From: a virus
DNA length: 59,049 bases
Direction: 5' to 3' (one strand)
Virus record (IMG/VR): IMGVR_UViG_3300020048_000003
Shown: piece after piece, positions 1 to 59,049 of the stretch
How positions within the stretch are numbered: position 1 is the stretch's first letter
How the letters are laid out: the number at the start of each line of letters is the position of its first letter
Made by a program: the position numbers and the translations under genes
Notes under the pieces: model-generated
What the model saw: the letters and a program-made list of their open reading frames with translations, nothing else
Databases searched by the model: none
Told to the model about the DNA's origin: nothing

Positions 1-1
1 A

Positions 2-82
2 GAATTTGCAAATAATTTTGAACTATCACCTGAAAATAATATTTTACAAAGAAAAGATAAATTAAAAAAATTAAATGGATAG
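2..82 (+). CDS. 3' end of small protein with lysine-rich C-terminal tail (...NNILQRKDKLKKLNG); 5' partial at window edge
   Basis: Open frame from window start to TAG at 80-82; C-terminal R-K-D-K-L-K-K-L tail matches the tail family of downstream + strand genes; overlaps next ATG at 75. Confidence 0.4.
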   Translation, partial: EFANNFELSPENNILQRKDKLKKLNG

Positions 83-320
83 TATTGGACATAGAATAAT
101 AGAGAAAGTCGTAACTTTAGCTGAACAATATTCCTTAGAAGATAAAGTTATAATTTATGAATTGTTAAGACCATATTTTTTAAAACCTGATGATATGGAT
201 TTAAGAACCATATGTAAATTAGAAGCTTTTCTAAATACTGAACTTTTAATTATTCCAACCAAACAACAATGGAGAAAAATTAAATTAGAAAAATTAAACA
301 ATATTATAGATGGAAGTTAA
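75..320 (+). CDS. hypothetical small protein (81 aa), C-terminal WRKIKLEKL tail
   Basis: ORF track; ATG start; C-terminal tail-family motif; 11-nt overlap with next gene. Confidence 0.55.
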   Translation: MDSIGHRIIEKVVTLAEQYSLEDKVIIYELLRPYFLKPDDMDLRTICKLEAFLNTELLIIPTKQQWRKIKLEKLNNIIDGS

Positions 321-579
321 GAAGGATGATATTTTTGTTTGTAAGAAAAATTATGGTGTTTTTCATGCAAATAAATTTTATAAAATAAAAAATGTATATA
401 AAGATGCATTAGAAATTGATAATACAACATTTTATTTTGAGAAAGAGAAATATGATAAATGGTTATGTTTTATATGTCCAGCGAAAAAAACATGTTATAC
501 AAAACCTGTTTTTAAAGATTTCTTTTTTACCATAAAAGAAATAAGAAAAGAAAAATTAAAAAAGATAAAAAAGGTATGA
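310..579 (+). CDS. hypothetical small protein (89 aa), C-terminal IRKEKLKKIKKV tail
   Basis: ORF track; conserved lysine-rich C-terminal tail. Confidence 0.55.
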   Translation: MEVKKDDIFVCKKNYGVFHANKFYKIKNVYKDALEIDNTTFYFEKEKYDKWLCFICPAKKTCYTKPVFKDFFFTIKEIRKEKLKKIKKV

Positions 580-604
580 AAAATAAACTTAATAAACTTA
601 ATAT

Positions 605-805
605 ATGAAAATAAAACTTTTTAAGGCAAATCCATATTACCTTACTGCGGCAGAAGATACGATTAATGAATGGCTTTCAAAAAATAATGTATCTATCAGC
701 AGCACTAATATGGCTGAAGATGAAAATGGTATAGTAATTTCTATTTTTTATAGAACATTACCAGAAGAAAGAAAAGAGAAACTTGATAATATAAATAACG
801 TATGA
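605..805 (+). CDS. hypothetical small protein (66 aa), C-terminal ERKEKLDNINNV tail
   Basis: ORF track; tail motif; stop overlaps next ATG (ATGA). Confidence 0.5.
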   Translation: MKIKLFKANPYYLTAAEDTINEWLSKNNVSISSTNMAEDENGIVISIFYRTLPEERKEKLDNINNV

Positions 806-1116
806 AATTATACCAAGTAGGCGATACTGTCATAATAAAATCAGAAAAATGGTATTATTTGAATTGTGATCAAGTTGGATATGTTAGATATAAAGAAGTG
901 ACATCTAATTTTAATGATAAAATGTCGGCATTTTGTGGTATGAAAGCTATAATAACTTCAATTGATAACGACGCTTGGTCAAAGAATAAATATTGTTATA
1001 AAATTGATATAGATAAAGGAATGTGGCATTGGAATAATTTTATGTTTGAAGATATTAAAAAAATAAGAAGAAAAAAACTAAAAAAAATCAATGAAAAAAA
1101 GAATATGTTGTTGTAA
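802..1116 (+). CDS. hypothetical small protein (104 aa), C-terminal IRRKKLKKINEKK tail
   Basis: ORF track; tail motif; overlaps following gene. Confidence 0.55.
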   Translation: MKLYQVGDTVIIKSEKWYYLNCDQVGYVRYKEVTSNFNDKMSAFCGMKAIITSIDNDAWSKNKYCYKIDIDKGMWHWNNFMFEDIKKIRRKKLKKINEKKNMLL

Positions 1117-1378
1117 AAAATCTTATCTTTTACATGAAGAAGAATCAGAAGAAATTTTTTCATCTGGTAAATATTATAAATTCTATTCAGAAGATGATAG
1201 TCTTTTCTTCTGGGTCATTTATAATAAACATGGAGAATCTGGACACCAAGGTTGTAGATTTCACAATAACAAAAAAGATTATACAAAAAAAGGAAATGTT
1301 AATGCTTTTTATGAATTTTTTGATGAGGGAAGATTAATGAAATTAAAAAAATTAAAATCAATAGAAAATGGAAGATAA
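1091..1378 (+). CDS. hypothetical Cys/His-containing small protein (95 aa), C-terminal LMKLKKLKSIENGR tail
   Basis: ORF track; preferred over alternative frame 1134..1337 because it ends with the family tail and abuts the next start. Confidence 0.45.
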   Translation: MKKRICCCKKSYLLHEEESEEIFSSGKYYKFYSEDDSLFFWVIYNKHGESGHQGCRFHNNKKDYTKKGNVNAFYEFFDEGRLMKLKKLKSIENGR

Positions 1379-1826
1379 AATACAAAATGTAGATAAAGAA
1401 ACTTTATATAAATTTCTTGATAAAATTGCGAATAAACTTAATAACGAAGATATAGGAACGAACTCCACCTTTTCTTTACATAGACAAGGTACTTATAATG
1501 GTATGAAAATTAAGATTTTAACAAAACAAAAAATTGTTATTATTGATTCAGATATAAGAAACAATGTAATAAATTTACATATAACACAAGATGGATTAGA
1601 TAATTATAATTTCGCAACTTTATATAAAGATAATTCTGTTTCTTGTAAAAATTTCTTAAAACAAATAGAAATAGAAGATAAAAAAATTGCAACTTTGTTA
1701 AATGATATGTTGAAAGAACTGAAATCAATTGATAAACCTGTAAAAGTAGAAAATATTGAAAAGCCAAAAGTAAAAACAAGGTTCAATAAAATGCTTGATT
1801 CATTGAGAAATTGGTATTATAACTAA
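1368..1826 (+). CDS. hypothetical protein (152 aa)
   Basis: ORF track; ATG overlaps preceding stop region; coding-like composition. Confidence 0.6.
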   Translation: MEDKIQNVDKETLYKFLDKIANKLNNEDIGTNSTFSLHRQGTYNGMKIKILTKQKIVIIDSDIRNNVINLHITQDGLDNYNFATLYKDNSVSCKNFLKQIEIEDKKIATLLNDMLKELKSIDKPVKVENIEKPKVKTRFNKMLDSLRNWYYN

Positions 1827-1839
1827 ATTATCATAAAAT

Positions 1840-2037
1840 ATGAAAAAGTGTCCAAGATGTAAAGGTGATGGTGGTGATCCATTTTATAATTCAAAATGTA
1901 CAAGATGTTATGGTTCAGGACAAGTTCCTAATCAGGATCCAAAAAAATGTCCTAGGTGTGGTGGTGATGGAAGTGATCCATTTTATTATTCCAAATGTAC
2001 AAAATGTGGTGGCTCTGGTAGAATTTATGATATATGA
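1840..2037 (+). CDS. DnaJ-type zinc-finger mini-protein (4 x CxxCxGxG)
   Basis: CPRCKGDGG / CTRCYGSGQ / CPRCGGDGS / CTKCGGSGR arranged as two ~32-aa internal repeats; matches DnaJ cysteine-rich domain signature CxxCxGxG. Confidence 0.65.
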   Translation: MKKCPRCKGDGGDPFYNSKCTRCYGSGQVPNQDPKKCPRCGGDGSDPFYYSKCTKCGGSGRIYDI

Positions 2038-2190
2038 AAACTTGTCAATATTGTGAACATTATAAAAGTAAACAATGTTTACTTGTCCGAATTCAAAAAA
2101 ATGCTTTTGAGTCTTGTGATAAATTTATGAGAAAAAAGAAAAAAGTAAAAAATATTTGGGAAATATAATCTTTAATTTTTTTATTAAAAA

Positions 2191-2216
2191 AGATTTTGTA
2201 ATTTTGTGCAAAATCT
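2191..2216. promoter_or_regulatory. hairpin AGATTTTG-N10-CAAAATCT 9 nt upstream of the 2225 start codon; possible operator or translation-control structure
   Basis: 8-bp perfect inverted repeat read directly; contains TAATTTTG (TAnnTTTG-like). Confidence 0.25.
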
Positions 2217-2224
2217 AAATCATT

Positions 2225-2884
2225 ATGCAAACAAAATATTATAGTAATTTATATGTAATTGAGGATCCTAAAAGGGTTGAAAAACTACTTGATCTTTTTG
2301 TATTATCAGTAAAAAATGATTTGAGTAAATGGAAACAAGTTCTATCTACAAGGACGAACAAGAATTCTAATGATATTGATTTAATTCAATACATAAGTCC
2401 TAAATATAATAATGATTCTTTTATTGTGGAATATGCTTCCACAAATAATTACACAGTATATGGTGTTGTATATTTAGACGAAAAAACACCACAGATAACT
2501 GGTACTGGTTTGCAGATATTTGCAGATTGGGATAGATATGGTATGCCACCTAAAAAGATTCGTGCCGAATTAGATAAACTTAGGGATAATATTTTTGAGC
2601 AGGGTATTATAAATCTAGAAAATGCAATTGGTGGAAAAAGTGCAAAAAGTGAAAGAAAAGACAAATTGATGCAGTTAAATATTGAAACTTATAAAGGTAT
2701 GCTTGATGATTCTTTTAATGATTTTATTAAAGAACCAACACAAATGCTCGCAAAAATGATAGCAAGGACCGCATATGCTTTTAATTTGAATCATCATTTA
2801 CCTTATTCAGAATGGGTTGAAAAATTCAAAGATTATTCAATGGTTATAAAAGAAATTGAAAAATTAGATAACTATGAAACATAA
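2225..2884 (+). CDS. hypothetical protein (219 aa)
   Basis: ORF track; long ORF preceded by 125-nt AT-rich non-coding region. Confidence 0.7.
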   Translation: MQTKYYSNLYVIEDPKRVEKLLDLFVLSVKNDLSKWKQVLSTRTNKNSNDIDLIQYISPKYNNDSFIVEYASTNNYTVYGVVYLDEKTPQITGTGLQIFADWDRYGMPPKKIRAELDKLRDNIFEQGIINLENAIGGKSAKSERKDKLMQLNIETYKGMLDDSFNDFIKEPTQMLAKMIARTAYAFNLNHHLPYSEWVEKFKDYSMVIKEIEKLDNYET

Positions 2885-2967
2885 TTTTTATATTCTAATT
2901 TTTTTATTTAGAAAAAAGTTATATATTTGTATTCCAAAATAAATATAAACTTAAAACAAAAACAATT

Positions 2968-3540
2968 ATGAACTGGTATTCAATCTTTTATGCGTTAACG
3001 GTGTCTGACGGAGTTAAATCATTTTTTGACACGACATCAAATATTTTCACATGGTTTGCTGTTCTTTCTTTTATTTGCCTTGTCTGTCTTTCTATTGCAA
3101 AAGCAGTGATGGCTGGTGAAAATAACTGTAAAACTGATGAAGAAGAAAAAGTGGACCCTGAGGTACGAGCAATTACAAAAGCAAGGGTTTATACAAGAAA
3201 TTTCTTCTATACGATGCTTGGACTTTCTTTGTTAACTTGGGCTGGTTATGTTATGACTCCAACTAAGAAAGATTGTGTGATGATTATTGCCGGTGGTACT
3301 ATTGGTAATTTTTTACAATCAGATACAAATGCTCGCAAAATTCCTGGTGAGGCAATGAAACTTGGTGTTGTTGCACTTCAAGCTTGGCAATTAGAAATTA
3401 AAGATTTCTCACCAGAGGAAAAGAAAGCACTTGGTATTCAAACTCCAGAAGAAAAGAAAAAGGAGGATTTGAAGAGTAAATTAATTGGAATGACAAAGGA
3501 GGAAATCATAGCATTTGTTGATAGTACACTATTAAAATAA
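2968..3540 (+). CDS. predicted membrane protein (190 aa, about 3 hydrophobic helices)
   Basis: Hydrophobic segments FTWFAVLSFICLVCLSIAKAVMAG, FFYTMLGLSLLTWAGYVMTP, VMIIAGGTIGNF; K/E-rich C-terminus. Confidence 0.7.
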   Translation: MNWYSIFYALTVSDGVKSFFDTTSNIFTWFAVLSFICLVCLSIAKAVMAGENNCKTDEEEKVDPEVRAITKARVYTRNFFYTMLGLSLLTWAGYVMTPTKKDCVMIIAGGTIGNFLQSDTNARKIPGEAMKLGVVALQAWQLEIKDFSPEEKKALGIQTPEEKKKEDLKSKLIGMTKEEIIAFVDSTLLK

Positions 3541-3755
3541 TGATTACTGATCCAAAAGAATTAGCAAAACTGGATTTTTCACTATTGATTGAATATATGC
3601 GATATATAGTCAAAAAATATGATGATAATGCTCTACTTCAAGAACAATTTCAATTTCTAAATAATGACAATAATATAAATAATAGATATTGGACTTATGG
3701 TATAATTACTGGTTTACAAATGAAATACAAAGAACCTCTTGAAGTTTTCCTATGA
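3540..3755 (+). CDS. hypothetical small protein (71 aa)
   Basis: ORF track; TAATG overlap with upstream stop. Confidence 0.5.
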   Translation: MITDPKELAKLDFSLLIEYMRYIVKKYDDNALLQEQFQFLNNDNNINNRYWTYGIITGLQMKYKEPLEVFL

Positions 3756-3774
3756 AAAAAGAAATTAATACAAA

Positions 3775-3806
3775 TAAAAAAAGCCTCAAATTGAGGCTTT
3801 TTTTAT
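3775..3806. terminator. bidirectional intrinsic terminator between convergent genes
   Basis: A-run, GCCTCAAATTGAGGC hairpin (3783-3797), then T7-run. Confidence 0.7.
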
Positions 3807-4135
3807 TTCAGAAAATTAAAATTGTCGTTTAATATTTTATCAATTAATTTTCTTGCTGCGGGATCTCCACTCTGAGCATTCCATTTAGGTAAAGGTAGAT
3901 TTTTTCTTTTACAATATTTTAATAACCAATTAGCGCAATCAATTCCATCTTCATCTGATTGTAAATCAAAATCAAAACATATAGCATCTGGAAGTCCATG
4001 CTCCATAATATATGCTTTGAATTGTTGAGGAGTTTTTGCCCATATGGTATCAAATGGTTTAGGTATTGGACTAAATACCAACCAATCATCCTTTAAAGGA
4101 TTTCTATAATCGTCTAACCAAAGTAGTGTTTTCAT
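3803..4135 (-). CDS. hypothetical protein (110 aa)
   Basis: ORF track; stop immediately followed by terminator. Confidence 0.65.
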   Translation of the reverse strand: MKTLLWLDDYRNPLKDDWLVFSPIPKPFDTIWAKTPQQFKAYIMEHGLPDAICFDFDLQSDEDGIDCANWLLKYCKRKNLPLPKWNAQSGDPAARKLIDKILNDNFNFLK

Positions 4136-4136
4136 T

Positions 4137-4676
4137 TTATTTTTGTTTTTGTTGTTGTAATTTCTGGTGTTGTGATTTCAAATATTTTATTTCTTTCATC
4201 ATTATATTCATTGATTTTTCCAATCTTAAAAGAATTTCATCTTCGTTATCATCATCATCATCTTCATTTATTTCTTCAACATCTTTTTGAATTTCTTCAA
4301 CATCTTTTTGAATATCTTCCATATCCTCTTGAATATCTTCCATGTTTTCTTGGATTTCTTCAACATTTTCTTGGATTTCTTCAACATTTTCTTGGATTTC
4401 TTCAACATCTTCTTGGATATCTTCCTGAAGTTGAGCCATTGTATTAATTTTTTTTGCTTGAATATTCAAACTCATTTGAATAAAAATTGAAAAATAGATT
4501 GCTTCAAGTGAAACTATTGTAGTAAGAGTTAGTAATATTACATCAAATTTAATTCCCATAAAATATAGAATGAATGCGGCTATAAACAATATTGTATGTA
4601 ATATAACCGATTCAATTGAACCCATCCATTTTATAAATTTTAACGCGATTGCCTCTATTCTTTCGTTATTTATCAT
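4137..4676 (-). CDS. membrane protein with two N-terminal TM helices and C-terminal acidic tandem heptad repeat (VEEIQEN)n
   Basis: Hydrophobic N-terminal half; 21-nt DNA tandem repeat encodes EDVEEIQENVEEIQENVEEIQEN... then a D-rich stretch. Confidence 0.7.
   Translation of the reverse strand: MINNERIEAIALKFIKWMGSIESVILHTILFIAAFILYFMGIKFDVILLTLTTIVSLEAIYFSIFIQMSLNIQAKKINTMAQLQEDIQEDVEEIQENVEEIQENVEEIQENMEDIQEDMEDIQKDVEEIQKDVEEINEDDDDDNEDEILLRLEKSMNIMMKEIKYLKSQHQKLQQQKQK
4272..4427. repeat. 21-nt tandem repeat (about 7 copies, ttcttcaacatctttttgaat-like) inside CDS 4137..4676
   Basis: Direct reading of + strand; in-frame heptad coding repeat. Confidence 0.7.
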
Positions 4677-4864
4677 GCTATTGTACCATATTCAATTTTA
4701 CCTAATTCATCGTATAGTTCTTGTAGTCTATTTTCTTCCCAGAGTTTAATTGGTTTACAATTAAAAATTTTAGAAAACGTGTTCATCCATTCGGCAAATT
4801 TATCAATTGTACCAAAGACATGAACACCTTTTTCTAAAACAATTCTTCTATTCATAAATTTCAT
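4673..4864 (-). CDS. hypothetical small protein (63 aa)
   Basis: ORF track; ATGA overlap with upstream gene. Confidence 0.5.
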   Translation of the reverse strand: MKFMNRRIVLEKGVHVFGTIDKFAEWMNTFSKIFNCKPIKLWEENRLQELYDELGKIEYGTIA

Positions 4865-5174
4865 TTTGAATTTTCTCTAACTTTTGTTTTCTTATTATTT
4901 TTATACCAACATCACCTTTAAATTCATAACCTTTTCCAAGATACTCATGCAAAATATCACCATAATCATCTTCTGGTGTTCTTATTGACCAACACCCATT
5001 TCCTGTACCATCAAAAGAAACATAGAGATAATTAAAATCATAATATATCAAATCTTTGTCTCTAAAATGATCACCACCGATTTCATTTAATGAAGTCCTA
5101 TAACTTCCATTAATTCTATGAATTCTCCAGACCCATTTTATCATCCTATTGCAGATTTTATTTGTCTTTCCCAC
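4848..5174 (-). CDS. hypothetical protein (108 aa) with C-terminal IIRKQKLEKIQ tail
   Basis: ORF track; tail-family motif at C-terminus. Confidence 0.55.
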   Translation of the reverse strand: MGKTNKICNRMIKWVWRIHRINGSYRTSLNEIGGDHFRDKDLIYYDFNYLYVSFDGTGNGCWSIRTPEDDYGDILHEYLGKGYEFKGDVGIKIIRKQKLEKIQNEIYE

Positions 5175-5383
5175 TTTCTCAATCTCAATTCAAATTCATC
5201 GGTATCTGGAAAGTCAAATCCTTGAACAAAAAATTCAGATTCAAAAAATCCTTTTTCTTCTCTAACAGAAACCGTTGCATTCGGATACTCATATTTTAAT
5301 GTATCAACACTTCTCTGTAGTGAGTTTCTTATTTCCGACCTATAAATGGCACCTGCTTCTATACTGAATCTAAACTTTGCCAT
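5141..5383 (-). CDS. hypothetical small protein (80 aa)
   Basis: ORF track; packed with neighbours. Confidence 0.5.
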   Translation of the reverse strand: MAKFRFSIEAGAIYRSEIRNSLQRSVDTLKYEYPNATVSVREEKGFFESEFFVQGFDFPDTDEFELRLRKWERQIKSAIG

Positions 5384-5564
5384 TTTCTTCTATGAGTTTA
5401 TTTGTGAGTTTAAAAAATTCAATGTGACCTTTGCAAGTGATTTTTTGTCTCTCTTTTAATATTGCAAAAGAATCATCATTTGTATTGATAACCGTGAAAC
5501 CTGCGTCTTTTAACTTTTTAGTGGCTTCATTAATCCTGATAGATAAAGGAATATATTCTGTCAT
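5370..5564 (-). CDS. hypothetical small protein (64 aa)
   Basis: ORF track; ATGA overlap with upstream gene. Confidence 0.5.
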   Translation of the reverse strand: MTEYIPLSIRINEATKKLKDAGFTVINTNDDSFAILKERQKITCKGHIEFFKLTNKLIEENGKV

Positions 5565-5875
5565 AGTTTATTTATTTTTTGTAATTTATCTTTTCTTAAT
5601 TTATTAAATTCTAACTTTTTTTGTTTTTCTATTTCTTTTTTTCTTTCATCTGCTTTATTTAAAAGTTTTGTTTTCATTTGTGAATAAGATATGTCACCAT
5701 TCATATATTCAGTAAATACTTTATCTAAAAAAGCATCTAATTCAGATTTAGGAGTAGGTGAAGAAATATTATTTTTTATTATAGAAATAATATTTAGTCC
5801 AGATATTATAGAATATAAGGCTCCTGCTAATGCAAAAATTGCGACGAATATTAATATACCTTGAAGAATTGCCAT
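5561..5875 (-). CDS. small membrane-anchored protein (104 aa) with C-terminal KLRKDKLQKINKL tail
   Basis: N-terminal TM segment MAILQGILIFVAIFALAGALYSII; tail-family motif. Confidence 0.6.
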   Translation of the reverse strand: MAILQGILIFVAIFALAGALYSIISGLNIISIIKNNISSPTPKSELDAFLDKVFTEYMNGDISYSQMKTKLLNKADERKKEIEKQKKLEFNKLRKDKLQKINKL

Positions 5876-5912
5876 TATTTTATTTTATTAAGTCTTCTTA
5901 GTTTTTGTTTTC

Positions 5913-6023
5913 TTATTTTAAGTTTTTCATTTTTTTATATTCTATTAGATATTTAATAGGTAATCCAAAAATTCCTATTAAAGCTAATATCATTAAAATT
6001 AAAATTATACTATCTATGGTCAT
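5913..6023 (-). CDS. hydrophobic 36-aa peptide (MTIDSIILILMILALIGIFGLPIKYLIEYKKMKNLK), below ORF-track size cut-off
   Basis: Manual translation of minus strand; single predicted TM helix; located in otherwise empty 200-nt gap. Confidence 0.3.
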   Translation of the reverse strand: MTIDSIILILMILALIGIFGLPIKYLIEYKKMKNLK

Positions 6024-6082
6024 TCTATATTGATTTAGATTTAGACCACAAAGATAGTATAAATTTTTTAGATAAAAAATTT

Positions 6083-6358
6083 TTACAGATTATAATTCTT
6101 TGAAATGTAATATGTGTTTACAAAATCATCAAGATCAAAACACTTTGTTCCTGCTGAAAGTTCTTCCCAAATTTTTTTTAAAATAAAATCACGACTTTCC
6201 TCATTGTAAAACTTCATAGCGAAGTGACTATCCTCCTTCTGTAAGTAAATACAATTATTTTCATTTTTGCCTGTAATGGAATTTTTATCCCCACTACCTT
6301 TTTCAATAGAGTAAAATTTACCTACTTTATGAATGTTGTCTAAATATTTGATATACAT
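6083..6358 (-). CDS. hypothetical protein (91 aa)
   Basis: ORF track. Confidence 0.55.
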   Translation of the reverse strand: MYIKYLDNIHKVGKFYSIEKGSGDKNSITGKNENNCIYLQKEDSHFAMKFYNEESRDFILKKIWEELSAGTKCFDLDDFVNTYYISKNYNL

Positions 6359-6443
6359 AGCTTTTTAAATTTGATTGTTCATATTATATCCTGATACAAA
6401 GATATGAATAAAAAAGATATAAAAAAAATTACGAACAAAATTT

Positions 6444-6480
6444 AAAAAAAAAGATTTTGCTTTCACAAAATCTTAAATTC
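6444..6480. terminator. intrinsic terminator for minus-strand gene 6493..6747
   Basis: AAGATTTTG-CTTTCA-CAAAATCTT hairpin (6451-6474) followed on the minus strand by T9-run. Confidence 0.5.
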
Positions 6481-6492
6481 ATTTTAATGAGA

Positions 6493-6747
6493 TTAGAGAG
6501 TGGTAGTATCTGTTGGAGGAGGATTTGTTGGAGGTTGAATTGGAGTTTCATTAGGCTTCTTAAAACACATTATAATCAAAGCAATAATAGCTAGAACATC
6601 TACAAAAATAACACCAGCGTTTATGGTTCCTCCGCTCATACCAATAAGTAGTCCAATACAAAATGCTGCTCCGATAGGAATTAATGAAAGCCAGCGCCAG
6701 CCTTTCTGCCAGGCAATTACGGTTAAAATAATTTCAATTATTAACAT
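6493..6747 (-). CDS. small membrane protein (84 aa) with Pro/Thr-rich C-terminus
   Basis: Two hydrophobic helices; C-terminal PIQPPTNPPPTDTTTL. Confidence 0.6.
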   Translation of the reverse strand: MLIIEIILTVIAWQKGWRWLSLIPIGAAFCIGLLIGMSGGTINAGVIFVDVLAIIALIIMCFKKPNETPIQPPTNPPPTDTTTL

Positions 6748-6795
6748 AATATATTTTTTATTTTGGTATAGTTATTATGTTAATATAAGTTTTTA

Positions 6796-6954
6796 TTATT
6801 TAGGTGGTTCTTTCTTTTTTTCTTCTATTTTTATATCTCCTTTTCCTTTACAAGTTGGACAAGTATATGAGTGTCCTTCATCATTTCTTCTATAACCTCG
6901 CCCATCACAATCATGACAAATGAGGTATTTTTTCTCTGAAATATCTTCATTCAT
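6796..6954 (-). CDS. 52-aa zinc-ribbon mini-protein (CHDC...CPTC), below ORF-track cut-off
   Basis: Manual translation MNEDISEKKYLICHDCDGRGYRRNDEGHSYTCPTCKGKGDIKIEEKKKEPPK; start overlaps stop of 6954..7301 by 1 nt (TAATG). Confidence 0.45.
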   Translation of the reverse strand: MNEDISEKKYLICHDCDGRGYRRNDEGHSYTCPTCKGKGDIKIEEKKKEPPK

Positions 6955-7301
6955 TATAAATTATATTTTTTTGAATCTCTTGCTAATTTTAAATCATTTG
7001 ATTTAAAATCTTTTCTTAATCTTGTTGGTACAATTGTTATTTTATAATCATATGCGTTTTCAATTAACCAAACTTGTGCTTTTGAATAATCTGTAATCAT
7101 ATCGGCTATTGTAAATTCTTTTTGTTTTCTCATAAATTGTGTTTCTAATTGCTCATTTACCATTGTAATAAGACAATCCCTTGCACTTTCTTCATTATCA
7201 AAAACTTCAATTTGAACATCAGCATCAGTGAACCATTCAGCTACGACGACCCATAAATCATATGGTGTGATTCTATTTTCAAATATTTTTAAGTGTTTCA
7301 T
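6954..7301 (-). CDS. array cassette protein (first member at this end)
   Basis: N MKHLKIFEN / C DSKKYNL; ATGA overlap with upstream gene. Confidence 0.8.
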   Translation of the reverse strand: MKHLKIFENRITPYDLWVVVAEWFTDADVQIEVFDNEESARDCLITMVNEQLETQFMRKQKEFTIADMITDYSKAQVWLIENAYDYKITIVPTRLRKDFKSNDLKLARDSKKYNL

Positions 7302-7645
7302 AAATTATAATTTTTTGCTGTCATATCTAAAAATGCCTGTTCCATATCATCAAATGAAAAACTAATATAAAAAGTGCTGATCAATTCGCCATTATTGTCA
7401 TTAAATACTTCTAAGGTGAAAACAAATTCATTTTGATCTTTACCACATCTAGTAATAATTAAATCATCTTCTGGTATCAGATAAGGCTTATCTCCATAAT
7501 CTGGATAATAGTGTTTATCTTTTGCTAATGCAGTATATTCTTCTATAACAAAAGGTCTTATTGATTTAGTAAAATCCTCATATTCTTTTAGAATCTTTGT
7601 TGCTGATTCTATTGTGTAATTTTCGTATATTCTTTTTACTTTCAT
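7298..7645 (-). CDS. array cassette protein
   Basis: N MKVKRIYEN / C TAKNYNL; ATGA overlaps both sides. Confidence 0.8.
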   Translation of the reverse strand: MKVKRIYENYTIESATKILKEYEDFTKSIRPFVIEEYTALAKDKHYYPDYGDKPYLIPEDDLIITRCGKDQNEFVFTLEVFNDNNGELISTFYISFSFDDMEQAFLDMTAKNYNL

Positions 7646-7896
7646 AAATTATATTTTTTTGCATCTCTGTAGGCAGAACTTCTAATAAAATTTAATTCTT
7701 TTAACACTTCATCAAAATCTTCATCATGAAAAAAATAAACATCATAATCTGAATTTTGATCTTTTTGTATTAAATTACTTCCTAATAAATATCTAATTTC
7801 TGTTTCTCTACATTCAAAACTTTCATCTCCTGAATCGGAATATAAATAATAATCTTCCTCATCTTCCTCTTCTTCAAATAGTTTAATATATTTCAT
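7642..7896 (-). CDS. array cassette protein, acidic
   Basis: N MKYIKLFEEEE / C DAKKYNL. Confidence 0.8.
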   Translation of the reverse strand: MKYIKLFEEEEDEEDYYLYSDSGDESFECRETEIRYLLGSNLIQKDQNSDYDVYFFHDEDFDEVLKELNFIRSSAYRDAKKYNL

Positions 7897-8225
7897 AAGT
7901 TATATTTATTTGCTTGTATTATTATTTCTAAATCTTCTCTATTTTTAGAATAATATAAAATTTCATGTTTTTCAAATATTCTAAGAGATACATTTTTATC
8001 GTGTTTTCTAAAATAGTGTTCAAGTCTTTTTGGTATTTCTGAACTAGGATAGACAACGTAAACATTATCATTTTGTAAATCTGCTCCTATGAATGTAATC
8101 TGACCAACATTATTACATAAAAAATTATTGATATCTTCACCATAAGATGATTTCATAATAACATAATCATATATTTCTGGTTCTTCAATATTTTCGTTAT
8201 TAAATTTTTCAAATACTTTTATCAT
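7893..8225 (-). CDS. array cassette protein (MIKVFEKF N-variant; EILYYSKNRE subfamily)
   Basis: N MIKVFEKFNNEN / C IIQANKYNL. Confidence 0.8.
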   Translation of the reverse strand: MIKVFEKFNNENIEEPEIYDYVIMKSSYGEDINNFLCNNVGQITFIGADLQNDNVYVVYPSSEIPKRLEHYFRKHDKNVSLRIFEKHEILYYSKNREDLEIIIQANKYNL

Positions 8226-8623
8226 AAATTATATTTATTTGCTGCAAAAAATAAATCAATATCATCTGGTATTTCATGCTGTAATATTTCTTCATATGTT
8301 TTTCTTGTTTCACGAACTATTAATTTAAATATATAATTACCATTTTTTGTGGAACCTTCTGAGGGCCAAGGTACTGCAATATCTGGTATATGCTTATTAA
8401 TAAAAAATACTATAGATTCAGCAGGACCTTTATTAGCGTTAGGAAAATAGCATTGTATATAATCTAGTTTTATATATTTTGCACCAGTCCAATATTTATT
8501 TAAAAAAGATTTTAGATTTTTTGCTTTATTTATCATCTCTTCAGTATCCATACCACAATCAACCTTATAAATAGCAACATACCATTTATATTCATTAGTA
8601 AATTTTTCAAATATTTTTATCAT
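8222..8623 (-). CDS. array cassette protein (MIKIFEKF N-variant)
   Basis: N MIKIFEKFTNE / C AANKYNL. Confidence 0.8.
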   Translation of the reverse strand: MIKIFEKFTNEYKWYVAIYKVDCGMDTEEMINKAKNLKSFLNKYWTGAKYIKLDYIQCYFPNANKGPAESIVFFINKHIPDIAVPWPSEGSTKNGNYIFKLIVRETRKTYEEILQHEIPDDIDLFFAANKYNL

Positions 8624-9243
8624 ATATTATAATTTATTGCTACTTCTAAGTAATCATATTTTTTCTTCAAATCATCTGGTAAAAATTTTTTACATAATTT
8701 ATAATTTTCAGGATGATTTTCTAATAACCAATCTATAAAGGGTTCAACACCAGGTATTAATATTTTTTTAGGATTATGATCAGGATTTGGATATATAGTT
8801 TCAGTTAAATATAACTCAATTAAGTTATAGTTTGAATCAAAATTATATCCATATTTTACCATATTCTTTAGCATTTCTACCATCTTAGGTGTTATTACAC
8901 GTTTACTACCATCATATTTTTTTTCACCTATTATATCAGGTAAACTAATACTATTAATTGAACTATCATCTCCCCAACCATTTGCGTAATCTGATTGTAA
9001 TAAATATTCAATCATTTTAAATTGATCATTTTCCAATGCAGTGGCAAAGAGATTAGAAATTATATCTCCTGCGTTTGCTATATCGTATCCATTATCCAAT
9101 AAATAATTTAAGCCATCAAAATCTCCTTCTCTTACAATATCAACAATAAACTTATTACCAAGTTTTTGAATTAATCTTTTCTCTTTCTTTTTCTTGGCTT
9201 TTAAGTAGTCTGCTTCAGTAAATTTTTCAAATACTTTTATCAT
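8620..9243 (-). CDS. array cassette protein (207 aa, MIKVFEKF N-variant)
   Basis: N MIKVFEKFTEAD / C AINYNI. Confidence 0.8.
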   Translation of the reverse strand: MIKVFEKFTEADYLKAKKKKEKRLIQKLGNKFIVDIVREGDFDGLNYLLDNGYDIANAGDIISNLFATALENDQFKMIEYLLQSDYANGWGDDSSINSISLPDIIGEKKYDGSKRVITPKMVEMLKNMVKYGYNFDSNYNLIELYLTETIYPNPDHNPKKILIPGVEPFIDWLLENHPENYKLCKKFLPDDLKKKYDYLEVAINYNI

Positions 9244-10481
9244 AAATTATATTTTTTTACTAATAACTCCATAATTTCGGGAATATGATCATATTCATTT
9301 ATAATTTTTGGATGTAATTTATGTACTATATATTTTGCATTATTTTCATCTATATCCAATATCATTTTTTGAAATTCATATGATTTTGTTATTTTATCAT
9401 CCATTCCAATTAATTTACCAATTATACTTGGATTTTGTTTCATTTTATTAATCCAATATTTTTCATTGTTATGTGTTATTCGTCTTGTTATATATGGATT
9501 TTCTTTACCATTATAATTTGATATTATATCATATGCTAAATCTAACTCTGGTTGTGCTAAATATTTATCAAATCTTTCATCTTTTGGATGGTCAAATCCC
9601 AAAAAATCCGATTTTCTTTTTAACGCGTCTAATGCGTTATATTGATCTTGATGACTCTGTGCATCTAATATCATTTTCAAATATTTCATATCAACTCCTC
9701 TATCACTTAATAAATCTATCAATTTAAAAAAGTTTATTTCATATTTATCAATATCATGTGTTGCATAACCTGAATATGAATAATCTCTTGCTTTAATTTT
9801 TGAATTTAATAAAATTGGTAATGCCTCATAATTATCTTTACATACAACATTATAAATGTGTCTGCAGGTGACTGGTATATTTAATTCTTCTACAAGATAT
9901 TTTATTAAATCTGGTGTTGTATTATATTTAGTTGCTTCATCTAAACAATTTTCTTCTGCGTGAGTCCAAGTTGCTTGTATTTTTTTTGTAGGGTCTAAGC
10001 CTTTATTTTTTACAAAGTATTTAACTAAATCTACTTGACCATGAAAAGCAGCAATTCTTAATAACTTTGAATCTAACTTAAATCCTAATTTTTCTAAAAA
10101 ATCAAAAGTTTTATTTCTATCATCAGTTTTAGCGTGATGTATTACATATTCTAAAAAATTATTACGATTTGTTAAAAATTCTTTATATAAATCATTTTTT
10201 AACATTACGGTTTTGAATGTTTCAAAATCAAGAAATGTTATACTTCTTTCTAATCTTATCAATTCTCTTAAAGGAAGTATATCAAGTAAAGCAATTACCA
10301 TTTCTGGAAATTGTTTAGTACAACTCCAGTGAAACAAATCACTTACACTTCCTTCTATTGTATGGTTTTTTATTTTATCTAAATAATAATCAACGTCACG
10401 AATTTTATCATTAAAAAACTCGTCATATAAGGATTTTTTAGGCATCTTTTTTTTAGCCTCAAATAATTTTATATATTTCAT
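9240..10481 (-). CDS. array cassette protein, large (413 aa) with ankyrin-like repeats
   Basis: N MKYIKLFEAKKK / C VKKYNL; LLRIAAFHGQVDLVKYFVKNKGLDP ankyrin-like segments. Confidence 0.8.
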   Translation of the reverse strand: MKYIKLFEAKKKMPKKSLYDEFFNDKIRDVDYYLDKIKNHTIEGSVSDLFHWSCTKQFPEMVIALLDILPLRELIRLERSITFLDFETFKTVMLKNDLYKEFLTNRNNFLEYVIHHAKTDDRNKTFDFLEKLGFKLDSKLLRIAAFHGQVDLVKYFVKNKGLDPTKKIQATWTHAEENCLDEATKYNTTPDLIKYLVEELNIPVTCRHIYNVVCKDNYEALPILLNSKIKARDYSYSGYATHDIDKYEINFFKLIDLLSDRGVDMKYLKMILDAQSHQDQYNALDALKRKSDFLGFDHPKDERFDKYLAQPELDLAYDIISNYNGKENPYITRRITHNNEKYWINKMKQNPSIIGKLIGMDDKITKSYEFQKMILDIDENNAKYIVHKLHPKIINEYDHIPEIMELLVKKYNL

Positions 10482-10768
10482 AAGTTATATTTTTGTGCTG
10501 ATTTTTCTAATTCAAATTTTTCAATTTCTTCTGGTGTCATTTTTCTTTCTATATCATCATCACAAATTATAACTTTTCCTATTCCAGAATCTTCATCTAA
10601 AATAGCTTCTGCTTCGTAATCATCCATATTTGCCTCATCATTCCACCAATGATCTAATATTTTTACAAACGGCTTTACCATCCAATCACTTTCGGATAAG
10701 ATAACATAATCTCCAATTTTATATTTTACCTCAGATTGAGAATCTTCAAATGTTTTTATATATTTCAT
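10478..10768 (-). CDS. array cassette protein, G-D-Y-V mini-domain type
   Basis: N MKYIKTFEDSQ...KIGDYVIL / C TPEEIEKFELEKSAQKYNL. Confidence 0.8.
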   Translation of the reverse strand: MKYIKTFEDSQSEVKYKIGDYVILSESDWMVKPFVKILDHWWNDEANMDDYEAEAILDEDSGIGKVIICDDDIERKMTPEEIEKFELEKSAQKYNL

Positions 10769-11067
10769 AGATTATATTTTTTTGCATCATGCTCTAATTC
10801 AAGTTGTTCAGATTCTTCTTTTGTTAGTTTTCTATCAACTTCATATCCATAAAATTGAGCACCAAGTCCTTCATCTTCACCTGTTAAAAATACACCTTGA
10901 TAAAAAATATATCTTGGATCATTCTTATTAAAATCGGTATCTTTGGTGATTCCAATTATTTTCATGTATTCTGCTACAATATCTGCCATTCTTGAAGTCA
11001 CGATAACAATATCATTGATTTTATAAACTGGATAAAAACTTTCCTCAAACAATTTTAAATGTTTCAT
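10765..11067 (-). CDS. array cassette protein, mini-domain type
   Basis: N MKHLKLFEESF / C ELEHDAKKYNL. Confidence 0.8.
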   Translation of the reverse strand: MKHLKLFEESFYPVYKINDIVIVTSRMADIVAEYMKIIGITKDTDFNKNDPRYIFYQGVFLTGEDEGLGAQFYGYEVDRKLTKEESEQLELEHDAKKYNL

Positions 11068-11591
11068 TTTTCTCCTTTGAATCCTATTTTTGTATCTTTA
11101 TATGCGTTTGTATTTTTATACATATTTGAACCATACATTTGTTTTTCTATTTCTTTTCTTTTTACATAAGAAGTTATATCTTTTAAATTAGCAAATAATT
11201 CTTCTGGTTTTGTTTCAGATGTTATTCCAGTTCTCATTGATACTCTATTAATTATAATTTCATGAGTATCAAAATAATTTTTAAATTCACTAATAATAGA
11301 CATTGCTTCATATTGATTAATAGCAGTAAAGAGTAAAAATATATTACAATATTTTTGTTTATCTTTAAATGGATTAAATGAAGATGGTGCTTTTTCTATA
11401 ATAACTTGAAATTGAGAAAATCCCAATCCAGCAATATATTGTATAAAATCTTCTTTTATATTTTTGAATTTTTTTATACCTGATTCGGTGGTATTAATAA
11501 CAAATCCAAAACCTTCTTCTTGAAAATGTTTATATCCTGCGGCTTTATACGGTCCTGTATAAAACTCAAATAAGTTGTAATTTGTTATCAT
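11064..11591 (-). CDS. array-embedded protein (175 aa) lacking the KYNL C-terminus
   Basis: N MITNYNLFEF (degenerate tag); ends KIGFKGEK; downstream junction absent. Confidence 0.65.
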   Translation of the reverse strand: MITNYNLFEFYTGPYKAAGYKHFQEEGFGFVINTTESGIKKFKNIKEDFIQYIAGLGFSQFQVIIEKAPSSFNPFKDKQKYCNIFLLFTAINQYEAMSIISEFKNYFDTHEIIINRVSMRTGITSETKPEELFANLKDITSYVKRKEIEKQMYGSNMYKNTNAYKDTKIGFKGEK

Positions 11592-11594
11592 ATC

Positions 11595-11978
11595 TTATAG
11601 ATTATATTTTTTTGCCATTATTTTTAATTCTAATTCTTCTTTATTCTTTGAGAAATATTTAATTTGGTCTGTGTAAGTTTTATCATTATAAACCAATAAA
11701 TATTTTTTCTTTTTATCATTACTTTTATAATCATCTTCAAAACAGCTTCTAAATCCGTATGGTATATCATCTTCAAAATAAACTTTATAACCTAAGAAAT
11801 TTTCTCCACTATGTTTTTGCATTTTTTCTATTCTAACTATTTGACATATTGTTGTTGCTATAAATTTTTTAAATCCTTGAAACCTATCATTCCAAGGAAA
11901 TTTGGTTGGATTTAATAATACATAATCACCAACTTCAGGTAATTGTTTTTGTGCTTCAAACAATTTCAAATATTTCAT
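11595..11978 (-). CDS. array cassette protein
   Basis: N MKYLKLFEAQ / C LKIMAKKYNL. Confidence 0.8.
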   Translation of the reverse strand: MKYLKLFEAQKQLPEVGDYVLLNPTKFPWNDRFQGFKKFIATTICQIVRIEKMQKHSGENFLGYKVYFEDDIPYGFRSCFEDDYKSNDKKKKYLLVYNDKTYTDQIKYFSKNKEELELKIMAKKYNL

Positions 11979-12484
11979 AAATTATATTTTTCTATATTTT
12001 TATAGAATTCAATTGGTTCTAATTGTTCTTCAATTTCTTTACATATAACTTCAAATTCTTTTATTATATCATCAAATATATTATTCTTTTTAAGAACGTC
12101 TTGTATTTTTGGGTAATATTCTTTTGTAAAATTCATGTATAAATCAATTGGTAAAAATTCATTATACTCAGTACCCCAGAAATGTGATAGATTACTAGTT
12201 CTATAGTGAGATATATTATTTAATGTTGTTGTAAAATAATATAAATCAAATGTGTTCAATCCTTCTTGTATATCACGAGTTCTCAATTTTATTTCTCTTA
12301 ATTTCGGATCATTTAATTTATTTGATTTCTTACGAATTAAATCTAATATTCCAACAATTCCATTAAATTGGCTTTGTCCTATGGACATACAAAAATAATC
12401 ATTTGTATTGTATTCAAGTACAAATTCATCACAAGAATATACTATTTTTTGGTATCTATTTTCAAATAATTTTAAATATTTCAT
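11975..12484 (-). CDS. array cassette protein (169 aa)
   Basis: N MKYLKLFENRY / C KNIEKYNL. Confidence 0.8.
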   Translation of the reverse strand: MKYLKLFENRYQKIVYSCDEFVLEYNTNDYFCMSIGQSQFNGIVGILDLIRKKSNKLNDPKLREIKLRTRDIQEGLNTFDLYYFTTTLNNISHYRTSNLSHFWGTEYNEFLPIDLYMNFTKEYYPKIQDVLKKNNIFDDIIKEFEVICKEIEEQLEPIEFYKNIEKYNL

Positions 12485-12876
12485 AAGTTATATTTTTCTG
12501 CGTCTTCAAATCTATCAATAATATCTTTGTATTTTGGATCATATTTTAATCTACTATCAAATCCTACGGTATCATATATAATTTGTTCTTTACCTAAATT
12601 TATTATTGATTTTTGTAAATCTAAATCATTTTGTAATCTTCTTTTAAAATCCCAACTATCTTCAAATTCTTCTAAATTTATACCTTTTTCAACTAAATGT
12701 GCAAACATTACAAAAGGATCATAACATGCTTGAACTAAAGCTTCTTCATTATTTATATCATAACCTTTATTAAGAAAGAAATCAACTATCTTAATTTCTC
12801 CAGTTTGAACAGATTTTTTAAATAGCAAATCTTTCATTTCCTTAATATTATTATATTTTTCAAATAATTTAATCAT
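12481..12876 (-). CDS. array cassette protein
   Basis: N MIKLFEKYNN / C EDAEKYNL; preceded by divergent intergenic region. Confidence 0.8.
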   Translation of the reverse strand: MIKLFEKYNNIKEMKDLLFKKSVQTGEIKIVDFFLNKGYDINNEEALVQACYDPFVMFAHLVEKGINLEEFEDSWDFKRRLQNDLDLQKSIINLGKEQIIYDTVGFDSRLKYDPKYKDIIDRFEDAEKYNL

Positions 12877-12916
12877 AATATTTTATATATATAAAAAAAT
12901 AAATATTTATTTTTAG
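12877..12916. promoter_or_regulatory. 40-nt AT-rich divergent intergenic region (candidate promoters for 12876<- and ->12917)
   Basis: Only non-coding spacer between divergently oriented genes; TATATATAAAAAAATAAATATTTATTTTTAG. Confidence 0.3.
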
Positions 12917-13819
12917 ATGATAGATTTAGTATTAACAATGATAGCCGCGTATGATGATTATGAAACCGAACTTGGTTTTACAAAAGATGATATAAATAAT
13001 ATCATCAAAAAATATAAAGCACTTGATGATTTAAAAGAAAGTAATGAAATAGGATGGATCATTTTGTGGAAAAACAAGTATATTTCAAATGAAATATTTG
13101 CAAAATTAATGGATGTTGAATACGAAGATAAGGATTTTTGGATTGTGTGTGATAATTTTGATGATGTTTTATCTAAGGAATATGAAACAGAAATTGAAAT
13201 TTTAGATGGTAATTTAGATTGGGAACCAGGTGAAACTTATGATGTTGAATTATATTATCATTGGAACTCATTTACAGAAGAAACATTAAAAGACATAGTA
13301 AAATTTTGTATTGATAAAGGATTTGAAATTGATGATGAATTAATGACAGAAGAAAATACAATCTTTAAAGATGGTGATATATATTTTATTGGTTCTGATG
13401 ATGAAAAAAGAATCTATGATCTATTAAATGATGATGAATTGGAAGATTTAAAAAGTTCATTAAATATCGCAATATGTGAAGCACAAGAAAGTGCTGATCA
13501 GAGTGAAATGTATAGAGCTGTAAAAAAGGCTTTTATAAATTCAGTTGGCGAATATAAATATAAAACTATCAATGTAGATGGAAAAGACGAAGAGAAATTA
13601 TATATTAGAATGGATATAGATTGGGTTGATATTGAATCTAGATTAAAAGATGAATATGGTGATTTTGACTTTGATACAGAAAATTATGGAAGTCTTCTTT
13701 ATATATTAAAAGAATATGAATATTTTGATTTTAGAGTACCCGATTATGATCGTTTATCTGGTAGTATTGATGATGATATAATGAATGAATATATTCAAAA
13801 TCGTTTAGAGTGGGATTAA
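12917..13819 (+). CDS. acidic hypothetical protein (300 aa) on opposite strand, interrupting the array
   Basis: ORF track; D/E-rich; convergent 4-nt overlap with 13816..14685. Confidence 0.7.
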   Translation: MIDLVLTMIAAYDDYETELGFTKDDINNIIKKYKALDDLKESNEIGWIILWKNKYISNEIFAKLMDVEYEDKDFWIVCDNFDDVLSKEYETEIEILDGNLDWEPGETYDVELYYHWNSFTEETLKDIVKFCIDKGFEIDDELMTEENTIFKDGDIYFIGSDDEKRIYDLLNDDELEDLKSSLNIAICEAQESADQSEMYRAVKKAFINSVGEYKYKTINVDGKDEEKLYIRMDIDWVDIESRLKDEYGDFDFDTENYGSLLYILKEYEYFDFRVPDYDRLSGSIDDDIMNEYIQNRLEWD

Positions 13820-14685
13820 AGATTATATTTTCCAGCGTCTCTTTTCATTATTTTATTTTTAATAAATTTCATTGCTTTCTTTTCATCTCCCACATTTTGT
13901 AAAATTTCATATTTATCACCAACTAAAAAATCTTTTGTTTTACCAAAAATTAATATCATATTTTCTGTAGGTTCAAGATATTCAATATCAAAACTATTTA
14001 TGTCTTTTTCAAATGCTTTTTTTACATCTAATATTGTTTTATTATCATCAATAAAAAACTCTATCATTTTATAAAAAAAGTTTGTATTTAAAAAAACAAC
14101 AGAATATGTATCATACTTTTTAGTTTCTGAGCATATAGATTGAATTTTTTTTGCTTCTTTTGGTGGTATAGTTGTAATACTTCTGAAACTTGAACGAATA
14201 CTATCACCAGTGCTCAAATCGTAAATGAAATTTTTAGCAACATCATAATAGAAATCTTCCATATCTGGATAACTTTGTAATATAAATTTTTCACCTAAGT
14301 CGTATTTATAATAGCCATAATAATATTTTATAAGTTTTTCATCTGGTTCACCATCATCTAAAGTATTACCACCTAATGGATAATCTTTATCAAAATGATA
14401 TAAAACATAATCCATAAAGAAACCGTGCATTGTAAAATTAAAATCTTTAAGAATTTTTTCTCTATATTCTCTATAGAAATTTTCAAAATTAAAACCTTCT
14501 TCTAAAAGTTCATCTAATAATTTATTCAAATATTGATCAAGTTCATTTGTATCAGTTTTAAAATGACGTGTAAAATTTCCAGTTAAATCAGTATAGTCTT
14601 CATTTACTTCAATAAAATTAATAATAAATTGATAGATTTGTTTGGATAATTCCGCATATGCATATTCTTTATAATTTGTTTCCAT
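13816..14685 (-). CDS. array cassette protein (289 aa), atypical N-terminus
   Basis: N METNYKEYAY / C RDAGKYNL. Confidence 0.75.
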   Translation of the reverse strand: METNYKEYAYAELSKQIYQFIINFIEVNEDYTDLTGNFTRHFKTDTNELDQYLNKLLDELLEEGFNFENFYREYREKILKDFNFTMHGFFMDYVLYHFDKDYPLGGNTLDDGEPDEKLIKYYYGYYKYDLGEKFILQSYPDMEDFYYDVAKNFIYDLSTGDSIRSSFRSITTIPPKEAKKIQSICSETKKYDTYSVVFLNTNFFYKMIEFFIDDNKTILDVKKAFEKDINSFDIEYLEPTENMILIFGKTKDFLVGDKYEILQNVGDEKKAMKFIKNKIMKRDAGKYNL

Positions 14686-14690
14686 AATGT

Positions 14691-14918
14691 TTATATATTA
14701 TATTTTTCAGCATCAATTTCATATTCAGGCACGTGTTCTATATGATTTTCATCTATCCAACCACATTTATTTCCCCAAGCATCTAATAGATAAACCCTAT
14801 TATAATTAACATTTTCAACTTTAAATTTAGTTCTCTTATGTGGTTCATCAAGTATGAAAACTATATCACCAGTTTTAAATTTTGGCTTTTGTTCTTCAAA
14901 TATTTTAATATGTTTCAT
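14691..14918 (-). CDS. array cassette protein, 75-aa G-D-I-V mini-domain
   Basis: N MKHIKIFEEQ...KTGDIVFIL / C VPEYEIDAEKYNI. Confidence 0.8.
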   Translation of the reverse strand: MKHIKIFEEQKPKFKTGDIVFILDEPHKRTKFKVENVNYNRVYLLDAWGNKCGWIDENHIEHVPEYEIDAEKYNI

Positions 14919-15355
14919 AAATTATATTTATTTGCATTTTTTCTCATCTCTCTTTCTTCAAAGAAGTCAGGATGATATTTTAAAAATACTTGTTTAATTT
15001 TTGGTCTATCTCTAAGTTGTGTTGTTTTATTTGCCCAATCAAAAACATCAAAATCATCATCTACTTGATGATATACATCAGCACCATTTTCTATTAATTC
15101 ATCTACCATCTTCCAATTTGACCAATTTATAGCAGTCATTAAAAGAGTATATATAGTATGGTATGGTGATTGACTTATTTCTTCTTCCGAATAATTGTCT
15201 TGATTAGGATTTCCACCTTTTTTAATAGCATCTAAAAACTTCCAATAATCTTGATCCTTAACACTATCATATAAATTTTTATCAATTTCTTTTTGTGTTT
15301 CAGTTAATTCTGGCTCAGGTGATTTCTTAAAATAATCTTTGAATTTTGTAAACAT
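14915..15355 (-). CDS. array cassette protein with ankyrin-like repeat
   Basis: N MFTKFKDYFKK / C NANKYNL; LLMTAINWSNWKMVDELIENGADV. Confidence 0.75.
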   Translation of the reverse strand: MFTKFKDYFKKSPEPELTETQKEIDKNLYDSVKDQDYWKFLDAIKKGGNPNQDNYSEEEISQSPYHTIYTLLMTAINWSNWKMVDELIENGADVYHQVDDDFDVFDWANKTTQLRDRPKIKQVFLKYHPDFFEEREMRKNANKYNL

Positions 15356-15861
15356 TATAAATTATATTTTTTTGTAGCACCAAATAATGGATATTTTTCA
15401 TCAATATATTTTTTTACTTTTATTGTTGCAACATCATAAAAATCTTTACCTTCATTATTTCTAATTGTCATATCAGGATCAAATTCTAAAATCAATTTTA
15501 CATTTTTAATATCATCTTTTGAATTTTTAGTAATAGTAATTAATGGTGTATTACCTTCTTCATCTTTACTATCAACATCAGCACCACTCTCTAAAAAATC
15601 AACAACAGCAATCATATCTAAGTTTTCTGCTGCTAATCCAAGACATACATCAGGATCCGTAGGAACACCAAAATGATTTTCAATTCTTTCTTTTGCCTCT
15701 TTTTCTGATATGTGAAATTTTGAGGTGACTTGATTTATTATTCCCCATAAATCATCACTTGTAAAATAATCCGAACTATCATAATCTCTAAAATCCGATT
15801 TGAACCAATCTTCAAGATTCCATGGATCTCTTTTTTTTTCAAATGTTTTAATATATTTCAT
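15355..15861 (-). CDS. array cassette protein, ankyrin-repeat
   Basis: N MKYIKTFEKK / C ATKKYNL; DFLESGADVDSKDEEGNTPLITITKNS. Confidence 0.8.
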   Translation of the reverse strand: MKYIKTFEKKRDPWNLEDWFKSDFRDYDSSDYFTSDDLWGIINQVTSKFHISEKEAKERIENHFGVPTDPDVCLGLAAENLDMIAVVDFLESGADVDSKDEEGNTPLITITKNSKDDIKNVKLILEFDPDMTIRNNEGKDFYDVATIKVKKYIDEKYPLFGATKKYNL

Positions 15862-15863
15862 TT

Positions 15864-16214
15864 TTATAAATTATATTTTTTTATATTTATCATAACATCT
15901 AAATTTGAAATAAACTCAAATATCTCTTTATAATTTTTTATTTCAAATTCTTTATCTTTCCAAGCACCACGTTTTGATCCATCTGGATCAACACTTGCAA
16001 TTTTATTCATATAATCAACAATCACTATATCTTCATCATTCCCTTGAAAAAGTATGTATGGTCGTTCATCTGTGTGTCCATGTATAGATTCATAATCAGA
16101 ATAAGTATTATATACATATTTAACATTTAATCCCTTATCTTCTAGATATTTAAGTAATTTTGTTAATTTTGTTTTACCTTTTCTTTTAGTTTCAAATAGT
16201 TTAATATATTTCAT
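15864..16214 (-). CDS. array cassette protein
   Basis: N MKYIKLFETK / C INIKKYNL. Confidence 0.8.
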   Translation of the reverse strand: MKYIKLFETKRKGKTKLTKLLKYLEDKGLNVKYVYNTYSDYESIHGHTDERPYILFQGNDEDIVIVDYMNKIASVDPDGSKRGAWKDKEFEIKNYKEIFEFISNLDVMINIKKYNL

Positions 16215-16516
16215 AAATTATATTTTTCTGCTTGTTTATTTAATACGATTCCATCATAAAATTCAACATCATTTGGATCCATATTACTTTTAATTTTAAA
16301 TCTATCACAATCCCACCAATATTCTAATCCTTTTAATTTAGCTTGTTTCGCCCACGCACCTCTAACATCTTCAACCACATATGTTTGACCATATTCTAAT
16401 TCATCGTCTCCGGCGTGATACACACATATAACAACATCACCAATTTCTAAATCTCTATTTTCTTTTTCAAACCAAGGAATTTTATTTCCTTCTTCAAATG
16501 TTTTTATATATTTCAT
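16211..16516 (-). CDS. array cassette protein, mini-domain type
   Basis: N MKYIKTFEEG...EIGDVVICV / C KQAEKYNL. Confidence 0.8.
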   Translation of the reverse strand: MKYIKTFEEGNKIPWFEKENRDLEIGDVVICVYHAGDDELEYGQTYVVEDVRGAWAKQAKLKGLEYWWDCDRFKIKSNMDPNDVEFYDGIVLNKQAEKYNL

Positions 16517-16518
16517 AA

Positions 16519-16779
16519 CTACATATTATATTTAATTGCATCTACTTCATAATCAGGAACTTTTTCTAATCTTTTTTCCTCTACCCAACCATAATCATTT
16601 TTATCTAATCTCTTTATAAAATATTTATAATTGATTAAATCATTATTAAAATCCCATTTCTCTACAATATAAATATAACCTTTTCCTCCTTGTGTCCAAT
16701 AATTATCCAATCTTACAAAATCACCAACAAAAAACTTTCTTTTAAAATTTTCAGCTTCAAATGTTTTTATATATTTCAT
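16519..16779 (-). CDS. array cassette protein, mini-domain type
   Basis: N MKYIKTFEAE...FVGDFVRL / C VPDYEVDAIKYNM. Confidence 0.8.
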   Translation of the reverse strand: MKYIKTFEAENFKRKFFVGDFVRLDNYWTQGGKGYIYIVEKWDFNNDLINYKYFIKRLDKNDYGWVEEKRLEKVPDYEVDAIKYNM

Positions 16780-17084
16780 AAATTATATTTTTTTGCGTTT
16801 GAATATAGTTCAATCATTTCCTTAAATCCTTTATCTGAATCTTTTATAATATCAAACCTATTTAAAGGATAAGAATATGCCTCGCCAATTATATGTATAT
16901 TTTGACCGTTTGAATTAGGATAAGTATTATGTCCAGATATCATACAAGGAATAAAATCATCGTTATTAAAATAATGATTTATACTATGCCAACCTTCCTT
17001 TGGTCTCGCCAACACAAATACATAACCACCATATTCATAATCATAATCACCAGAATGATAACCTTCAAATTTTTTTATTTTCAT
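16776..17084 (-). CDS. array cassette protein (start corrected to internal MKIKKFEGY)
   Basis: Track ORF 16776..17123 extends upstream into previous gene; family N-tag begins at 17084; C NAKKYNL. Confidence 0.7.
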   Translation of the reverse strand: MKIKKFEGYHSGDYDYEYGGYVFVLARPKEGWHSINHYFNNDDFIPCMISGHNTYPNSNGQNIHIIGEAYSYPLNRFDIIKDSDKGFKEMIELYSNAKKYNL

Positions 17085-17085
17085 T

Positions 17086-17559
17086 TTATAAATTATATTT
17101 TTCTGCTGATGCATAGTGTTCAAATTCTGGTATAGTTTCTAATACTCTTTTGTAATTTTTAACGAGTTTTGGGTACCAACCCCCATCACCTTCAGTAAAA
17201 TTAAAGTTATCAAAATCGTGTTTAACTCTTTCATATAAATTTGTACATAATTCAGGATAGTTATTATAGAATTCTATTGGTGTCATAAAATCTATTTTAT
17301 TAAGTTCTTCTTGTGTTAATTTTTCATGATTTCCATATGCTTCTCTATCTATTACATTATTTTCATTAAATTCAAAACAATCAAATTCAATATGAACGAT
17401 TTTTTCATATAGATGTTTCTTATTATCTGGTATAGATAACTCATTTGTAAAATATGCACGAATCAATAATGCAATAGCATTATTACCTTTATCTACAAGT
17501 ATTTTATCAATATATTCGTATAATTTTTTATTCTCAAATATTTTAAAATTTGTTATCAT
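17086..17559 (-). CDS. array cassette protein (start corrected to internal MITNFKIFENK)
   Basis: Track ORF 17086..17583 overlaps upstream gene by 23 nt; family tag ATG at 17557-17559 sits 1 nt after upstream stop; C SAEKYNL. Confidence 0.7.
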   Translation of the reverse strand: MITNFKIFENKKLYEYIDKILVDKGNNAIALLIRAYFTNELSIPDNKKHLYEKIVHIEFDCFEFNENNVIDREAYGNHEKLTQEELNKIDFMTPIEFYNNYPELCTNLYERVKHDFDNFNFTEGDGGWYPKLVKNYKRVLETIPEFEHYASAEKYNL

Positions 17560-17560
17560 A

Positions 17561-17932
17561 TTATAAATTATATTTTTCTGCATCTACTTCTGCTTCAGCT
17601 TTTATATTCCAGTTAGGTGCAAATTGTACTGCGTTTCCAGGTAGAGTGCACCAATTAACAACCAAATCAAAATAAAGTTTTTCTTCACCAATAGAATCAT
17701 TATAAAATAAAAATAATCTCCTATCTTTTGTTATATCTTTCAATCTTTCTTCTTTATATTCTTTCCATGAAAGTGGACGAAATTCATTTCCTGTTCTTTT
17801 TAATATTTGCATTATATTATCTGCCACCACTTCATGTTCGTGATGTTTAAAAACGCAATTCATAGGTGATATTTTTGCAAAATCAGATGGTTTTAATTCT
17901 ACCAAATTTTCAAAATATTTTATATATTTCAT
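17561..17932 (-). CDS. array cassette protein
   Basis: N MKYIKYFENL / C VDAEKYNL. Confidence 0.8.
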   Translation of the reverse strand: MKYIKYFENLVELKPSDFAKISPMNCVFKHHEHEVVADNIMQILKRTGNEFRPLSWKEYKEERLKDITKDRRLFLFYNDSIGEEKLYFDLVVNWCTLPGNAVQFAPNWNIKAEAEVDAEKYNL

Positions 17933-18198
17933 AGGTTATATTTTATTGTATCTATTTCTAATTCAGTTAGTGATCTCAAATCTTCTTTATCAAACCACAT
18001 AGTCCATTCAGATTTTATAAATTGACCTGTAAATTGATCATTTTTATCTATTAAGATATATTGTTCTTTATATTTATCATAAGATCTACCAATTTCAGAC
18101 ACGGTATATATCTTATACAAATTCTTCTCATCACCGATTATTTTTACATAATCACCTTTTTTAAATTTATTATTTTCAAATAGTTTTATATATTTCAT
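17929..18198 (-). CDS. array cassette protein, mini-domain type
   Basis: N MKYIKLFENNKFKKGDYVKII / C EIDTIKYNL. Confidence 0.8.
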   Translation of the reverse strand: MKYIKLFENNKFKKGDYVKIIGDEKNLYKIYTVSEIGRSYDKYKEQYILIDKNDQFTGQFIKSEWTMWFDKEDLRSLTELEIDTIKYNL

Positions 18199-18512
18199 TA
18201 TAAGTTATATTTTATTGCATCTCTTTCTTCGTCTGATATTTTTTCTAATGCACCTTGTAATACCCATCCACTATTTTCTTCTTTTGTATCTATATTAAAT
18301 ATCCAATATCTATATTGTTCAGCGTTTTCATCAAAATAATTATCAGTTATTTCATAGATAGCTGTTAAATCTTTTTTTGTTCCTGATCTCATTAGATTAT
18401 TAAATCTCACCCAATCACCTAATTGAAATTTCATAGAACTTTTAAAAGGAGCGTGAGGTGTTATCCAGGTCTCTTCTTTATGATAGGTCTCATATTTTTT
18501 TAAATATTTCAT
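18198..18512 (-). CDS. array cassette protein, mini-domain type
   Basis: N MKYLKKYETY / C ERDAIKYNL. Confidence 0.8.
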   Translation of the reverse strand: MKYLKKYETYHKEETWITPHAPFKSSMKFQLGDWVRFNNLMRSGTKKDLTAIYEITDNYFDENAEQYRYWIFNIDTKEENSGWVLQGALEKISDEERDAIKYNL

Positions 18513-18805
18513 AAGTTATATATATTTGTTGTTGGACTTAATTTATGTATTGTTATATCCACATGCTCAGGATCTTTTGAAAATCTACGTGAACTCCATC
18601 TTGATTCTAATTCTGCTATTGTAATAATTGTATAATCTTTTATTCTATTATCAACATTACTAACCGTATAGGGCACACCAACTTCTATGTCTCTTTCATA
18701 ACCTCTATTATCAGTACAATAAACAATATCTCCTACTTCAAAGTGTTCAGATTCTTCAGGGAACCACTCATCTTCAAGTCTTTCAAATTTTTTAATATAT
18801 TTCAT
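18509..18805 (-). CDS. array cassette protein, mini-domain type
   Basis: N MKYIKKFERL...EVGDIVYC / C TTNIYNL. Confidence 0.8.
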   Translation of the reverse strand: MKYIKKFERLEDEWFPEESEHFEVGDIVYCTDNRGYERDIEVGVPYTVSNVDNRIKDYTIITIAELESRWSSRRFSKDPEHVDITIHKLSPTTNIYNL

Positions 18806-19245
18806 AAATTATAAATTTCTGCAATTTTTTTTGATTCAAGTTCTTGGATTGTTGGACCTTCTTCATATTCATAAATTCTAGTTTTTCTTTTAAAAGGTAA
18901 TAAACACCATTTATCATCATTTTTAAGTTTTACAAAAACACTATCACTTTTCCACTCTCCATCTAAAATTTTAATATTTTCGCAAACACCCAATTGTGGA
19001 CCTCCTTCAATATCATCAATATCCTCCATACGAGTATCCATAAAATAATAAGATTGAAAGGATATTTTTTTATTAAGTAGCATCTCATTACACAATTTTT
19101 CAAAATCAACATCATAATTTTTACAATCTATACTAAGGTCAGTAAATTGAAAAGATTTAAAAGGTAAATTAATCTCTGATATTTTTTTACCAATATCAGA
19201 TTTAAATGGTGGTCTATATCCTTCAAATGTTTTTATATATTTCAT
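18802..19245 (-). CDS. array cassette protein
   Basis: N MKYIKTFEGY / C KIAEIYNL. Confidence 0.8.
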   Translation of the reverse strand: MKYIKTFEGYRPPFKSDIGKKISEINLPFKSFQFTDLSIDCKNYDVDFEKLCNEMLLNKKISFQSYYFMDTRMEDIDDIEGGPQLGVCENIKILDGEWKSDSVFVKLKNDDKWCLLPFKRKTRIYEYEEGPTIQELESKKIAEIYNL

Positions 19246-19571
19246 AAATTATAATTATTTGCAGTAATCAAAAGATTTACTCTTTCAATAGCATCCTTTA
19301 ATATATCTGTTTGATAAATAACATTAGTTAATAATATTCCTGCTCCACACACAAAAGAACTTCCCATACCTCTTTTAATAATTTCAGTTCTGTCTTCAAA
19401 TTTACCATCTACATAATGAGCAACATCTCTTATGAGATATTCTTTATCTCTATGTTTTTTTTCAACTTTTTTAATAACTTCCCAAACATAAAAATCATCA
19501 TCATGATCATGTTCTATCACAAACCTTTTTGGCTCTTCTTCTTTATATTCGTATAATTTAAGATATTTCAT
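19242..19571 (-). CDS. array cassette protein
   Basis: N MKYLKLYEYKEEE / C ITANNYNL. Confidence 0.8.
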   Translation of the reverse strand: MKYLKLYEYKEEEPKRFVIEHDHDDDFYVWEVIKKVEKKHRDKEYLIRDVAHYVDGKFEDRTEIIKRGMGSSFVCGAGILLTNVIYQTDILKDAIERVNLLITANNYNL

Positions 19572-19942
19572 AAATTATATTTTTTTGCATTTATCAATGT
19601 TTGAACCATTTCTTTTGCATCTTTTAGAGAATCTGTCTCATAATAAAGATGATTATAATTTGGATTAAATATCCAATAACTATCTGCAACTCTACTTACT
19701 TCATCAAATGCAAAATCTTTCTTTTTCATTTCTTTACCATCAGTATCAAAGCATGCTATTTGTTTTATATCTATATCATAAATTAATTTATTTTGTCTAT
19801 CAACATATGGTTTTGAGATTTTATATGGAGAAATACGATAAATACTATATTTATATACTCTATTAATTTCATTTGCTAATACATATTTTTTATGATTAAC
19901 TTTGACCTTTTTTTTATATTCGTATAATTTAATATATTTCAT
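19568..19942 (-). CDS. array cassette protein
   Basis: N MKYIKLYEYKKK / C INAKKYNL. Confidence 0.8.
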   Translation of the reverse strand: MKYIKLYEYKKKVKVNHKKYVLANEINRVYKYSIYRISPYKISKPYVDRQNKLIYDIDIKQIACFDTDGKEMKKKDFAFDEVSRVADSYWIFNPNYNHLYYETDSLKDAKEMVQTLINAKKYNL

Positions 19943-20583
19943 TACATATTATATTTTTCTGCTTCTTTCTCAACTACTCTCATTGGAAATTCAACTTTTA
20001 TACTTCTCAATAATTCTTCTGCTTCTTCTTTATTAAATCTAATGCTATTATAAGAATAAAACTCATCTTGTGTATTTCGTTTAAGTCCCATTTCTTTCAT
20101 TTTATCAGAATAGATTTGTAATCTAGAATAAGTACTTAGTTTTTGAAAAACTCCATCATAATATAAATATATGCTTGGAATAATAACTCTAAGAGGATCT
20201 TCTCCTTCTTCATACTTTACTTTAATATTATCATCTTTCACTATATTAAATTTTGGTATTTTACCATTAAGTAAAGTTTTATAATCAAAAAATTTATTAA
20301 GATTATAACTTAATCTTTTACCTAATTTTTTTTTATCTTTTTCTACTTCTTCTGCATTTTTTATTACATCATCAATTGTTTTGCCCCAACATTTAATATC
20401 TTTTAAAAATAATTTCATTGTAAGATTACCCAGTTGAACTTCAATCATTATTTCAGGTTCATAATCATGAACAAATCTTTTAACTACTGCTATTCTTCTA
20501 AAATAAGCGTATGTGTTTATCATTACATAATCGCCAATTTGTGGCATATCAGTCATTTCTTCAAATAATTTTATATATCTCAT
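19942..20583 (-). CDS. array cassette protein (213 aa)
   Basis: N MRYIKLFEEMT / C KEAEKYNM. Confidence 0.8.
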   Translation of the reverse strand: MRYIKLFEEMTDMPQIGDYVMINTYAYFRRIAVVKRFVHDYEPEIMIEVQLGNLTMKLFLKDIKCWGKTIDDVIKNAEEVEKDKKKLGKRLSYNLNKFFDYKTLLNGKIPKFNIVKDDNIKVKYEEGEDPLRVIIPSIYLYYDGVFQKLSTYSRLQIYSDKMKEMGLKRNTQDEFYSYNSIRFNKEEAEELLRSIKVEFPMRVVEKEAEKYNM

Positions 20584-20858
20584 ATGTTATATTTTTCTGC
20601 TTCTTTTCTTAATTCCATATCTTTTATAAAATCTAAATGATTATTAACTAAATCTATTAATATTTGGTCTTTCTGTTTTTTAGCAAATCTTAAAACTTTT
20701 ATCAATCCAGTTCTACTAAATCCATGACCATGTCTTCCTGTTATTTTTTTTTCATTTGGATATTTCTCAATAAGATAACTTTTTATAGGTGCCTCACTTT
20801 TAATTAATTCAACAACATCAGCATATGTATATTCTTCAAATAATTTAATATATCTCAT
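20580..20858 (-). CDS. array cassette protein
   Basis: N MRYIKLFEEYT / C KEAEKYNI; followed by 44-nt gap. Confidence 0.8.
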   Translation of the reverse strand: MRYIKLFEEYTYADVVELIKSEAPIKSYLIEKYPNEKKITGRHGHGFSRTGLIKVLRFAKKQKDQILIDLVNNHLDFIKDMELRKEAEKYNI

Positions 20859-20902
20859 AGAGATTATATATAAAATAAATAAAATAAAAACTTGAAAAGG
20901 AA

Positions 20903-21418
20903 TTAGAGATTGTATTTATGAGCCATTTTATTTAATTCAAATTGCTCAGGTGTTATATCTCTTGGCTTATAGAATTCTTCATAAGATTCTAAATCATCGT
21001 AGAATAGCTGATATCTTCCCCCACGTACTCTTGGTTTATCCATTGTGGATAAAATTGCAATATCATTTTCTAAGTCAGTTATATCAATACTGATAATACC
21101 ATCTGTAAATATTAATACAGGACCTTTTAATTTTTGATCTATAATATAATTTATTGCTTCTTGCATTCCATCTCCACCTCCGCCTCTAATGGTTTTTCCA
21201 TTGATAATTTCTTTAATCAATTTATCTAATGTCATTTTTTTATCAATAAAACTAATTTCATGATCACAGAAAATACAAGTAAATTTATCAGCAAGATAAA
21301 AATTTGTAATTGTTATACATCTTTTTAAATCATATATAAATGAACCTGATGTATCTACAATGAATATTTTGTTTTTAACATCTTCATTTGTTTCTTCAAA
21401 TAATTTTATATATCTCAT
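20903..21418 (-). CDS. array cassette protein with vWA-like domain (MIDAS DxSGS)
   Basis: N MRYIKLFEETN / C MAHKYNL; IFIVDTSGSF ... GGGGDGMQEAINY ... LIFTDG fit von Willebrand A MIDAS pattern. Confidence 0.75.
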   Translation of the reverse strand: MRYIKLFEETNEDVKNKIFIVDTSGSFIYDLKRCITITNFYLADKFTCIFCDHEISFIDKKMTLDKLIKEIINGKTIRGGGGDGMQEAINYIIDQKLKGPVLIFTDGIISIDITDLENDIAILSTMDKPRVRGGRYQLFYDDLESYEEFYKPRDITPEQFELNKMAHKYNL

Positions 21419-21789
21419 AAGTTATATTTTTTTACTGCAACAATTTCTGGATAATTATCATCAATCCATTTTATGGTTTTTTTATATCCACCTTCATATT
21501 TTTGTTTGGCTAAACATAAATCATAAAAATCTATCATTTCTTTAGTTCCGCTTATATGATGTAATGCTTTATAATGTGTATCAGCACCAGCATCTATTAA
21601 CATTTTCATAATTTCTGTATTCTGTAAATAAGCAGCCCACATTAACGCTGACCATTTGTAAGGATTATCAGTACAATTCGGATCATGACCATGATCTAAC
21701 ATTAATTTAACATATGATGGTTTTTCTGCTTTAACTGCTATAATTAAATCAGGTGAACCTATTTCTTCAAATAATTTTAAATGTTTCAT
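21415..21789 (-). CDS. array cassette protein, ankyrin-repeat
   Basis: N MKHLKLFEEIG / C AVKKYNL; SALMWAAYLQNTEIMKMLIDAGADTHYK. Confidence 0.8.
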   Translation of the reverse strand: MKHLKLFEEIGSPDLIIAVKAEKPSYVKLMLDHGHDPNCTDNPYKWSALMWAAYLQNTEIMKMLIDAGADTHYKALHHISGTKEMIDFYDLCLAKQKYEGGYKKTIKWIDDNYPEIVAVKKYNL

Positions 21790-22064
21790 AAATTATAATT
21801 TTTTACTTCCCACTCAAGTTCTGGTATAAAATAATTTGCATAAAACCATTTTTCTTTTCCATCAATACTTTTTATAATAATATTTTTTCTAAAATATGTA
21901 AGTTTAATTAAATATCCACTAGTACTTATTTCTTTAACTCTATATTTTCCACCAAATTTTATACCATCTATTTTAAGTGATTTTGTGTTATCTACACAAA
22001 TAACAACATCACCAACTTTAAAATCACCAATTTCAAATCTTTCAAATGTTTTTAAATTTTTCAT
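21786..22064 (-). CDS. array cassette protein, mini-domain type
   Basis: N MKNLKTFERFE...KVGDVVICV / C EVKNYNL. Confidence 0.8.
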   Translation of the reverse strand: MKNLKTFERFEIGDFKVGDVVICVDNTKSLKIDGIKFGGKYRVKEISTSGYLIKLTYFRKNIIIKSIDGKEKWFYANYFIPELEWEVKNYNL

Positions 22065-22309
22065 AAGTTATATTTTATTGCATCTATTTCGTGTTCAGGT
22101 ACTAATTTTAATTCTTTATCTAAGAAAAATCCCATATATCCTTTTTTTAAGTCTATTGGTTCTAACCAACAATGAGTATCACCTCTTGATGTAATCTTAT
22201 GAATATAGTGATTTTTCATAGGTCCCCTATTAATTCTCACATAATCACCAATACTAAATTTGAATCCGACTTTTCTTTTAAATTTTCTGCTTTCAATTAT
22301 ATATTTCAT
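22061..22309 (-). CDS. array cassette protein, mini-domain type (degenerate N-tag)
   Basis: N MKYIIESRKFK...SIGDYVRI / C VPEHEIDAIKYNL. Confidence 0.75.
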   Translation of the reverse strand: MKYIIESRKFKRKVGFKFSIGDYVRINRGPMKNHYIHKITSRGDTHCWLEPIDLKKGYMGFFLDKELKLVPEHEIDAIKYNL

Positions 22310-22311
22310 TT

Positions 22312-22713
22312 TTATAAATTATATTTCATTGCATCTATTTCGTGATCAGGTACTGGTGATAAATCTTTTTCTTTTATCCAATATGAATCTTGAGGATCAT
22401 TTATGTTTGTTATACTATAATGTCCAGAATAAGGACCACTTTTTATTCTGTTAGGAATTAAGAATGGTAAAGTTCTCAAATCAATACCATCTACAATAAA
22501 TATTGAATTATCTTCTTGCCGAGGATGATAAAAATAATCTACTGATGGTCTAACATAATCACCTATTTTAAATTTGAAATTTCTTAATAATTCTATTTCT
22601 CTTTTTGTTGGTTTAAAAGTTAATCCATTATCATTATCAATTTTAGATATGATTCTAAGATTTCTTAGTTTATTTGCTTCTTCTTGTGTTATAAATGCTT
22701 CGTATGTTTTCAT
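22312..22713 (-). CDS. array cassette protein (MKTYEAFI N-variant)
   Basis: N MKTYEAFITQEE / C VPDHEIDAMKYNL. Confidence 0.8.
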   Translation of the reverse strand: MKTYEAFITQEEANKLRNLRIISKIDNDNGLTFKPTKREIELLRNFKFKIGDYVRPSVDYFYHPRQEDNSIFIVDGIDLRTLPFLIPNRIKSGPYSGHYSITNINDPQDSYWIKEKDLSPVPDHEIDAMKYNL

Positions 22714-23102
22714 AAATTATACTTTTTTGCCATTACAAATTCTGGATATTCTTTTTCAATCCAATCTTTTACACCATTTATAAATTTAAATCTATTAACA
22801 GCAACATCATAAAAATCTTCACCTTTATCATTTTTATGTTGAATATTAGCATCTTGTTTTATTAATTCTTTTACCATTCTTAATCTGCCATTACTTGATG
22901 CAATCAACAATGCTGTATTACCTTCTCTATCAACATCTTCTATATTAAATGTGGGTAATAATCTTTTGAATGCTGAATATTCATTGTTAAAAATTGCTAC
23001 CATTAATTTATTATAATTATTTCTCAAAAATTTCAAATCTTCAGCAAACGCAGCCGACATACTTGCTCCACCAAACACTTCATATTTTTTTATATATTTC
23101 AT
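22710..23102 (-). CDS. array cassette protein, ankyrin-repeat
   Basis: N MKYIKKYEVF / C MAKKYNL; GNTALLIASSNGRLRMVKELIKQDANIQHKN. Confidence 0.8.
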   Translation of the reverse strand: MKYIKKYEVFGGASMSAAFAEDLKFLRNNYNKLMVAIFNNEYSAFKRLLPTFNIEDVDREGNTALLIASSNGRLRMVKELIKQDANIQHKNDKGEDFYDVAVNRFKFINGVKDWIEKEYPEFVMAKKYNL

Positions 23103-23491
23103 AAGTTATATTTATTTACATCTCCTATAAAAGTGTCAAGAACCAATTCACCATTTTCAAGTCTTATTTCACCTTTAAGTTTATAAGCGTTTGCTCTATT
23201 AATATCATTAATAAATCTAATTTTTTGTTTTTCATCTCTTATTATTGAATATGAGAATCCGCGAGCATAATATAAAATAATACCTAGATATAATGGATAA
23301 TTTTTAATTAAATGATAATCAGAAAACATTCTAAATTTAATTCTACTTAATTCATTTTTTAAATCTTCATCTCTCATTGATATTGACATATGCAATAACA
23401 CTTTAGTTATATCATCTAAACTACCATAAATCATCCATGCAGAACCGAATTCTACTGGTATATAACTTTCATATGTTTTTATATATTTCAT
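23099..23491 (-). CDS. array cassette protein
   Basis: N MKYIKTYESY / C DVNKYNL. Confidence 0.8.
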   Translation of the reverse strand: MKYIKTYESYIPVEFGSAWMIYGSLDDITKVLLHMSISMRDEDLKNELSRIKFRMFSDYHLIKNYPLYLGIILYYARGFSYSIIRDEKQKIRFINDINRANAYKLKGEIRLENGELVLDTFIGDVNKYNL

Positions 23492-23799
23492 ATATTATAT
23501 TTTTTTGCATCTCTTTCAATTTTCCATTTTTCAAATTCTTCAGGAGTTATAACACTAAAACCTACATCTGGTCTAAAAAACGTTTCTTTTCCTTTATCTC
23601 CGTTATCTCCTTGATCAAATATAAGTCCATTAACATTTCCATCATCATCTATTCTACCAATTCTTAAACAAAAAATTTCGTCTGGTTTTATTTCAAGAAC
23701 CTTAAATATATTAACATCATAATTATCATATTTAAGTAAGTCTCCTACTTTAAAATCTTTAAATGTTTTATATTTTCTTCTTGATATTATATTTTTCAT
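23488..23799 (-). CDS. array cassette protein, mini-domain type (decayed upstream junction)
   Basis: N MKNIISRRKY...KVGDLLKY / C RDAKKYNI; upstream junction reads AATCTCTGAAAGAAT-ATG. Confidence 0.75.
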   Translation of the reverse strand: MKNIISRRKYKTFKDFKVGDLLKYDNYDVNIFKVLEIKPDEIFCLRIGRIDDDGNVNGLIFDQGDNGDKGKETFFRPDVGFSVITPEEFEKWKIERDAKKYNI

Positions 23800-23805
23800 A
23801 TTCTT

Positions 23806-24150
23806 TCAGAGATTATATTTATTTGCTTGTATTTTCAATTCAAATTCCTCAATTTCTTCTGGTGTTAAATATTCAACTCTTGTTTTATTCTTTAAACCTG
23901 TTGCTTTAACTTGTCCATCTTCACATAAAATATAAAAAAAATATTCTATACCTTTTGTGGTTTCATAAAATTCTTTTTTTAATATTTTTCCTTCATCATA
24001 AGTAGACGTTATTTCTTTATCTCTAAAATACGTATTGCTGATTTTTTTAGACACAGAAGAAAAAGAAATATAATCACCTACTTTTAATTGTTGAAGTGAT
24101 ACTCCTTTATTTCCAAATAAATCATTAAAAAATCCTTCGTATGTTTTCAT
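23806..24150 (-). CDS. array cassette protein (MKTYEGFF N-variant)
   Basis: N MKTYEGFFNDLFG / C TPEEIEEFELKIQANKYNL. Confidence 0.8.
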   Translation of the reverse strand: MKTYEGFFNDLFGNKGVSLQQLKVGDYISFSSVSKKISNTYFRDKEITSTYDEGKILKKEFYETTKGIEYFFYILCEDGQVKATGLKNKTRVEYLTPEEIEEFELKIQANKYNL

Positions 24151-24458
24151 AAGTTATATTTATTTATATTTTTATAATATTCAGGATCTTTTAGAAATTT
24201 TATAATTCTATTATATTCATCAACATCAATATCTCTTGCATAAGATTGATCCGTATCATTTTCATTTAACTCAATTTCTAATGGGTATGTTTTACCATGA
24301 CTTGTAGGAGGATTTAATCTTAAATCTACAACGGTTATATCTCCTTGGTCATCTAAAATAAAAAACTCATGTAGTAAATCATACATTTTTTCTTTTTCTT
24401 TTAAGAATTCAATTAATGAATTAGATTCTAAATTTTCGTATATTTTCTTTATTTTCAT
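24147..24458 (-). CDS. array cassette protein
   Basis: N MKIKKIYENL / C NINKYNL. Confidence 0.8.
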   Translation of the reverse strand: MKIKKIYENLESNSLIEFLKEKEKMYDLLHEFFILDDQGDITVVDLRLNPPTSHGKTYPLEIELNENDTDQSYARDIDVDEYNRIIKFLKDPEYYKNINKYNL

Positions 24459-24937
24459 AAATTATATTTATTTGCATTTATATATAAATCAAAATTTTCA
24501 AGAGTTAATTCTTTTATAACATCATCAAGTTTATCCAACGGTAGTTTCAAAGAAGGTGTAGGTATAAAAGTTTGTTGTAGTGGTGATAAATTTTGTTGAG
24601 GTAAAAATGATAAAACCTGTTCTAAAAAAATTAATATTTTATCTAAATCTTCTGCTTTATTTTTAAATAGTACAATGTGAACTTTATCAGTATTAGTTCC
24701 ATATAATTGTATAAAATTTATAGTACTCCCTAAATCATAAGGGTAAGCAAAAAATGTTAAAATAGGTGGATTTTTTTTATCATTTGGATACCAAATATCA
24801 GTTGTAATTTGCCATTTTTCTTTTAGAATAGACTTAATAAAATTGGTTAAAACATCACCCAATTCAATAATTTTTGGATCTAATTTCCTTCTTCTCGTAT
24901 AAAGATTACTTATTATAAATTTTTCGTATGTTTTCAT
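24455..24937 (-). CDS. array cassette protein (MKTYEKFI N-variant)
   Basis: N MKTYEKFIISNL / C INANKYNL. Confidence 0.8.
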   Translation of the reverse strand: MKTYEKFIISNLYTRRRKLDPKIIELGDVLTNFIKSILKEKWQITTDIWYPNDKKNPPILTFFAYPYDLGSTINFIQLYGTNTDKVHIVLFKNKAEDLDKILIFLEQVLSFLPQQNLSPLQQTFIPTPSLKLPLDKLDDVIKELTLENFDLYINANKYNL

Positions 24938-25551
24938 AAATTGTATTTCTTCATATCATTTTTTAATTCCCAATCTTTTTTCATTTCAGGAAATTCATTA
25001 TCTAAAGTATCTAATATTAAATTTAACCATAAGATGTATTGATTTGTGTTTGTACTTTTAATTTTTTCTTTTTCTTGATAATCTTTAAGAATGCCATAAA
25101 AAGTTAAATGTTCATTATTTTCAATATATACATCTAATCCTTTTTCTAGAAATTTTCTTAACAATAATATCATTTCAAACGGACTCCAATGAGACCAATA
25201 TTTAATAAATTCCATTATTGCAGTATCACCTTCGTTATTTTGAATATTTACATCTATACCTGCGTCTAATAATTTATTTATTATACTTGGAGTAGAAGCC
25301 ATAAATAAAGCACTTCTTTTATTGAAATCTTGTAAATTAACATCAGCACCAGCTTTTATTAAAATATCAACCACCATTAAAAATTTGTATAGTGATGCGT
25401 ACATTAAAGCAGTTTTTTGTTCACCGTCTTGCATATTTATATCCACACCATTTTTGATAATTTCCCTTATTTTACTGCTACTACCCCTTTTAGCAGCTTG
25501 TATAAATGGATCAATAGTTTTCGCTCTTTCAAATGTTTTTATGTACTTCAT
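24934..25551 (-). CDS. array cassette protein, ankyrin-repeat (205 aa, at least 3 repeats)
   Basis: N MKYIKTFERA / C DMKKYNL; DGEQKTALMYASLYKFLMVVDILIKAGADVNLQDFNKRSALFMAS. Confidence 0.85.
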   Translation of the reverse strand: MKYIKTFERAKTIDPFIQAAKRGSSSKIREIIKNGVDINMQDGEQKTALMYASLYKFLMVVDILIKAGADVNLQDFNKRSALFMASTPSIINKLLDAGIDVNIQNNEGDTAIMEFIKYWSHWSPFEMILLLRKFLEKGLDVYIENNEHLTFYGILKDYQEKEKIKSTNTNQYILWLNLILDTLDNEFPEMKKDWELKNDMKKYNL

Positions 25552-25552
25552 T

Positions 25553-25813
25553 TTATAAATTATATTTTATTGCATCTAATTCCCAAGGTTCTAACTTACG
25601 AAGGTATTCAGTACCACACCACAATACATCATCATCATCAACTATCTTTATATATAATTGGTACATATTAGGTATATCTATAACATCTAAAACTTGTGCC
25701 AATTCAGGTTTATCAAATAATTGATCACCAAAAACTCTTTCTTTATTGATATACATCACATATTCACCAATTTTATACATATCTCTATTTTCAAATAATT
25801 TAATATACTTCAT
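25553..25813 (-). CDS. array cassette protein, mini-domain type
   Basis: N MKYIKLFENRD...KIGEYVMY / C ELDAIKYNL. Confidence 0.8.
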   Translation of the reverse strand: MKYIKLFENRDMYKIGEYVMYINKERVFGDQLFDKPELAQVLDVIDIPNMYQLYIKIVDDDDVLWCGTEYLRKLEPWELDAIKYNL

Positions 25814-26205
25814 TATAAATTATATTTTTCTGCACTTATCATCATTTCTAACTCACTCTTTGTCTTTGATATATGTTTAATATTTTCATTTGATATCCAT
25901 ACAAAGCATCCATCACTATAAGAATTTTTATTGTTTTGCCAACCATAAAAATTTCGTCTCAAATCTTCTGGTACATTTTTGAATGATATTCTTATATTAG
26001 GAGTATCTTGACCTAGTCCATCTTTTACAAAACCATATTCTATTCTAGTTATTTTACCTATATTATTTTTAAAAAAATCTTCCATACTTGGTGGTTGATA
26101 AGGCTCCATATGAGGTGAATTCATACTTCCTTTTTTTGTGGTACAAATAACAAAATCTCCTTCTGTTGGATTTAATTTACTTTCAAATTGTTTAATATAT
26201 TTCAT
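25813..26205 (-). CDS. array cassette protein
   Basis: N MKYIKQFESK / C MISAEKYNL. Confidence 0.8.
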   Translation of the reverse strand: MKYIKQFESKLNPTEGDFVICTTKKGSMNSPHMEPYQPPSMEDFFKNNIGKITRIEYGFVKDGLGQDTPNIRISFKNVPEDLRRNFYGWQNNKNSYSDGCFVWISNENIKHISKTKSELEMMISAEKYNL

Positions 26206-26516
26206 AAGTTATAACTTTTTATTGCTTTTTCATAATCATATTGATCTTTGTTAATTAATGTATATGAAGGTAATTGAAATCTATCATCACCATAATCAAT
26301 AATTGCAAAAAAATCATCTTTACAATATTTCATTTTACCAATACGACCTGTAAATTTTTTTATTCTTTCTGCTTTATCCGGTAAATCTTTTGTTGACCAA
26401 AAACTTTTAGTGATAAAATCAATAGAATCTACATACTCATCACGAATAACAACGTCTTTATCAGGATTAATTTTGTATAATTCTTTAAATGTTTCAAATT
26501 GTTTAATATATCTCAT
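26202..26516 (-). CDS. array cassette protein
   Basis: N MRYIKQFETF / C KAIKSYNL. Confidence 0.8.
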   Translation of the reverse strand: MRYIKQFETFKELYKINPDKDVVIRDEYVDSIDFITKSFWSTKDLPDKAERIKKFTGRIGKMKYCKDDFFAIIDYGDDRFQLPSYTLINKDQYDYEKAIKSYNL

Positions 26517-26517
26517 T

Positions 26518-26811
26518 TTATAAATTATATTTTATTGCATCCATTTCAAGTCTCTCATCACCATATAAATGTCTAATTTGCATAGAATGAACCCAACCAT
26601 AATTTTCCTTATCTTTTTCATAATATAAGAAATATCCATTTGTATCACTATATCGTTTATCTCCATGATATCTTCCTTTATCTATTTTTTTTATTTTAAA
26701 AATCATATCAGTAAAACGATATGGATCACCATTTGCCATTTTTATTTTTTTGACAAGATCTCCAATTCTATATTCTTCACCTTCAACTTCAAATAATTTT
26801 ATATATTTCAT
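26518..26811 (-). CDS. array cassette protein, mini-domain type
   Basis: N MKYIKLFEVEG...RIGDLVKK / C EMDAIKYNL. Confidence 0.8.
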   Translation of the reverse strand: MKYIKLFEVEGEEYRIGDLVKKIKMANGDPYRFTDMIFKIKKIDKGRYHGDKRYSDTNGYFLYYEKDKENYGWVHSMQIRHLYGDERLEMDAIKYNL

Positions 26812-27092
26812 AAATTATATTTATTTGCATCTACTTCAAAATCTTCAACTTTAACTTTTCCTTTATATGTATATTTATGTTCTTTATACCAATCCTGACT
26901 ATTTTTTGTAAAAGTTGCCCAACCAAATCCATCACCATCAAATTGAACATAGGCAAATTCTCTATCTTTTCTAATCCTCATAAAAGGAACCCATATTTTT
27001 ATTTTAAATTCTGGTACTCCTAATTTTTCTAATGATACAGAAAGATAAGGTTCATCTGTTCTAACTACCCAATATTTACCTTCTGTTTCCAT
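26808..27092 (-). CDS. array cassette protein (atypical N-terminus METEGKYW)
   Basis: C EVDANKYNL; ATGA overlap downstream. Confidence 0.75.
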   Translation of the reverse strand: METEGKYWVVRTDEPYLSVSLEKLGVPEFKIKIWVPFMRIRKDREFAYVQFDGDGFGWATFTKNSQDWYKEHKYTYKGKVKVEDFEVDANKYNL

Positions 27093-27529
27093 TATAGATT
27101 GTATTTATTTATATTTATTGAAAAATCAATTTTATCATGTATTTGTTTATCTGTATATTCGGGATGTTTTGACTTTACAAGAATATATAGAAATGATTCT
27201 AAATTATAATCCAAAACAATAGAATTTCTGGAAGTATCAAATCTAAATTTAATATTATTTTGTTTTAAATATTTTTTCATTTTTTTGTATGCTTTAGACA
27301 TCATTTCATTTTCAAAATAAAAATAATAACTACAATAAAATGCTTCTTTTGGATTATGATTGAAAACCCAATTAGATGTAAGCCATTGATCATAACCATC
27401 TTTTTTTTGTTCTAATCCAATTAAATTTTCAAGATAAGTTGCAACTTTTCGTACATCATCATGTCCTATTTCTAATATATTCATATTATTTATATCAATG
27501 CCCTCAAAAATTTTAAAATTGGTTATCAT
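27092..27529 (-). CDS. array cassette protein (MITNFKIFE N-variant)
   Basis: N MITNFKIFEGID / C NINKYNL. Confidence 0.8.
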   Translation of the reverse strand: MITNFKIFEGIDINNMNILEIGHDDVRKVATYLENLIGLEQKKDGYDQWLTSNWVFNHNPKEAFYCSYYFYFENEMMSKAYKKMKKYLKQNNIKFRFDTSRNSIVLDYNLESFLYILVKSKHPEYTDKQIHDKIDFSININKYNL

Positions 27530-27783
27530 AAATTATATTTTTTTGCATCATTTCTCATATTCCATTCTTCTTCTGTTATAAAAAGATATTTTGGAAAAAA
27601 TTGTGATATGATTAAGCCAGATGATAAATTTCTAATTTCAATTTTACCACTTGGTGATATATTATTGATTTTATATTTGCTATTTTTATAAACACAATTA
27701 TTTACTGAACAGAAAGTTTCTATACAGACAACAATATCTCCTTTCTTCCACATATTTTTGAAACTCTCAAACGTCTTTATCAT
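27526..27783 (-). CDS. array cassette protein, mini-domain type
   Basis: N MIKTFESFKN...KKGDIVVCI / C NDAKKYNL. Confidence 0.8.
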   Translation of the reverse strand: MIKTFESFKNMWKKGDIVVCIETFCSVNNCVYKNSKYKINNISPSGKIEIRNLSSGLIISQFFPKYLFITEEEWNMRNDAKKYNL

Positions 27784-27785
27784 AA

Positions 27786-28064
27786 TTATATATTATATTT
27801 CATTGCATCTATTTCAATATCAGATGCTTTTACCAAAAATTCCTCTAATCTAAAACCTTTTCTATCACCATCCAAGAAAAACAATTCATATTGTTTATCT
27901 ACGGTTGATATTGCATTTATTCTATAAATTGTTCCTTTAAATGTTAGACCTGACTCTCTTCTGTCTATTCTAACATAATCACCAATTTTAAATTTCAGAT
28001 TATCAGATTCTTCTATCTCACTATTATCCTGAATATATCTTTCAAATGTTTTTAAATTTTTCAT
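27786..28064 (-). CDS. array cassette protein, mini-domain type
   Basis: N MKNLKTFERY...KIGDYVRI / C IEIDAMKYNI. Confidence 0.8.
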   Translation of the reverse strand: MKNLKTFERYIQDNSEIEESDNLKFKIGDYVRIDRRESGLTFKGTIYRINAISTVDKQYELFFLDGDRKGFRLEEFLVKASDIEIDAMKYNI

Positions 28065-28069
28065 AAATT

Positions 28070-28411
28070 TTATTTATTTATACAATCATATTCTTCCATT
28101 AAAAATTGTGATAAATCAGTTTCGTCAGCATATGGATCAAAAGTTAAATTAAAATTATCTTTTAAATCCCTTAATATATTCTGTCTTACTGCACTTTCCG
28201 CTTCACCATTTCCATAATCTATATAATAGTCATACTCTGATTCATAGTCTTCATCTTCCATTTGTTCTCTATCAATCCAATCACCACCAAACACTTCTTC
28301 ATCAAACATTTCAATTACTCTATCTTCAGGATAATGTTCTGATATCCACTTACAAGCGTCTTCAAATGAGATGCTTGGTAAATTTAATTCTTCAAATAAT
28401 TTTATTTTCAT
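28070..28411 (-). CDS. array-embedded acidic protein without KYNL end
   Basis: N MKIKLFEELN; ends EEYDCINK; point-mutated junction (ATAAATAAATAAAAT). Confidence 0.7.
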   Translation of the reverse strand: MKIKLFEELNLPSISFEDACKWISEHYPEDRVIEMFDEEVFGGDWIDREQMEDEDYESEYDYYIDYGNGEAESAVRQNILRDLKDNFNLTFDPYADETDLSQFLMEEYDCINK

Positions 28412-28426
28412 TTTGTTTTATTATTT

Positions 28427-28954
28427 TTATAAATTATATTTTATTGCATCTTTTTGTAATTTCCAAATATCATATAATCTATCTTGTTCAATTAAAAAAT
28501 AATCTCTAAATTCTTTCATCTTATCAATCAATTCACCTAAATTTTTTGATTCTAATATCAGAGAATTTAATGAAAAGTCTTTTGATACAACATCTAATCT
28601 ATGACTTAATTCTGGTTCTTCATATCCAGCTTTTTTCAAAAAATGTCTCAATACAGCCATTTTTGTATTTTGCCTTACCGTAGTTTCTTTTTTTAATTCT
28701 ATTTCTCTGATTATTGTATTGTTTTCATATTTTTTACCTAAAATTAGAGCAACTCCTGCAACTGCTGTATATTTTCTTGGATGATCTTGTCCTATTCTAA
28801 ACTTAACCTTACCTTTATCAACATTACTTTCTATCCTAGTTATTGTTAATTTTTTATCTATTTCAAACCATGATTTTTTACTAGGTATTTCCCAATTTGT
28901 TAAATCATTTTTTTTTATAATTTCAATTTGTTCAAATAATCTTAAATATTTCAT
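28427..28954 (-). CDS. array cassette protein (175 aa)
   Basis: N MKYLRLFEQI / C KDAIKYNL. Confidence 0.8.
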   Translation of the reverse strand: MKYLRLFEQIEIIKKNDLTNWEIPSKKSWFEIDKKLTITRIESNVDKGKVKFRIGQDHPRKYTAVAGVALILGKKYENNTIIREIELKKETTVRQNTKMAVLRHFLKKAGYEEPELSHRLDVVSKDFSLNSLILESKNLGELIDKMKEFRDYFLIEQDRLYDIWKLQKDAIKYNL

Positions 28955-28983
28955 AAATTAATTTACTTTTGTAAATATCTCTT

Positions 28984-29355
28984 TCAGAGATTATATTTAT
29001 TTGCATCTAATATTGTTTCTAGATATTCTCTGTTTTTAGAAAAATGTAAAATTTCATCTCTATCAAATAATTGACGTGTTATAGTTGATTGTTTATATTG
29101 TTTAAAAAATTCTTTTTTATCAGGCGGAATATTATATTCTACTTTATAAGTTTTTGTTGCATTATATTGCCTACCCCTATATTCGACGGTGTTATCTTCT
29201 TCTACAACTATTATTTTACCTATTGTTGTTTGATAAAAATTATTTAATGTATCATTATTATAAACACCAATATAATAATCATTTTTTTGACAAATAACAT
29301 AATCACCTTCATTAGGTTCATTATGATGCTTTTCATATGTTTTTAAATATCTCAT
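28984..29355 (-). CDS. array cassette protein, EILHFSKNRE subfamily; tandem duplicate of next gene
   Basis: N MRYLKTYEKHHNEPNEGDYVIC / C YLETILDANKYNL; about 80% identical to 29352..29684. Confidence 0.8.
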   Translation of the reverse strand: MRYLKTYEKHHNEPNEGDYVICQKNDYYIGVYNNDTLNNFYQTTIGKIIVVEEDNTVEYRGRQYNATKTYKVEYNIPPDKKEFFKQYKQSTITRQLFDRDEILHFSKNREYLETILDANKYNL

Positions 29356-29684
29356 AAATTATATTTATTTGCGTCTAATATTGTTTCTAAATATTCTCTG
29401 TTTTTAGAGTAGTGTAGTATTTCTTCAATTTCAAATTCTTGTCTTGTGTTTTTTGTTTGATGATATTGTTTGAAATAAAGTTTCATATTTGGTGGAATCT
29501 CATATATCACATTATAATATTTTCTATTTGGTGATGAATCTTGTACAAATGCTATTTTGCCAATAGTTGTTTGATAAAAATTATTTAGAAAATCATTATT
29601 ATAATCTTCTTTCTTACAAATAACATAATCACCTTCATTAGGTTCATTATGATAATGTTTTTCATATGTTTTTAAATATCTCAT
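29352..29684 (-). CDS. array cassette protein, EILHYSKNRE subfamily; tandem duplicate
   Basis: N MRYLKTYEKHYHNEPNEGDYVIC / C YLETILDANKYNL. Confidence 0.8.
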   Translation of the reverse strand: MRYLKTYEKHYHNEPNEGDYVICKKEDYNNDFLNNFYQTTIGKIAFVQDSSPNRKYYNVIYEIPPNMKLYFKQYHQTKNTRQEFEIEEILHYSKNREYLETILDANKYNL

Positions 29685-30118
29685 AAATTGTATTTATTTG
29701 CATCTTTCATCATTATATATTCCTCAGCTATTTCTTGATATTTCTCTTCTGATTTTTTCAAAGAAGTTGATATAAATAATGTTTCAATTGTTTCGGCATT
29801 AAAATTTGTTAATTCACCTGGTTTAAATTTTATATCATTTATTTTTTCGGGACCAACAGAATCTATAATATTCACATGTACAAAAACTCCACTATCTTGA
29901 TTATAAGAATATCTGGTTGGTATAGTATGTTCTAATTTTAATATTCTGGCAAATACTATCATATATTCCCCTGTCCATATTCTATGATTAAAAATTATAA
30001 AACTTGATGGTATAAAATCTTTAAAACGTTCACTCATAGAAAGAGCCTTTTTTTGCTTTTCTCTAAACCCTCTATAAACAGGTTTGTTTTTACTTTCAAA
30101 TGTTTGTATATGTTTCAT
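29681..30118 (-). CDS. array cassette protein
   Basis: N MKHIQTFESK / C MKDANKYNL. Confidence 0.8.
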   Translation of the reverse strand: MKHIQTFESKNKPVYRGFREKQKKALSMSERFKDFIPSSFIIFNHRIWTGEYMIVFARILKLEHTIPTRYSYNQDSGVFVHVNIIDSVGPEKINDIKFKPGELTNFNAETIETLFISTSLKKSEEKYQEIAEEYIMMKDANKYNL

Positions 30119-30450
30119 AAGTTATATTTATCTGTATCTTTTCTTATTTCAAATTCTTCTATTTCTTCTGGAGTCAATTTTCTAATTAAATTCTTTTTTG
30201 ATGCCATCCAAATTTTACCTTTTGTATCTTGAATTCTATATGGATCTACTTGATTTGATGTTCCACCAGGAAAATATCTTATTTTATTCTTTAATGTTTC
30301 TTTTTTAATTTCAACAATTTTTACAAATTCTTCTTTATCTAAAAAAAGCCTATTTAACCAATCAAAATGCGTCCTTTGTGGTTTATATAATACATAATCA
30401 CCAACTTTATATTTAGTGAATATTCCTTCATATGTTTGTATATATCTCAT
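30115..30450 (-). CDS. array cassette protein, mini-domain type
   Basis: N MRYIQTYEGI...KVGDYVLY / C TPEEIEEFEIRKDTDKYNL. Confidence 0.8.
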   Translation of the reverse strand: MRYIQTYEGIFTKYKVGDYVLYKPQRTHFDWLNRLFLDKEEFVKIVEIKKETLKNKIRYFPGGTSNQVDPYRIQDTKGKIWMASKKNLIRKLTPEEIEEFEIRKDTDKYNL

Positions 30451-30746
30451 AAGTTATAATTATTTACATTATCAAAATAGTTATAAATTTCAATTTCTTC
30501 TGATGTCGCTTCACGTATATTTTTCCAACTTTGTGCATATATAAGAGAATCCTTTAGACCATTATGATTAAATTCATGATATTCTTTATCTATATAATAA
30601 CCAAAAAATTTAAAATAAGATTGTTTTTTATACGAAAAGTCTTTTTTTATCTTTCCAACTAAAGTACCGTATTGATTAACGTAAATAGCATTAGGATCAA
30701 AAGTTTTATTATTTATACCTTCAAATATTTTGAAATTTATTATCAT
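30447..30746 (-). CDS. array cassette protein (MIINFKIFE N-variant)
   Basis: N MIINFKIFEGIN / C NVNNYNL; paralogue of 35125..35508 C-half. Confidence 0.8.
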   Translation of the reverse strand: MIINFKIFEGINNKTFDPNAIYVNQYGTLVGKIKKDFSYKKQSYFKFFGYYIDKEYHEFNHNGLKDSLIYAQSWKNIREATSEEIEIYNYFDNVNNYNL

Positions 30747-30758
30747 ATTCTATATATT

Positions 30759-30792
30759 AAAAAAACCTTTGAAATTTTTCAAAGGCTGTTTC
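30759..30792 (-). terminator. intrinsic terminator inside array (CCTTTGAAATTTTTCAAAGG hairpin + T7)
   Basis: Perfect 8-bp stem 30766-30785 includes stop codon of 30779..31066; minus strand follows with TTTTTTT. Confidence 0.6.
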
Positions 30793-31066
30793 TACGTATT
30801 GTTAATAAATCTTTTATTTCTTCTGGTGGTATTTTTATTATTTCATCTGGAATTACCCATAATTCTTTAGTCATTGGACGATAAGAATAATCTATTTCAA
30901 AATTATCTGTTAATTTAACTATTTCATAATTTTCTTTATTTTTCTTACCTGGCTCAATATCAGCAATTTGATAAATCGCTGTGCTATTATGTTTTTTAAC
31001 ATAATCTCCTATTCTAAATTTAAAATCTCTAAATTTATTTTCTTCGTAATTACCAATATATTTCAT
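30779..31066 (-). CDS. array cassette protein with altered C-terminus (TIRRNSL), mini-domain type
   Basis: N MKYIGNYEEN...RIGDYVKK; no KYNL; terminator replaces junction. Confidence 0.7.
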   Translation of the reverse strand: MKYIGNYEENKFRDFKFRIGDYVKKHNSTAIYQIADIEPGKKNKENYEIVKLTDNFEIDYSYRPMTKELWVIPDEIIKIPPEEIKDLLTIRRNSL

Positions 31067-31485
31067 AAGTTATATTTTTTTATTGATGAAAAAAAATCTA
31101 ATTTTTCTTCTAATTCTGTTTTTGGTTCTGATATATTAATATTATTATTTTTTAAAGTATACCATTTTCCGTTTATCTTTAATTTATGTGACCATTTTGC
31201 CATAAATCCTCCTTGTGAATATCTTGTCCAAACATCTTCAATTTCACCATGTTTTATATTTTTATTTCCATTATTATCATATACTGGTAGTTCAATTTCC
31301 TTACCGATTAAAATTTTAGGTAAATCTAATCTAAAATAATAACACCTACTTTTAGTATCTCTCTTTCTTAATTTTACATCAGGATATAAATCATTAAAAT
31401 GTGTATCATATGAATTCCATAATTCATCCAAACTTAAAATATAATTCGGTGACATATTTTCAAATAATTTAAATTTTGTTATCAT
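31063..31485 (-). CDS. array cassette protein
   Basis: N MITKFKLFENMS / C SIKKYNL. Confidence 0.8.
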   Translation of the reverse strand: MITKFKLFENMSPNYILSLDELWNSYDTHFNDLYPDVKLRKRDTKSRCYYFRLDLPKILIGKEIELPVYDNNGNKNIKHGEIEDVWTRYSQGGFMAKWSHKLKINGKWYTLKNNNINISEPKTELEEKLDFFSSIKKYNL

Positions 31486-31868
31486 AAGTTATATTTATTT
31501 GCATCTTTTTTTAATAGATAACTTTGGTATTGTTTTGGATATAATTTAATATACATTTCTACCATTCTTTGTCCTAATTCTGTTTTAGGTCTCAAATAAT
31601 CAAAAAAATCTAATCCATCATCATCCTTTATTGACCAATCCGCATCATGTTCAATTAAATATTTTATAATACTATGATGTTCATAGTATGCTGCTATAAT
31701 AAGTGCCGTACTTCCATCTTCTGGATTTTGATAATCTATATCTGCACCATTTTCTAATGCAATACGAAGATCACTAATATCATCTGTTTGAGCAGCATCA
31801 AAAAGATTGATATTATAATATTCCTTTTCTTCATCACTTATATCTTCAAATAATTTGATATATTTCAT
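31482..31868 (-). CDS. array cassette protein, ankyrin-repeat
   Basis: N MKYIKLFEDIS / C DANKYNL; DGSTALIIAAYYEHHSIIKYLIEHDADWSIKD. Confidence 0.8.
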   Translation of the reverse strand: MKYIKLFEDISDEEKEYYNINLFDAAQTDDISDLRIALENGADIDYQNPEDGSTALIIAAYYEHHSIIKYLIEHDADWSIKDDDGLDFFDYLRPKTELGQRMVEMYIKLYPKQYQSYLLKKDANKYNL

Positions 31869-32221
31869 AAGTTATATTTATTTGCATTTATTTTTAATTC
31901 TACTTCTTCTATTGTTTTAGCAAAAGCCAATATTTGTGTAAACCTACAAGATTTAGTTCCATTATTAAATAGGCTTTCAAGTTCTTTTGGAATATTAAAA
32001 TATTGCAATTTTACACCTTCACATTTATCATAAGCATCAAATATATATCCTATAACTCTACCACAATTTTTACTCAAAAAATGTAAATACTCTTCACCTA
32101 CTGGTGTATAACTGCGATTATTTCTTTGTTGTTTATTTAGAGGAATAACTTGAACATAATCACCTATATTGGGTATTTTATTTAAAGCCTTAATATCAAA
32201 ATTTTCAAAAATAGTTATCAT
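31865..32221 (-). CDS. array cassette protein
   Basis: N MITIFENFDI / C INANKYNL. Confidence 0.8.
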   Translation of the reverse strand: MITIFENFDIKALNKIPNIGDYVQVIPLNKQQRNNRSYTPVGEEYLHFLSKNCGRVIGYIFDAYDKCEGVKLQYFNIPKELESLFNNGTKSCRFTQILAFAKTIEEVELKINANKYNL

Positions 32222-32505
32222 AGATTATATTTTTTTACGTCTCTTTTGAATATTTTCTTTTCTTGCTTTTTTACAAAATCTCTCATAAATTCTTCTACAT
32301 CACAATCATTTGGTACTACTACTTTTTTTGAATTATCTATTGTTAAAAGTCCACCATCTGTTTTATAAATAATATGTAATTCAATGGTAGGATCATATAG
32401 ATTATATAATTGAACATATATGCCATATTCTCCTTTTTTGATCCAACAGATTTTAATAAATTTATGTGTTCCTATCCAACTATTAATAGTTCTTGGTTTT
32501 TCCAT
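32218..32505 (-). CDS. array cassette C-terminal part (MEKPRTINSW...DVKKYNL); possibly 3' portion of a frameshifted gene
   Basis: Has KYNL end but no family N-tag; overlaps 32472..32663 by 34 nt. Confidence 0.5.
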   Translation of the reverse strand: MEKPRTINSWIGTHKFIKICWIKKGEYGIYVQLYNLYDPTIELHIIYKTDGGLLTIDNSKKVVVPNDCDVEEFMRDFVKKQEKKIFKRDVKKYNL

Positions 32506-32663
32506 CTTAGTGACTTTGTTTCAACTTCTTCTATAGGATGATATTTTTTTAATTCACTCATAACATCATTGTAAAATAGATTACCCCATTCGTTTTTTAA
32601 TCTTTTCTCCTCATCTCGTAATATATCTAATTTATCTATATATTCTCTATATCTATCAATCAT
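32472..32663 (-). CDS. short ORF (63 aa) directly after junction; possibly 5' portion of a frameshifted cassette gene
   Basis: ATG 0 nt after upstream TAA; N MIDRYREY; ends without KYNL inside next ORF. Confidence 0.4.
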   Translation of the reverse strand: MIDRYREYIDKLDILRDEEKRLKNEWGNLFYNDVMSELKKYHPIEEVETKSLRWKNQELLIVG

Positions 32664-32927
32664 TTATAAGTTATATTTTTTAGCATCAATATTCAATAGT
32701 TCAATGTCCCTGTCAATTTTTGATAAATAATCGTTTACATCTTCAAATCCTGTTGCTGGTACTTTTGTTTTCTTATTCATAACTCTTATATACTTACCTA
32801 AATATGATCTATCTATTACCCTATATGCTGTGTATAAATCATTCTTATGATATACAACTTCATTAAGTTCAAATCTATGTTGAATAGGACTCCATTCTCT
32901 AAGTTCAAATAATTTTAAATATTTCAT
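32664..32927 (-). CDS. array cassette protein, first gene after non-coding island
   Basis: N MKYLKLFELRE / C DAKKYNL. Confidence 0.8.
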   Translation of the reverse strand: MKYLKLFELREWSPIQHRFELNEVVYHKNDLYTAYRVIDRSYLGKYIRVMNKKTKVPATGFEDVNDYLSKIDRDIELLNIDAKKYNL

Positions 32928-32965
32928 CCATTATATATAAATTTTTAAAACTTTTTTATTTTTTT

Positions 32966-32984
32966 AACTATACTTAATATAGTT
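32966..32984. promoter_or_regulatory. small hairpin AACTATA-CTTAA-TATAGTT in non-coding island
   Basis: 7-bp inverted repeat read directly. Confidence 0.25.
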
Positions 32985-33020
32985 TTTACGGTTTCTATAA
33001 AAAATTCGTCCATTATAAGT

Positions 33021-33133
33021 TTGTTAGGTTAACAAACTTCCTTTATGAGGTTGTCAGGTGAACAACTTTCCTTTATAAGATTGTCAGGTAACAATTTTCG
33101 TTAGTGTTGTGTTAGTTAACAACTCCGTTTTAA
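33021..33133. repeat. four imperfect 30-bp direct repeats (TTGTyAGGTnAACAAnTTTCC core), iteron-like
   Basis: R1 33021-33050 TTGTTAGGTTAACAAACTTCCTTTATGAGG; R2 33051-33080 TTGTCAGGTGAACAACTTTCCTTTATAAGA; R3 33081-33107; R4 33108-33133; locally higher GC than surroundings. Confidence 0.7.
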
Positions 33134-33160
33134 CTCCGTAAAAGGTAAGTTTTCCGTTAA

Positions 33161-33192
33161 AAACAAAAAGCCACAGAAATGTGGCTTTTTAA
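33161..33192. terminator. intrinsic terminator (GCCACAGAAATGTGGC + T5) after gene 33209..33601
   Basis: 6-bp GC-rich stem 33170-33185 flanked by A-run and T-run; works on both strands. Confidence 0.7.
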
Positions 33193-33208
33193 TTTTAAAT
33201 AATTCAGT

Positions 33209-33601
33209 TTATAAATTGTATTTTGAAGCATCTATTTCATGTTGCTCAACATTAACTAAACCAACAAACATATAACCTCTTTCTTTTAATATTTTTTCAA
33301 ATGAATATGGATGGGGTGTAAAATATGGTCCTTTTATTACTTTATCTCTTAAACTATCATATGTAAATTCAAGACCAACTAAAACAAAATTATCTTTGAA
33401 TTCTTTATCTTCTCTTATATTTTTAGCAAGACCTAATGCTTGATCAATAGGTTCTACTGGATTCTGCCATTCAGTATATTGTTTATATAATCTCACCAAT
33501 CCATCTTCCAATTTATTATTTGTTGGTAATATCCAATATACTTTTCTTGATACAATATCATCTGTATCTCTAAATGCTTCTGTTGTTTTTATGTGTTTCA
33601 T
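33209..33601 (-). CDS. array cassette protein
   Basis: N MKHIKTTEAF / C EIDASKYNL; followed by terminator. Confidence 0.8.
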   Translation of the reverse strand: MKHIKTTEAFRDTDDIVSRKVYWILPTNNKLEDGLVRLYKQYTEWQNPVEPIDQALGLAKNIREDKEFKDNFVLVGLEFTYDSLRDKVIKGPYFTPHPYSFEKILKERGYMFVGLVNVEQHEIDASKYNL

Positions 33602-33894
33602 AAATTATATTTTTTTGTATCTTCAGCCATATCATAAAAATCAATTGCTTCTTTTAATGTATCAAATGTTCCAAGTATATTCATATATCTAATATCACGA
33701 GTTAAATGTCCTAATTTATAATTTGTCCATTTTCCTAACCGCATTACATAATCTAAGCCAACCACAGAAAAATTTTCAAAAACTTCTTTAACATGAGTAA
33801 TATGTAATTTTTTACTATCACCATAATAATAAACAAGATATTTATTTATGATATCACTATATTTTTTATTTTCGTATGTCTTTAAGTGTCTCAT
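33598..33894 (-). CDS. array cassette protein
   Basis: N MRHLKTYENKK / C DTKKYNL. Confidence 0.8.
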   Translation of the reverse strand: MRHLKTYENKKYSDIINKYLVYYYGDSKKLHITHVKEVFENFSVVGLDYVMRLGKWTNYKLGHLTRDIRYMNILGTFDTLKEAIDFYDMAEDTKKYNL

Positions 33895-33897
33895 AAA

Positions 33898-34227
33898 TTA
33901 TAAATTATATTTTAACGCTTCTACTTCCCAATTTTCTACTTTAGTTAAATTTTCTTCTTTTACCCATTCTACAAATTCTTTATCTCCACTTATCTCATAT
34001 AATCCATAAATTGTCTCTGTTTCCCAATCAGGAAGAACATCTATACTACCTATTATAAATATTTTATTAGTTATCCCCCGATAGTTAATCAAATAACTTG
34101 AACATCTAACATAATCATCAAAAAAGAATTTGTATTTTTTCAAATACTTTTTTTTAGTTTTAGATAATTTTTTAATAATCTCATTCTCTGAATGAATAAT
34201 ATCTTCAAATATTTTTATATGTCTCAT
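33898..34227 (-). CDS. array cassette protein
   Basis: N MRHIKIFEDI / C WEVEALKYNL. Confidence 0.8.
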   Translation of the reverse strand: MRHIKIFEDIIHSENEIIKKLSKTKKKYLKKYKFFFDDYVRCSSYLINYRGITNKIFIIGSIDVLPDWETETIYGLYEISGDKEFVEWVKEENLTKVENWEVEALKYNL

Positions 34228-34628
34228 AAGTTATATTTTAATGCGTTTACTTCATAGTCTTCTAGTTTTATTAAATCTGGTATTTTATACCAACCATGAG
34301 TTCTTCCATCTGGATATTTTATAAAAACTGCGCCTTGCCTATATGAATAAGACATAGACGTAACTATAAAATATATATTTTTATTTATATCTGATTTATC
34401 TTGTACAAAATCACCTATTTGAATAGGAGAATTTTTAACAAAATCATATTTATCCTGCGTTAAATATTCAAAATCAAAATCAAAACGAATTGTATTTTTA
34501 GGAACATCAAACACACCGATATACTCATCTCTTATTATATTAGTTATCAAATGTATATTTCCTTCATGAGATACAACAAAATCTCCAATTTCAAATTTAT
34601 TATTTTCAAATAATTTAATATATTTCAT
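34224..34628 (-). CDS. array cassette protein, double mini-domain (two G-D-F-V motifs)
   Basis: N MKYIKLFENNKFEIGDFVV...IQIGDFVQD / C YEVNALKYNL. Confidence 0.8.
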   Translation of the reverse strand: MKYIKLFENNKFEIGDFVVSHEGNIHLITNIIRDEYIGVFDVPKNTIRFDFDFEYLTQDKYDFVKNSPIQIGDFVQDKSDINKNIYFIVTSMSYSYRQGAVFIKYPDGRTHGWYKIPDLIKLEDYEVNALKYNL

Positions 34629-35128
34629 TATAAATTATATTTTCTTGCTACCACTCTTGCATCGTCAGGATAGTATTTATTCAATATTCTCCAATAATCT
34701 TTTTCTTCAACTGAAAATAAATATCCAAAATTTTCCATATATCCATCAGCTGCACCCATTTCTTGTACTAATTTAGGATTTTTTATACATTTTTTTACCC
34801 ATTCTCTTCCTTTACCTATAACAGAACTAATTAAATCTGTATAGCCATCATCGGATACATTACAATCTAATTCATCAAATCTACCATATAGTATGTAATA
34901 TATTTCATCATATTCCCAGTTAAAATTTCTAACTTGTTGAAATGAATATTCAATATATAATCTACTTTGTGCTTGTTCATACCAATTAACATAATCTACA
35001 TGATATGTTGGTGATTTTCTATATCCTTCTATTACAACACTCCAATCTACAATATCTACCATTTTCCAAAAATTGTCAGATACTGATTTGGTAATATCAA
35101 CGGTTTCAAATAATTTTATATATTTCAT
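34628..35128 (-). CDS. array cassette protein (166 aa)
   Basis: N MKYIKLFETVD / C VVARKYNL. Confidence 0.8.
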   Translation of the reverse strand: MKYIKLFETVDITKSVSDNFWKMVDIVDWSVVIEGYRKSPTYHVDYVNWYEQAQSRLYIEYSFQQVRNFNWEYDEIYYILYGRFDELDCNVSDDGYTDLISSVIGKGREWVKKCIKNPKLVQEMGAADGYMENFGYLFSVEEKDYWRILNKYYPDDARVVARKYNL

Positions 35129-35508
35129 AAGTTATATTTATTTGCTTCTTCATAAAAATTATAAAAATCAATTTCTTCTTGTGTTGCTTCTCTTATATTT
35201 CCATTCTTTTGATTATAATTCCAGACATTTTCTCCTATCCGTACTGGTATTTTTTTGGTTGTTTCTTGGTCTTTAAAAATTCCATAAAAATGAAGTCTTC
35301 TTTTTCCATCCCTATGATAAGTTTGTGATACAAATTTTAAAACTAAAAAATGATATGTATTTGTTCTAGCGGAAAAATGTTTACGAACCCAATACTTTTT
35401 ATTCAAAATATCAGGATATATTATATTTATCCAACGATTATCAACTGCTGGTACTGGCTTCTTTTTTTTGAACAAATCAGTTATAAAATTTTCGTATACT
35501 TTTATCAT
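35125..35508 (-). CDS. array cassette protein (MIKVYENFITDLFKKK N-variant)
   Basis: C NIREATQEEIDFYNFYEEANKYNL; paralogue of 39077..39478 N-region and 30447..30746 C-region. Confidence 0.8.
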   Translation of the reverse strand: MIKVYENFITDLFKKKKPVPAVDNRWINIIYPDILNKKYWVRKHFSARTNTYHFLVLKFVSQTYHRDGKRRLHFYGIFKDQETTKKIPVRIGENVWNYNQKNGNIREATQEEIDFYNFYEEANKYNL

Positions 35509-36392
35509 AAGTTATATTTATTTGCATCAATAAGATACGTATATTTACTATATTCTTTTCTTATTTCTGGATCCAATCCAAATTTTTTATGTAATTGCTC
35601 TACTTTTATTGGAAGTTCTTCTTCTATTTCTTCTTCGTCTGCTTCTTCATATTCTTTTGTATCTAAATAAAGTTTTTGATAATCATAATTATTACCTATA
35701 CTAATAGTTTCATCCATTACATCAAAAAGAGCAAAAACATTTTTTGGATTCATTTTAATTAATTTTTCTTGTAATTTCATATCATTATAAATATAGTCTT
35801 TGATATATTCAAATTTTGTATCATATTCAACATTTCTGAGACACGCCTCAACCAAATCATCATCATTTACATAATCTTTAATATAAGAATATACATTATC
35901 TCTAATTGTGTGTTTACCCCAAATTTGAGTAAGTATTTGTTCTGGATGTTCATCCTCCCATTTTTCTTCCCAATAATTTAATAAAAAATCATAGTCTGAA
36001 TTTGTATCAACAAGTATTTCAATTAAACCTTTTTTACTCATTTTAAATAAAACATCTTCATTATTTTCAAACTCTATTTTATATTTCTTTTTGAATTTTT
36101 CTATATAAGGTTTGGCTACTCCTAACAAATTATCTAGAATATACATAGCGAAATCTGTTTTCTTATATATCTTATCATCTAAATATGCACCATCAGCCGT
36201 CTCTTCAATTAAACCTCGCCTAACTTTATCAATATCTACATAAGCCCAAATATTAACATAATTAGACGCTTCTTCTGGACTAATTTCATAATTATCATCA
36301 TAATATTTCTCCACATATTTCTGAGAAAATTGTTCTGCTAATTCATCTTCATCTTGAGCAACATTCTCAAATAATTTAAATTTTATTATCAT
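35505..36392 (-). CDS. array cassette protein, ~300-aa acidic paralogue family (1 of 3)
   Basis: N MIIKFKLFENVAQ / C IDANKYNL; alignable with 37385..38323 and 40387..41247. Confidence 0.8.
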   Translation of the reverse strand: MIIKFKLFENVAQDEDELAEQFSQKYVEKYYDDNYEISPEEASNYVNIWAYVDIDKVRRGLIEETADGAYLDDKIYKKTDFAMYILDNLLGVAKPYIEKFKKKYKIEFENNEDVLFKMSKKGLIEILVDTNSDYDFLLNYWEEKWEDEHPEQILTQIWGKHTIRDNVYSYIKDYVNDDDLVEACLRNVEYDTKFEYIKDYIYNDMKLQEKLIKMNPKNVFALFDVMDETISIGNNYDYQKLYLDTKEYEEADEEEIEEELPIKVEQLHKKFGLDPEIRKEYSKYTYLIDANKYNL

Positions 36393-36682
36393 AAGTTATA
36401 TTCATTGGCTGTTTTTTTCATTAAAAATATTTCTATTTCTTTTTTATTTAATCTTCTTCTTATAAGATGAACATACGCCCATATCACTTCTTTGTTTGCC
36501 AACTCAAATTCATACATATCTGGTATATTTAAGTCTACATATTGTCTTGTTAAGATTTCTGCAAATAAATTAGTTTTATCAGTTTCATCAACTTTAATTT
36601 CAGTATAATCAGGTATCATTTTAAGTTTAACATAATCCCCCGCATTATAATTTTCAGATTCAAATAATTTTATATGTTTCAT
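36389..36682 (-). CDS. array cassette protein, mini-domain type
   Basis: N MKHIKLFESENYNAGDYVKL / C TANEYNL. Confidence 0.8.
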   Translation of the reverse strand: MKHIKLFESENYNAGDYVKLKMIPDYTEIKVDETDKTNLFAEILTRQYVDLNIPDMYEFELANKEVIWAYVHLIRRRLNKKEIEIFLMKKTANEYNL

Positions 36683-36963
36683 AAGTTATATTTTATTGCA
36701 TTTATTTCATGTTCAGGTACTAATTCTAAATTATCTTCTTGATCAAGAAAATCCATAATATCAGAATTTACTATATTATGTAATAGATATTTATAATCAC
36801 TATTATCTATCGCAGTATCAGATATGCTTATTATTTGAAAATAATTTGTACCTGGTTCCAATTTAAATTCAAATAAACCTGTATTATCTTTACATCTAAC
36901 ATAATCACCAACCTTAAACTTTGATTGTGAAAATAAATCTTCATACATTTTTAAGTGTTTCAT
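36679..36963 (-). CDS. array cassette protein, mini-domain type
   Basis: N MKHLKMYEDLF...KVGDYVRC / C VPEHEINAIKYNL. Confidence 0.8.
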   Translation of the reverse strand: MKHLKMYEDLFSQSKFKVGDYVRCKDNTGLFEFKLEPGTNYFQIISISDTAIDNSDYKYLLHNIVNSDIMDFLDQEDNLELVPEHEINAIKYNL

Positions 36964-37388
36964 AAGTTATATTTATTTGCAATTTCTCTCATTTCAAATT
37001 CAAATTGTGGATAAGTATTATCCACCCATTTTTTTAACTCAGGTTCTTTTATAGATCTATAAAAAGTCTTACCATTATTATCAGTAAGAAGTGGATCATC
37101 TCCATTATCTATAAGCATTTTTATCATCATTTTTTTATCATTAATATCACCTCTTCCTGTTGCAACACACATAAGAGTTGTTGTTCCTTCTTTATCTTGT
37201 TGATTTGGTTTATATTCTGAACTAAAATAAAATCTAAATCTTTTTAAATCACCATCACCAGCAGCATTCATAAGAAATGTCACACCAAACATATTTTCCA
37301 ATGTAGTAATCATAAATTGTTCATGTGGACTATATTCTTTTGATTTGAATATATCTTTCCAACCTTCGTATTTTTTTAAGTGTATCAT
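36960..37388 (-). CDS. array cassette protein, ankyrin-like
   Basis: N MIHLKKYEGW / C IANKYNL; GTTTLMCVATGRGDINDKKMMIKMLIDNGDDPLLTDNNGKT. Confidence 0.75.
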   Translation of the reverse strand: MIHLKKYEGWKDIFKSKEYSPHEQFMITTLENMFGVTFLMNAAGDGDLKRFRFYFSSEYKPNQQDKEGTTTLMCVATGRGDINDKKMMIKMLIDNGDDPLLTDNNGKTFYRSIKEPELKKWVDNTYPQFEFEMREIANKYNL

Positions 37389-38323
37389 AAGTTATATTTA
37401 TCTGCGTTTATTTTCCACATAAATCTATCATATTCTTCTTCTATTTCCGAATCTAATGTAAAACTATTAAATAATTCTTTTAATTTATCTGCTATCTCAC
37501 CATCTATATCATCCAGATTATCAGTTTCATACTCTTCTTTTAAATCCATAATGCATACTTCCATATACATTTTTTGAAATTCATATGTATCACCAATTGA
37601 ATTGGTGCTATTATCTATAACATCAAAAAGCAACAACACATTTTTTTGTGGATTTATTTCAAATAATTTTTCTTGTAATTCTATTGTATTATCTATATTA
37701 CGACTTATAAATTCTCTTTTATATTCATCACTTTCATTATCTTTATACGCTTGAATAATATCTGAATCACTCACATAATATTCCAAATATTTATAAGCAT
37801 TTTCTTTTGCATCTCTTTCACCATAAAGTTCTTCACAAATATCATATGCAGAATAATTTCTATACATCTCAGTATAATACTCTTCTATAAATTCACTTTC
37901 AAATCCAGAGTCAGAAATAAGTTGTATTAATCTACTTTTTTTAATATCAAGTTGATCAAATATATCTCTATATGAATCAGTTATGCTGAATCCATGTTTT
38001 TTTCTTTGCTTATCTAAATATTTTTTAACATTTGATGCTTTTTCTATGAGATTATATCTTATAAATTTTTCATATTCTTCTTTATCTAAATGATCCAATT
38101 CACTAATTTCTGTACTTTCAACATAACCATCAATATAATCTTGTACGAATTTTTCATCATCAACTAATTCCCAAATATCAACACCATAACCAGACGCTTC
38201 TTTTGCATCTATATCATAATTATCATCAAAATATTCATCAACAAAATCAGTAGGAAATTGGTCTGCTAATTCCAATGCTATATCTTCATTTTGTTGATAT
38301 CTTTCAAAAATTTTTATTTTCAT
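37385..38323 (-). CDS. array cassette protein, ~300-aa acidic paralogue family (2 of 3)
   Basis: N MKIKIFERYQQ / C INADKYNL. Confidence 0.8.
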   Translation of the reverse strand: MKIKIFERYQQNEDIALELADQFPTDFVDEYFDDNYDIDAKEASGYGVDIWELVDDEKFVQDYIDGYVESTEISELDHLDKEEYEKFIRYNLIEKASNVKKYLDKQRKKHGFSITDSYRDIFDQLDIKKSRLIQLISDSGFESEFIEEYYTEMYRNYSAYDICEELYGERDAKENAYKYLEYYVSDSDIIQAYKDNESDEYKREFISRNIDNTIELQEKLFEINPQKNVLLLFDVIDNSTNSIGDTYEFQKMYMEVCIMDLKEEYETDNLDDIDGEIADKLKELFNSFTLDSEIEEEYDRFMWKINADKYNL

Positions 38324-38340
38324 ATTTCTATATATTTAAT

Positions 38341-38637
38341 CTAAATGTTGTATTTAATTGCTTCAATTTCCCAATCTTCAACTTTTCTGAGAATTTGCTG
38401 TTCCTGAACTTGATATATTATAGAATTTCTTCCTTCTAAGGGTTTAAAATTTGAATCAATTTCTTGTACATAATAGGGGAAAAGATACCTCTTATTTATA
38501 TTTTTAATTTTATATAAAACATCAGATTTTAGTACTCCACCTGATATAGCAAATCCATGAATCATATAGACAATATCACCTACTTTATATACTAAATCAA
38601 ATGAATAATCTTTTTCAAATTTTTTAATATATTTCAT
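38341..38637 (-). CDS. array cassette protein, mini-domain type
   Basis: N MKYIKKFEKD...KVGDIVYM / C WEIEAIKYNI. Confidence 0.8.
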   Translation of the reverse strand: MKYIKKFEKDYSFDLVYKVGDIVYMIHGFAISGGVLKSDVLYKIKNINKRYLFPYYVQEIDSNFKPLEGRNSIIYQVQEQQILRKVEDWEIEAIKYNI

Positions 38638-39080
38638 AAGTTATATTTATTTATATCTTTTTTAAGAATATACTCATCATATTCTTTTTTATATAATTTC
38701 CTAATATCAAGTCCTGTAGCATTTTTCACAATACCTAAATAATAATCAGGATTGTAATATTTATTATCAGTTAAAGCATCAAAAATTAATTCTTTCTCAT
38801 CTTGTTTTAATTTTCTAAAAGATAAATAACCATCATAATTTGTTCTTATGTACGTTGCTTTTTTATCTTTAGTGTTAAATACAAGACTTGCAAATTTACT
38901 TCTATCTATTTCTCTATGTGAAATTGTACCTATAAAAAATACTTTTACTTGTATTGCATTTAATGGTATATCTTCTACCAATAAATATAAACCATCAGAA
39001 CCAGTTGCATATCTTGGTCTTAATACAATCTCACCTTTATGAAATTTTTCAACTGAATCTTTAAATTTTAAAACTCTCAT
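38634..39080 (-). CDS. array cassette protein (degenerate N-tag MRVLKFKD)
   Basis: C KDINKYNL; ATGA overlaps. Confidence 0.75.
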   Translation of the reverse strand: MRVLKFKDSVEKFHKGEIVLRPRYATGSDGLYLLVEDIPLNAIQVKVFFIGTISHREIDRSKFASLVFNTKDKKATYIRTNYDGYLSFRKLKQDEKELIFDALTDNKYYNPDYYLGIVKNATGLDIRKLYKKEYDEYILKKDINKYNL

Positions 39081-39478
39081 AAGTTATATTTTTTTGTAGC
39101 ATGATCAAATTCCCAATCACTGAAAGGTGCCTCATTTTTTAATTCTTCAAATCTTTGCATTGCCTCTTCAAGAGTGTCAGCAACAAAATAAATTGAAATG
39201 GAATTTTTATCAAAAATTAATTCTTTTTTATTAGGTCTGTAATCATCTATTGATAAACTATCAATACATTCTACGTGTATTGTATTTTGTCGTAGAGCAG
39301 GAACACCATCTATAATAACATTTGTTAAATATAAAGTATTATTATAATCCCAATGCATACCACTATCAAAATCCTCAGGTTGTTGTTCGTATGAAAACAC
39401 AATATATTTACCTTTTAAATTAGGTTTTTCTTCCTTTTTCTTAAATAAATCACTTATAAAATTTTCGTAAGTTTTCAT
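39077..39478 (-). CDS. array cassette protein (MKTYENFISDL N-variant)
   Basis: N MKTYENFISDLFKKKEEKP / C HATKKYNL. Confidence 0.8.
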   Translation of the reverse strand: MKTYENFISDLFKKKEEKPNLKGKYIVFSYEQQPEDFDSGMHWDYNNTLYLTNVIIDGVPALRQNTIHVECIDSLSIDDYRPNKKELIFDKNSISIYFVADTLEEAMQRFEELKNEAPFSDWEFDHATKKYNL

Positions 39479-39738
39479 AAATTATATTTTTTTGCATCTA
39501 ATGCCAATTTAACTTCATCAAAAGTATCTGGACAAGAACTACCAAAAAGTTCTTCAAATTTTTCGTCTCCAACATAAATACTTTCATGTTTAATTTTTAA
39601 TATTTCTAACATATCATAAGCTGTCATACTATGACCTTCAGATTTTAATTCACCATCAACATAAATTCCTGACCAATCGTCTGTGTTTAGGAATACTATT
39701 TTAATATCATCTTGAAAATTTTCATATTTTTTTAACAT
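39475..39738 (-). CDS. array cassette protein
   Basis: N MLKKYENFQD / C LDAKKYNL. Confidence 0.8.
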   Translation of the reverse strand: MLKKYENFQDDIKIVFLNTDDWSGIYVDGELKSEGHSMTAYDMLEILKIKHESIYVGDEKFEELFGSSCPDTFDEVKLALDAKKYNL

Positions 39739-40103
39739 TATAAATTATATTTTTTTGTACTTTTATATAAATCAGGATCCTCAATAAAAGAGTATAGTTT
39801 ATCTAAATCAGTTATTAAAAATGTATCATTTGTAATACCTGATTTCATTGGTTTTATTAACATTTCAACTAACATCATTTTAGGATTATTTTTTACATTA
39901 CTAACATTTCCTGATGAAGTATATAAAACCGAATCATTATTAGTAAGTCTAAAACTAATTACAGAATATATATCTTCACAATAATTAGGATATTCTTCTA
40001 TAATAAATTCTTTAATTAAATTACAAATTTCTTCTTTATCAAAAAGGAAGGAATCTAATTTACTTTTATTCCACTTTTTTTCATATAATTTTAAATATTT
40101 CAT
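39738..40103 (-). CDS. array cassette protein
   Basis: N MKYLKLYEKK / C STKKYNL. Confidence 0.8.
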   Translation of the reverse strand: MKYLKLYEKKWNKSKLDSFLFDKEEICNLIKEFIIEEYPNYCEDIYSVISFRLTNNDSVLYTSSGNVSNVKNNPKMMLVEMLIKPMKSGITNDTFLITDLDKLYSFIEDPDLYKSTKKYNL

Positions 40104-40387
40104 AAATTATATTTTTTTGCTGCTATCATCAAATCTATTTCAGATTGTGGTACTATTTCACTTGTTTTAATATTTTTTGTGATAAAAATATTAGTATAAT
40201 TAAATTTTTTATTATATTCATATAATCTTACACAAGTTTCTAAATCACCGCTACCTATTTCATCTGGAAACGAACTTAAGTCATTATTTGCCCATACGGT
40301 ATAATACTCCTCTTCTGTGGTGAAAAATTTTTCCCATTTTTTAGGATTTGTTTTGTTTGAAATTTCAAATACCTTCTTTATTTTCAT
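40100..40387 (-). CDS. array cassette protein
   Basis: N MKIKKVFEIS / C IAAKKYNL. Confidence 0.8.
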   Translation of the reverse strand: MKIKKVFEISNKTNPKKWEKFFTTEEEYYTVWANNDLSSFPDEIGSGDLETCVRLYEYNKKFNYTNIFITKNIKTSEIVPQSEIDLMIAAKKYNL

Positions 40388-41247
40388 TATAAGTTATATT
40401 TTTCTGTATCTATATAAAAAGTATAGTCTTTATATTTTGTCTTTATTGCTGGTGCTAAACCAAATTTATCATTTAACTTTTTTAACTTCTTTGCAATATA
40501 TAAACCATCTGCTTTTTCTTTTTTCATAATTGATTTCATATATTTGTTTTGATAATTGTATGTTGCACCTATTGAATTAGTAGCATCCATTATATCAAAT
40601 AGAGTTAGTGAATTGTCTGGATCTATCTTTAATAATTTTTTTTGTAATGATTTATCCCATTCTATTTGTTCTCCAGTATATTCCATTTTATAACTAAAAT
40701 CTTCTGTATCAAAAAAAGCGTCTATCAATTCTTGATCATCAACATAATCTTTAACATATTTATATCCATTTTCTCTTAAATCTGCTTCACCATAAAAATC
40801 AACCAATATATCAAATGCATCTCTATTACCGTATATACTCTCATAAAGGTCTCTTAAAAAATCCTCCTCAGCATCTTCAGATTCTATTATTTTTATTAAT
40901 TGATTTTTACTTAGTTCTTTCAAAACATCATCAACATCAACTTTTTTCTTTTTTGCTTTCTTTTTTAAATATTTTTTAACATCTTCTGTATCTAATTCAT
41001 TTTCAATATATCTAATATAATCATATTTATCAAAATCATTTATATCAGAACTACTAACATAATCATTAATGAAATCTCTTACATACCTATCATCATCAAC
41101 ATATTTCCATATATCAACCATTTGAGATATAGTATCAATATCACTACCATAATTTTCTCTAAAATATTTTTGAATAAACTCATCATCTAATTGTTGAACT
41201 AGAGTTCTACGATCTTTATAAGATTCAAATATTTTTAAATGTTTCAT
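40387..41247 (-). CDS. array cassette protein, ~300-aa acidic paralogue family (3 of 3)
   Basis: N MKHLKIFESYKD / C IDTEKYNL. Confidence 0.8.
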   Translation of the reverse strand: MKHLKIFESYKDRRTLVQQLDDEFIQKYFRENYGSDIDTISQMVDIWKYVDDDRYVRDFINDYVSSSDINDFDKYDYIRYIENELDTEDVKKYLKKKAKKKKVDVDDVLKELSKNQLIKIIESEDAEEDFLRDLYESIYGNRDAFDILVDFYGEADLRENGYKYVKDYVDDQELIDAFFDTEDFSYKMEYTGEQIEWDKSLQKKLLKIDPDNSLTLFDIMDATNSIGATYNYQNKYMKSIMKKEKADGLYIAKKLKKLNDKFGLAPAIKTKYKDYTFYIDTEKYNL

Positions 41248-41531
41248 AAATTATATTTTGCCATATATTTTTTTAATTCATATTCCTCAATAACACTTGG
41301 TTCTGCACTTGTTATCCCATTTAAATCATAGATTATATTCCTATCAAAAAAATCTTTACCTCCTCTATTCATAATATATTCCACTTTAAACCAGAAATGT
41401 TGTTTATCAACTATTTGAAGACAATTAAACACACCATTACCTAATTTATTTTTAGGTAATGTAATATAATCACCTACTTGAAACTCATCATAAGTGGTGG
41501 TTAAATCATCAAATGTTCTAATAATTTTCAT
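41244..41531 (-). CDS. array cassette protein, mini-domain type (degenerate N-tag)
   Basis: N MKIIRTFDDL...QVGDYITL / C KYMAKYNL. Confidence 0.75.
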   Translation of the reverse strand: MKIIRTFDDLTTTYDEFQVGDYITLPKNKLGNGVFNCLQIVDKQHFWFKVEYIMNRGGKDFFDRNIIYDLNGITSAEPSVIEEYELKKYMAKYNL

Positions 41532-41869
41532 AAATTATATTTCTTTGCATTTTTTGCTATTTCATAATTCTCAATATCTTCATCACTTAACTCATCAATC
41601 TTTCCCATAAATTCAAAATTTTGTTTTCTATAAGAATTGGATAAAATAGTATTAAATCCCCAATCATTCTCACTTCTTTTTCCAACTTGAATAAAATCAT
41701 CTTGTGGCACATGAAAATCAAATTTTCTTTTTAATCTCAGATAATATTTAATTATATCTTCAGATGCTCCTATTTTATGTAATCGCAGTTCAAAAAGATC
41801 ATCATCTTTTCTTACTAACCAATATTTTGGTCCACTTGTTTCTTCAAACAATTTAAAATTAATAATCAT
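41528..41869 (-). CDS. array cassette protein
   Basis: N MIINFKLFEETS / C KNAKKYNL; preceded by 59-nt AT-rich gap (41870-41928). Confidence 0.8.
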   Translation of the reverse strand: MIINFKLFEETSGPKYWLVRKDDDLFELRLHKIGASEDIIKYYLRLKRKFDFHVPQDDFIQVGKRSENDWGFNTILSNSYRKQNFEFMGKIDELSDEDIENYEIAKNAKKYNL

Positions 41870-41928
41870 ATCTATTATATATTAAATTAAAAAATTAATA
41901 TTATAGATATGACTAATTAATAAAGAAA

Positions 41929-42321
41929 TTAAAGATTATATTTTCGTGCGTCAAATTCTACTTGTAAGAATTTGATTCTATTAATTATTTGTTTCATTTG
42001 TTCTTCATTTACAGAATAACGAACATCATAAGGTTCGGATTTTGAAAATCCTAATTCAACCATAATTTCTGAGAAAAATTTTAATTTTTCCTCATAATTT
42101 TCTGGTTCATCAGATAAATATAATGAGCCTACATAAATATCAAAAAGCATCTCCGGACCATTATAATCATCATAATTACCATAACGATTACGAATACTTC
42201 TTACTTTGGACACTCCAACATTTTTACCAAAAAATTTAGTGAGATAATATCTTACAGTACTAATCAGTTTTTTATGCTCTGTTGTATATTTTACTTCTTC
42301 AAATAATTGAATATATTTCAT
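41929..42321 (-). CDS. array cassette protein
   Basis: N MKYIQLFEEV / C FDARKYNL. Confidence 0.8.
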   Translation of the reverse strand: MKYIQLFEEVKYTTEHKKLISTVRYYLTKFFGKNVGVSKVRSIRNRYGNYDDYNGPEMLFDIYVGSLYLSDEPENYEEKLKFFSEIMVELGFSKSEPYDVRYSVNEEQMKQIINRIKFLQVEFDARKYNL

Positions 42322-42323
42322 AT

Positions 42324-42680
42324 TTACAAATTATATTTATCTGCCATTATGTACATTTCTAAATCCTTTTTATTTGGTGAAAAATATTTTATATCTGTTT
42401 GATCAAGAGAAAAAGTATCGCTAAAATAAGAAGGCGGTGTTCTATTTATTTTTTTATAAAAATCAAAAAGCTTTGATATTACTTTTTTATTATATTTTAT
42501 ACGATATTTAACTTCCAAATCATCTTTTACAATATCTACAATTGTTCCTATTTGATTATTAATTGCGTTATTAATAGCCATTGGAAGTTTACTGTCTGCT
42601 TTTTTAATCTCTGCTACAGTATAATCACCAATCTTTGGTTTATCTATATCTACTTCTTCAAATGTTTTAATATATTTCAT
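42324..42680 (-). CDS. array cassette protein
   Basis: N MKYIKTFEEV...KIGDYTV / C EMYIMADKYNL. Confidence 0.8.
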   Translation of the reverse strand: MKYIKTFEEVDIDKPKIGDYTVAEIKKADSKLPMAINNAINNQIGTIVDIVKDDLEVKYRIKYNKKVISKLFDFYKKINRTPPSYFSDTFSLDQTDIKYFSPNKKDLEMYIMADKYNL

Positions 42681-42988
42681 AAATTGTATTTTTTTGCATC
42701 TAATATTGCTTCTAAATCTTCTCTATTTTTAGAGTAATGCAATATTTCATCAGTAGCAAATTCTCTACGATGTGGAAATTGTTTTGTTCCATTTTTATCA
42801 GGTGTATTCTCATATTCAACTCTATATAATCTTTTTGTCGGTGAGATTCTTATTGCAGATACTATTTTACCTATCGTTGTTTGGTAAAAATTATCCAAAA
42901 TACTATTAACAATATTTAATTTACAAATAACATAATCTCCTATATTAGGTTCATCATAAAGTTCTTCATATATTTTTAAGTGTTTCAT
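42677..42988 (-). CDS. array cassette protein, EILHYSKNRE subfamily
   Basis: N MKHLKIYEELYDEPNIGDYVIC / C LEAILDAKKYNL; related to 28984-29684 pair. Confidence 0.8.
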   Translation of the reverse strand: MKHLKIYEELYDEPNIGDYVICKLNIVNSILDNFYQTTIGKIVSAIRISPTKRLYRVEYENTPDKNGTKQFPHRREFATDEILHYSKNREDLEAILDAKKYNL

Positions 42989-43254
42989 AAATTATATTTA
43001 TTTACATTTCTTAATAAAGATATTTCATCTTCTGATAATTGTCTTTTAGTGTTTTCTACAATATATATATCAGAATAATAGTTATTTTCTTTAATATGTC
43101 CTTCAATTGAAACAATTGAAGGAATTAAATTTTCAAAATTTTCAGATGATGTAAATAAATCTATTTTATTATAACCACTTCTACGAATATAAATTTCATA
43201 TTCTCGTTTATTCAAACGTGGCTCTACTGATTCGTTAAATTTATATATTTTCAT
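42985..43254 (-). CDS. array cassette protein
   Basis: N MKIYKFNESV / C RNVNKYNL. Confidence 0.8.
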   Translation of the reverse strand: MKIYKFNESVEPRLNKREYEIYIRRSGYNKIDLFTSSENFENLIPSIVSIEGHIKENNYYSDIYIVENTKRQLSEDEISLLRNVNKYNL

Positions 43255-43271
43255 AAATTATTCGTTTTTAC

Positions 43272-43296
43272 GAAAATCTTTGATTCTCAAAGATTA
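43272..43296 (-). terminator. hairpin ATCTTTGA-TTC-TCAAAGAT plus T-run; terminator-like element replacing junction
   Basis: 7-bp stem 43276-43294 containing stop of 43287..44126; adjacent TTCGT-TTTT-ACGAA mini-hairpin. Confidence 0.4.
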
Positions 43297-44126
43297 TATT
43301 TTTTCATATCTTGTTCAAGTTCCCATTTTTTATACCATTCACTATAAAGGTCCTCACTCAATGCTCTTGATAATTTTTGTAATTGTTCTATAACTTGATA
43401 TTTTTCAATACCTACTTTTCTTAAATTATAAATGAAATCGTTTCTATCTCTAATAAATTCAGGTCTTTTTATACTATCTTGTTTTGATATATTACTCATA
43501 GGATCTGGTGGTGAAAAATATATTGCATAACTTATTTTACCAGTCTCAAGATTAAAATGTTGAGATATATCAATCATTTTCTTAAACCTTGGTTTGTCAT
43601 CATAATCATAATATGCATATTCTTTACGATTAAAACTTAATGTATCTATTGTAAAATCCCATCTTAATAGTGATCTCAATACAAGTGGTTTTTTTAGCAT
43701 TTCTGCAAATGCATTTTTATATGTTTTTCTGGCTTTATAACTATTTAAAAATTCTCTAATATTCTTATTTTTATTAATAAACATTAAAAAATCATCTAAT
43801 GCTGTATTCATTAATATATTATTTACTCTTTTAATTTCTGGTTCTGATTCTTTTAATATTTCTTGTTCTCTTTTTTCTTTCTCTTCTTTTGTATTTTCTT
43901 TTTTACGTCTTAACGCATCTTCTTTTTCTTTCTTTCTTTGTTCTTTCCAGTAATTAGGATCATATTCTTTATATCTATCTTTTGCAACTTCAAGACCTTT
44001 ATTGCCAACTAAGGTCACAAAATGACCATATTCATCAGGATTTTCCTCTTTAACTTTTCTTAAAAAAGTTTCAGTTTCCTTATCTTTCATTAAATCAAAC
44101 ACTTTAAATTCAAATAGTCTTTTCAT
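43287..44126 (-). CDS. array cassette protein, K/E-rich (279 aa)
   Basis: N MKRLFEFKVFDL / C QDMKKYNL; long charged KEKEDALRRKKENTKEEKEKREQE segment. Confidence 0.75.
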   Translation of the reverse strand: MKRLFEFKVFDLMKDKETETFLRKVKEENPDEYGHFVTLVGNKGLEVAKDRYKEYDPNYWKEQRKKEKEDALRRKKENTKEEKEKREQEILKESEPEIKRVNNILMNTALDDFLMFINKNKNIREFLNSYKARKTYKNAFAEMLKKPLVLRSLLRWDFTIDTLSFNRKEYAYYDYDDKPRFKKMIDISQHFNLETGKISYAIYFSPPDPMSNISKQDSIKRPEFIRDRNDFIYNLRKVGIEKYQVIEQLQKLSRALSEDLYSEWYKKWELEQDMKKYNL

Positions 44127-44435
44127 TTATAAATTATATTTTTGTACACTAAAAAATGGTTCTGCAAAATTTAAAACATCTTCTAAATCATCTGATTGAT
44201 AAATTATCCTTTTTGCAATATCTTCATTATATAACGCACTTGTAATTTCTGGATCTGTTCTTTCTATTCCACTCTCACGACAATTATATAGTCTTTTTGT
44301 ATAAATTTCTATTTCATCTTGCCAATTATATACCACTTTTATTAATTCTACAATTATTAAATTAGTCTTAAATTTGAAAACTAAATATTTACCTTTTGGA
44401 TAATCAATTTTTTCAAATAATTTTATATATTTCAT
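44127..44435 (-). CDS. array cassette protein
   Basis: N MKYIKLFEKID / C SVQKYNL. Confidence 0.8.
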   Translation of the reverse strand: MKYIKLFEKIDYPKGKYLVFKFKTNLIIVELIKVVYNWQDEIEIYTKRLYNCRESGIERTDPEITSALYNEDIAKRIIYQSDDLEDVLNFAEPFFSVQKYNL

Positions 44436-44803
44436 AGATTATATTTTTTTGCATTTAAAAAAACAAAAAATTTATCTATATCTTCTTTTGTTAATGTTAT
44501 ACTATCTGGTTCTTCTTCATATATATTATCTACATCTCTATAAAATATTTCAAGATAATCATCTTCTGCAAACTGTTTATTATTAAATACTATTCGCATA
44601 TCTTCTATCTTAAATCCAAGTTCTAATTCAATACCAAGTTCGTCTTGATTTTCTTCTAAAAAAAATTCAAGGTCTGGTTTAATTTTATCAAAATACTTAT
44701 CATACTTGAATCTTAATTGGACAATTTCTCTTCTAATTTTTTCCATTTCTTCAAAGTCATTAAAGGAAAAATTATTATTTTCATTAAATTTTACTATTTT
44801 CAT
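44432..44803 (-). CDS. array cassette protein
   Basis: N MKIVKFNENN / C LNAKKYNL. Confidence 0.8.
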   Translation of the reverse strand: MKIVKFNENNNFSFNDFEEMEKIRREIVQLRFKYDKYFDKIKPDLEFFLEENQDELGIELELGFKIEDMRIVFNNKQFAEDDYLEIFYRDVDNIYEEEPDSITLTKEDIDKFFVFLNAKKYNL

Positions 44804-45192
44804 AAATTATATTTATTTGCATTTATATACATATCAGGGTCTTTTAGAAATTCTAAAAAATCTTGATATTGAGTATGATTCATATTTCCGTAAAATTCAT
44901 CTATATCATCTTCTTCTGCGTAATATGAAAAATTTAATTTATAATACTTATTATCATTTACTAAACTATAACCTAATATTTGTGTTTCTTCGGGAATTAA
45001 TTTAATACCAGGATCATCTTGTAATTCTGGATGTAATAAAAAATATTTAGTTAGAATAGGATATAAACTTCTTTCAGCTTCTTTTATTTGCTTTTTTGTA
45101 GTATGAATTTTTTCCAATTTTTCATTAGTCCAAGGTTCATTAAGAAAAGGATTTTTACTCTCATTTATATTTTCAAATCTTTGTATTTTCAT
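44800..45192 (-). CDS. array cassette protein
   Basis: N MKIQRFENIN / C INANKYNL. Confidence 0.8.
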   Translation of the reverse strand: MKIQRFENINESKNPFLNEPWTNEKLEKIHTTKKQIKEAERSLYPILTKYFLLHPELQDDPGIKLIPEETQILGYSLVNDNKYYKLNFSYYAEEDDIDEFYGNMNHTQYQDFLEFLKDPDMYINANKYNL

Positions 45193-45193
45193 T

Positions 45194-45550
45194 CTATAAA
45201 TTGTATTTGTTTGCTGTTAATTCTAATAGTGCTTTTTCTATTTTCTTTTTTGATAAATAGACATAAAATTCTTCTGTGCTATGTTCTCCTCGCCATGTTA
45301 AAATTACCATGATTTTTTGACTCAGATATTGATCTCCTTCTAATACTAACTCACTTATATATAAATCATGATCACTAATATTTTTATCAGGTGTATCACC
45401 ATAATCAGGATGATAGTTTTTCTTATTTGCTAATTTATAATATTCTTTTAAAGCTATTGGTTTTAAAATAATCAGCATTTCGTTATACTCTGTGATAGAT
45501 TTAAAAATCTGATCAACTGATAATGTTTCGTATAATTTTTTAATTTTCAT
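45194..45550 (-). CDS. array cassette protein
   Basis: N MKIKKLYETL / C LTANKYNL. Confidence 0.8.
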   Translation of the reverse strand: MKIKKLYETLSVDQIFKSITEYNEMLIILKPIALKEYYKLANKKNYHPDYGDTPDKNISDHDLYISELVLEGDQYLSQKIMVILTWRGEHSTEEFYVYLSKKKIEKALLELTANKYNL

Positions 45551-45552
45551 AA

Positions 45553-45855
45553 TTATAAATTGTATTTATTTGCTTGTATTATATATTCTAATTTTTCTTT
45601 GTCTTTTGAGATATATAAAATTTCTTCTCTACCGAACCACATAGGTTGATCATAGGCATCTTCTATATGTTTTGGTACGTTTTCAAATTCAACAACATAT
45701 CTTCTCATAAGAGGTGTGTGTTGAAGTTCAATAACTTTTCCTATTGCACTTGCAAAATAAATATCTAAATCTTTATCAGGATCCTCTAAATTTTGACAAA
45801 TAACATAGTCACCTACTTTTGGATCTTTCTTTTCAAATAATTTTATATATTTCAC
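45553..45855 (-). CDS. array cassette protein, EILYISKDKE subfamily
   Basis: N MKYIKLFEKKDPKVGDYVIC / C YIIQANKYNL. Confidence 0.8.
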   Translation of the reverse strand: MKYIKLFEKKDPKVGDYVICQNLEDPDKDLDIYFASAIGKVIELQHTPLMRRYVVEFENVPKHIEDAYDQPMWFGREEILYISKDKEKLEYIIQANKYNL

Positions 45856-45857
45856 TT

Positions 45858-46217
45858 TTATAAATTGTATTTTTCTGCATCTGCTTCTGTTGGATCAATA
45901 ATTATCTTATCATCAACTATTTTTATTTCACCTTGAAATTCAAATCCATAACCTTTATAAGTTTCTTTTGCTGCAATATAATCTTCATCATCATCAAAAG
46001 GATAGTAATCAAAAGAATTTAGAGCATCAGCAGTTGGATCATAACCTAAACAAATTCCAATTACATCTTTTTCATCACGATACATTTTTCTAAATCCAGT
46101 AAATGATATATTCATTTTATTTAAAACAACATGAATCTCATCTATATTACCATAAATAACCCAGAATACACAAGTGCCAACTTTATATCTTCTTTCAAAT
46201 AATTTTATATATTTCAT
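45858..46217 (-). CDS. array cassette protein
   Basis: N MKYIKLFERRY / C EADAEKYNL. Confidence 0.8.
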   Translation of the reverse strand: MKYIKLFERRYKVGTCVFWVIYGNIDEIHVVLNKMNISFTGFRKMYRDEKDVIGICLGYDPTADALNSFDYYPFDDDEDYIAAKETYKGYGFEFQGEIKIVDDKIIIDPTEADAEKYNL

Positions 46218-46654
46218 AAATTATATTTATTCACATTTTTTAAAAATTCAATTTCTTTAACTTCTTTATCATATTCATCTTTTGAATCAAATTGAACTAT
46301 ATAATCATCACTATACCAACAACAAGGTCTTTTATTAGTCCATCCTGATAATTTAACACCATGTACATTAAAATCTTTAATTTCATCATATGTTGATTTT
46401 ATAGTATTTGATATATTTTTATATTTTATTTCTAATCTAAATAATTCTTCTTCACTTAATTTGTTTTTTAATTCAACCAAAACAACACTATTTTTTGAAC
46501 TATAATTTGATGTTCCAATGTCAATTATTTTACCATAAAAATTATTACAATTTAATTCTCCTGGTCTATCATAATCTATGCCCCGTATAACTACATAATC
46601 ACCAAACTTTATATCTTTTTTATGAGAAAATAATTCATTAAATTTAGTTATCAT
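46214..46654 (-). CDS. array cassette protein
   Basis: N MITKFNELFS...KFGDYVVI / C KNVNKYNL. Confidence 0.8.
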   Translation of the reverse strand: MITKFNELFSHKKDIKFGDYVVIRGIDYDRPGELNCNNFYGKIIDIGTSNYSSKNSVVLVELKNKLSEEELFRLEIKYKNISNTIKSTYDEIKDFNVHGVKLSGWTNKRPCCWYSDDYIVQFDSKDEYDKEVKEIEFLKNVNKYNL

Positions 46655-46908
46655 AAATTATATTTATTTGCTATTTTTTTTAAATACTCTTCTTCTGTTA
46701 TAAATAAAGTTTCTCTAAAAAGACCTGGAAAAACATAATTGCTATCTGTATATCCTATTTTATAATAAGTAGAATATGGAAAGTCCAAATCATATCCTTT
46801 AATTACATAAGGTTTACCATACTCTAAAGAATGACAAATTTCGGGATCATATAAATAAACAATATCACCCTTTTCAAAGATATTTTCGTATGTTTTTATA
46901 TATTTCAT
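46651..46908 (-). CDS. array cassette protein, mini-domain type
   Basis: N MKYIKTYENIFEKGDIVYL / C KIANKYNL. Confidence 0.8.
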   Translation of the reverse strand: MKYIKTYENIFEKGDIVYLYDPEICHSLEYGKPYVIKGYDLDFPYSTYYKIGYTDSNYVFPGLFRETLFITEEEYLKKIANKYNL

Positions 46909-47276
46909 AAATTGTATTTATTTACATTTATCACCATTTCCAATTCTTCACCTTCAATCATTTTAAAATAATTAAAGAAAATTGGAACTCTCTCACTATT
47001 AAATTGGTTATTATATCCTTTAACGGTTCTGTTATTTTTAAAAATTTCTTTTTCTTTTTTGTCATTTACTATAACCATACCAGAAATACAATCTAATGGT
47101 AAATAATCATTTATACCAAATTCTTCCATTGCTCTTTGTGGATCACCATAATATCCATCAATCTTATAATAAGAATCTTTTGTGATACTTTTACTTTTTA
47201 GACTTTTTATACACTTAACAAATGGACTAACTCGCTGCATATAATATTCTTCAAATTTTTCAAATGTTTTTATCAT
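46905..47276 (-). CDS. array cassette protein
   Basis: N MIKTFEKFEEY / C INVNKYNL. Confidence 0.8.
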   Translation of the reverse strand: MIKTFEKFEEYYMQRVSPFVKCIKSLKSKSITKDSYYKIDGYYGDPQRAMEEFGINDYLPLDCISGMVIVNDKKEKEIFKNNRTVKGYNNQFNSERVPIFFNYFKMIEGEELEMVINVNKYNL

Positions 47277-47653
47277 AAATTATATTTTGTTATTTCTTCA
47301 TAATCTTTTCCAATTTTAACTGCTTCAGCAGCAGGTATATCCACAATAAATCTTAACATATCTTCTTTACTTTTAAAATGCGTTCCTATTTCAGTATCAA
47401 GACATTCTAATTTTAATTTTTCAAATGTGTCAAACACATTTTGTGTTTGTTCATCATCAATATCTAAATCATAATAAAATTCATATCTGATAATTGGTGT
47501 ATCTTCATTTGTAAATTCCCAATCAAAATAGTCTTTTTGTGGTAATTGTGATTCAATATAATATCCACAATTCTCAATTATTTTTTCATAATATTCCCAC
47601 TTAGATTGGAATTTATCTAAATCTTGATTATAATCTTCAAATGTTTTTATCAT
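47273..47653 (-). CDS. array cassette protein
   Basis: N MIKTFEDYNQ / C EITKYNL. Confidence 0.8.
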   Translation of the reverse strand: MIKTFEDYNQDLDKFQSKWEYYEKIIENCGYYIESQLPQKDYFDWEFTNEDTPIIRYEFYYDLDIDDEQTQNVFDTFEKLKLECLDTEIGTHFKSKEDMLRFIVDIPAAEAVKIGKDYEEITKYNL

Positions 47654-47997
47654 ATATTATATTTATTTGCAATTTTATGTAATTCCCTTTTTTCATGAAA
47701 ATCTGGAAACAATTTTGTGAATAATTTCTTACCTTTTTTATCCGCATAATAGTACGCATCATGCCCATATTTATTTATTAGATATGGATCTGCACCATTT
47801 GTTAGTAAAAATTTTATCCCTGTATATCTACATTCTAAGCAAGCAGTTATCAATAATGTATAATCCGCATCAAAAAAAGAATTTATATTAATTTTATCAA
47901 GTTGCTGTATCATACGTTGAATATCATCATGTCGCATGTGATAAAGAAAAGTTTCTTCTTCACTCCAATTATTTTCGTATAATTTGATATATTTCAT
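47650..47997 (-). CDS. array cassette protein, ankyrin-like
   Basis: N MKYIKLYENNW / C IANKYNI; TLLITACLECRYTGIKFLLTNGADPYLINKYGHDAYYYA. Confidence 0.8.
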   Translation of the reverse strand: MKYIKLYENNWSEEETFLYHMRHDDIQRMIQQLDKININSFFDADYTLLITACLECRYTGIKFLLTNGADPYLINKYGHDAYYYADKKGKKLFTKLFPDFHEKRELHKIANKYNI

Positions 47998-48007
47998 CTA
48001 TCTATAT

Positions 48008-48040
48008 ATAAAAAAACCTTTGAATTTTTTTCAAAGGTTA
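48008..48040 (-). terminator. intrinsic terminator inside array (CCTTTGAATTTTTTTCAAAGG hairpin + T7); near-identical twin of 30766-30785
   Basis: 8-bp stem 48017-48037 overlapping stop of 48031..48387; T-run on minus strand. Confidence 0.6.
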
Positions 48041-48387
48041 TATTTATTTGCAGTTAATTCATACTCTTCTATATTCACCATCCCGGCAAATTTATATCCT
48101 TCTTCTTCATAATAAGAATCATATAATTTTCCATAATATGGATTCCACCCCCATTTACTTGAAGAATGTTTTACCCTAGATTTTCCATTATATCCGATAA
48201 ACATATATTTATTATCAAAATTTGGATCATCACTTTTTCTAGTATATTGGTGCACACTTTTTAATAGACCTTCACTATAACTTTTTGCACATTTTATCTT
48301 CTTTAAAGAATCCTCAAATCTATCATCAGTTGGTATTAGCCAATAAAGTTTTTCATTTCTATTTTCGTATAATTTAATATATTTCAT
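48031..48387 (-). CDS. array cassette protein
   Basis: N MKYIKLYENRN / C LTANKYNL (stop embedded in terminator stem). Confidence 0.8.
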   Translation of the reverse strand: MKYIKLYENRNEKLYWLIPTDDRFEDSLKKIKCAKSYSEGLLKSVHQYTRKSDDPNFDNKYMFIGYNGKSRVKHSSSKWGWNPYYGKLYDSYYEEEGYKFAGMVNIEEYELTANKYNL

Positions 48388-49097
48388 AAGTTGTATTTAT
48401 TACTAGAGAATAAATATCCATATTCTTCTCTTATTTTTTTGTGTATTTTATTATCATCAAATTTTGAAATTTCATCTGGATACATCTCACATAATAGTTT
48501 TTGAAAAGGATAATTTTTTCCCTTTGTCCATCCATTTAAATCATTTTTTCTATTCATATGTGGATTAAATGTAGTTTCTATAAAACAACCAGCTTTTAAA
48601 AGTATAATTGCATTTTCATACGCTTTATTAAAAGTAGCATGAAATATTGGTAAAACACCTGAATTATTTGGTGTATTAATATCTGCACCTTGTTCTATTA
48701 AATATTTTAATATCTTGCCAGATATAGAAGATTTTATACCTGCTGCAGAATATATTGCAGTTGAATTACAACTATTATGAGCCTCTAAATCAGCACCATT
48801 TTCTACTAAACATTTTATCAGATTGAAATCTTGTAAATCAACAGACATCATTAATAAAGACCCCCAATTATTTGCAGGATCATGAACATTTATATCAGCA
48901 CCTTTATCAATAAGTTTTTGAACTTTAGAAATTGATACTTTTTTGAAATTCTTAATATCAAAACTAAGATCTTTTCTGGTTCTATCTGTTCGTATTTTTT
49001 CCCATTCTGTGATTATTTGATCGTAAATCAGATGAAGAAGTTCATCTGTTGGAGATATTTTTATTTTTTTGGTATATGCCTCAAATAGTGTTATCAT
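48384..49097 (-). CDS. array cassette protein, ankyrin-repeat (237 aa, at least 4 repeats)
   Basis: N MITLFEAYTK / C SSNKYNL; NNWGSLLMMSVDLQDFNLIKCLVENGADLEAHNSCNSTAIYSAAG... Confidence 0.85.
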   Translation of the reverse strand: MITLFEAYTKKIKISPTDELLHLIYDQIITEWEKIRTDRTRKDLSFDIKNFKKVSISKVQKLIDKGADINVHDPANNWGSLLMMSVDLQDFNLIKCLVENGADLEAHNSCNSTAIYSAAGIKSSISGKILKYLIEQGADINTPNNSGVLPIFHATFNKAYENAIILLKAGCFIETTFNPHMNRKNDLNGWTKGKNYPFQKLLCEMYPDEISKFDDNKIHKKIREEYGYLFSSNKYNL

Positions 49098-49501
49098 AGA
49101 TTATATTTTTTTGTTGTTGGGTGATCATAATAACCTACAAGTTTTATTAATTCTTCTTCTAATTTTTTCATATTTTTAAACATAAAAATTGTTTCTAAAA
49201 ATAAAAGTTCTGGATTATTACCACCATCATCATCAAGTACAGAAAATTTATATTTACCATAAAAAGTCAACCAACTTAAATATTCATATATTTTCAAAAA
49301 AACTTCAGCGTTTAAATCCTTCACTAAAAATTCTATTGTTAAGGCTATACTATTTTCATCATTATCTAATATTTCAGTATTACCGTAATCAATTCCCTTA
49401 AAAAAATGTTTTAGTATAGATTCACCATACCATTCATATTCTTCAAAACCTTCTTCAACATTGCTTAATGTTGAATTCTCATATATTTTTTTAATTTTCA
49501 T
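49094..49501 (-). CDS. array cassette protein
   Basis: N MKIKKIYENS / C TTKKYNL. Confidence 0.8.
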   Translation of the reverse strand: MKIKKIYENSTLSNVEEGFEEYEWYGESILKHFFKGIDYGNTEILDNDENSIALTIEFLVKDLNAEVFLKIYEYLSWLTFYGKYKFSVLDDDGGNNPELLFLETIFMFKNMKKLEEELIKLVGYYDHPTTKKYNL

Positions 49502-49578
49502 AAGTTATATTTTTTTACATCAAAAAATAAATCCAAATCAATAGTTATTTTACTTTCAAACCGTTTTAAATATTTCAT
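49498..49578 (-). CDS. empty cassette: 26-aa mini-ORF MKYLKRFESKITIDLDLFFDVKKYNL made only of the N-tag and C-tag
   Basis: Manual translation; ATGA overlaps on both sides keep the translational-coupling chain intact; below ORF-track cut-off. Confidence 0.6.
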   Translation of the reverse strand: MKYLKRFESKITIDLDLFFDVKKYNL

Positions 49579-50102
49579 AAATTATATTTTCTCATATTTT
49601 GATACAATTCCAATTTATTATTATCAATTTTGCACTCTAAATCATTTCCATATGAAATCATTTCCATTCCACATTCTTCACATATACCTTTTTTTCCATG
49701 TTTTATATCATTTCTTATTGTATTACATAAAGGACAACGTATTTTATCTCCTTTACGATAATCACTATGGATTAAATGTTCTTTTGTATAAGTTTTTGTG
49801 TATTCAACCTCAGGATCTCTATGATATCCTCTAAAATCATTTTTATATAAATTAACATTAACCTGGTTTATTGTTAATCCATTTCCATATGTTTGCATTT
49901 CTGTTTTACAATTTTTACATCTTCTTATTTCTCCTGTACTCATATCATCCATCTCTGTTTTACAAACAGGACATTTCATATAAACTTTCGTGACAACTTT
50001 TCTTGTTGGATCAATTCTAGACATAGCAGTTTCTCTAAAAGTATAATCACTTTTAGAAAATTTATTTGGCATCTTTCCTTCAAATAATTTCAAATATTTC
50101 AT
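49575..50102 (-). CDS. array cassette protein with two zinc-ribbon modules (internal duplication)
   Basis: N MKYLKLFEGKM / C NMRKYNL; KCPVCKTEM...RRCKNCKTEM and RCPLCNTIR...GICEECGMEM. Confidence 0.8.
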   Translation of the reverse strand: MKYLKLFEGKMPNKFSKSDYTFRETAMSRIDPTRKVVTKVYMKCPVCKTEMDDMSTGEIRRCKNCKTEMQTYGNGLTINQVNVNLYKNDFRGYHRDPEVEYTKTYTKEHLIHSDYRKGDKIRCPLCNTIRNDIKHGKKGICEECGMEMISYGNDLECKIDNNKLELYQNMRKYNL

Positions 50103-50593
50103 AAATTATACTTTTTTGCCATTCTTCGCATTTCTGCATCTTTTCTATATTGATATACTTTTTCAAGTCTTTCCATTATATTATTTATAAATATATCTAT
50201 CGTTATACCACCACCAGAATATTCCCACATGAAATTTTTATCTGATGTTTTTCCAAATAACACACCTTTTAATTTTTTAACATAAATAATATCAACGACT
50301 ATATTTGTTGAATATTCAAATATAGGGTTAACGCGAATTCCAATTTCATCATTAAGTAAAAAACATCTATTATCTATATTAAATTTATTATAACGATCAA
50401 AATTATTTGAAGAAGTACCTCGTTTTAGTTTTTGTGAAAATTGTTCAATTAAATAATTATAAGCTTCAGTATTTAACTTTTTTTTAATTTCTTCTTGCTG
50501 AACATTCAATTCTCTTAATCTCTGACTATGAATTTTTTTCTCCGCATAAATTTTCTTTAACTCACTTGTATATTCTTTGTAATTCTGTATCAT
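50099..50593 (-). CDS. array cassette protein
   Basis: N MIQNYKEYTS / C RMAKKYNL. Confidence 0.8.
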   Translation of the reverse strand: MIQNYKEYTSELKKIYAEKKIHSQRLRELNVQQEEIKKKLNTEAYNYLIEQFSQKLKRGTSSNNFDRYNKFNIDNRCFLLNDEIGIRVNPIFEYSTNIVVDIIYVKKLKGVLFGKTSDKNFMWEYSGGGITIDIFINNIMERLEKVYQYRKDAEMRRMAKKYNL

Positions 50594-50913
50594 TATAAAT
50601 TATAATTTTTTGCGTTTTTATATAATTCTGGATCTTCCATAAATTTTAATAAATTATTATATTCTCTAAATGTAAAATGTACTTCTTGCTGGTATCCACT
50701 ATATTCACTTTTTTTGTAATATTGTACAACAAAAGTTTTATCATGTCTACTATCAAAATAAAATTCAAATGAATATTTATATCCTTTCAAATCATGATTC
50801 TTTTGAAAATCAGTATCATAATTTATAAAATCATCTATGGTTTTACAAATTGATTTTTTAAAATCTGATAATTTTTTTTCTTCTTGTTTATACTCTTCAA
50901 ATTTAGTTAACAT
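50593..50913 (-). CDS. array cassette protein
   Basis: N MLTKFEEYKQ / C KNAKNYNL. Confidence 0.8.
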   Translation of the reverse strand: MLTKFEEYKQEEKKLSDFKKSICKTIDDFINYDTDFQKNHDLKGYKYSFEFYFDSRHDKTFVVQYYKKSEYSGYQQEVHFTFREYNNLLKFMEDPELYKNAKNYNL

Positions 50914-50914
50914 T

Positions 50915-51271
50915 TTATAAATTATATTTTTCTGCTTCTATTTCGTGATCTCCAACTTCAACTTTACCCATAAAAACTGATGGTTTACGGTAACTAGGTT
51001 CTTTATAATTTAAATCTGCCCAAACCCAATCATATGATTCATCTTCATCACTCCATGTTTTAAAAACGAATACTTCATAATCTGGATTATCCTCATCCTC
51101 AAACATACCTATAAAATACTCGATCTCATCTTCAGGCATGTCAATTTTTTTCAAAGCAACACTAAAATATGGTTGTTTTGTATTTACTTGCCAATGAAAA
51201 GAATTACGAACATCATCATATTTTAACCTGTCTTCTAAAGTTGAAGTTTCATATGTTCTTATATATTTCAT
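50915..51271 (-). CDS. array cassette protein
   Basis: N MKYIRTYETS / C HEIEAEKYNL. Confidence 0.8.
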   Translation of the reverse strand: MKYIRTYETSTLEDRLKYDDVRNSFHWQVNTKQPYFSVALKKIDMPEDEIEYFIGMFEDEDNPDYEVFVFKTWSDEDESYDWVWADLNYKEPSYRKPSVFMGKVEVGDHEIEAEKYNL

Positions 51272-51627
51272 AAATTATATTTATTTGCGTCTTTTTCTAA
51301 TTGAAATTTTTCCATATACATATTTATAGTATAATCGTCTAAATGAAAAAGATAGTATATCCTTGAATAAGAAGAATCATCAACTATTTCAGTTTCAAAC
51401 ATCCATCCTGAATATCCCATAAAAATTTCAAATTTTTCTATACTTTCAACCGTTTCTTTAAATATAGAACTAAAACAAATTTTAAATTTAAATACATCAA
51501 CACTAACATCGTATTTTATGACAATATCATCAAATTCATCTAATCCAATAAAAAACTTTTGAATAACTAATTTTTTAAATTCTTTTGCTAAATCTTTATT
51601 GTTTTCGTATAATTTCTTTATCTTCAT
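51268..51627 (-). CDS. array cassette protein
   Basis: N MKIKKLYENNK / C KDANKYNL. Confidence 0.8.
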   Translation of the reverse strand: MKIKKLYENNKDLAKEFKKLVIQKFFIGLDEFDDIVIKYDVSVDVFKFKICFSSIFKETVESIEKFEIFMGYSGWMFETEIVDDSSYSRIYYLFHLDDYTINMYMEKFQLEKDANKYNL

Positions 51628-51629
51628 AA

Positions 51630-52040
51630 TTATAAATTATATTTATTTACTGCGTTTTGTAAATCATATTCTTTTAGATATTCTTTACATATTTTTGGAA
51701 CTCTTTCTCTTAAATATTCAATAATTTCTTTCTGATATTTATGTGCAAACAAGTGAACAAAATCTCTATTAAAGTTATCCCTTACATTTAAATCTGCGCC
51801 TTCTTTTATTAAAATTATCATCATTTCTTTTAAAACTAATTTTTTAATACTTTTAGTTAAATTAGGTAAACTGGATTCCCAAATATTTGCGATTGTCATT
51901 AATGGTGTTAACTCATATTCGTCTCTGATATTTACATCAATACCAGAGTTTATTTTTGATATAAAATAATCATAATCACATTTTTCTATTGCTTCAAATA
52001 TATCTAAACTTTTTGCTTCGTATAATTTCTTTATCTTCAT
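51630..52040 (-). CDS. array cassette protein, ankyrin-like
   Basis: N MKIKKLYEAKS / C AVNKYNL; ELTPLMTIANIW...LIKEGADLNVRDNFNRDFVHLFA. Confidence 0.75.
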   Translation of the reverse strand: MKIKKLYEAKSLDIFEAIEKCDYDYFISKINSGIDVNIRDEYELTPLMTIANIWESSLPNLTKSIKKLVLKEMMIILIKEGADLNVRDNFNRDFVHLFAHKYQKEIIEYLRERVPKICKEYLKEYDLQNAVNKYNL

Positions 52041-52042
52041 AA

Positions 52043-52336
52043 TTATAAATTATATTTATTTGCTGCTCTTATTAATTCTAATCTATCTTCAATTTCTTTT
52101 CTATCTCTCTTTAGATATTCACCTTTGATTATTAAATATGGAGGTTTATCGTTTAATTCCATCCATTCTTCACTTGTTATCATCATCATCTCACCTGTTG
52201 CTTTTCCATCACTATCAATTTCAAATATTACAGATTTTTTATCTTCCATCATATCATGAAATCTGCCCGAATTCATTGAACCTGAGGCATCAAGAAGAGT
52301 ATGACGAAAAAATTCATATGTTTTAATATTTTTCAT
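52043..52336 (-). CDS. array cassette protein
   Basis: N MKNIKTYEFF / C RAANKYNL. Confidence 0.8.
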   Translation of the reverse strand: MKNIKTYEFFRHTLLDASGSMNSGRFHDMMEDKKSVIFEIDSDGKATGEMMMITSEEWMELNDKPPYLIIKGEYLKRDRKEIEDRLELIRAANKYNL

Positions 52337-52338
52337 TT

Positions 52339-52719
52339 TTATAAATTATATTTAAATGCTTGTTCTTCCCAAGGTTTTAATTTTAAAGTAATCAAATCCT
52401 TTTCTTCTATTTTATACCATTTTAATGCATATTCTTTTGTACTAAATTCACCCTTATTATTATTTATAGTAAAAAAATTGTGATGTTTCTTTTTATACAT
52501 ATCAAATATTTGAATTATAAGACCATCAGGATATCTACTTTCATGTAATCTTTTAATATCATTTACTATATCTTCTGTCAATTTTGGTGTAATATTTTTT
52601 ATTCTTCTAATTAAAATTTCAGCTTCTCTAAAATGAGAATAGGGTATATAAAAAATTTTTTTTGGTAAATATCTCAGCATATTATCTACAGCATCCTCAT
52701 ACATTTTCAAATGTTTCAT
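52339..52719 (-). CDS. array cassette protein
   Basis: N MKHLKMYEDAV / C EQAFKYNL. Confidence 0.8.
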   Translation of the reverse strand: MKHLKMYEDAVDNMLRYLPKKIFYIPYSHFREAEILIRRIKNITPKLTEDIVNDIKRLHESRYPDGLIIQIFDMYKKKHHNFFTINNNKGEFSTKEYALKWYKIEEKDLITLKLKPWEEQAFKYNL

Positions 52720-53219
52720 AAGTTATATTTATCCATTGCTTTTTTTAATTCCCATTTATCAAAACTTTTCTTCTCATATTTTTTAACTTGTGTTTCAAAT
52801 TGTTTTAATCCATCTAATATATCTCCAATTGTATTAGAATTCATAACTATAACATCAAGAGTGTGTAAATACATAGTTAAAAATGGTAATCCATGGATTT
52901 TTTTTCTTGCAGTATCTATATCATAACCAACTCTAACTAAAAATGTTTCTATAACTACTTCTTTACTAGATAATTGAACTTTTTTTGAATTCGGTTCTAA
53001 TTCTATTTCTCTTATTCTTGGATCCTTTTCATAATCAGTATCTAAGATTTTTACACAGCCATATAACATTGAATGTGGATGAAAATTTTCATAAATGGAT
53101 TCTCTCATTCCAAATTGAATTTTACCTTTATTTGCAACTCCATTTTGTAGTTTGGTGATTTTCAAATATTTATCAATCTCCACTACATTTAGACCTTCAT
53201 ATAATTTTATAAATTTCAT
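52716..53219 (-). CDS. array cassette protein
   Basis: N MKFIKLYEGLN / C KAMDKYNL. Confidence 0.8.
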   Translation of the reverse strand: MKFIKLYEGLNVVEIDKYLKITKLQNGVANKGKIQFGMRESIYENFHPHSMLYGCVKILDTDYEKDPRIREIELEPNSKKVQLSSKEVVIETFLVRVGYDIDTARKKIHGLPFLTMYLHTLDVIVMNSNTIGDILDGLKQFETQVKKYEKKSFDKWELKKAMDKYNL

Positions 53220-53584
53220 AAGTTATATTTTTTTGAAATTTCAAGAATATCTAACATTTCTTCTGCATCTTTTTTATCGTTTGTTTGATATATAATATGT
53301 GGTTTTATATAAGACATTCTTTCTGTATTATAATTATACTTACCAAATAAGATTTCTAATTTACCATTTTTATAAAAACGAAGTTGTTCTATTTGAACAT
53401 CCTTATCATATACTATTCCATCAGGATCAACTTTACGAACTCTAAATAAAAGTATTGTTATTCCACCATTTCTAAAATTTGTAAAATTTTCTACAATAAT
53501 ATATTCTTTAAGTCCGGCACTTTCTCTATCCTTATCACGATAACCAATATCGTTAAAACTTTCATTAAATTTTAATATTTTCAT
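53216..53584 (-). CDS. array cassette protein
   Basis: N MKILKFNESF / C ISKKYNL. Confidence 0.8.
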   Translation of the reverse strand: MKILKFNESFNDIGYRDKDRESAGLKEYIIVENFTNFRNGGITILLFRVRKVDPDGIVYDKDVQIEQLRFYKNGKLEILFGKYNYNTERMSYIKPHIIYQTNDKKDAEEMLDILEISKKYNL

Positions 53585-54012
53585 AAGTTATATTTTATTG
53601 CTGCTTTTTCTGCTTCTTCCATATCAATCCAATCTTTTATTTCTTCATCCGATGCTTTTAATTCTCCCATATATTTAAAACTGGCATCATCTTCTTCTTG
53701 ATTATACCATTTATCTAACGCACTCCAAGTGAAATAACCATTTGGATAATCTTCTCTTGGCACTGAAGTTTGTAAAATTATATATTCAATAGAAGGATCA
53801 GGCATTCTTGATTTTTCATTTCTTGAAAATAATCCACTTCTATGTAAATTTTTCCATTGTTTAAATTGTTCATCTGGCATACCTGCTTTTTTTAAACAAA
53901 TATAAAAATCAGGTAATTTAATTGGTATTTTCCATTTTTTACCTTTTGGTTTTTCGTATGGTTCCCATCCTTTTACAAAATCTTCTATTCTATATTTCTT
54001 TATATGCTTCAT
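53581..54012 (-). CDS. array cassette protein
   Basis: N MKHIKKYRIED / C KAAIKYNL. Confidence 0.8.
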   Translation of the reverse strand: MKHIKKYRIEDFVKGWEPYEKPKGKKWKIPIKLPDFYICLKKAGMPDEQFKQWKNLHRSGLFSRNEKSRMPDPSIEYIILQTSVPREDYPNGYFTWSALDKWYNQEEDDASFKYMGELKASDEEIKDWIDMEEAEKAAIKYNL

Positions 54013-54015
54013 TTA

Positions 54016-54348
54016 CTAGAGATTATATTTATTTGTATCATTGAAAAAATCATACTCTTTAACTGCTTCAGCCATAGTATCAAAAAATTTAAGTATTTTA
54101 ATGTCTGTTATATGTTGAGCATCAGACTTAAATGTTTCCCAAGCTTGATAATGATCTTCCCATTCATAATACTCAATGTTAATAAAATATGTATTTAATA
54201 CGACTTTTATAAGTTTACCAATAAAAAGATTACCATCAAAACTTACATGTTCAAATATCATGAATCTACCTTCATTTTGTGCATATTCTTTAGATAACCT
54301 ATTAAGTTTATCCAATACTTCACCTTCAAATAATTTTAAATATTTCAT
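54016..54348 (-). CDS. array cassette protein
   Basis: N MKYLKLFEGEV / C NDTNKYNL. Confidence 0.8.
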   Translation of the reverse strand: MKYLKLFEGEVLDKLNRLSKEYAQNEGRFMIFEHVSFDGNLFIGKLIKVVLNTYFINIEYYEWEDHYQAWETFKSDAQHITDIKILKFFDTMAEAVKEYDFFNDTNKYNL

Positions 54349-54716
54349 AAGTTATATATTATTGCTGCAATTTCATAATCTTCAATTCTTAATTCACCAC
54401 CATATTTATAACCATCTCTTGTATATTCTTCATATCCACTTTTTACATCATTTCTTTCATTACAAATCCAATATTCATAATTAGCATTATCATTATATTT
54501 TGGTAAAATACCAATATAAATACCATTACAGTTTTCATTCTTCACACCAGATAAAACATATCCATCTGAAAAAATTTCATTTTTTACATCATCATCAATA
54601 TCCAAACGTGTGAGCACCAACTTAATCAATTCTACTGTATTATGTGGAATGAAGAAAAAAGTGTTAAAATTCTTTCTTCTGGTTCTTCTAATTTCAAATA
54701 ATTTCAAATATTTCAT
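54345..54716 (-). CDS. array cassette protein
   Basis: N MKYLKLFEIRR / C EIAAIIYNL. Confidence 0.8.
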   Translation of the reverse strand: MKYLKLFEIRRTRRKNFNTFFFIPHNTVELIKLVLTRLDIDDDVKNEIFSDGYVLSGVKNENCNGIYIGILPKYNDNANYEYWICNERNDVKSGYEEYTRDGYKYGGELRIEDYEIAAIIYNL

Positions 54717-54721
54717 AACTT

Positions 54722-55180
54722 TCAGAGATTATATTTATTTGATGTTAAATAAATATCTATATTGTCTAATTCTTTTGCTAATATACCATTTTCAAAATTC
54801 CAACCATATTCAGTTTTCTTTTTACAAACAGCATCAAATATATTATCTATTGATTTAATTTTATTTTTTAATTTAGTTTCACAACTACCACAATCATATT
54901 TAATCCAAAGACCATCCTTTTTATAATCAAACTGAAAAATGAAATAATTATTAAGAGTAGTAAACACTAATGACAATATTTTCCATTTTCCAATTCTTTC
55001 TTCTTTTTGGTTTGCCTCTAAATCTAAATAATTAACATATGTTTCATCTAATGTTTTTTTTATAATATTTCTTAAAAATTCTCTTATCTTGATAACTTCA
55101 GGTTCAACTTCAAAATATCTTATTTCTACTGGAGTTTCAGCCTTAATTCTAACTTGTTCAAATGTTTTAATATGTTTCAT
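54722..55180 (-). CDS. array cassette protein (start corrected to internal MKHIKTFEQV)
   Basis: Track ORF 54722..55219 runs into upstream gene; family N-tag at 55180; C LTSNKYNL. Confidence 0.7.
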   Translation of the reverse strand: MKHIKTFEQVRIKAETPVEIRYFEVEPEVIKIREFLRNIIKKTLDETYVNYLDLEANQKEERIGKWKILSLVFTTLNNYFIFQFDYKKDGLWIKYDCGSCETKLKNKIKSIDNIFDAVCKKKTEYGWNFENGILAKELDNIDIYLTSNKYNL

Positions 55181-55181
55181 T

Positions 55182-55466
55182 TCAGAGATTGTATTTTTTT
55201 GCGTTGTATTCCCATTCATATAAAAACATTTTTTCAGGAATTATATAACCTATTTTATTATCATCTTTATCATATACACGATAATAGTATCTAATACTTG
55301 ATGATATCACGTCATATATTTTATATTTTTCACCTATTTCACATCTATTTGAATCTGATTGATATGGATTTGTATATCGTCTACCAATAAAAATAACTTC
55401 TTCATCAATCTTAAATTTAGAATCTTCAATTGGTTTCTGACCTTCAAATGTTTTAATATATTTCAT
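55182..55466 (-). CDS. array cassette protein
   Basis: N MKYIKTFEGQ / C YNAKKYNL. Confidence 0.8.
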   Translation of the reverse strand: MKYIKTFEGQKPIEDSKFKIDEEVIFIGRRYTNPYQSDSNRCEIGEKYKIYDVISSSIRYYYRVYDKDDNKIGYIIPEKMFLYEWEYNAKKYNL

Positions 55467-55765
55467 AAGTTATATTTATTCAAATTTATATAAAATTCAA
55501 TTTCATCTTCAGTTAATTTTCTATTTATTCTATCTTCTATTATATAAATAAATTCTTCATCATTATATTTAGTCAATCTTTCAGATACATTAAAACCTTC
55601 ATATTGAATCCTTTGATATTTAGTATCTAAATGAAAATTAACTCCTTCAATATCGGTTATTCTCATTACTTTACTATTATCATATAACACAATATCATTG
55701 ATTTTATACTTTGCTATTTTTTTTAAATCAACATAACTAATTTCAAATGTTTTAATATATTTCAT
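55463..55765 (-). CDS. array cassette protein, mini-domain type
   Basis: N MKYIKTFEIS...KINDIVLY / C LTEDEIEFYINLNKYNL. Confidence 0.8.
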   Translation of the reverse strand: MKYIKTFEISYVDLKKIAKYKINDIVLYDNSKVMRITDIEGVNFHLDTKYQRIQYEGFNVSERLTKYNDEEFIYIIEDRINRKLTEDEIEFYINLNKYNL

Positions 55766-56037
55766 AAGTTATATGTTTCAGCACTATTTTTTAATTCAAA
55801 TTCCTCATAATCTTCTGATGTTGCTAATCTTAAAATTTGAAATTCATATGCACCATCTACTTTTTTATTATTTTTAGGATATTTATTTTCTATTTGGTAA
55901 CTTGTAGGTACAATATCAAAAATAGTTCCGATTCTCTCTTCTTCTTTTTCCATTGTATAATCATAATACGTATAAATAATAGTATCACCAACTCTATAAG
56001 GGCGATTCAATTCTTCATATGTTCTAATATATTTCAT
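55762..56037 (-). CDS. array cassette protein, mini-domain type
   Basis: N MKYIRTYEELNRPYRVGDTIIY / C KNSAETYNL. Confidence 0.8.
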   Translation of the reverse strand: MKYIRTYEELNRPYRVGDTIIYTYYDYTMEKEEERIGTIFDIVPTSYQIENKYPKNNKKVDGAYEFQILRLATSEDYEEFELKNSAETYNL

Positions 56038-56492
56038 AAATTATAATTATTTACAGCGTTATAAAATTCAAATTCTTCTTCAGATACCTTTTTTATAAGT
56101 TCAGGTATTTGTGTAAAGCCAGTTAATTTTGGTGTATTTTTCATTACATTATAAAAAAACAATACCCTATCAAGAAGAGCATCTGGAATTTTTGGTTTAG
56201 CGACAGTTTTTTCTAATTGCCAATCTTTTATGTTTATGTTTACTCTAAATTCAAACCACATATCTATATCTTCGTAGTAATGATCAATTTTATTTAACGT
56301 AAATAAATGATGTTTACCCTTTTTATTTTCACAATAAAAATTATATCCCATTGCATTTTCATGTGAATAAACGCGACAATCATTATTCATTGTTAAAAAA
56401 TCTATTAAATGTTTTACGAAATCTGGTAAGATATGACCATACCAACCAAGTGGTCTTTTTTCTAATATCTCAAATGTTCTAATATATCTCAT
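56034..56492 (-). CDS. array cassette protein
   Basis: N MRYIRTFEIL / C NAVNNYNL. Confidence 0.8.
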   Translation of the reverse strand: MRYIRTFEILEKRPLGWYGHILPDFVKHLIDFLTMNNDCRVYSHENAMGYNFYCENKKGKHHLFTLNKIDHYYEDIDMWFEFRVNINIKDWQLEKTVAKPKIPDALLDRVLFFYNVMKNTPKLTGFTQIPELIKKVSEEEFEFYNAVNNYNL

Positions 56493-56821
56493 AGATTATA
56501 TTTATTTACAGTACTTTTAAATTCTAAATCGTTTAGAAATTCCTCAACATCTTCTATTTCAGTTCCTAATTTTGTCATTTCTTGTACTCTCCATAAACTT
56601 ACCTCTCCCCATAGTTTGAATTTTTTTTGTTTTTCTGATTTAGTAGTAAAAACATAAAAACTACAATCTTTAGCAAATTCAACCATTCTAAAATCTTCTA
56701 TATCAGCACTTAAAATATGAGATATCAACTTTTCAAATTTTTCTTTATCATTATCTTTTGATAATGATTTACCATACCAATTCATTGTATTCTTATTTTC
56801 AAATAATTCTATGTATTTCAT
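56489..56821 (-). CDS. array cassette protein
   Basis: N MKYIELFENKN / C STVNKYNL. Confidence 0.8.
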   Translation of the reverse strand: MKYIELFENKNTMNWYGKSLSKDNDKEKFEKLISHILSADIEDFRMVEFAKDCSFYVFTTKSEKQKKFKLWGEVSLWRVQEMTKLGTEIEDVEEFLNDLEFKSTVNKYNL

Positions 56822-57114
56822 AAATTATAATTTCTTGTTGTTCTTTCAAATTCAAATTCTTCAATTTCCTCTGGGGTTAGTTTTCTTTCAACAGTATATT
56901 TATTATAAACTATTCTCTCATTATCTATTAGTTCTATTTCAACATTACCATATGGATAAACATTTACTACTTTACCCCTGTCAGGAATTTCAACAAAATC
57001 AACTCCATCAGTAAAACTCATATCATATAATTTAACATAATCTCCAACTTCACATTTAACCAAATCTGGTTCATCACGTTTTATAATAGTTTCAAATAAT
57101 TCTATGTATTTCAT
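56818..57114 (-). CDS. array cassette protein, mini-domain type; first (most upstream) gene of this array block
   Basis: N MKYIELFETII...EVGDYVKL / C TPEEIEEFEFERTTRNYNL. Confidence 0.8.
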   Translation of the reverse strand: MKYIELFETIIKRDEPDLVKCEVGDYVKLYDMSFTDGVDFVEIPDRGKVVNVYPYGNVEIELIDNERIVYNKYTVERKLTPEEIEEFEFERTTRNYNL

Positions 57115-57167
57115 TAAACAAACATCTATTTTATCTATATATTAAATATAAAAATTAATTTATAAAA
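57115..57167. promoter_or_regulatory. 53-nt AT-rich divergent intergenic region (candidate promoters for array block <-57114 and ->57168)
   Basis: Only spacer between divergent genes; no coding capacity. Confidence 0.3.
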
Positions 57168-57542
57168 ATGTCATATGAAAAAATATTTAATCCATCACAA
57201 CAAGATATTCAAGATATATCAAAAATATTCTCCATAGAACATATTGGAAATTCCAGAATAGATGGTTATCCTATGTTTAAAACAAAATATACCAATTATA
57301 CCGATTTAGATGAACTTAAAGAATTTTTTTCACTACAACTTATTCCTCTATTAGAAGATCATATAGCAGGATTTATGGCTACAGGATCCACAATAAATAT
57401 GATGCCTGGATTTCCTGCAGGTCAAAAAGATTTTATATTGTTAAAAATTAGCGGATTAAAAAAAGATTACAAACAATTTGTTCGTAGTGAAAAACTTAAA
57501 AAAATAGAAATACATTTTCAAGATGAAATATCAGGTAGTTGA
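57168..57542 (+). CDS. hypothetical protein (124 aa), + strand island
   Basis: ORF track; ATG start preceded by AT-rich spacer. Confidence 0.65.
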   Translation: MSYEKIFNPSQQDIQDISKIFSIEHIGNSRIDGYPMFKTKYTNYTDLDELKEFFSLQLIPLLEDHIAGFMATGSTINMMPGFPAGQKDFILLKISGLKKDYKQFVRSEKLKKIEIHFQDEISGS

Positions 57543-57720
57543 ACATATGTTTCCAGCATTAAAAAGTGTTATTGCTGTTAATTTAACTTTTAAAGAAGCA
57601 GAAGAATTATGCGAGAAATATTCTGATTGTGATGCTTATACTGATTTTGTTATTGAAGAAATGAAACAAACAATAAAAGAAAAAAGAAAAGAAAAATTAG
57701 AAAAAATTAGTTCTTTATAA
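57523..57720 (+). CDS. hypothetical small protein (65 aa) with C-terminal KEKRKEKLEKISSL tail
   Basis: ORF track; same lysine-rich C-tail motif as genes at 75-1378. Confidence 0.55.
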   Translation: MKYQVVEHMFPALKSVIAVNLTFKEAEELCEKYSDCDAYTDFVIEEMKQTIKEKRKEKLEKISSL

Positions 57721-58143
57721 ATTATATTTTTTAGCAGATTTTTTTAAAGCTCTATCAGCCAAATATTGATTAGTTTCAGGTACAACTCTTTCATACCATT
57801 CTTGATATTCAGGTGTTTTTTTCAACTTCTCAACATTATCTAATGTCATAATAACTGATACTTCTATTCCATATCCTGTTAATGAAAATTGTTCAATTGT
57901 ACCATATTTTTCCATATACTCATAAAATTTAGTAAAAATTGCAAAATCTACTGGCGTATATTTATTCCATGTTCCTTCTCTACCACCTTTTAAAAATTTT
58001 ATTTGAACACGCAAAAATTTAGGAGATTCTTTTTCTTGAACACCATTTATTTTATATCTGTCAAAAAATTTATCATAAAGAAAATCAGCAATTGGCTTCA
58101 CTCCTCTATAAATTTTTCTCTCATTGAATTTTTCTATTTTCAT
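57715..58143 (-). CDS. array cassette protein (degenerate N-tag MKIEKFNERK)
   Basis: C KSAKKYNL; ATGA overlap with upstream gene; convergent with + island. Confidence 0.75.
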   Translation of the reverse strand: MKIEKFNERKIYRGVKPIADFLYDKFFDRYKINGVQEKESPKFLRVQIKFLKGGREGTWNKYTPVDFAIFTKFYEYMEKYGTIEQFSLTGYGIEVSVIMTLDNVEKLKKTPEYQEWYERVVPETNQYLADRALKKSAKKYNL

Positions 58144-59049
58144 AATACTATCTTTCCATTTTTTACAAACCTATCAAAAAATACTTTTAATATTCCTGTT
58201 TTTGTATCATTAATCGGATCAAATCCTAAATATCCAACTCTTGGTTCCCATGAAAGATAAATTGCTGTTCCTTTATATTTATGCATTGTGAAATAACCTG
58301 TCATATCGTCAGGTACATTTTTATAAGCAACATCATCTTTTTCTGGAAATATCTGAACAATATATGATAATTTCTTATTCAATTTGTTATGTATTATTAT
58401 AAAATGATATCCTTTGTCTATATAACTTTGATAAATTCTTGGATATATTGTACACCATTGTGGATAATTTATGTAATTAGTTGCTTCAAAACTATCTGGC
58501 TTAAAAATTATCCAATCTTCATTTTCATAAAGAATCTGAACATCATCATCAAATCTTAATTTTTCTATGTTATCTTTACTTGATACTTTCTTAATATACC
58601 TGAACCATTCTTCTGGTTTTTTAAAAAGACTCATCATACCCCTAAGTTCATCCTTATTAATACTTCTAAAATTTAATTTTGCTATTTTATCTAAATAGTT
58701 CTGTTTCAATTCTTTCTTCAAAAAACCAGGAGCATACTCATCTACAAATTTGTTTACATCTGTAATATACAATTGTCTATCTACTTGATTATAAAATTGT
58801 TGTGGTGAGTTTACTAATGTATTCGTATCAATTTTTACATTTGATTTTAAAACTTTATCAAGATAATCTTTAATTTTTTCTAATTCAAGTTTTTGATTAT
58901 CAGATTTATACAAAATTAAAGTGAGAATATATAAAAGTCCAAGTTTACCTTTTTCTCTAACATATTCTTTTAGTTGATTATAATAAGTAGTATCTAAATT
59001 ATTTTTAACAACATAGTTATCAGCTTGTTGTAAATTTTCAAATAATTTA
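58140..59049 (-). CDS. array-family protein, 5' partial (continues past window end), about 300 aa
   Basis: Track ORF starts at a TTG, but the frame is open to the window edge; final + strand bases ttcaaataattta encode ...KLFE of the family N-tag; ends NGKIVL. Confidence 0.6.
   Translation of the reverse strand, partial: KLFENLQQADNYVVKNNLDTTYYNQLKEYVREKGKLGLLYILTLILYKSDNQKLELEKIKDYLDKVLKSNVKIDTNTLVNSPQQFYNQVDRQLYITDVNKFVDEYAPGFLKKELKQNYLDKIAKLNFRSINKDELRGMMSLFKKPEEWFRYIKKVSSKDNIEKLRFDDDVQILYENEDWIIFKPDSFEATNYINYPQWCTIYPRIYQSYIDKGYHFIIIHNKLNKKLSYIVQIFPEKDDVAYKNVPDDMTGYFTMHKYKGTAIYLSWEPRVGYLGFDPINDTKTGILKVFFDRFVKNGKIVL

Follow-up and report, generated by a model that had tools for sequence, protein, structure and literature searches.

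A chain of small genes, at least 140 in number, takes up about a fifth of a ~287-kb phage genome, and the encoded proteins share a short sequence at each end, around unrelated middles. These shared termini probably serve as address labels for a very large repertoire of effectors that would be made late and possibly packaged in the capsid. Our fuller reading, to which we give somewhat less than an even chance, is that the locus is a hyper-expanded set of late-expressed small soluble effectors, with two protein tags that would act like the capsid-targeting sequence (CTS) of phage T4, most probably bound for the prohead. The window is the whole stretch of 59,049 nucleotides that was analysed. Cassettes, boxes and terminators are on its minus strand.

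Within the window, the array consists of about 125 small ORFs (median 118 aa) at 6954..58143, a region that is tiled by 124 minus-strand ORFs at a threshold of at least 60 aa. The earlier note on this DNA described about 125 co-directional ORF cassettes with common termini, and this is borne out, since 120 of the 124 ORFs end in Y-N-[L/I/M]. It placed the array at 6954-57114, which is right as to its existence and too small as to its size. One more cassette sits at 57715-58143, and the array continues past the window's right edge (59049) in the parent genome, with about 17 further cassettes as far as a Toprim gene. These were seen in L024, which is the same virus as the window (99.87% identity). 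The note also suggested that the architecture may be undescribed, and in the searched literature no description of such an array was found.

Each cassette opens with an N-terminal leader, M-K-Y-I-K-x-[F/Y]-E, continues with a cargo domain that varies and closes with a C-terminal helix whose last residues are A-x-K-Y-N-L. The last four residues are KYNL in 98 ORFs, NYNL in 7 and KYNI in 6, plus others. At the other end the consensus is M-K-Y-I-K-x-F-E, with aromatic residues at positions 3 and 7 and Glu at position 8. An [F/Y]-E with its Glu at residue 5-9 is present in 107 of the 124 ORFs, and this Glu falls at residue 8 in 79. The two motifs go together: over all loci, the N motif is found in 76% of ORFs with the C motif, versus 8% of those without it (odds ratio 35, p = 2e-94).

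Successive genes mostly overlap by the four nucleotides ATGA (76 junctions). A further 9 overlap by 1 nt, and 21 are separated by gaps of 0-6 nt. The 26-nt junction consensus AAATATAAYTTATGAAATATATWAAA has 55 matches with at most 3 mismatches, every one on the minus strand, versus 0.03 expected from shuffles. For example, the exact copy at 35114..35139 encodes K-Y-N-L-stop, followed, with a 4-nt overlap (ATGA), by the next ATG and K-Y-I-K.

The cargo includes SH3-like barrels, ankyrin repeats, zinc ribbons, acidic proteins and many orphan sequences. That the interiors are mostly unrelated, as previously claimed, holds for BLASTP among the cassettes (89 of 124 are singletons) but not for iterated profiles, which leave 44 singletons among 121 cassettes and yield five multi-member families. 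By these profiles the window has 38 SH3-like cassettes, 12 ankyrin ones, smaller families and the singletons. The ankyrin representative is at 31482..31868; the others are at 8620-9243, 12481-12876, 14915-15355, 15355-15861, 21415-21789, 22710-23102, 24934-25551, 36960-37388, 47650-47997, 48384-49097 and 51630-52040.

In the AlphaFold2 model of the ankyrin representative (pLDDT 89.9), residues 1-6 are unstructured (pLDDT below 50), followed by the ankyrin helices and a C-terminal helix (111-125) that runs into KYNL. The model of the SH3-like representative, 10478..10768, has coil at residues 1-20 (the first ten at pLDDT ~52), a beta barrel at 21-76 and a C-terminal helix at 79-94. The models suggest that the tags stand outside the cargo fold, with an unstructured N leader and a C motif that ends a terminal helix in two unrelated folds. 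The C motif extends over some 14 residues as an amphipathic helix. The cargo beta-domain is also found without tags in unrelated proteins, and both tags are kept in 153 of 168 distant short homologues.

The chain had been called uninterrupted, with its ATGA overlaps coupling translation down the whole array. Neither description survives. Eight promoter-like starts lie inside the array, as do several hairpin terminators, plus-strand ORFs and a 281-nt non-coding element (32928-33208). The plus-strand ORFs are an acidic one of 300 aa (12917..13819), which was matched to no family, and two small ones of 124 and 65 aa (57168..57720). Because the terminators and promoter-like boxes split the window part into at least 8 units, coupling over the whole array is impossible.

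A ATATATAG box at 57135..57142, 28 nt ahead of the start codon of cassette 56818-57114, is a putative head-gene-class (late) promoter and run start. The same box marks a run start at 38328..38335, 12 nt ahead of the ATG of cassette 37385-38323. It also occurs within two composite elements. In the first, a terminator plus promoter at 47998..48037, the box (48002-48009) is 12 nt ahead of the next ATG, and the hairpin CCUUUGAAAAAAAUUCAAAGG with its U-run (-10.3 kcal/mol, z -3.5) has a 5' arm formed by the final Leu codon of cassette 48031-48387 together with the stop of that cassette. The second, a composite terminator at 30747..30795, has a hairpin and U-run (-13 kcal/mol, z -5.4), and its box (30750-30757) is 11 nt ahead of the ATG of cassette 30447-30746. 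ATATATAA boxes mark run starts at 41875..41882 (13 nt ahead of the ATG of cassette 41528-41869), 32931..32938 (11 nt, cassette 32664-32927) and 20864..20871 (13 nt, cassette 20580-20858). Past the plus-strand interruption, a run starts with a ATATATATAA box at 12883..12892, 14-16 nt ahead of the ATG of cassette 12481-12876. A strong intrinsic terminator (33157..33198, -18.4 kcal/mol, z -5.6) lies 3' of cassette 33209-33601.

An ATATATA box is found upstream of the portal gene in 10 of 10 cases, of the protease gene in 14 of 14 and of first-in-run cassettes in 28 of 45. For other first-in-run genes the figure is 33%, and for abutting genes 8-10%. This is a putative 'late' class, given that the box goes with head genes and looks like T4's TATAAATA. 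The TAnnTTTG box, which is the type of the window's flanking genes, was found upstream of 0 of the 45 cassette runs.

The carrier is an uncultured, very AT-rich, T4-related phage. It probably infects a member of the Bacteroidota, as hinted by the TAnnTTTG promoters, whose form we take to be the consensus of that group. By sequence matches, the carrier clade has a portal of the T4 type, a gp23 capsid protein and, as prohead protease, one of the S77/S80 type. Cassettes adjoin the T4-type portal (PF07230, 3.7e-63), and the same contigs or clade have Gp23 (7e-25) and a protease domain that matches Peptidase_S80 above the cut-off and S77 more weakly; this head module is known from clade relatives and from contigs sharing the cassette family, not from the window's own 287-kb contig. 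Inside the module are small variable genes with the N motif only, as strain-specific indels. Ankyrin expansions in giant viruses, earlier offered as the nearest analogue, are inapplicable because the carriers are T4-type tailed phages and ankyrin accounts for only 12 of 121 cassettes.

In the reading that we put first, the leader M-K-Y-I-K-x-[F/Y]-E, predicted to be disordered, would be one tag and the amphipathic helix ending in A-x-K-Y-N-L the other, with an interchangeable cargo domain in between. The head-gene promoter class would drive transcription of the cassettes, about 10-15 genes per run, and translation would go by stop/start overlap. The tags would act like the capsid-targeting sequence of T4 internal proteins, and a large variety of small binders or effectors would thereby be brought to a single place, most probably the core of the prohead. 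The prohead protease may then cut the leader after its Glu, and the proteins may be injected along with the DNA to face a diversity of host defences.

T4 internal proteins have in common only a 10-19-aa N-terminal leader, MKTYQEFIAE, of which Tyr4 and Phe7 are needed for targeting and residues 8 and 10 for processing; about 360 copies of each are packaged and injected, each blocks a GmrSD enzyme of its own, T4 Alt undergoes processing at both ends, and the prohead proteases of T4 and phiKZ cleave after Glu (PMC8442874, PMC9026906, PMC12373910, PMC3012670). Five window cassettes start with MKTYE-x-F-[I/F] or MIKVYENFI. Similarity to the T4 leader is confined to such a handful, and could be chance in an AT-rich proteome. 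There are also differences. T4 internal proteins are basic and have no conserved C-terminus, whereas the cassette proteins share a C-terminal helix and have a median pI of 5.55 (68 acidic, 30 basic). T4 internal proteins number 3 to ~10 per genome, while here the capsid interior would have to accommodate the products of at least 140 genes. The presumed cleavage site fits T4's L/I-x-E rule poorly, since P3 is L or I in only 45 of 124 cassettes.

It is also possible, if on the whole unlikely, that the termini are genuine address or docking peptides for a destination other than the capsid. This could be a shared phage or host chaperone, an ATP-dependent protease (for timed degradation), a cytoplasmic assembly, or head-to-tail self-association. 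All protein-level tag evidence holds here too. The C-terminal helix without counterpart in T4 internal proteins, the acidity of most cassettes and the 140 cargo species, far above any known capsid content, also fit, and genes for an ATP-dependent protease (phrog_4871, 5e-122), an AAA_2 Clp-type ATPase and HSP20 occur at related loci. However, it is the head-gene promoter class that serves cassette runs, head genes are interspersed with cassettes and N-motif-only genes, the leader's final Glu is as in prohead-protease substrates, and no candidate receptor has been identified.

The conservation of the junctions is a protein-level constraint, because synonymous sites vary freely and the C motif stays without a downstream gene (12 of 13 cassettes that lack an abutting one retain it). 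Synonymous junction sites are as variable as interiors, or more so. The C-terminal Asn codon is AAC in 31% of cases, versus 8% in interiors. The last Leu uses TTA, CTA, CTC, CTT and TTG, and the Ile of M-x-Y-I is ATA 22 times, ATT 19 times and ATC twice. Across the last four codons there are about 71 synonymous versus about 33 non-synonymous variants, so substitutions keep the amino acids. With synonymous sites this free, the earlier claim that the junction is conserved as a DNA linker falls.

These codon figures make it quite improbable that the junction is kept as a recombination linker for unequal crossover, with the shared termini as a by-product. Both motifs are also kept across 1,901 clusters at 50% identity, in which the DNA has long diverged, and the C motif is a helix. 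What speaks for such a linker are the 55 near-identical 26-mers, exact tracts of 26-45 nt common to 58 junction pairs, and the precedents of PeSL and the IP-locus in T4-type phages (PMC2839356, PMC4122927). Signs of shuffling can be added to these. Cassette order is scrambled in one relative (L083) and neighbours differ in two more (L080 and L081), so that order is not conserved; junction variants are shared between adjacent cassettes more than between pairs taken at random (z = 3.9). At 51604..52061, the ankyrin cassette 51630-52040 and its flanking junctions form a junction-bounded exchange footprint. The junctions at 52040 and 51627 share an exact tract of 45 nt (~50 nt with one mismatch), which includes three rare codons (AAG, AAG and TAC) as well as non-coding spacer. 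Identity ends directly after the leader, with no relation between the two cargos (ankyrin versus alpha/beta), which agrees with the junction homology between unrelated interiors noticed earlier.

Recombination-competent cassettes are thus upheld as far as the shuffling goes, but not with the linker as cause of the conservation. In the tag reading, the need to keep both tags in every gene leaves 26-45 nt of near-identical DNA at each junction. Secondarily this homology would permit unequal crossing-over and cassette exchange, and therefore expansion, scrambled order between relatives and an 'empty' cassette. Recombination at the junctions would be a consequence of the protein-level constraint, and not its cause.

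A shade less probable again is an ordinary tandem paralogue family, in which the termini form a structural core (paired terminal strands, for example) and the middle diverged in an arms race. There are many adjacent paralogue pairs and families, and profile iteration joins 38 window cassettes into one class. But ankyrin solenoids and SH3-like barrels, which bear the same termini, cannot be one diverged fold, and the earlier note was right that this is no normal paralogous family. In addition, the models show the N leader as disordered and out of contact with the C-terminus, the distance from Met1 to [F/Y]-E ranges over 5-9 residues, and there is a 26-aa cassette without a middle, the 'empty' MKYLKRFESKITIDLDLFFDVKKYNL at 49498..49578, which has the N and C modules only and an ATGA overlap at each end.

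Least probable is an RNA-level re-initiation signal in a non-Shine-Dalgarno host, where an A/U-only unstructured stop/start region (AAAUAUAAUUUAUGAAAUAUAUAAAA) would impose codons for K, Y, N, L, I and F to either side of it: the 76 ATGA overlaps, the junctions without Shine-Dalgarno-like sequence, the presumed Bacteroidota promoters and the A/U-rich codons for all motif residues fit, but the C motif persists without an abutting gene, C-ending codons (AAC, TAC) are enriched in the motifs and not avoided, non-cassette genes on the same genome have unrelated N-termini, and neither the conserved F/Y-E nor the Ala at position -6 is accounted for.

Some cassettes depart from the common form. One at 45553..45855 starts with GTG (VKYIKLFEKK..ANKYNL), and P0032 is a fused di-cassette, which, like the 'empty' one, points to shuffling. 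Apparent long overlaps at 54722, 17086 and 16776 are artefacts of choosing the longest ORF, the real starts being internal Met codons. A fourth, 32218/32472, is a frameshifted or decayed cassette (32218..32663), with its N half (32472-32663) and its C half (32218-32505, ending in KKYNL) in different frames.

The window has a G+C content of 24%, with a strong strand skew. From 6954 to 58143 it is tiled by open reading frames (ORFs) on the minus strand, 124 of which are at least 60 amino acids long. Nearly all of these cassettes (120 of the 124) end in Y-N-[L/I/M], as KYNL in 98 cases, NYNL in 7 and KYNI in 6. The ending closes a conserved stretch of some 14 residues, [E/D]-hydrophobic-x-x-[D/N]-A-x-K-Y-N-L. 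At the other terminus, 107 of the 124 carry [F/Y]-E with the glutamate at residue 5 to 9; at residue 8 it is found in 79.

Neighbouring cassettes simply abut. At 76 junctions the stop and the next start overlap by the 4 nt ATGA, and nearly all remaining junctions lie between -1 and +6 nt. Four seemed to overlap by far more. Three of these (54722, 17086 and 16776) are artefacts of longest-ORF calling, the true start being an internal methionine followed by the usual leader, and the fourth (32218/32472) is a frameshifted cassette. A 26-nt junction consensus matches 55 times with at most three mismatches, always on the minus strand, where 0.03 matches are expected. Over all loci the two terminal motifs are coupled: the N motif is present in 76% of the ORFs that have the C motif, versus 8% of the others (odds ratio 35, p = 2e-94).

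These counts bear out the earlier note in describing an array of abutting, co-directional cassettes with common termini. Its span was real but too small. L024, an independent assembly of the same virus, reaches 7.7 kb past the window and adds about 17 cassettes, beginning directly after a gene with a Toprim domain; on the left, the sequence was extended by 1.4 kb. In total the array has at least 140 cassettes and spans about 57 kb or more. A contig of 286,618 bp encodes an identical copy of one cassette protein, which means that the array takes up about one fifth of the genome. L024 and a further contig, L025, are 99.87% and 99.88% identical to the window; they are the same strain and hence uninformative on polymorphism of the array.

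Contrary to the earlier note, the array is also not uninterrupted. It contains a 300-aa ORF on the plus strand (12917-13819), two small plus-strand ORFs (57168-57720), a non-coding element of 281 nt (32928-33208), terminators, and eight starts of cassette runs with a promoter-like box. A GIY-YIG-like ORF in the related locus L021 raised the suspicion that 12917-13819 is a homing endonuclease, but no endonuclease family was found in it. Reading the array as a polyprotein, or as a case of stop-codon recoding, fails because the ORFs, bounded by all three stop codons, tile the region perfectly, and because the frame shifts at the ATGA overlaps.

The 281-nt element has a structure of its own. A strong terminator (33157-33198) comes first, and after it a 30-nt unit is repeated three times in tandem (33009-33098). 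Each unit consists of a short, GC-richer hairpin (AAGTTTGTTA..TAACAAACTT) and a spacer, YTTATAA[A/T]GGA, similar to the region of the next cassette that holds its promoter and start. The units could be operator sites, iterons or a small RNA. Rfam has no match for the element, and Rfam and tRNA scans of the whole window were empty.

Adjoining the array, at 3803-4135 on the minus strand, is the gene of a cREC_REC protein, a cyclic-phosphate processing receiver (PF20274, 3e-16; phrog_1479). A homologue lies within the array of the related phage L083 (5001-5420), making this a conserved neighbour. L083 is in fact laid out like the window, with a Toprim gene followed by the cassette array and the cREC gene nearby.

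Between the two tags the cassettes are diverse. By BLASTP, 89 of 124 interiors are singletons. Iterated profile searches of 121 window cassettes, with the termini removed, place 38 in a class of small beta-domains ('KVGDYV'), 12 in an ankyrin class, 9 in a third family, 4 in each of two further families and 10 in small clusters of two members, and leave 44 singletons. Pfam independently finds ankyrin repeats in nine cassettes. Among the other cargos are very acidic proteins, a double zinc ribbon and one with a vWA-like DxSxS motif. The proteins are small (median 118 aa) and mostly acidic (median pI 5.55, with 68 acidic and 30 basic), and lack long hydrophobic stretches of the membrane type. 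The beta-domain also occurs untagged, as tandem repeats within unrelated long proteins. Conversely, there is an 'empty' cassette of 26 aa at 49498-49578 that consists of the two terminal modules only. The cargo is modular.

AlphaFold2 predicts an SH3-like barrel for a beta-domain cassette, in which residues 1-20 are coil, with a pLDDT of about 52 over the first ten, and residues 79-94 form a C-terminal helix. For an ankyrin cassette the model has a pLDDT of 89.9, falling below 50 for residues 1-6, and a terminal helix at 111-125 leads into KYNL. In these two unrelated folds, the N motif is predicted to be a free, disordered leader and the C motif to cap a terminal helix. Neither belongs to the fold of the cargo, and the models place them without contact to each other. 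Both thereby contradict the idea that the termini form a paired structural clasp.

A fold search with the SH3-like cargo returned only generic BAH, PWWP, chromo and eIF5A-like barrels, none of them significant (E >0.003), and a PDB sequence search with three other cargos gave no match. The database homologues that come with a source name are all 'hypothetical protein', none of them with a Pfam domain.

Some cargos are extremely acidic: those at 28070-28411, 7642-7896, 35505-36392, 37385-38323 and 40387-41247. Over all cassettes, the net charge goes down to -47. Such a composition recalls the DNA-mimic anti-restriction proteins; the acidic cargo that was searched, 35505-36392, had no match in sequence or structure.

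What is being conserved at the junctions could be DNA or protein. The earlier note took the junction for a conserved DNA linker, and had itself said that freely variable synonymous sites would speak against this. They do vary freely. Across the last four codons there are about 71 synonymous versus about 33 non-synonymous variants, and the final leucine is written as TTA, CTA, CTC, CTT or TTG. In the leader M-x-Y-I, the isoleucine is ATA 22 times, ATT 19 times and ATC twice. The C-terminal asparagine is AAC in 31% of cases versus 8% in cassette interiors, and tyrosine is TAC in 10% of C motifs and 22% of N motifs versus 7% in interiors. Of 13 cassettes without an abutting gene downstream, 12 still carry the C motif, so the motif is more than the place where translation of the next gene is initiated. 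When the commonest cargo class was used for an exhaustive profile search, 1,901 clusters at 50% identity came up, and both motifs are kept in 153 of the 168 short proteins available from those homologue searches. The constraint acts on two peptides, at the protein level, and conservation as a DNA linker is not supported. Nor does the junction serve as a promoter for every cassette: ATATATA is found in only 20 of 124 5' ends, and the isoleucine codon is free.

The codon numbers have a side of their own. At the conserved residues of the motifs, the rare C-ending codons AAC and TAC are 3 to 4 times as frequent as in interiors. This may reflect selection for accurate decoding where residues are critical, or an effect of context.

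The other part of the earlier reading was that of a recombining 'genomic accordion', and here the shuffling is supported while its cause is not. There are 58 pairs of junctions that have an exact, in-register tract of 26-45 nt in common, and in 38 of these the cassettes are unrelated on both sides. Junctions 52040 and 51627 are identical over about 50 nt bar one mismatch, including the spacer and the rare codons AAG, AAG and TAC; the identity ends just past the leader, where an ankyrin cargo faces an alpha/beta one. Immediate neighbours with unrelated interiors have 5' ends that are more similar than those of random pairs (0.627 versus 0.581, z = 3.9), an effect that is absent at lag 2. In L083, homologues of window cassettes (38-49% identity, except for 23099 at 28%) come in the order 50593, 13816, 48031 | 49094, 55182, 43287, 23099, 10478, 36960, which is scrambled with respect to the window. 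In another related locus, L080, the homologue of the SH3-like cassette 10478 (74% identical) has an unrelated upstream neighbour. The evidence supports junction homology for shuffling as a consequence of the protein constraint, not of a DNA linker.

Tag variants are specific to a genome and common to many cassettes within it, for example KFNL/KFNI in L001, L002 and L013, MKYIKAFEE in L007 and L020, and MKYIKKYQL in L016. Such concerted variation is compatible with co-evolution with a common receptor, or with local homogenisation within an array. A metagenomic protein of 176 aa, P0032, is a natural in-frame fusion of two SH3-like cassettes. Its first KYNI tail runs directly into the '..YENK' of the next leader; the stop and M-K-x-x-K are gone. 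This looks like a deletion within a junction.

Transcription signals divide the array into runs. The box ATATATA[A/G] opens eight cassette runs in the window. Its distance upstream of the ATG is 11-16 nt in seven of them and 28 nt in the remaining one, which starts at 57114. Several gaps in the array hold terminators, made of a hairpin and a U-run, with energies of -10 to -18 kcal/mol and z-scores of -3.5 to -5.6. After cassettes 48031, 30779 and 43287, the final leucine codon (CTT) and the TGA stop themselves make up the 5' arm of a CTT-TGA ... TCAAAG hairpin (48013-48037, 30763-30790 and 43262-43286). This explains why leucine is CTT at these three run ends and TTA elsewhere.

The genes flanking the array are preceded by a different box, TAnnTTTG, in the forms TAATTTTG, TATATTTG and TATCTTTG (the last one twice), at 2199-2206 and 2922-2929 on the plus strand and at 6049-6056 and 6397-6404 on the minus strand. 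We take TAnnTTTG to be the -7 element of promoters for the Bacteroidota housekeeping sigma factor. This suggests early transcription by host RNA polymerase, and a Bacteroidota host.

Counted over the de-duplicated genes of the lineage, ATATATA precedes 10 of 10 portal genes, 14 of 14 protease genes and 28 of the 45 cassettes that come first in a run; the background among abutting genes is 8-10%. TAnnTTTG precedes none of the portal or protease genes and none of the 45 cassettes, versus about 2% for abutting genes. The array and the head genes have a promoter class in common. The T4 late promoter is TATAAATA, and the ATATATA box is similar. The two boxes suggest two temporal classes, flanking genes in one, array and head genes in the other. 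We infer from these signals that the array is probably transcribed along with the head genes, in runs of around 10-15 translationally coupled cassettes.

The carriers are T4-type phages. Neither the left flank (by blastn) nor the one cassette searched by tblastn had a match among 50,697 records of cultured phages. The junction pattern is absent from 185,579 prokaryotic species genomes, which therefore offer no prophage or host clue. It does turn up at 22 loci on contigs from uncultured viruses, which have 21-26% G+C and are up to 330 kb long; many of the loci hold arrays. Clamp loaders, SbcCD-like nucleases, head-closure proteins and a T4-type portal are encoded in the flanks, and in L005 the portal gene is adjoined by two canonical cassettes. 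Members of the clade that have cassettes also have a portal (PF07230, 3.7e-63), a Gp23 capsid protein (7e-25) and a protease (Peptidase_S80 at 1.5e-6, above the cut-off, and S77 at 9e-5, below it).

The closest database relatives of the portal are 'uncultured phage' genomes of 634-735 kb (LR7565xx and LR745206, 47-63% identity), presumably part of the 2020 huge-phage survey, and then the Lak megaphages. In 52 further portal loci the head module is conserved: a 253-aa gene, the portal, a gene of 150-200 aa, a protein of some 790 aa and a capsid protein of the gp23 type. At its N-terminus, the 790-aa protein has a domain that matches Peptidase_S80 above the cut-off, and S77 (T4 gp21) below it. 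Cassettes are found in a sub-clade with a portal identity of at least about 74%. In the 10-kb flanks of more distant, higher-GC members they were essentially not found, save for a single ORF with a C motif in L073. The link from the window to the head module is indirect but consistent.

The closest known system is that of the T-even internal proteins (IpI, IpII, IpIII and more than 30 variants). The T4 capsid-targeting sequence is an N-terminal propeptide of 10-19 residues, MKTYQEFIAE, in which residues 4 and 7 (Tyr and Phe) take care of targeting, and residues 8 and 10 of processing (PMC8442874, PMC9026906). About 360 copies of each internal protein are packaged and injected with the DNA; each protein inhibits one GmrSD variant, and the more than 30 variants are encoded in two plastic loci. 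The T4 and phiKZ prohead proteases cleave after glutamate, and the T4 protein Alt is trimmed at both termini (PMC8442874, PMC9026906, PMC12373910, PMC3012670, PMC2839356).

The cassettes and the internal proteins both belong to a T4-type lineage, and both are sets of unrelated small proteins that have a short N-terminal leader in common, with genes grouped in a plastic hotspot. Some cassettes start with MKTYENFI.., MKTYEKFI.. or MKTYEAFI..; five follow MKTYE-x-F-[I/F] or MIKVYENFI. The consensus MKYIKLFE keeps an aromatic residue at 3, another at 7 and Glu-8. The aromatics thus fall at 3 or 4 and at 7, and the leader ends in glutamate, the residue that prohead proteases take at P1. The cargos resemble binders or inhibitors.

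By analogy with T4, the tags would send small binder or effector proteins, in a very large and diversified collection, to a single destination, most probably the prohead. The leader would then be removed after its glutamate, and the proteins co-injected with the DNA. At 5-10 copies per species, the total load would come close to the roughly 1,000 internal protein molecules of T4. Our tentative proposal, which as a whole we think more doubtful than probable, is that a clade of huge T4-related phages loads more than 100 binder proteins per capsid by way of a two-ended tag, as a co-injected anti-defence cocktail, and that the junctions encoding the tag double as recombination sites. Such a cocktail would be broad-spectrum and bet-hedging, and recombination at the junctions would let the protein library expand and reshuffle.

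Several things argue against capsid targeting. The cassettes have a second, C-terminal tag that the internal proteins lack; in T4 only Alt and gp21 are known to be C-terminally processed. The majority of cassettes are acidic, whereas the internal proteins are basic and DNA-associated, even if both are small. Only 45 of the 124 cassettes obey, at P3, the (L/I)-x-E processing rule of T4. The gene number is without precedent: at least 140 over about 57 kb, versus 3 to about 10 in two small loci. The gene organisation differs too: internal protein genes each have their own promoter and stem-loop, whereas cassettes abut by ATGA overlap.

The plasticity has a parallel in PeSL elements. In T4-type phages, these short conserved repeats flank unrelated ORFans, and are thought to mediate their insertion, deletion and replacement through homologous recombination (PMC2839356, PMC4122927). 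Here too the order of genes is scrambled among relatives, footprints of exchange end at the junctions, and a few junctions are composites of terminator and promoter. However, PeSLs lie between genes and do not code for protein; each spans about 100 bp and comprises an early promoter of the sigma70-like type, a stem-loop and a Shine-Dalgarno sequence. The cassette repeat is coding, constrained as protein and usually comes without any intergenic DNA. Only about eight gaps in the array have a terminator or promoter-like box, and these boxes are of the head-gene class, not that of PeSL.

The second tag may have a different precedent. In encapsulin cargo-loading peptides, and in the C-terminal coat-binding helices of phage scaffolds, a short terminal peptide or helix, often at the C-terminus, directs diverse cargo proteins to the inner face of an HK97-fold shell. 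By analogy, the C-terminal helix with KYNL could act likewise on a capsid of the gp23 type, or on its core. The sequences are not similar, however, and an encapsulin takes up one or a few types of cargo, not more than 100.

The earlier note had looked to the tandem ankyrin expansions of giant viruses. Such terminal 'accordions', of giant eukaryotic viruses and of poxviruses, are also large, tandem, co-directional arrays of small genes for interaction domains in a large viral genome, and ankyrin is among the cargos here. That analogy does not survive: those arrays are single-family expansions of paralogues in eukaryotic viruses, whereas this lineage is one of tailed phages with a T4-type portal, capsid protein and protease, where ankyrin makes up 12 of 121 cassettes and the unifying feature is the pair of terminal tags. 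Integron gene cassettes can be set aside, as the junctions are coding overlaps and not attC sites, with hairpins only at the non-abutting gaps examined, and Pfam and PHROG scans of flanks and cassettes contain no integrase family.

The earlier note knew of no system with such an architecture, and the literature searched contained nothing relevant on the motif strings or on multigene arrays in jumbo phages. In concept, the array is a variation on the internal-protein hotspot of T-even phages, with a plasticity like that of PeSL. What is new compared to that hotspot are the two tags, a size 15-50 times larger, the overlapping genes, and a share of about 20% of the genome.

Should the tags be packaging or delivery signals, this would be by far the largest known repertoire of virion-delivered phage proteins, with at least 140 per genome, and the SH3-like class alone accounts for about 1,900 clusters at 50% identity in public data. 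It would amount to a catalogue of candidate anti-defence and host-takeover proteins that can be searched with a simple sequence signature. It would also extend the T4 capsid-targeting principle to a two-ended tag, and possibly provide new tags for loading foreign proteins into phage capsids. Whatever the function, the array is a natural example of how a constraint on protein leads to dispersed DNA homology, and from there to expansion and shuffling of a gene array. It also accounts for about 20% of a huge phage genome that would otherwise be annotated as 'hypothetical'.

Selfish elements and other unusual genes interrupt or flank the related arrays. Those in L001-L022 and their flanks include the GIY-YIG-like ORF (L021, 9618-10559), LAGLIDADG and intein domains, IS605 OrfB/TnpB, TnsA-like endonucleases, a homologue of the anti-CBASS protein Acb3, an IF3 C-terminal domain, HSP20 and LRR proteins.

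Finally, near-identical contigs with the head module differ by single-gene indels inside that module, and the inserted genes are small ORFs with only an N motif and no KYNL tail. They are found in L046 (7397-7688), L047 (5731-6391), L036 (2640-2838) and L062 (8813-9172), and begin with MEKLKKFEN.., MTKLKKFE.., MNKLKKFEN.. and MKNLNKFEN... The insert in L046 is flanked by a direct repeat of about 17 nt, derived from the 3' end of the upstream gene.

Follow-up and report, generated by a model that had tools for sequence, protein, structure and literature searches.

The minus strand of the window (the whole 59,049-nt stretch of viral DNA analysed) carries a near-continuous run of about 125 tandem small genes, and the small, soluble proteins that they encode share a three-part design: an N-terminal tag (N-tag), a variable core, and a C-terminal amphipathic helix ending K-[YF]-N-[LI]-COOH (C-tag). 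Both tags look like address labels, and their purpose would most plausibly be to load proteins into the phage head.

Organization of the cassette array

The array members (26-413 aa) are mostly linked by ATGA stop/start overlaps and are translationally coupled; the run is broken only by the plus-strand genes and non-standard members listed in Table 1. In a longer assembly (L069), the array extends beyond the window end at 59049 by ~16 further cassettes, up to a Toprim/primase gene, and the whole block comprises ~60 kb and ~140 genes in a phage genome of at least 286 kb. L069 also contains a paralogue (1327-2178) of the 289-aa member, bearing both tags, as well as further cassettes upstream of the 309-aa gene truncated by the window end. 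DnaJ-type zinc-finger mini-proteins flank the array.

Table 1. Cassettes, interrupting genes and transcription signals located in the window
Coordinates	Strand	Feature	Details
6954..58143	-	Cassette array	~125 tandem small genes
10478..10768	-	Example barrel cassette, 96 aa	MKYIKTFE; SH3/Tudor-like barrel with GDYV motif; C-terminal helix ending KYNL
12481-12876	-	Cassette with late-type element at 12883..12890	Element 6 nt before ATG; divergent intergenic region common to + gene 12917-13819
12917..13819	+	Gene breaking array	300-aa acidic protein, no tags; same promoter element, 22 nt spacing
13816..14685	-	289-aa member	C-tag without N-tag (METNYKEY...AGKYNL)
20580-20858	-	Cassette with late-type element at 20864..20871	Element 5 nt before ATG
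22312-22713	-	MKTY-type cassette	MKTYEAFITQEE
23806-24150	-	MKTY-type cassette	MKTYEGFFNDL
24455-24937	-	MKTY-type cassette	MKTYEKFI
30447-30746	-	Cassette with late-type element at 30750..30757	Element 3 nt before ATG, preceded by terminator hairpin ~30766-30785
31482..31868	-	Example ankyrin cassette, 128 aa	Core common to ten window paralogues
32664-32927	-	Cassette with late-type element at 32931..32938	Element 3 nt before ATG
37385-38323	-	Cassette with late-type element at 38328..38335	Element 4 nt before ATG
39077..39478	-	Cassette nearest to the T4 capsid targeting sequence	MKTYENFISDL; MKTYENFISD vs MKTYQEFIAE
41528-41869	-	Cassette with late-type element at 41875..41882	Element 5 nt before ATG
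45553..45855	-	Cassette with GTG start	Usual tags (VKYIKLFE...ANKYNL)
47650-47997	-	Cassette with late-type element at 48002..48009	ATATATAG, 4 nt before ATG
~48013-48040		Terminator hairpin	Precedes the 48002..48009 element; overlaps stop codon of upstream cassette, which still ends KYNL
49498..49578	-	'Empty' cassette, 26 aa	MKYLKRFESKITIDLDLFFDVKKYNL; N-tag and C-terminal helix tag, cargo absent
56818-57114	-	Cassette with late-type element at 57135..57142	Element upstream, in divergent intergenic region
57168..57720	+	Two genes breaking array	Second ends RKEKLEKISSL, another terminal motif
58140..59049	-	309-aa gene running off window	Start MKFLQDFKLFEN in L069; without C-tag

Conserved termini of the cassette products

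The sequence-only reading held that every cassette starts with MKYIKLFE. This was overstated, since the exact string opened 12 of 128 products; a common N-terminus is nonetheless real. A start of the form M-[KR]-x-[ILV]-[KRQEG]-x-[FY]-[ED] was found in 72/128, the remainder being mostly indel variants that retained x-[FY]-E (forms such as MIKxFE, MITNFKIFE, MKIKKxYE and MKTYExF), and [FY]-E lay inside the first 12 residues of 109/128. The resulting consensus, M-K-[YH]-[IL]-K-x-[FY]-E, is flexible and 7-8 residues long, with conserved hydrophobic positions at 4 (I/L) and 7 (F/Y) and a near-invariant closing Glu. The junction pattern AAATAYAAYYTATGAAAYAYHTWAAA occurred 26 times against 0.00 expected (100 shuffles), and, as a background rate, 0.04% of the internal Met residues in related loci began the strict N-terminal 8-mer.

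The C-tag, absent from that earlier account, is better conserved than the N-tag: 122 of 128 products carried the C-terminal motif K-[YF]-N-[LIM], whose fuller form is (D/N)-A-x-K-Y-N-L. No counterpart was found in T4 internal proteins when the IPI, IPII and IPIII sequences were compared. A barrel-family profile search of 1.84 billion representatives yielded 2,482 clusters (50% identity); among the short matches (n = 143), 141 ended [YF]N[LIMV] and 137 had the strict N motif. A second, distinct C-terminal motif, R-K-x-K-L-x-K-I, was seen on small genes in regions with host-type promoters.

The proposed likeness to the T4 capsid targeting sequence (CTS) was checked against AF158101, in which IPII and IPIII do start with MKTYQEFIAE; IPI starts with MKTFKEFTST. 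The four MKTY variants that had been quoted were all present (Table 1), and none has a Glu at position 10. The equation of K-L-F-E with the T4 motif L-x-E held for 59 of the 109 products with an early [FY]-E and failed for the rest. At P3 of the presumed cleavage site, x-[FY]-E, the residues were L 45, T 30, I 14 and K 8 in the window, and T 72, K 24 and L 20 among 143 database representatives. With P3 so variable (T, K, L, others), cleavage in most cassettes cannot be put down to T4-type (L/I)-x-E recognition; conservation falls on the aromatic P2, a position that is free in the T4 consensus as the sequence-only reading gives it.

Cargo domains and predicted structures

Most cores were BLAST singletons, mostly unrelated to each other. 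An SH3/Tudor-like barrel was present in about one-quarter of cassettes (the core of 10478..10768 is common to ~32 in the window), ankyrin repeats in ~8%, and many other cores in the remainder. AlphaFold2 models of two unrelated folds left the N-tag disordered (mean pLDDT 54 for residues 1-10 and <50 for residues 1-7) and placed the C-tag at the end of the terminal helix; in the ankyrin cassette of Table 1, residues 1-7 were disordered and the helix spanned residues 111-126. The cargos were mostly acidic, with a median pI of 5.5 versus 9.0-9.7 for the T4 internal proteins. Of the cargo types previously proposed, ankyrin repeats were borne out in ~10 genes and the small beta domain as a beta-barrel (AlphaFold2 and Foldseek), zinc ribbons returned profile matches that were weak and single, and vWA/MIDAS domains found no listed profile match in their favour, only D-x-S-G-S strings in 20903-21418 and 52043-52336.

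Related phages and promoter context

The host group of the phage is Bacteroidota, and the phage groups with T4-related huge phages. Relatives sharing the cassettes are huge T4-type phages of Bacteroidota with genes for a gp20 portal, a homologue of gp4 and a gp23 capsid protein whose N-terminal delta domain is homologous, together with a 124-aa ORF weakly matching gp55 (E 4e-5) and a 790-aa protein in which an N-terminal domain with a weak prohead protease match (S80, 28 bits, above the Pfam cut-off; S77, 22 bits, below it) is fused to ~600 further residues. The nearest deposited genomes are those of huge phages LR756501-4 (636-735 kb). Among the relatives, cassettes lie inside head modules, adjoining the portal gene, and are also dispersed singly or in small groups between core genes; one 154.9-kb contig holds a head module and an exact cassette junction together. 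The non-cassette proteins of the window gave no BLASTP match among the related loci compared, so the window is tied to this clade solely by cassettes, tags and promoter motifs, and the head module was seen in the relatives only.

A late-type element, TTTT[AT]ATATATA[AT], preceded 28/28 portal genes and 13/13 capsid genes in the relatives, compared with 1/26 replication genes (gp44, gp43, gp47). Among cassettes with an intergenic gap of at least 25 nt (n = 74), it preceded 36, and the host-type TAnnTTTG preceded 4. The promoters thus predict late transcription of the cassette genes. Since the late-type promoter also stands ahead of non-structural genes, among them exonuclease, IF3, PPK2 and DnaJ, late expression does not imply packaging.

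Proposed head packaging and a cytoplasmic docking alternative

We infer a sorting or docking role for the tag peptides, through which every cargo would reach one and the same partner; for this partner we propose, at somewhat below even odds, the scaffolding core of a T4-type prohead. On this model, the N-tag would act like the T4 CTS and may be cut off after Glu8 by an S77/S80-type prohead protease; the C-tag could provide further docking or retention; and the cassette products would be packaged in the head and then injected with the DNA. Packaging itself is put forward tentatively. The capsid-targeting reading survived every test that was run, short of proof: T4-type relatives, the portal/capsid promoter element, an unstructured N-tag, hydrophobic residues at positions 4 and 7, and the terminal Glu were all found as it predicts. 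The reading of the N-terminus as a T4-like leader is partly supported: positions 4 and 7, the disorder and the final Glu agree with it, but the (L/I)-x-E motif is not conserved. In T4, residues 4 and 7 are reported to be important for CTS targeting (PMC9026906), and the internal proteins are diverse cargos with only the CTS in common (PMC3012670). Counting against packaging are the C-tag without a T4 counterpart, the acidic cargos, the variable P3, the weak protease match, the late promoter on non-structural genes, the unprecedented number of internal-protein species and a head module seen in the relatives only.

The required load appears feasible. By our own arithmetic, which uses commonly given T4 copy numbers and a published total of ~1000 internal protein molecules per head (PMC3012670), T4 internal proteins amount to ~14 MDa per head. 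At ~13 kDa and 5-10 copies each, 140 species would come to 9-18 MDa, similar to the T4 value and below the >40 MDa given in a published account of SPN3US (PMC7411985).

It is unlikely, in our judgement, that the tags instead dock the proteins on a common cytoplasmic machine, with the cassettes as adaptors or decoys. A variable domain (ankyrin, SH3-like) would capture a host or defence protein and the terminal peptides would pass the captive to a protease, unfoldase or chaperone, or else would time the cassette's own turnover. SspB-type ClpX adaptors and poxvirus ANK/F-box proteins offer a parallel: poxvirus ankyrin/PRANC (F-box-like) proteins and SspB-type adaptors combine a variable binding domain with a short terminal motif that docks on one machine, a functional analogy only, with no sequence relation to the cassettes. 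The architecture of binding domain, flexible N peptide and C-terminal helix suits this reading, as do the acidic, soluble cargos, the ClpS, ClpB-like AAA+ protein, M16 peptidase and DnaJ encoded by related phages, and the DnaJ-type mini-proteins beside the array. The R-K-x-K-L-x-K-I motif also favours it, since it makes terminal tags look like a general habit of the lineage. Against it, no partner gene can be named, we know of no degron or adaptor motif that either tag matches, and co-regulation with head genes and the position of cassettes beside the portal gene suit packaging better.

Selection acting on the tags

The junction could also be mainly a nucleic-acid signal with the protein motifs as a by-product, a reading to which we assign a low probability. 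The closing codons of one gene and the opening codons of the next would then supply an all-A/U start region for SD-less termination-reinitiation or leaderless translation, and the junction might embed a weak late promoter that serves the cassette after it. The codons that this genome prefers for K, Y, N, L, I and F consist purely of A and U, and the junction AAATATAA, which covers positions -11 to -4 relative to the ATG, lies in the register of the stand-alone cassette promoters, one mismatch from ATATATAA. The position of these stand-alone promoters, just 3-5 nt from the ATG, suggests leaderless mRNAs, and the same close coupling was seen in LR756502; the clade encodes IF3, and related phages encode bS21 (PMC9723584). 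Synonymous bias was evident at Thr6 (ACA 24/24), Ala(-6) (GCA 89% vs 56% background), Lys(-4) (AAA 105/107) and Asn(-2) (AAC 31% vs 8%).

Other sites behaved differently. Ile4 codons (ATT 23, ATA 25) equalled background, Leu(-1) used five different codons, and TAC was not depleted at Tyr(-3) though it would break the promoter-like core. Replacements were conservative (I/L, F/Y, K/R, Y/H) despite changed first and second codon positions, K-F-N-L replaces K-Y-N-L in relatives, and A/U richness alone does not fix the order K-Y-N-L. Tags were kept where no gene follows or no termination precedes. They occur on cassettes that come first behind a promoter, on those that come last ahead of a terminator and on a lone cassette convergent with the gene beside it, and they were conserved between genomes whose cores are just 25-45% identical. 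Codon usage and the conservative replacements therefore show that both tags are maintained mainly by protein-level selection. The alternative offered by the sequence-only reading, that the tag merely optimises the translation start, is disfavoured as a complete explanation by this codon analysis and by the presence of tags at sites without reinitiation.

It is improbable that the conserved ends serve chiefly as handles for recombination, with ~45 nt common at each gene boundary permitting in-frame cassette swap, duplication or deletion like T4 PeSL mobile regulatory cassettes or integron cassettes: the huge array of mostly unrelated singleton cores, the 'empty' cassette resembling a cargo deletion between tags and the cassettes scattered among relatives' core genes favour it, but no recent exchange was seen (best inter-genome core identities 25-45%), synonymous variation in the tags reduces DNA identity, and it is the amino-acid sequence that is most strongly conserved. 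Such a function could be a secondary advantage and not what caused the conservation; it is compatible with packaging. T4 PeSLs, reportedly described by Arbiol et al. in 2010 as intergenic early promoter-plus-stem-loop units and proposed to promote modular shuffling, likewise place a short conserved sequence at gene boundaries within clusters of small, variable phage genes; here, in contrast, that sequence is coding, is under protein-level selection and is associated with late-type promoters.

Comparison with known head-internal proteins

The propeptide-bearing inner-body and ejection proteins of phiKZ-/SPN3US-like phages are larger and have the cleavage motif S/A/G-x-E, and to our knowledge they have no uniform 8-residue leader or C-terminal tag. 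These giant phages, of a different lineage from the present one, are described as processing many head-internal proteins by means of an S80-type prohead protease that cuts after Glu (PMC5694885, PMC7411985), and the protease domain of the relatives here likewise scores best against S80.

The closer likeness is to T4 IPI, IPII and IPIII, in which a short N-terminal leader is common to otherwise unrelated cargos from hypervariable loci. As in the T4 CTS, M-K opens the leader and positions 4 and 7 are hydrophobic or aromatic, with four cassettes reading MKTYExF[IF]; the promoters predict the genes to be late, and T4-type genes for portal, capsid and protease occur in related phages. Unlike T4, there are ~140 genes rather than 3, an additional and better conserved C-terminal tag, a leader ending x-[FY]-E with variable P3 rather than (L/I)-x-E, and acidic rather than basic cargos, and packaging and cleavage are putative. 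We know of no precedent for 140 internal-protein species. Our verdict is that the system is of the T4-like leader-plus-cargo type, and an unusually large one.

Organization and cargo of the cassette array

The window had a G+C content of 24%, and its minus strand between positions 6954 and 58143 was occupied by a nearly gap-free series of small genes, or cassettes, with an ATGA stop/start overlap at most joins and products of 26 to 413 aa (median, 119 aa). In L069, an assembly of this sequence that is longer than the window, about 16 further cassettes continued past the window end as far as a Toprim/primase gene, so that the whole array measured ~60 kb and comprised ~140 genes; a 286,618-bp contig (samples ERZ27262924 and SRR7760390) was the record carrying one of the window proteins. 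Stop-codon reassignment was ruled out because cassettes ended cleanly at TGA, TAA, and TAG alike.

When the variable cores were compared with one another by BLAST, the majority were unrelated. A GDYV beta-barrel core was common to ~32 window cassettes, and an ankyrin core was present in 10, in agreement with the cargo named in the sequence-only reading; the vWA domains that it also named were supported by no listed profile match. The cargo proteins were acidic (computed pI). Searches of the window against PHROGs and NCBIfam added ankyrin-type and unnamed families only, and scans for Rfam families and tRNA genes detected none in it.

The array was interrupted by a 281-nt gap without coding sequence (32928-33208), which contained three 30-nt tandem units (33009-33098), the first with a perfect 10-bp hairpin, and a terminator-like hairpin at 33157-33198. 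An Rfam search of this gap gave no match.

Two conserved terminal tags

The array products shared a start of about eight residues (N-tag), which had been described as MKYIKLFE on every cassette. A shared start was indeed found, but the exact octamer was present on just 12 of 128 products, with 72 conforming to the strict pattern M-[KR]-x-[ILV]-[KRQEG]-x-[FY]-[ED] and 109 carrying [FY]-E within the first 12 residues. Glu8 was near-invariant, and the remaining N-termini were indel forms such as MIKxFE, MITNFKIFE, MKIKKxYE, and MKTYExF. The tag was also found on enzymes, namely an AAA_5 ATPase and a methyltransferase. A stronger feature, absent from the earlier reading, was the C-terminal sequence K-[YF]-N-[LIM] (C-tag), which ended 122 of 128 products and was preceded by helix-like residues of the form hydrophobic-E-hydrophobic-x-x-(D/N)-A-x. 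The pattern formed at cassette junctions occurred 26 times, compared with zero expected occurrences.

Two cassettes were modelled with AlphaFold2, one with a barrel core (mean pLDDT 81) and one with an ankyrin core (mean pLDDT 89); both models placed the C-tag on a terminal helix and predicted residues 1 to 7-10 to be disordered. Pairing of the two tags into one small fold was unsupported, since the N-tag was disordered in both models. The cassette barrel weakly resembled PWWP, Tudor, and chromo-barrel folds. We consider it probable that the tags act at the protein level, as signals that dock or sort the products to one common partner.

Late-type promoters and predicted timing of cassette expression

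The element TTTT[AT]ATATATA[AT] preceded 28 of 28 portal genes and 13 of 13 capsid genes, compared with 1 of 26 replication genes (gp44, gp43, and gp47). Among 74 cassettes with an intergenic gap, this late-type element was located before 36 and the host-type element TAnnTTTG before 4. Eight late-type sites split the window array, several of them directly after terminator hairpins. The distance from element to ATG was 3-5 nt for cassettes versus ~20 nt for other genes, which suggests that cassette mRNAs are leaderless or near-leaderless. Because non-structural genes were also located behind it, the late-type element is a mark of the late class rather than of the virion class. Judged by their promoters, the cassettes would be expressed late, together with the head genes.

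Relatives, lineage, and predicted host

The junction pattern was detected in 66 stretches of IMG/VR contigs of up to 330 kb, most of which had a G+C content of 21-31% and contained tagged ORFs. The junction-bearing contigs encoded gp4 and a T4-type portal, as well as a gp23 capsid protein whose N-terminal delta domain was likewise homologous, and one 124-aa ORF in related contigs weakly matched gp55. Cassettes adjoined the portal gene on related contigs, and one 154.9-kb contig carried a junction and the head module together. In cassette-bearing relatives, a gene adjoining the portal and gp23 genes encoded a 790-aa protein whose N-terminal domain weakly matched prohead proteases (S80, 28 bits, above the cut-off; S77, 22 bits, below it); this protein may be a protease-scaffold fusion. 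A protein of 150-170 aa was encoded downstream of the portal gene. In the capsid protein, the position of the T4 L-T-E cleavage site aligned with P-G-L-V-W in this clade, and a conserved L-N-E was located further upstream.

At the related locus L087, two ORFs of 524 and 544 aa on the opposite strand (11731-13305 and 14354-15988) were inserted in the head module, where they flanked a cassette and a head gene; both were missing at the same positions in the related locus L113, and they are suspected to be homing endonucleases.

The nearest deposited genomes were the huge phages LR756501-4 (636-735 kb), whose capsid proteins were 49-57% identical. One 40-kb locus of LR756502 encoded many N-tagged proteins lacking the C-tag, and the N-tag therefore appears, on this comparison, to be the older of the two. 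No portal attributable to the window genome turned up within the best 120 of the 1,392 portal homologues; one homologue, P0027, was located on a 296,955-bp contig from samples other than those of the window. A BLASTP comparison of the non-cassette window proteins with the related loci yielded no match, so the window is tied to this clade by cassettes, tags, and promoter motifs only. Neither the window DNA nor, by tblastn, two cassette families matched any of 50,697 phage records, and thus no cultured relative was found among these. With one cassette as query, a word-indexed search for homologues returned just 5 matches, and an exhaustive search of 1.84 billion representatives with a barrel-family profile returned 2,482 clusters at 50% identity; nearly all short proteins among the 150 matches listed carried both tags.

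Auxiliary genes were preceded by TAnnTTTG promoters of the Bacteroidota kind, and no Shine-Dalgarno sequences were evident near the window non-array genes with this element. These promoters point to a Bacteroidota host, in agreement with the Bacteroidetes hosts predicted for related bS21 phages (PMC9723584).

Are the tags capsid-loading signals?

The sequence-only reading had proposed that the array encodes a capsid-packaged arsenal bearing a capsid targeting sequence (CTS) like that of the T4 internal proteins. Its quotation of the T4 IPIII start was correct: in AF158101, IPII and IPIII begin MKTYQEFIAE and IPI begins MKTFKEFTST. All four of the MKTY variants that it quoted were present in the window, on cassettes that read MKTYExF[IF]; canonical cassettes share with the T4 leader just M1, K2, F7, and a hydrophobic position 4 (I/L). 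MKTYENFISD was identical to the T4 sequence at 6 of 10 positions and the other three variants at 5-6 of 10, a likeness that in an A/T-rich genome is no proof of homology. A short leader common to otherwise unrelated proteins, as in the T4 CTS (10-19 aa), was found here, with the strict 8-mer on 72 of 128 products and predicted to be disordered. Hydrophobic residues occupied N-tag positions 4 and 7, as in T4, where residues 4 and 7 are reported to be important for targeting (PMC9026906), and T4 offers a precedent for diverse internal-protein cargos with just a CTS in common (PMC3012670).

The claim that the leader ends in a gp21 prohead protease site, (L/I)-x-E, did not hold. Prohead proteases of the family weakly matched in the relatives cut after Glu. 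Two residues before the putative cleavage Glu (P3 position), 59 of the 109 window cassettes with [FY]-E had L or I, and among the matches listed, 143 database representatives had mainly T (72), K (24), or L (20); at position 10 the MKTY variants carried D, Q, or S. T4-type recognition of (L/I)-x-E therefore fails for the cassette form x-[FY]-E, in which P3 is T, K, or L.

We regard capsid loading, in which the N-tag would act as a CTS-like leader that brings cassette products into the phage head, as possible rather than probable. In its favor are the T4-type relatives with their weakly matching prohead protease, the predicted late co-expression with head genes, the modelled disorder of the N-tag, its hydrophobic positions and Glu8, the analogy with T4 cargo, and the tagging of enzymes. 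Against it, the C-tag is left without explanation, the cargos are acidic, P3 is variable, and the head genes were seen in relatives to which the window genome is linked by cassettes, tags, and promoters. To our knowledge, so many internal-protein species (~140) would be unprecedented. The tags might instead dock the cassettes to a protease or chaperone machine in the cytoplasm, which we consider unlikely.

Selection on the tags at the protein level

That the tags are mainly a nucleic-acid start or promoter signal is quite unlikely. Codons for Ile4 (ATT 23, ATA 25) followed the background ratio, Leu(-1) was encoded by TTA, CTA, CTT, CTC, and TTG, and tag replacements were conservative (I/L, F/Y, K/R, Y/H, and K-F-N-L forms of the C-tag in relatives) despite first- or second-codon-position changes. 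Homologous cassettes in different genomes had cores only 25-45% identical and conserved tags, and the tags were retained on the first gene behind a promoter, on the last gene ahead of a terminator, and on a lone cassette that converges with its neighbor. On this evidence, selection on the tags is mainly at the protein level.

Other synonymous sites were biased: Thr6 was ACA in 24 of 24 cases, Ala(-6) was GCA in 89% (background, 56%), and Asn(-2) was AAC in 31% (background, 8%). At cassette junctions (e.g., 16765-16790, minus strand), owing to the K-Y-N codons, AAATATAA occupies positions -11 to -4 relative to the following ATG, in the same register as in stand-alone cassette promoters (ATATATAA) and with one mismatch. 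Each junction could thus serve as a weak late promoter from which the next gene is transcribed without a leader, although the codon data oppose strong DNA-level selection; given the biased sites and the promoter register, a secondary nucleic-acid role beside the protein role is compatible with the data.

It is very unlikely that the tags are chiefly recombination handles, a function compatible with the other readings. The 26-aa 'empty' cassette hints at in-frame loss of cargo. Upkeep of junctions at the DNA level, as in the mobile PeSL junctions of T4, was not seen, synonymous variation being at background for Ile4 and Leu(-1), nor was PeSL-type cassette exchange, given the low core identities between genomes.

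Additional genes and elements

Small non-array genes formed a second terminal-tag family with ends resembling R-K-x-K-L-x-K-[IL]-N (e.g., IRKEKLKKIKKV and LRKDKLQKINKL). This tail was also found in the related locus L008 (3503-3763), and in LR756502 it took the form R-D-x-K-L-x-x-L-G-I. These genes were located in regions with host-type TAnnTTTG promoters, one of them directly upstream of the minus-strand gene 5561-5875. Two CxxC zinc-finger mini-proteins were encoded outside the array, and related phages encoded full-length DnaJ. The neighbor of the cREC_REC protein had, by eye, a hydrophobic, membrane-like N-terminal segment.

Coordinates of individual features in the window or, where named, in related loci
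Feature	Position	Strand	Remarks
Second tag family	1-74 (partial), 75-320, 310-579, 605-805, 802-1116, 1091-1378, 57523-57720	+	
Second tag family	4848-5174, 5561-5875	-	
CxxC zinc-finger mini-protein, 52 aa	6796-6954	-	Matches DnaJ CxxCxGxG; one-base overlap with the last cassette of the array
CxxC zinc-finger mini-protein, 65 aa	1840-2037	+	Recognized by eye only
cREC_REC (PF20274) domain protein and neighbor with acidic EEIQENVEEIQ repeat	3803-4135, 4137-4676	-	
'Empty' cassette, 26 aa, MKYLKRFESKITIDLDLFFDVKKYNL	49498-49578	-	ORF of N-tag and C-terminal helix tag, nothing else
Bacteroidota-type TAnnTTTG elements, e.g., TAATTTTG, TATATTTG, TATCTTTG	2038-2224, 2885-2967, 5876-6082, 6359-6492		Upstream of non-array genes
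Prohead protease-like domain (S80/S77-like) and ~600 further residues, ~790 aa	L113 12320-14692; L126 12385-14763		Between portal and capsid genes

Novelty and implications

When the literature was searched in full text for the strings MKYIKLFE and KYNL and for related ones, no relevant mention of the motifs or arrays came up, and such arrays were not mentioned in the bS21-phage paper or in a jumbo-phage comparative paper. We see in this finding a new and extreme form of the T4 leader-plus-cargo principle, to which a C-terminal tag has been added. Even if the tags have another partner, the arrangement is without description in the literature searched: public metagenomes contain thousands of distinct proteins that have a common 8-residue start and a common 4-residue end with fast-evolving cores between them, and the question of what reads these tags has become concrete and testable.

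It is conceivable, though doubtful, that huge T4-related Bacteroidota phages fill each capsid with a sample of more than 100 small binding proteins and enzymes by means of a two-part address, in which the CTS-like N-tag and the C-terminal K-Y-N-L helix tag would form a modular signal open to any cargo. If true, the effectors delivered by the virion would form a library that exceeds by far any known phage arsenal. Should the tags be capsid-loading signals, this lineage would be giving about one-fifth of its genome (at least 286 kb) to proteins injected with the DNA, which would change the view of how huge phages take over or disarm their hosts; the two peptides would also be a packaging signal, natural and portable, for Bacteroidota phages.

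What the first reader, a model, noticed from the sequence alone, without database searches (positions are those of the whole stretch)
9240..52040. Cargo repertoire: at least 12 ankyrin-repeat proteins, vWA/MIDAS, zinc ribbons, ~90-aa G-D-Y-V mini-domains, acidic 300-aa paralogues
Ankyrin-type repeats (GADVN...TALM/LI...LL..GAD) occur in cassettes 9240, 14915, 15355, 21415, 22710, 24934, 31482, 36960, 47650, 48384, 51630 and possibly 12481. Cassette 20903 has a DTSGS MIDAS motif. Cassette 49575 has duplicated zinc ribbons. About a third of the cassettes are 75-110-aa proteins with an N-proximal (K/R)(V/I)GD(Y/I)V motif and C-terminal ...TPEEIEEFEL... or ...VP(E/D)HEIDA(I/M)KYNL. These are likely small beta-rich binding domains. 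Such protein-protein interaction modules are typical of host-manipulating effectors and are rare in phages at this density. The cargo looks recruited from many sources and then fitted with the common termini.
Basis: partly seen in the sequence, partly recalled or inferred. Interest (0 to 1): 0.6.

Follow-up and report, generated by a model that had tools for sequence, protein, structure and literature searches.

The report
Tagged binder-gene array in huge phage
A huge T4-like phage carries a 50-60 kb run of more than 120 tiny genes, each a small protein-binding domain (SH3-like barrel, ankyrin repeat, vWA, zinc ribbon or unknown) between the same short start peptide and the same end peptide, which looks like a large unannotated library of address-labelled proteins, probably aimed at the host.

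Summary
From 6083 to 58143, 122 back-to-back minus-strand genes share an N-terminal MK(Y/H)(I/L)K.(F/Y)E and a C-terminal (D/N)A.KYNL. At least 14 more follow beyond the window.

- **Ankyrin:** 11 of the 12 named cassettes give Pfam ankyrin hits, 6 above the curated cut-off. 12481 and 8620 join by iterated search.
- **Zinc ribbons:** 49575 has two CxxC...CxxC units.
- **GDYV proteins:** 36 of 122 form one family with an SH3-like barrel fold.
- **Acidic paralogues:** three of about 300 aa are confirmed.
- **Orphans:** about 60% of cassettes match nothing.

The tags are conserved as peptides, not as DNA. They sit outside the folded domain and occur on unrelated folds. Related contigs carry T4-type portal, prohead protease and capsid genes, and fall nearest the "Mahaphage" huge phages. 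The N-tag resembles the T4 capsid-targeting sequence MKTYQEFIAE.

My best reading is a diversified library of small binders routed by shared address peptides, most likely into the prohead for injection. That destination is inferred, not shown. The tagged SH3-like family alone has 3,420 cluster representatives in metagenomes and no annotation.

The parts
6083..58143 (-). Tandem array of 122 small genes (median 118 aa) with shared N-tag MK(Y/H)(I/L)K.(F/Y)E and C-tag (D/N)A.KYNL. 75 junctions are ATGA overlaps. The array continues for at least 14 more tagged genes past the right end of the window.
8620..9243 (-). Ankyrin-like, weak
   Evidence: jackhmmer ankyrin cluster; Pfam Ank_3 E 1.3e-3, below cut-off
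9240..10481 (-). 413-aa protein with ankyrin repeats at about residues 140-225
   Evidence: Ank_3 24.3 bits against cut-off 22.3; Ank_2 E 6.6e-4
12481..12876 (-). Ankyrin-like, weak
   Evidence: no Pfam hit; joins the ankyrin cluster by jackhmmer
14915..15355 (-). Ankyrin-repeat protein, below threshold
   Evidence: Ank_3 E 2.2e-4, 21.8 against 22.3 bits; BLAST ankyrin cluster
15355..15861 (-). Ankyrin-repeat protein, below threshold
   Evidence: Ank_2 E 2.2e-5, 25.4 against 27.3 bits; BLAST cluster
21415..21789 (-). Ankyrin-repeat protein
   Evidence: Ank_2 E 3e-10
22710..23102 (-). Ankyrin-repeat protein
   Evidence: Ank_2 E 2.5e-9
24934..25551 (-). Ankyrin-repeat protein, the strongest of the set
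   Evidence: Ank_2 E 5.1e-15; phrog_9262 E 6e-17
31482..31868 (-). Ankyrin-repeat protein
   Evidence: Ank_4 E 6.5e-14
36960..37388 (-). Ankyrin-repeat protein, below threshold
   Evidence: Ank_2 E 3.6e-5; BLAST cluster
47650..47997 (-). Ankyrin-repeat protein, below threshold
   Evidence: Ank_3 E 1.2e-3; BLAST cluster
48384..49097 (-). Ankyrin-repeat protein
   Evidence: Ank_2 E 8.6e-13
51630..52040 (-). Ankyrin-repeat protein, below threshold
   Evidence: Ank_2 E 1.9e-4; BLAST cluster
20903..21418 (-). Minimal vWA-fold protein with DTSGS and TDG motifs, tagged at both ends
49575..50102 (-). Protein with two homologous CxxC...CxxC zinc ribbons
   Evidence: sequence; sub-threshold Pfam zinc-ribbon hits
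49498..49578 (-). 26-codon 'empty cassette' MKYLKRFESKITIDLDLFFDVKKYNL, in ATGA phase with both neighbours
35505..36392 (-). Acidic paralogue, 295 aa, pI 4.5
37385..38323 (-). Acidic paralogue, 312 aa, pI 4.2, net charge -45
40387..41247 (-). Acidic paralogue, 286 aa, pI 4.75
34628..35128 (-). DUF4240-like, below threshold
   Evidence: PF14024 E 2.2e-5, 25.1 against 27 bits
26808..27092 (-). Member of a further six-gene family ('YW.V...(L/I)KK.G.PE')
33209..33601 (-). Same six-gene family
41528..41869 (-). Same six-gene family
48031..48387 (-). Same six-gene family
50915..51271 (-). Same six-gene family
53581..54012 (-). Same six-gene family
10478..10768 (-). GDYV / SH3-like barrel protein, the one modelled
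7893..8225 (-). SH3-like family, subfamily B with ...SKNRE.LE..L.A.KYNL tail
10765..11067 (-). SH3-like family
11595..11978 (-). SH3-like family, subfamily B
14691..14918 (-). SH3-like family
16211..16516 (-). SH3-like family, subfamily A
16519..16779 (-). SH3-like family, subfamily A
17929..18198 (-). SH3-like family
18198..18512 (-). SH3-like family, subfamily A
18509..18805 (-). SH3-like family, subfamily A
21786..22064 (-). SH3-like family, subfamily A
22061..22309 (-). SH3-like family, subfamily A
22312..22713 (-). SH3-like family, subfamily A; N-tag MKTYEAFI
23488..23799 (-). SH3-like family
23806..24150 (-). SH3-like family; N-tag MKTYEGFF
25553..25813 (-). SH3-like family
25813..26205 (-). 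SH3-like family, subfamily B
26518..26811 (-). SH3-like family
27526..27783 (-). SH3-like family, subfamily A; weak when left out (E 0.011)
27786..28064 (-). SH3-like family, subfamily A
28984..29355 (-). SH3-like family, subfamily B
29352..29684 (-). SH3-like family, subfamily B; adjacent close paralogue of 28984
30115..30450 (-). SH3-like family
31865..32221 (-). SH3-like family, subfamily B; the left-out score does not exceed shuffled controls
33898..34227 (-). SH3-like family, subfamily A
34224..34628 (-). Possible double GDFV protein; fails the left-out test (E 1.7)
36389..36682 (-). SH3-like family, weak (left-out E 0.13)
36679..36963 (-). SH3-like family, subfamily A
38341..38637 (-). 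SH3-like family
41244..41531 (-). SH3-like family
42324..42680 (-). SH3-like family, subfamily B
42677..42988 (-). SH3-like family, subfamily B
45553..45855 (-). SH3-like family, subfamily B; GTG start
46214..46654 (-). SH3-like subfamily B by jackhmmer; weak in the family HMM
46651..46908 (-). SH3-like family, weak (left-out E 0.019)
55463..55765 (-). SH3-like family
55762..56037 (-). SH3-like family
56818..57114 (-). SH3-like family

Best explanation
The finding is the cargo of a hyper-expanded multigene array in a huge, 24% G+C tailed phage with T4-type head genes. The window's contig is 286,618 bp.

Each gene encodes three parts:
1. A short flexible N-terminal peptide, MKYIK.FE, with variants MKTYE.FI, MIK.FE.F and MKIKK.YE.
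2. One small folded module. About 30% are SH3-like beta-barrels and about 10% are ankyrin repeats. There is also one vWA, one double zinc ribbon, three acidic helical paralogues and a six-member family. About 60% have no detectable relatives.
3. A C-terminal amphipathic helix ending ...E.E...A.KYNL.

Shown:
- The two termini are conserved as peptides, not as nucleic-acid signals.
- They lie outside the folded domain.
- They occur on unrelated folds.
- The array grows largely by local duplication.
- The tagged family is very large in metagenomes.

Inferred:
- The termini are address labels that give many different binders one common fate.
- The most likely fate is loading into the prohead, followed by injection with the DNA. 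T4 does this for its diverse internal proteins through the N-terminal capsid-targeting sequence MKTYQEFIAE.
- The C-terminal helix would then act as a second docking peptide. By analogy, from my own knowledge, scaffolding-protein C-terminal coat-binding helices and encapsulin cargo peptides work this way.
- Once in the cell, the modules would bind host proteins, for example defence proteins.
- New cargo would enter by recombination within the conserved tag-coding DNA.

I put the descriptive part at about 0.9, the 'address-tag binder library' reading at about 0.6 and the specific capsid destination at about 0.3.
For: - **Tags are peptide-level.** Tyr and Asn of KYNL use synonymous codons at or above background variability (TAC 11% against 8%; AAC 30% against 8%). 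Leu uses TTA, CTA, CTC, CTT and CTG. The motif stays in frame with its own ORF when the stop-to-ATG spacing varies, and it is kept on genes with no downstream partner: 20903, 33209, 41929 and 57715.
- **Tags are peripheral.** Residues 1-20 of 10478 and 1-14 of 20903 have low pLDDT. The C-tag is a terminal helix.
- **Tags sit on unrelated folds**. An LRR protein in a relative carries the N-tag only. The same GDxV domain exists untagged (P0139).
- **An 'empty' cassette exists**, with tags and almost nothing else. Fused double cassettes also occur (P0126 and P0173).
- **Duplication.** Same-family genes are neighbours more often than chance (mean rank distance 4.7 against 8.5, p=0.0006).
- **Spread.** 22 IMG/VR stretches contain the junction pattern. 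3,420 representatives of 50% clusters match the tagged SH3-like profile, almost all end to end. Related contigs use KFNL/KFNI as the C-tag, including on two ankyrin proteins.
- **T4 link.** Contigs carrying tagged genes also encode a T4-type portal (Portal_T4, E 3.7e-63), a 790-aa protein with an N-terminal prohead-protease domain (S80 E 1.5e-6, above cut-off; S77 below it) and a Gp23 capsid protein. The portal is 62% identical to the 735-kb huge phage LR756501.
- **T4 CTS comparison.** T4 IPII and IPIII both start MKTYQEFIAE. Residues 4 and 7 matter for targeting (PMC9026906). Four window genes start MKTYE.F(I/F), and an aromatic residue sits at position 7 in 86 of 122 genes. T4 internal proteins are described as diverse proteins sharing only the CTS (PMC3012670).
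Against: - No virion, expression or binding data exist.
- The N-tag consensus MKYIKLFE matches the T4 CTS only at M1, K2 and F7. P3 before Glu8 is L or I in only 46 of 122 genes, so a T4-type L/I-x-E cleavage site is not general.
- T4 internal proteins have no KYNL-like C-terminus.
- More than 130 different packaged proteins would be unprecedented.
- Head genes were seen in related contigs, not in the window's own contig.
- Tagged genes are not syntenic with the portal. Only 1 of 45 portal loci has one next to it.
- The 41 kb around the portal of LR756501 has no tagged genes.
- Long same-strand runs of small overlapping genes are typical of early host-takeover regions in T4-like phages (my own knowledge), which argues against late, packaged proteins.
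- Nothing shows that the binding modules target host rather than phage proteins.
Confidence: 0.4

Rival explanations
1. The proteins are cytoplasmic host-takeover or anti-defence proteins that are never packaged. The shared termini dock them to one common cellular or phage partner, such as a chaperone, an AAA+ protease or adaptor (degron or timer), a hub protein or a phage-made compartment.
For: - The architecture matches early regions of T4-like phages: long same-strand runs of small genes with ATGA overlaps (typicality from my own knowledge).
- The tags are flexible and peripheral peptides.
- The C-terminus Y-x-L-COOH has the form of a hydrophobic C-terminal recognition motif (sequence; the comparison is from my own knowledge).
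- A related contig encodes ClpB-like AAA+ proteins.
- There is no synteny with head genes.
Against: - No partner has been identified.
- This reading does not explain the resemblance of the N-tag variants MKTYE.FI to the T4 CTS.
- It gives no reason for needing both an N-tag and a C-tag.
Confidence: 0.3
2. The conserved termini are a by-product of nucleic-acid function. The roughly 45-nt A/T-rich junction would serve translational coupling or initiation in a host without Shine-Dalgarno sequences, or would serve as a recombination substrate that shuffles cassettes, like PeSL elements of T4-like phages. The peptides themselves would have no role.
For: - 75 junctions are ATGA overlaps.
- The 48-nt junctions are 67% identical pairwise, against 34% for interiors, and 8.5% of pairs share an identical run of 20 nt or more.
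- There is no Shine-Dalgarno sequence before the starts.
- The empty cassette and the fused cassettes fit recombination at the tags.
- PeSL-mediated shuffling is documented in T4-like phages (PMC4122927, PMC2839356).
Against: - Synonymous sites in the tags vary as much as or more than background.
- The C-tag is kept where no gene follows, and the N-tag is kept after long gaps with their own upstream motif.
- The motif follows its own reading frame rather than a fixed distance to the next ATG.
- Relatives change the amino acid (KFNL/KFNI) but keep the motif's character.
- Recombination use can coexist with a peptide function but cannot explain the peptide-level constraint.
Confidence: 0.12
3. 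All cassettes are one highly divergent fold, and the termini are its conserved structural core strands.
For: Single-linkage jackhmmer merges 52 genes into one component when only 9 and 8 residues are trimmed.
Against: - With stricter trimming the component splits.
- Pfam shows ankyrin solenoids.
- The termini have the lowest confidence in both models and do not pack together.
Confidence: 0.03
4. The window comes from a virus of eukaryotes or from a host genome, with the ankyrin, vWA and LRR proteins acting as eukaryote-directed effectors.
For: - Ankyrin and LRR proteins are commonest in eukaryotes, giant viruses and intracellular bacteria (my own knowledge).
- GenBank phage hits for the ankyrin protein are mainly Wolbachia and Megaira phages.
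Against: - The gene organisation is prokaryotic, with ATGA-coupled operons and intrinsic terminators.
- Related contigs with the same tagged genes carry T4-type portal, protease and capsid genes.
- The portal is nearest to the huge phages that were predicted to infect Bacteroidetes (PMC7162821).
- The junction pattern is absent from 185,579 species-representative genomes.
Confidence: 0.03

Closest known systems
T4 internal proteins (IPI, IPII, IPIII and the polymorphic IP loci of T-even phages) with their capsid-targeting sequence (CTS)
   Same: Both are sets of otherwise unrelated small phage proteins that share only a short N-terminal peptide. The T4 peptide is MKTYQEFIAE. Four window genes start MKTYE.F(I/F), and most have an aromatic residue at position 7. 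The phage lineage has T4-type portal, prohead protease and Gp23 genes. T4 internal proteins are diverse, fast-evolving and act against host defence (PMC3012670, PMC9026906, PMC4122927).
   Different: The window has 122 or more genes in one array, where T4 has three internal proteins (IPI, IPII, IPIII). It also has a second, equally conserved C-terminal tag that T4 internal proteins lack. The dominant N-tag MKYIKLFE is only loosely similar to the CTS. An L/I-x-E protease site is present in only about a third of the genes. Packaging has not been shown.
PeSL (promoter-early stem-loop) cassettes in hyperplastic regions of T4-like phages
   Same: Both have short conserved sequences flanking small variable ORFs, proposed to drive modular shuffling (PMC4122927, PMC2839356). 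A few gaps in the array do have a hairpin followed by a promoter-like TATATA(A/G)(A/T) motif.
   Different: Here the repeated sequence is coding and is constrained as peptide. Most junctions have no intergenic DNA at all. Sigma-70-like promoters are not enriched: 155 were found against 179.5 expected.
Ankyrin-repeat proteins of phage WO (Wolbachia), Megaira and Leptospira phages
   Same: Ankyrin repeats are encoded by a phage. These are the only GenBank phage matches to the window's best ankyrin protein.
   Different: Those proteins are few per genome, untagged and found in temperate phages of intracellular bacteria. Identity is only 27-37% over about half the query.
'Mahaphage' clade of huge phages (Al-Shayeb et al. 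2020) including Lak phages
   Same: The portal of a tagged-gene contig is 62% identical to the 735-kb genome LR756501, 47-49% identical to the 634-642-kb genomes and 32% identical to Lak phages. The clade was predicted to infect Bacteroidetes (PMC7162821).
   Different: No tagged genes were found in the 41 kb I read from LR756501. The paper's text does not mention ankyrin. G+C here is lower, at 24% against 32%.
SH3-like small barrels (KOW/NusG-Spt5, Tudor, PsaE, BAH, HspQ)
   Different: There is no sequence-level match to any Pfam or PHROG family. The window proteins have an extra C-terminal helix and the two tags. Viral structural neighbours are all uncharacterised.

Membership tests
Ankyrin repeat (Pfam clan Ank) | Match to the Ank, Ank_2, Ank_3, Ank_4 or Ank_5 profile at or above the curated gathering score | tested here: met
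   Met for 21415, 22710, 24934, 31482 and 48384, and for 9240 through Ank_3 only. Below the cut-off but ankyrin-only hits for 14915, 15355, 36960, 47650, 51630 and 8620. No hit for 12481.
Ankyrin repeat (Pfam clan Ank) | Homology of the weak candidates to the firm ones, independent of the shared tags | tested here: met
   With 10 and 14 residues trimmed from the ends, jackhmmer at E<1e-4 links 8620, 12481, 14915, 15355, 36960, 47650 and 51630 to the firm members. 9240 is not linked.
von Willebrand factor A (vWA) domain | Sequence match to a vWA profile | tested here: not met
   No Pfam family at E<0.01. The PDB profile search returned only glutaredoxin at E 0.09.
von Willebrand factor A (vWA) domain | Rossmann-like alpha/beta vWA fold | tested here: met
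von Willebrand factor A (vWA) domain | Complete MIDAS: DxSxS, plus a Thr from the second loop, plus an Asp from the third loop | tested here: inconclusive
   DTSGS is present. D22 and S24 are invariant in 5 orthologues, but the third position is Pro in P0002. The Asp of the (T/S)DG motif is invariant. No conserved Thr was identified. Metal binding cannot be tested with these tools.
Zinc ribbon | Two CxxC knuckles per unit | tested here: met
   49575 has CPVC-x13-CKNC and CPLC-x14-CEEC, each followed by EM.(T/S)YGN.L. Pfam zinc-ribbon hits are all below cut-off, E 1e-3 to 1e-2.
SH3-like barrel superfold (KOW / Tudor / PsaE-like) | Five-strand small barrel | tested here: met
SH3-like barrel superfold (KOW / Tudor / PsaE-like) | Membership of a specific named sequence family | tested here: not met
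   None of the 122 array proteins hits a KOW, Tudor or SH3 Pfam model at E<=1e-3. None of the non-ankyrin proteins hits a PHROG.
T4-type internal proteins with capsid-targeting sequence | N-terminal peptide of about 10 aa resembling MKTYQEFIAE, with Tyr4 and Phe7 important for targeting | tested here: inconclusive
   Four genes start MKTYE.F(I/F). The majority start MKYIK.FE, where only M1, K2 and F7 align. Position 7 is F or Y in 86 of 122 genes (PMC9026906).
T4-type internal proteins with capsid-targeting sequence | Prohead-protease cleavage site (L/I-x-E) at the end of the targeting peptide | tested here: inconclusive
   Glu is at position 8 in 82 of 122 genes. P3 is L or I in only 46 of 122. 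The specificity of this clade's protease is unknown.
T4-type internal proteins with capsid-targeting sequence | Genome encodes T4-type head machinery: gp20 portal, gp21-like protease and gp23 capsid protein | tested here: met
   Met for related contigs that also carry tagged genes: L005, and L068/L019 on one 155-kb contig. Not tested for the window's own 286-kb contig, which these tools cannot reach.
T4-type internal proteins with capsid-targeting sequence | Protein present in the virion and injected with the DNA | not testable with these tools
   This needs virion proteomics or labelled-protein injection assays.
PeSL cassettes of T4-like phages | Intergenic stem-loop terminator followed by a sigma-70-type early promoter between variable ORFs | tested here: not met
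   75 junctions have no intergenic DNA. Sigma-70-like sites are not enriched, 155 against 179.5 expected. Only a few gaps have a hairpin plus a TATATA motif.

The most novel reading that the evidence does not exclude
A clade of huge T4-like phages encodes more than 130 different small binder proteins. Each is flanked by an N-terminal capsid-targeting or propeptide tag and a C-terminal docking helix. All would be loaded into the prohead and injected with the DNA, giving a pre-made, combinatorially diversified arsenal against host defences. The tag-coding DNA would double as the recombination handle through which new cargo is captured. This would amount to a natural two-tag 'cargo-loading' system for a tailed-phage capsid, on a scale far beyond T4's three internal proteins.
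Probability: 0.25. Interest if true: 0.9.

Novelty: new variant of a known kind. Interest (0 to 1): 0.72.

Why it matters
If the tags are address labels, this is a ready-made natural system for sending arbitrary small domains to one destination. That destination could be a phage capsid, in which case it would be directly usable for protein delivery, as the T4 CTS already is.

The array would also be one of the largest known collections of phage-encoded binders. Each binder is a probe for a host target, possibly a defence system.

Even without a mechanism, the result defines a very large protein family. The tagged SH3-like subset alone has 3,420 representatives of 50% clusters. The family has no Pfam, PHROG or literature annotation, and it explains a sizeable part of the 'dark' gene content of some huge phages. 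The 122 tagged genes occupy about 52 kb of a 287-kb contig.

It also gives a concrete test of how phages build new genes, by exchange of a domain between fixed terminal peptides.

Tried and rejected
- **GenBank phages.** Megablast of 12 kb of the window and tblastn of an acidic paralogue and an SH3-like protein found nothing.
- **Bacterial and archaeal genomes.** The junction DNA pattern has no match in 185,579 species genomes, so there is no host or prophage clue.
- **Literature.** Searches for KYNL, for sample identifiers, and for ankyrin with jumbo phage found nothing relevant.
- **Sequence tests of vWA.** Pfam and a PDB profile gave no support. Only the fold search did.
- **Pfam on larger proteins.** Ten large orphan cassettes and ten large tag-bearing proteins from relatives gave only a sub-threshold DUF4240 hit and one LRR protein.
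- **PHROGs.** Only ankyrin families matched.
- **Reaching the rest of the contig.** Look-ups by protein returned only short contigs, plus 8.5 kb past the right end.
- **Synteny with the portal gene.** Rejected: 1 of 45 loci has a tagged gene next to the portal.
- **Tagged genes near the portal of LR756501.** None found in 41 kb.
- **Late-promoter argument.** The AATATATA(A/G) motif lies upstream of the portal, protease and capsid genes and in gaps within the array. It also lies upstream of other genes, so timing cannot be inferred from it.
- **tRNA and Rfam scans.** Nothing found.
- **BFVD fold search of the SH3-like model.** Only uncharacterised phage proteins were returned.
- **One-fold hypothesis.** The single-linkage jackhmmer component of 52 genes was an artefact of residual tag-proximal sequence. 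It split under stricter trimming.

Full report
**What the window is**

The window is 24% G+C. From about 6.1 kb to 58.1 kb the minus strand is one nearly gap-free run of small ORFs.

- 122 of about 128 minus-strand ORFs in that span end in (K/N)YN(L/I/M). Most begin MK(Y/H)(I/L)K.(F/Y)E or a close variant: MKTYE.FI, MIK.FE.F, MIT.F.(I/L)FE or MKIKK.YE.
- A few apparent exceptions are mis-called starts. For 16776, 17086 and 54722 the tag begins at an internal Met. 45553 starts at GTG.
- 75 junctions are ATGA overlaps.
- A contig overlapping the right end of the window shows 14 more tagged genes beyond it. The array therefore holds at least 136 genes over about 60 kb.
- An identical protein lies on a 286,618-bp contig.

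Ankyrin:
- Pfam gives ankyrin-clan hits at E<0.01 for 11 of the 12 named cassettes. Five are far above the gathering score (21415, 22710, 24934, 31482 and 48384).
- 9240 passes through Ank_3 only. Five others are below the cut-off but hit nothing except ankyrin models.
- 12481 has no Pfam hit. After 10 N-terminal and 14 C-terminal residues are removed, jackhmmer links it and 8620 to the firm members.
- A scan of all 122 proteins found no other ankyrin proteins. It found almost no other Pfam family at all: four other families each matched one protein at E<=1e-3, plus a sub-threshold DUF4240 hit for 34628.

vWA:
- 20903 has DTSGS and LIFTDG but no Pfam or PDB sequence match.
- I modelled it with four tagged orthologues as the alignment. 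The model has pLDDT 70.
- A complete MIDAS is not established. D22, S24 and the Asp of the (T/S)DG motif are invariant. The third position of DxSxS is Pro in one orthologue, and no conserved Thr was found.

Other cargo:
- 49575 contains two homologous CxxC...CxxC units. Its Pfam zinc-ribbon hits are all sub-threshold.
- The three acidic proteins of about 300 aa are paralogues, with pI 4.2-4.75 and net charge -15 to -45.

**The GDYV proteins**

- An HMM built from tag-trimmed sequences converges on 36 genes, 30% of the array. In a leave-one-out test 31 of the 36 score E<=0.01. Shuffled versions score 0-7 bits, with one exception.
- A model of 10478, using the 36 paralogues as the alignment, has pLDDT 83. 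It shows five strands followed by a C-terminal helix that contains the tag. The first 20 residues are unstructured.
- Stricter clustering gives two SH3-like subfamilies of 11 and 10 genes, the ankyrin group of 12, a further six-gene family, the acidic trio, three pairs and 74 singletons.
- The interiors are therefore several unrelated folds, not one. About 60% have no detectable relatives within the array or in Pfam and PHROGs.

**Nature of the common termini**

- They are constrained as peptides. At the invariant Tyr and Asn, synonymous codons vary as much as or more than in gene interiors. The terminal Leu uses five different codons.
- The C-tag stays in its own reading frame when the spacing to the next ATG changes. 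It is retained on genes followed by a gap or terminator. The N-tag is retained on the first gene after a gap.
- In both models the tags have the lowest confidence and do not contact each other.
- They occur on unrelated folds.
- In relatives the C-tag is KFNL/KFNI, including on two ankyrin proteins. An LRR protein carries the N-tag alone.
- The GDxV barrel also exists untagged, as six repeats in a 737-aa protein.
- One 26-codon ORF at 49498-49578 reads MKYLKRFESKITIDLDLFFDVKKYNL. It is essentially just the two tags, and it is in ATGA phase with both neighbours.
- Database proteins P0126 and P0173 are two cassettes fused through a lost stop.
- Same-family genes lie closer together than expected by chance (p=0.0006).
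- The 48-nt junctions are 67% identical pairwise, against 34% for interiors. Duplication, and exchange at the tag-coding DNA, are both plausible ways for the array to grow.

**Source organism**

- The junction pattern recovers 22 stretches from IMG/VR contigs of up to 330 kb. Most of them carry genes with the same tags.
- One short contig places tagged genes beside a T4-type portal gene (Portal_T4, E 3.7e-63).
- Scanning for that portal shows it on the same 155-kb contig as other tagged genes (L019 and L068). There it is followed by a 790-aa protein with an N-terminal prohead-protease domain and by a Gp23 major capsid protein.
- The portal is 62% identical to the 735-kb 'uncultured phage' LR756501, 47-49% identical to the 634-642-kb genomes and 32% identical to the Prevotella Lak phages. 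This is the 'Mahaphage' clade of Al-Shayeb et al., predicted to infect Bacteroidetes (PMC7162821).
- Nothing in GenBank phages matches the non-ankyrin cargo.
- The best ankyrin protein matches only 13 of 50,697 phage records, mostly Wolbachia WO.
- The tagged SH3-like profile matches 3,420 representatives of 50% clusters at E<=1e-3, almost all over their full length. None of the hits from the annotated database carries a name or a Pfam domain.

**Mechanism**

The closest known system is the T4 internal proteins. These are otherwise unrelated small proteins that share only a 10-residue N-terminal capsid-targeting sequence. That sequence loads them onto the scaffolding core and is then removed by the prohead protease, and the proteins are injected with the DNA. 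At least one of them blocks a host restriction enzyme (PMC3012670, PMC9026906, PMC4122927).

I read the T4 sequences directly. IPII and IPIII both start MKTYQEFIAE. Four window genes start MKTYE.F(I/F), and 86 of 122 have an aromatic residue at position 7. That is one of the two positions reported to matter for targeting. With T4-type head genes present in the lineage, I consider capsid loading the most likely destination.

The case is weak in several respects:
- The dominant tag MKYIKLFE matches the T4 CTS only loosely.
- An L/I-x-E cleavage context is present in only 46 of 122 genes.
- T4 internal proteins have no C-terminal counterpart to KYNL.
- Tagged genes are not syntenic with head genes.
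- Packaging more than 130 different proteins has no precedent.

The main rival is a cytoplasmic role. In that reading both tags dock a common partner such as a chaperone, protease, adaptor or compartment.

A purely nucleic-acid explanation (translational coupling or recombination only) is contradicted by the codon evidence. Recombination at the junctions may still operate alongside a peptide function.

**Novelty**

I found no description of this two-tag family in the literature I could search. It has no Pfam or PHROG model. I rate it a new variant of a known kind. The known kind is phage families of diverse small proteins sharing a targeting peptide, located in hyperplastic regions. It differs in scale, in having a second tag, and in its cargo of recognisable binding domains.

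Noticed in passing
window 49498-49578 (-): A 26-codon ORF, MKYLKRFESKITIDLDLFFDVKKYNL, made of the N-tag, 10 residues and the C-tag. It overlaps both neighbours by ATGA. It is either an 'empty cassette' or a deletion remnant.
   Followed up: partly
window 33009-33098, with a terminator hairpin at 33164-33191: Three tandem 30-nt repeats, each a small hairpin (TTGTTA/CC..TAACAA type). They lie in the only long (281-nt) gap in the array, just downstream of a strong terminator-like hairpin. No Rfam or tRNA match.
   Followed up: partly
window gaps at about 12882-12893, 20863-20872, 30749-30756, 32930-32939, 38327-38334, 41874-41881, 48001-48010 and 57134-57141 (-): TATATA(A/G)(A/T) ends 3-7 nt (20 nt in one case) before the ATG of the first gene after most intergenic gaps, often preceded by a hairpin. 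A similar AATATATA(A/G) lies 14-55 nt upstream of the portal, protease-scaffold and capsid genes in L068. It may be a phage promoter with near-leaderless transcripts. It also occurs upstream of other genes, so it gives no timing information.
   Followed up: partly
window 3803-4135 (-): An untagged 110-aa protein just outside the array matches the cREC_REC family (cyclic-phosphate processing receiver domain, E 3e-16).
   Followed up: no
window 12917-13819 (+): An untagged, very acidic 300-aa ORF on the opposite strand interrupts the array. It has no family match apart from a weak Phage_XkdX hit.
   Followed up: no
window 4137-4676 (-): A 179-aa protein with N-terminal hydrophobic segments and a tandem acidic heptad-like repeat (EEIQENV / EDIQEDM). 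It is untagged.
   Followed up: no
all 122 C-tags in the window: The Asn of KYNL is encoded by AAC in 30% of genes, against 8% for Asn elsewhere in the same genes. This is an unexplained local codon bias.
   Followed up: no
window 52043-52336 (-): A 97-aa tagged protein contains a second DxSGS-like motif (LLDASGSMNSG). It is too short for a vWA domain and was not modelled.
   Followed up: no
L003 3625-6084 and 7269-9749 (-): A related 163-kb contig encodes ClpB-like AAA+ proteins interrupted by inteins or LAGLIDADG domains. At 12288-13376 it encodes a 10-repeat LRR protein with an N-tag-like start (MIKKFRIFE) and no C-tag.
   Followed up: partly
L079 (326-kb JGI contig), 3386-3994, 7595-8610 and 15673-16476: This relative uses KFNL/KFNI as its C-tag. 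It has two tagged ankyrin genes, an untagged canonical PF00092 VWA gene, a PARG-like gene, a cold-shock domain gene and a GIY-YIG homing endonuclease.
   Followed up: partly
proteins P0126, P0173 and P0139: Two database proteins are head-to-tail fusions of two tagged cassettes. A 737-aa untagged protein carries six tandem GDxV SH3-like repeats.
   Followed up: partly
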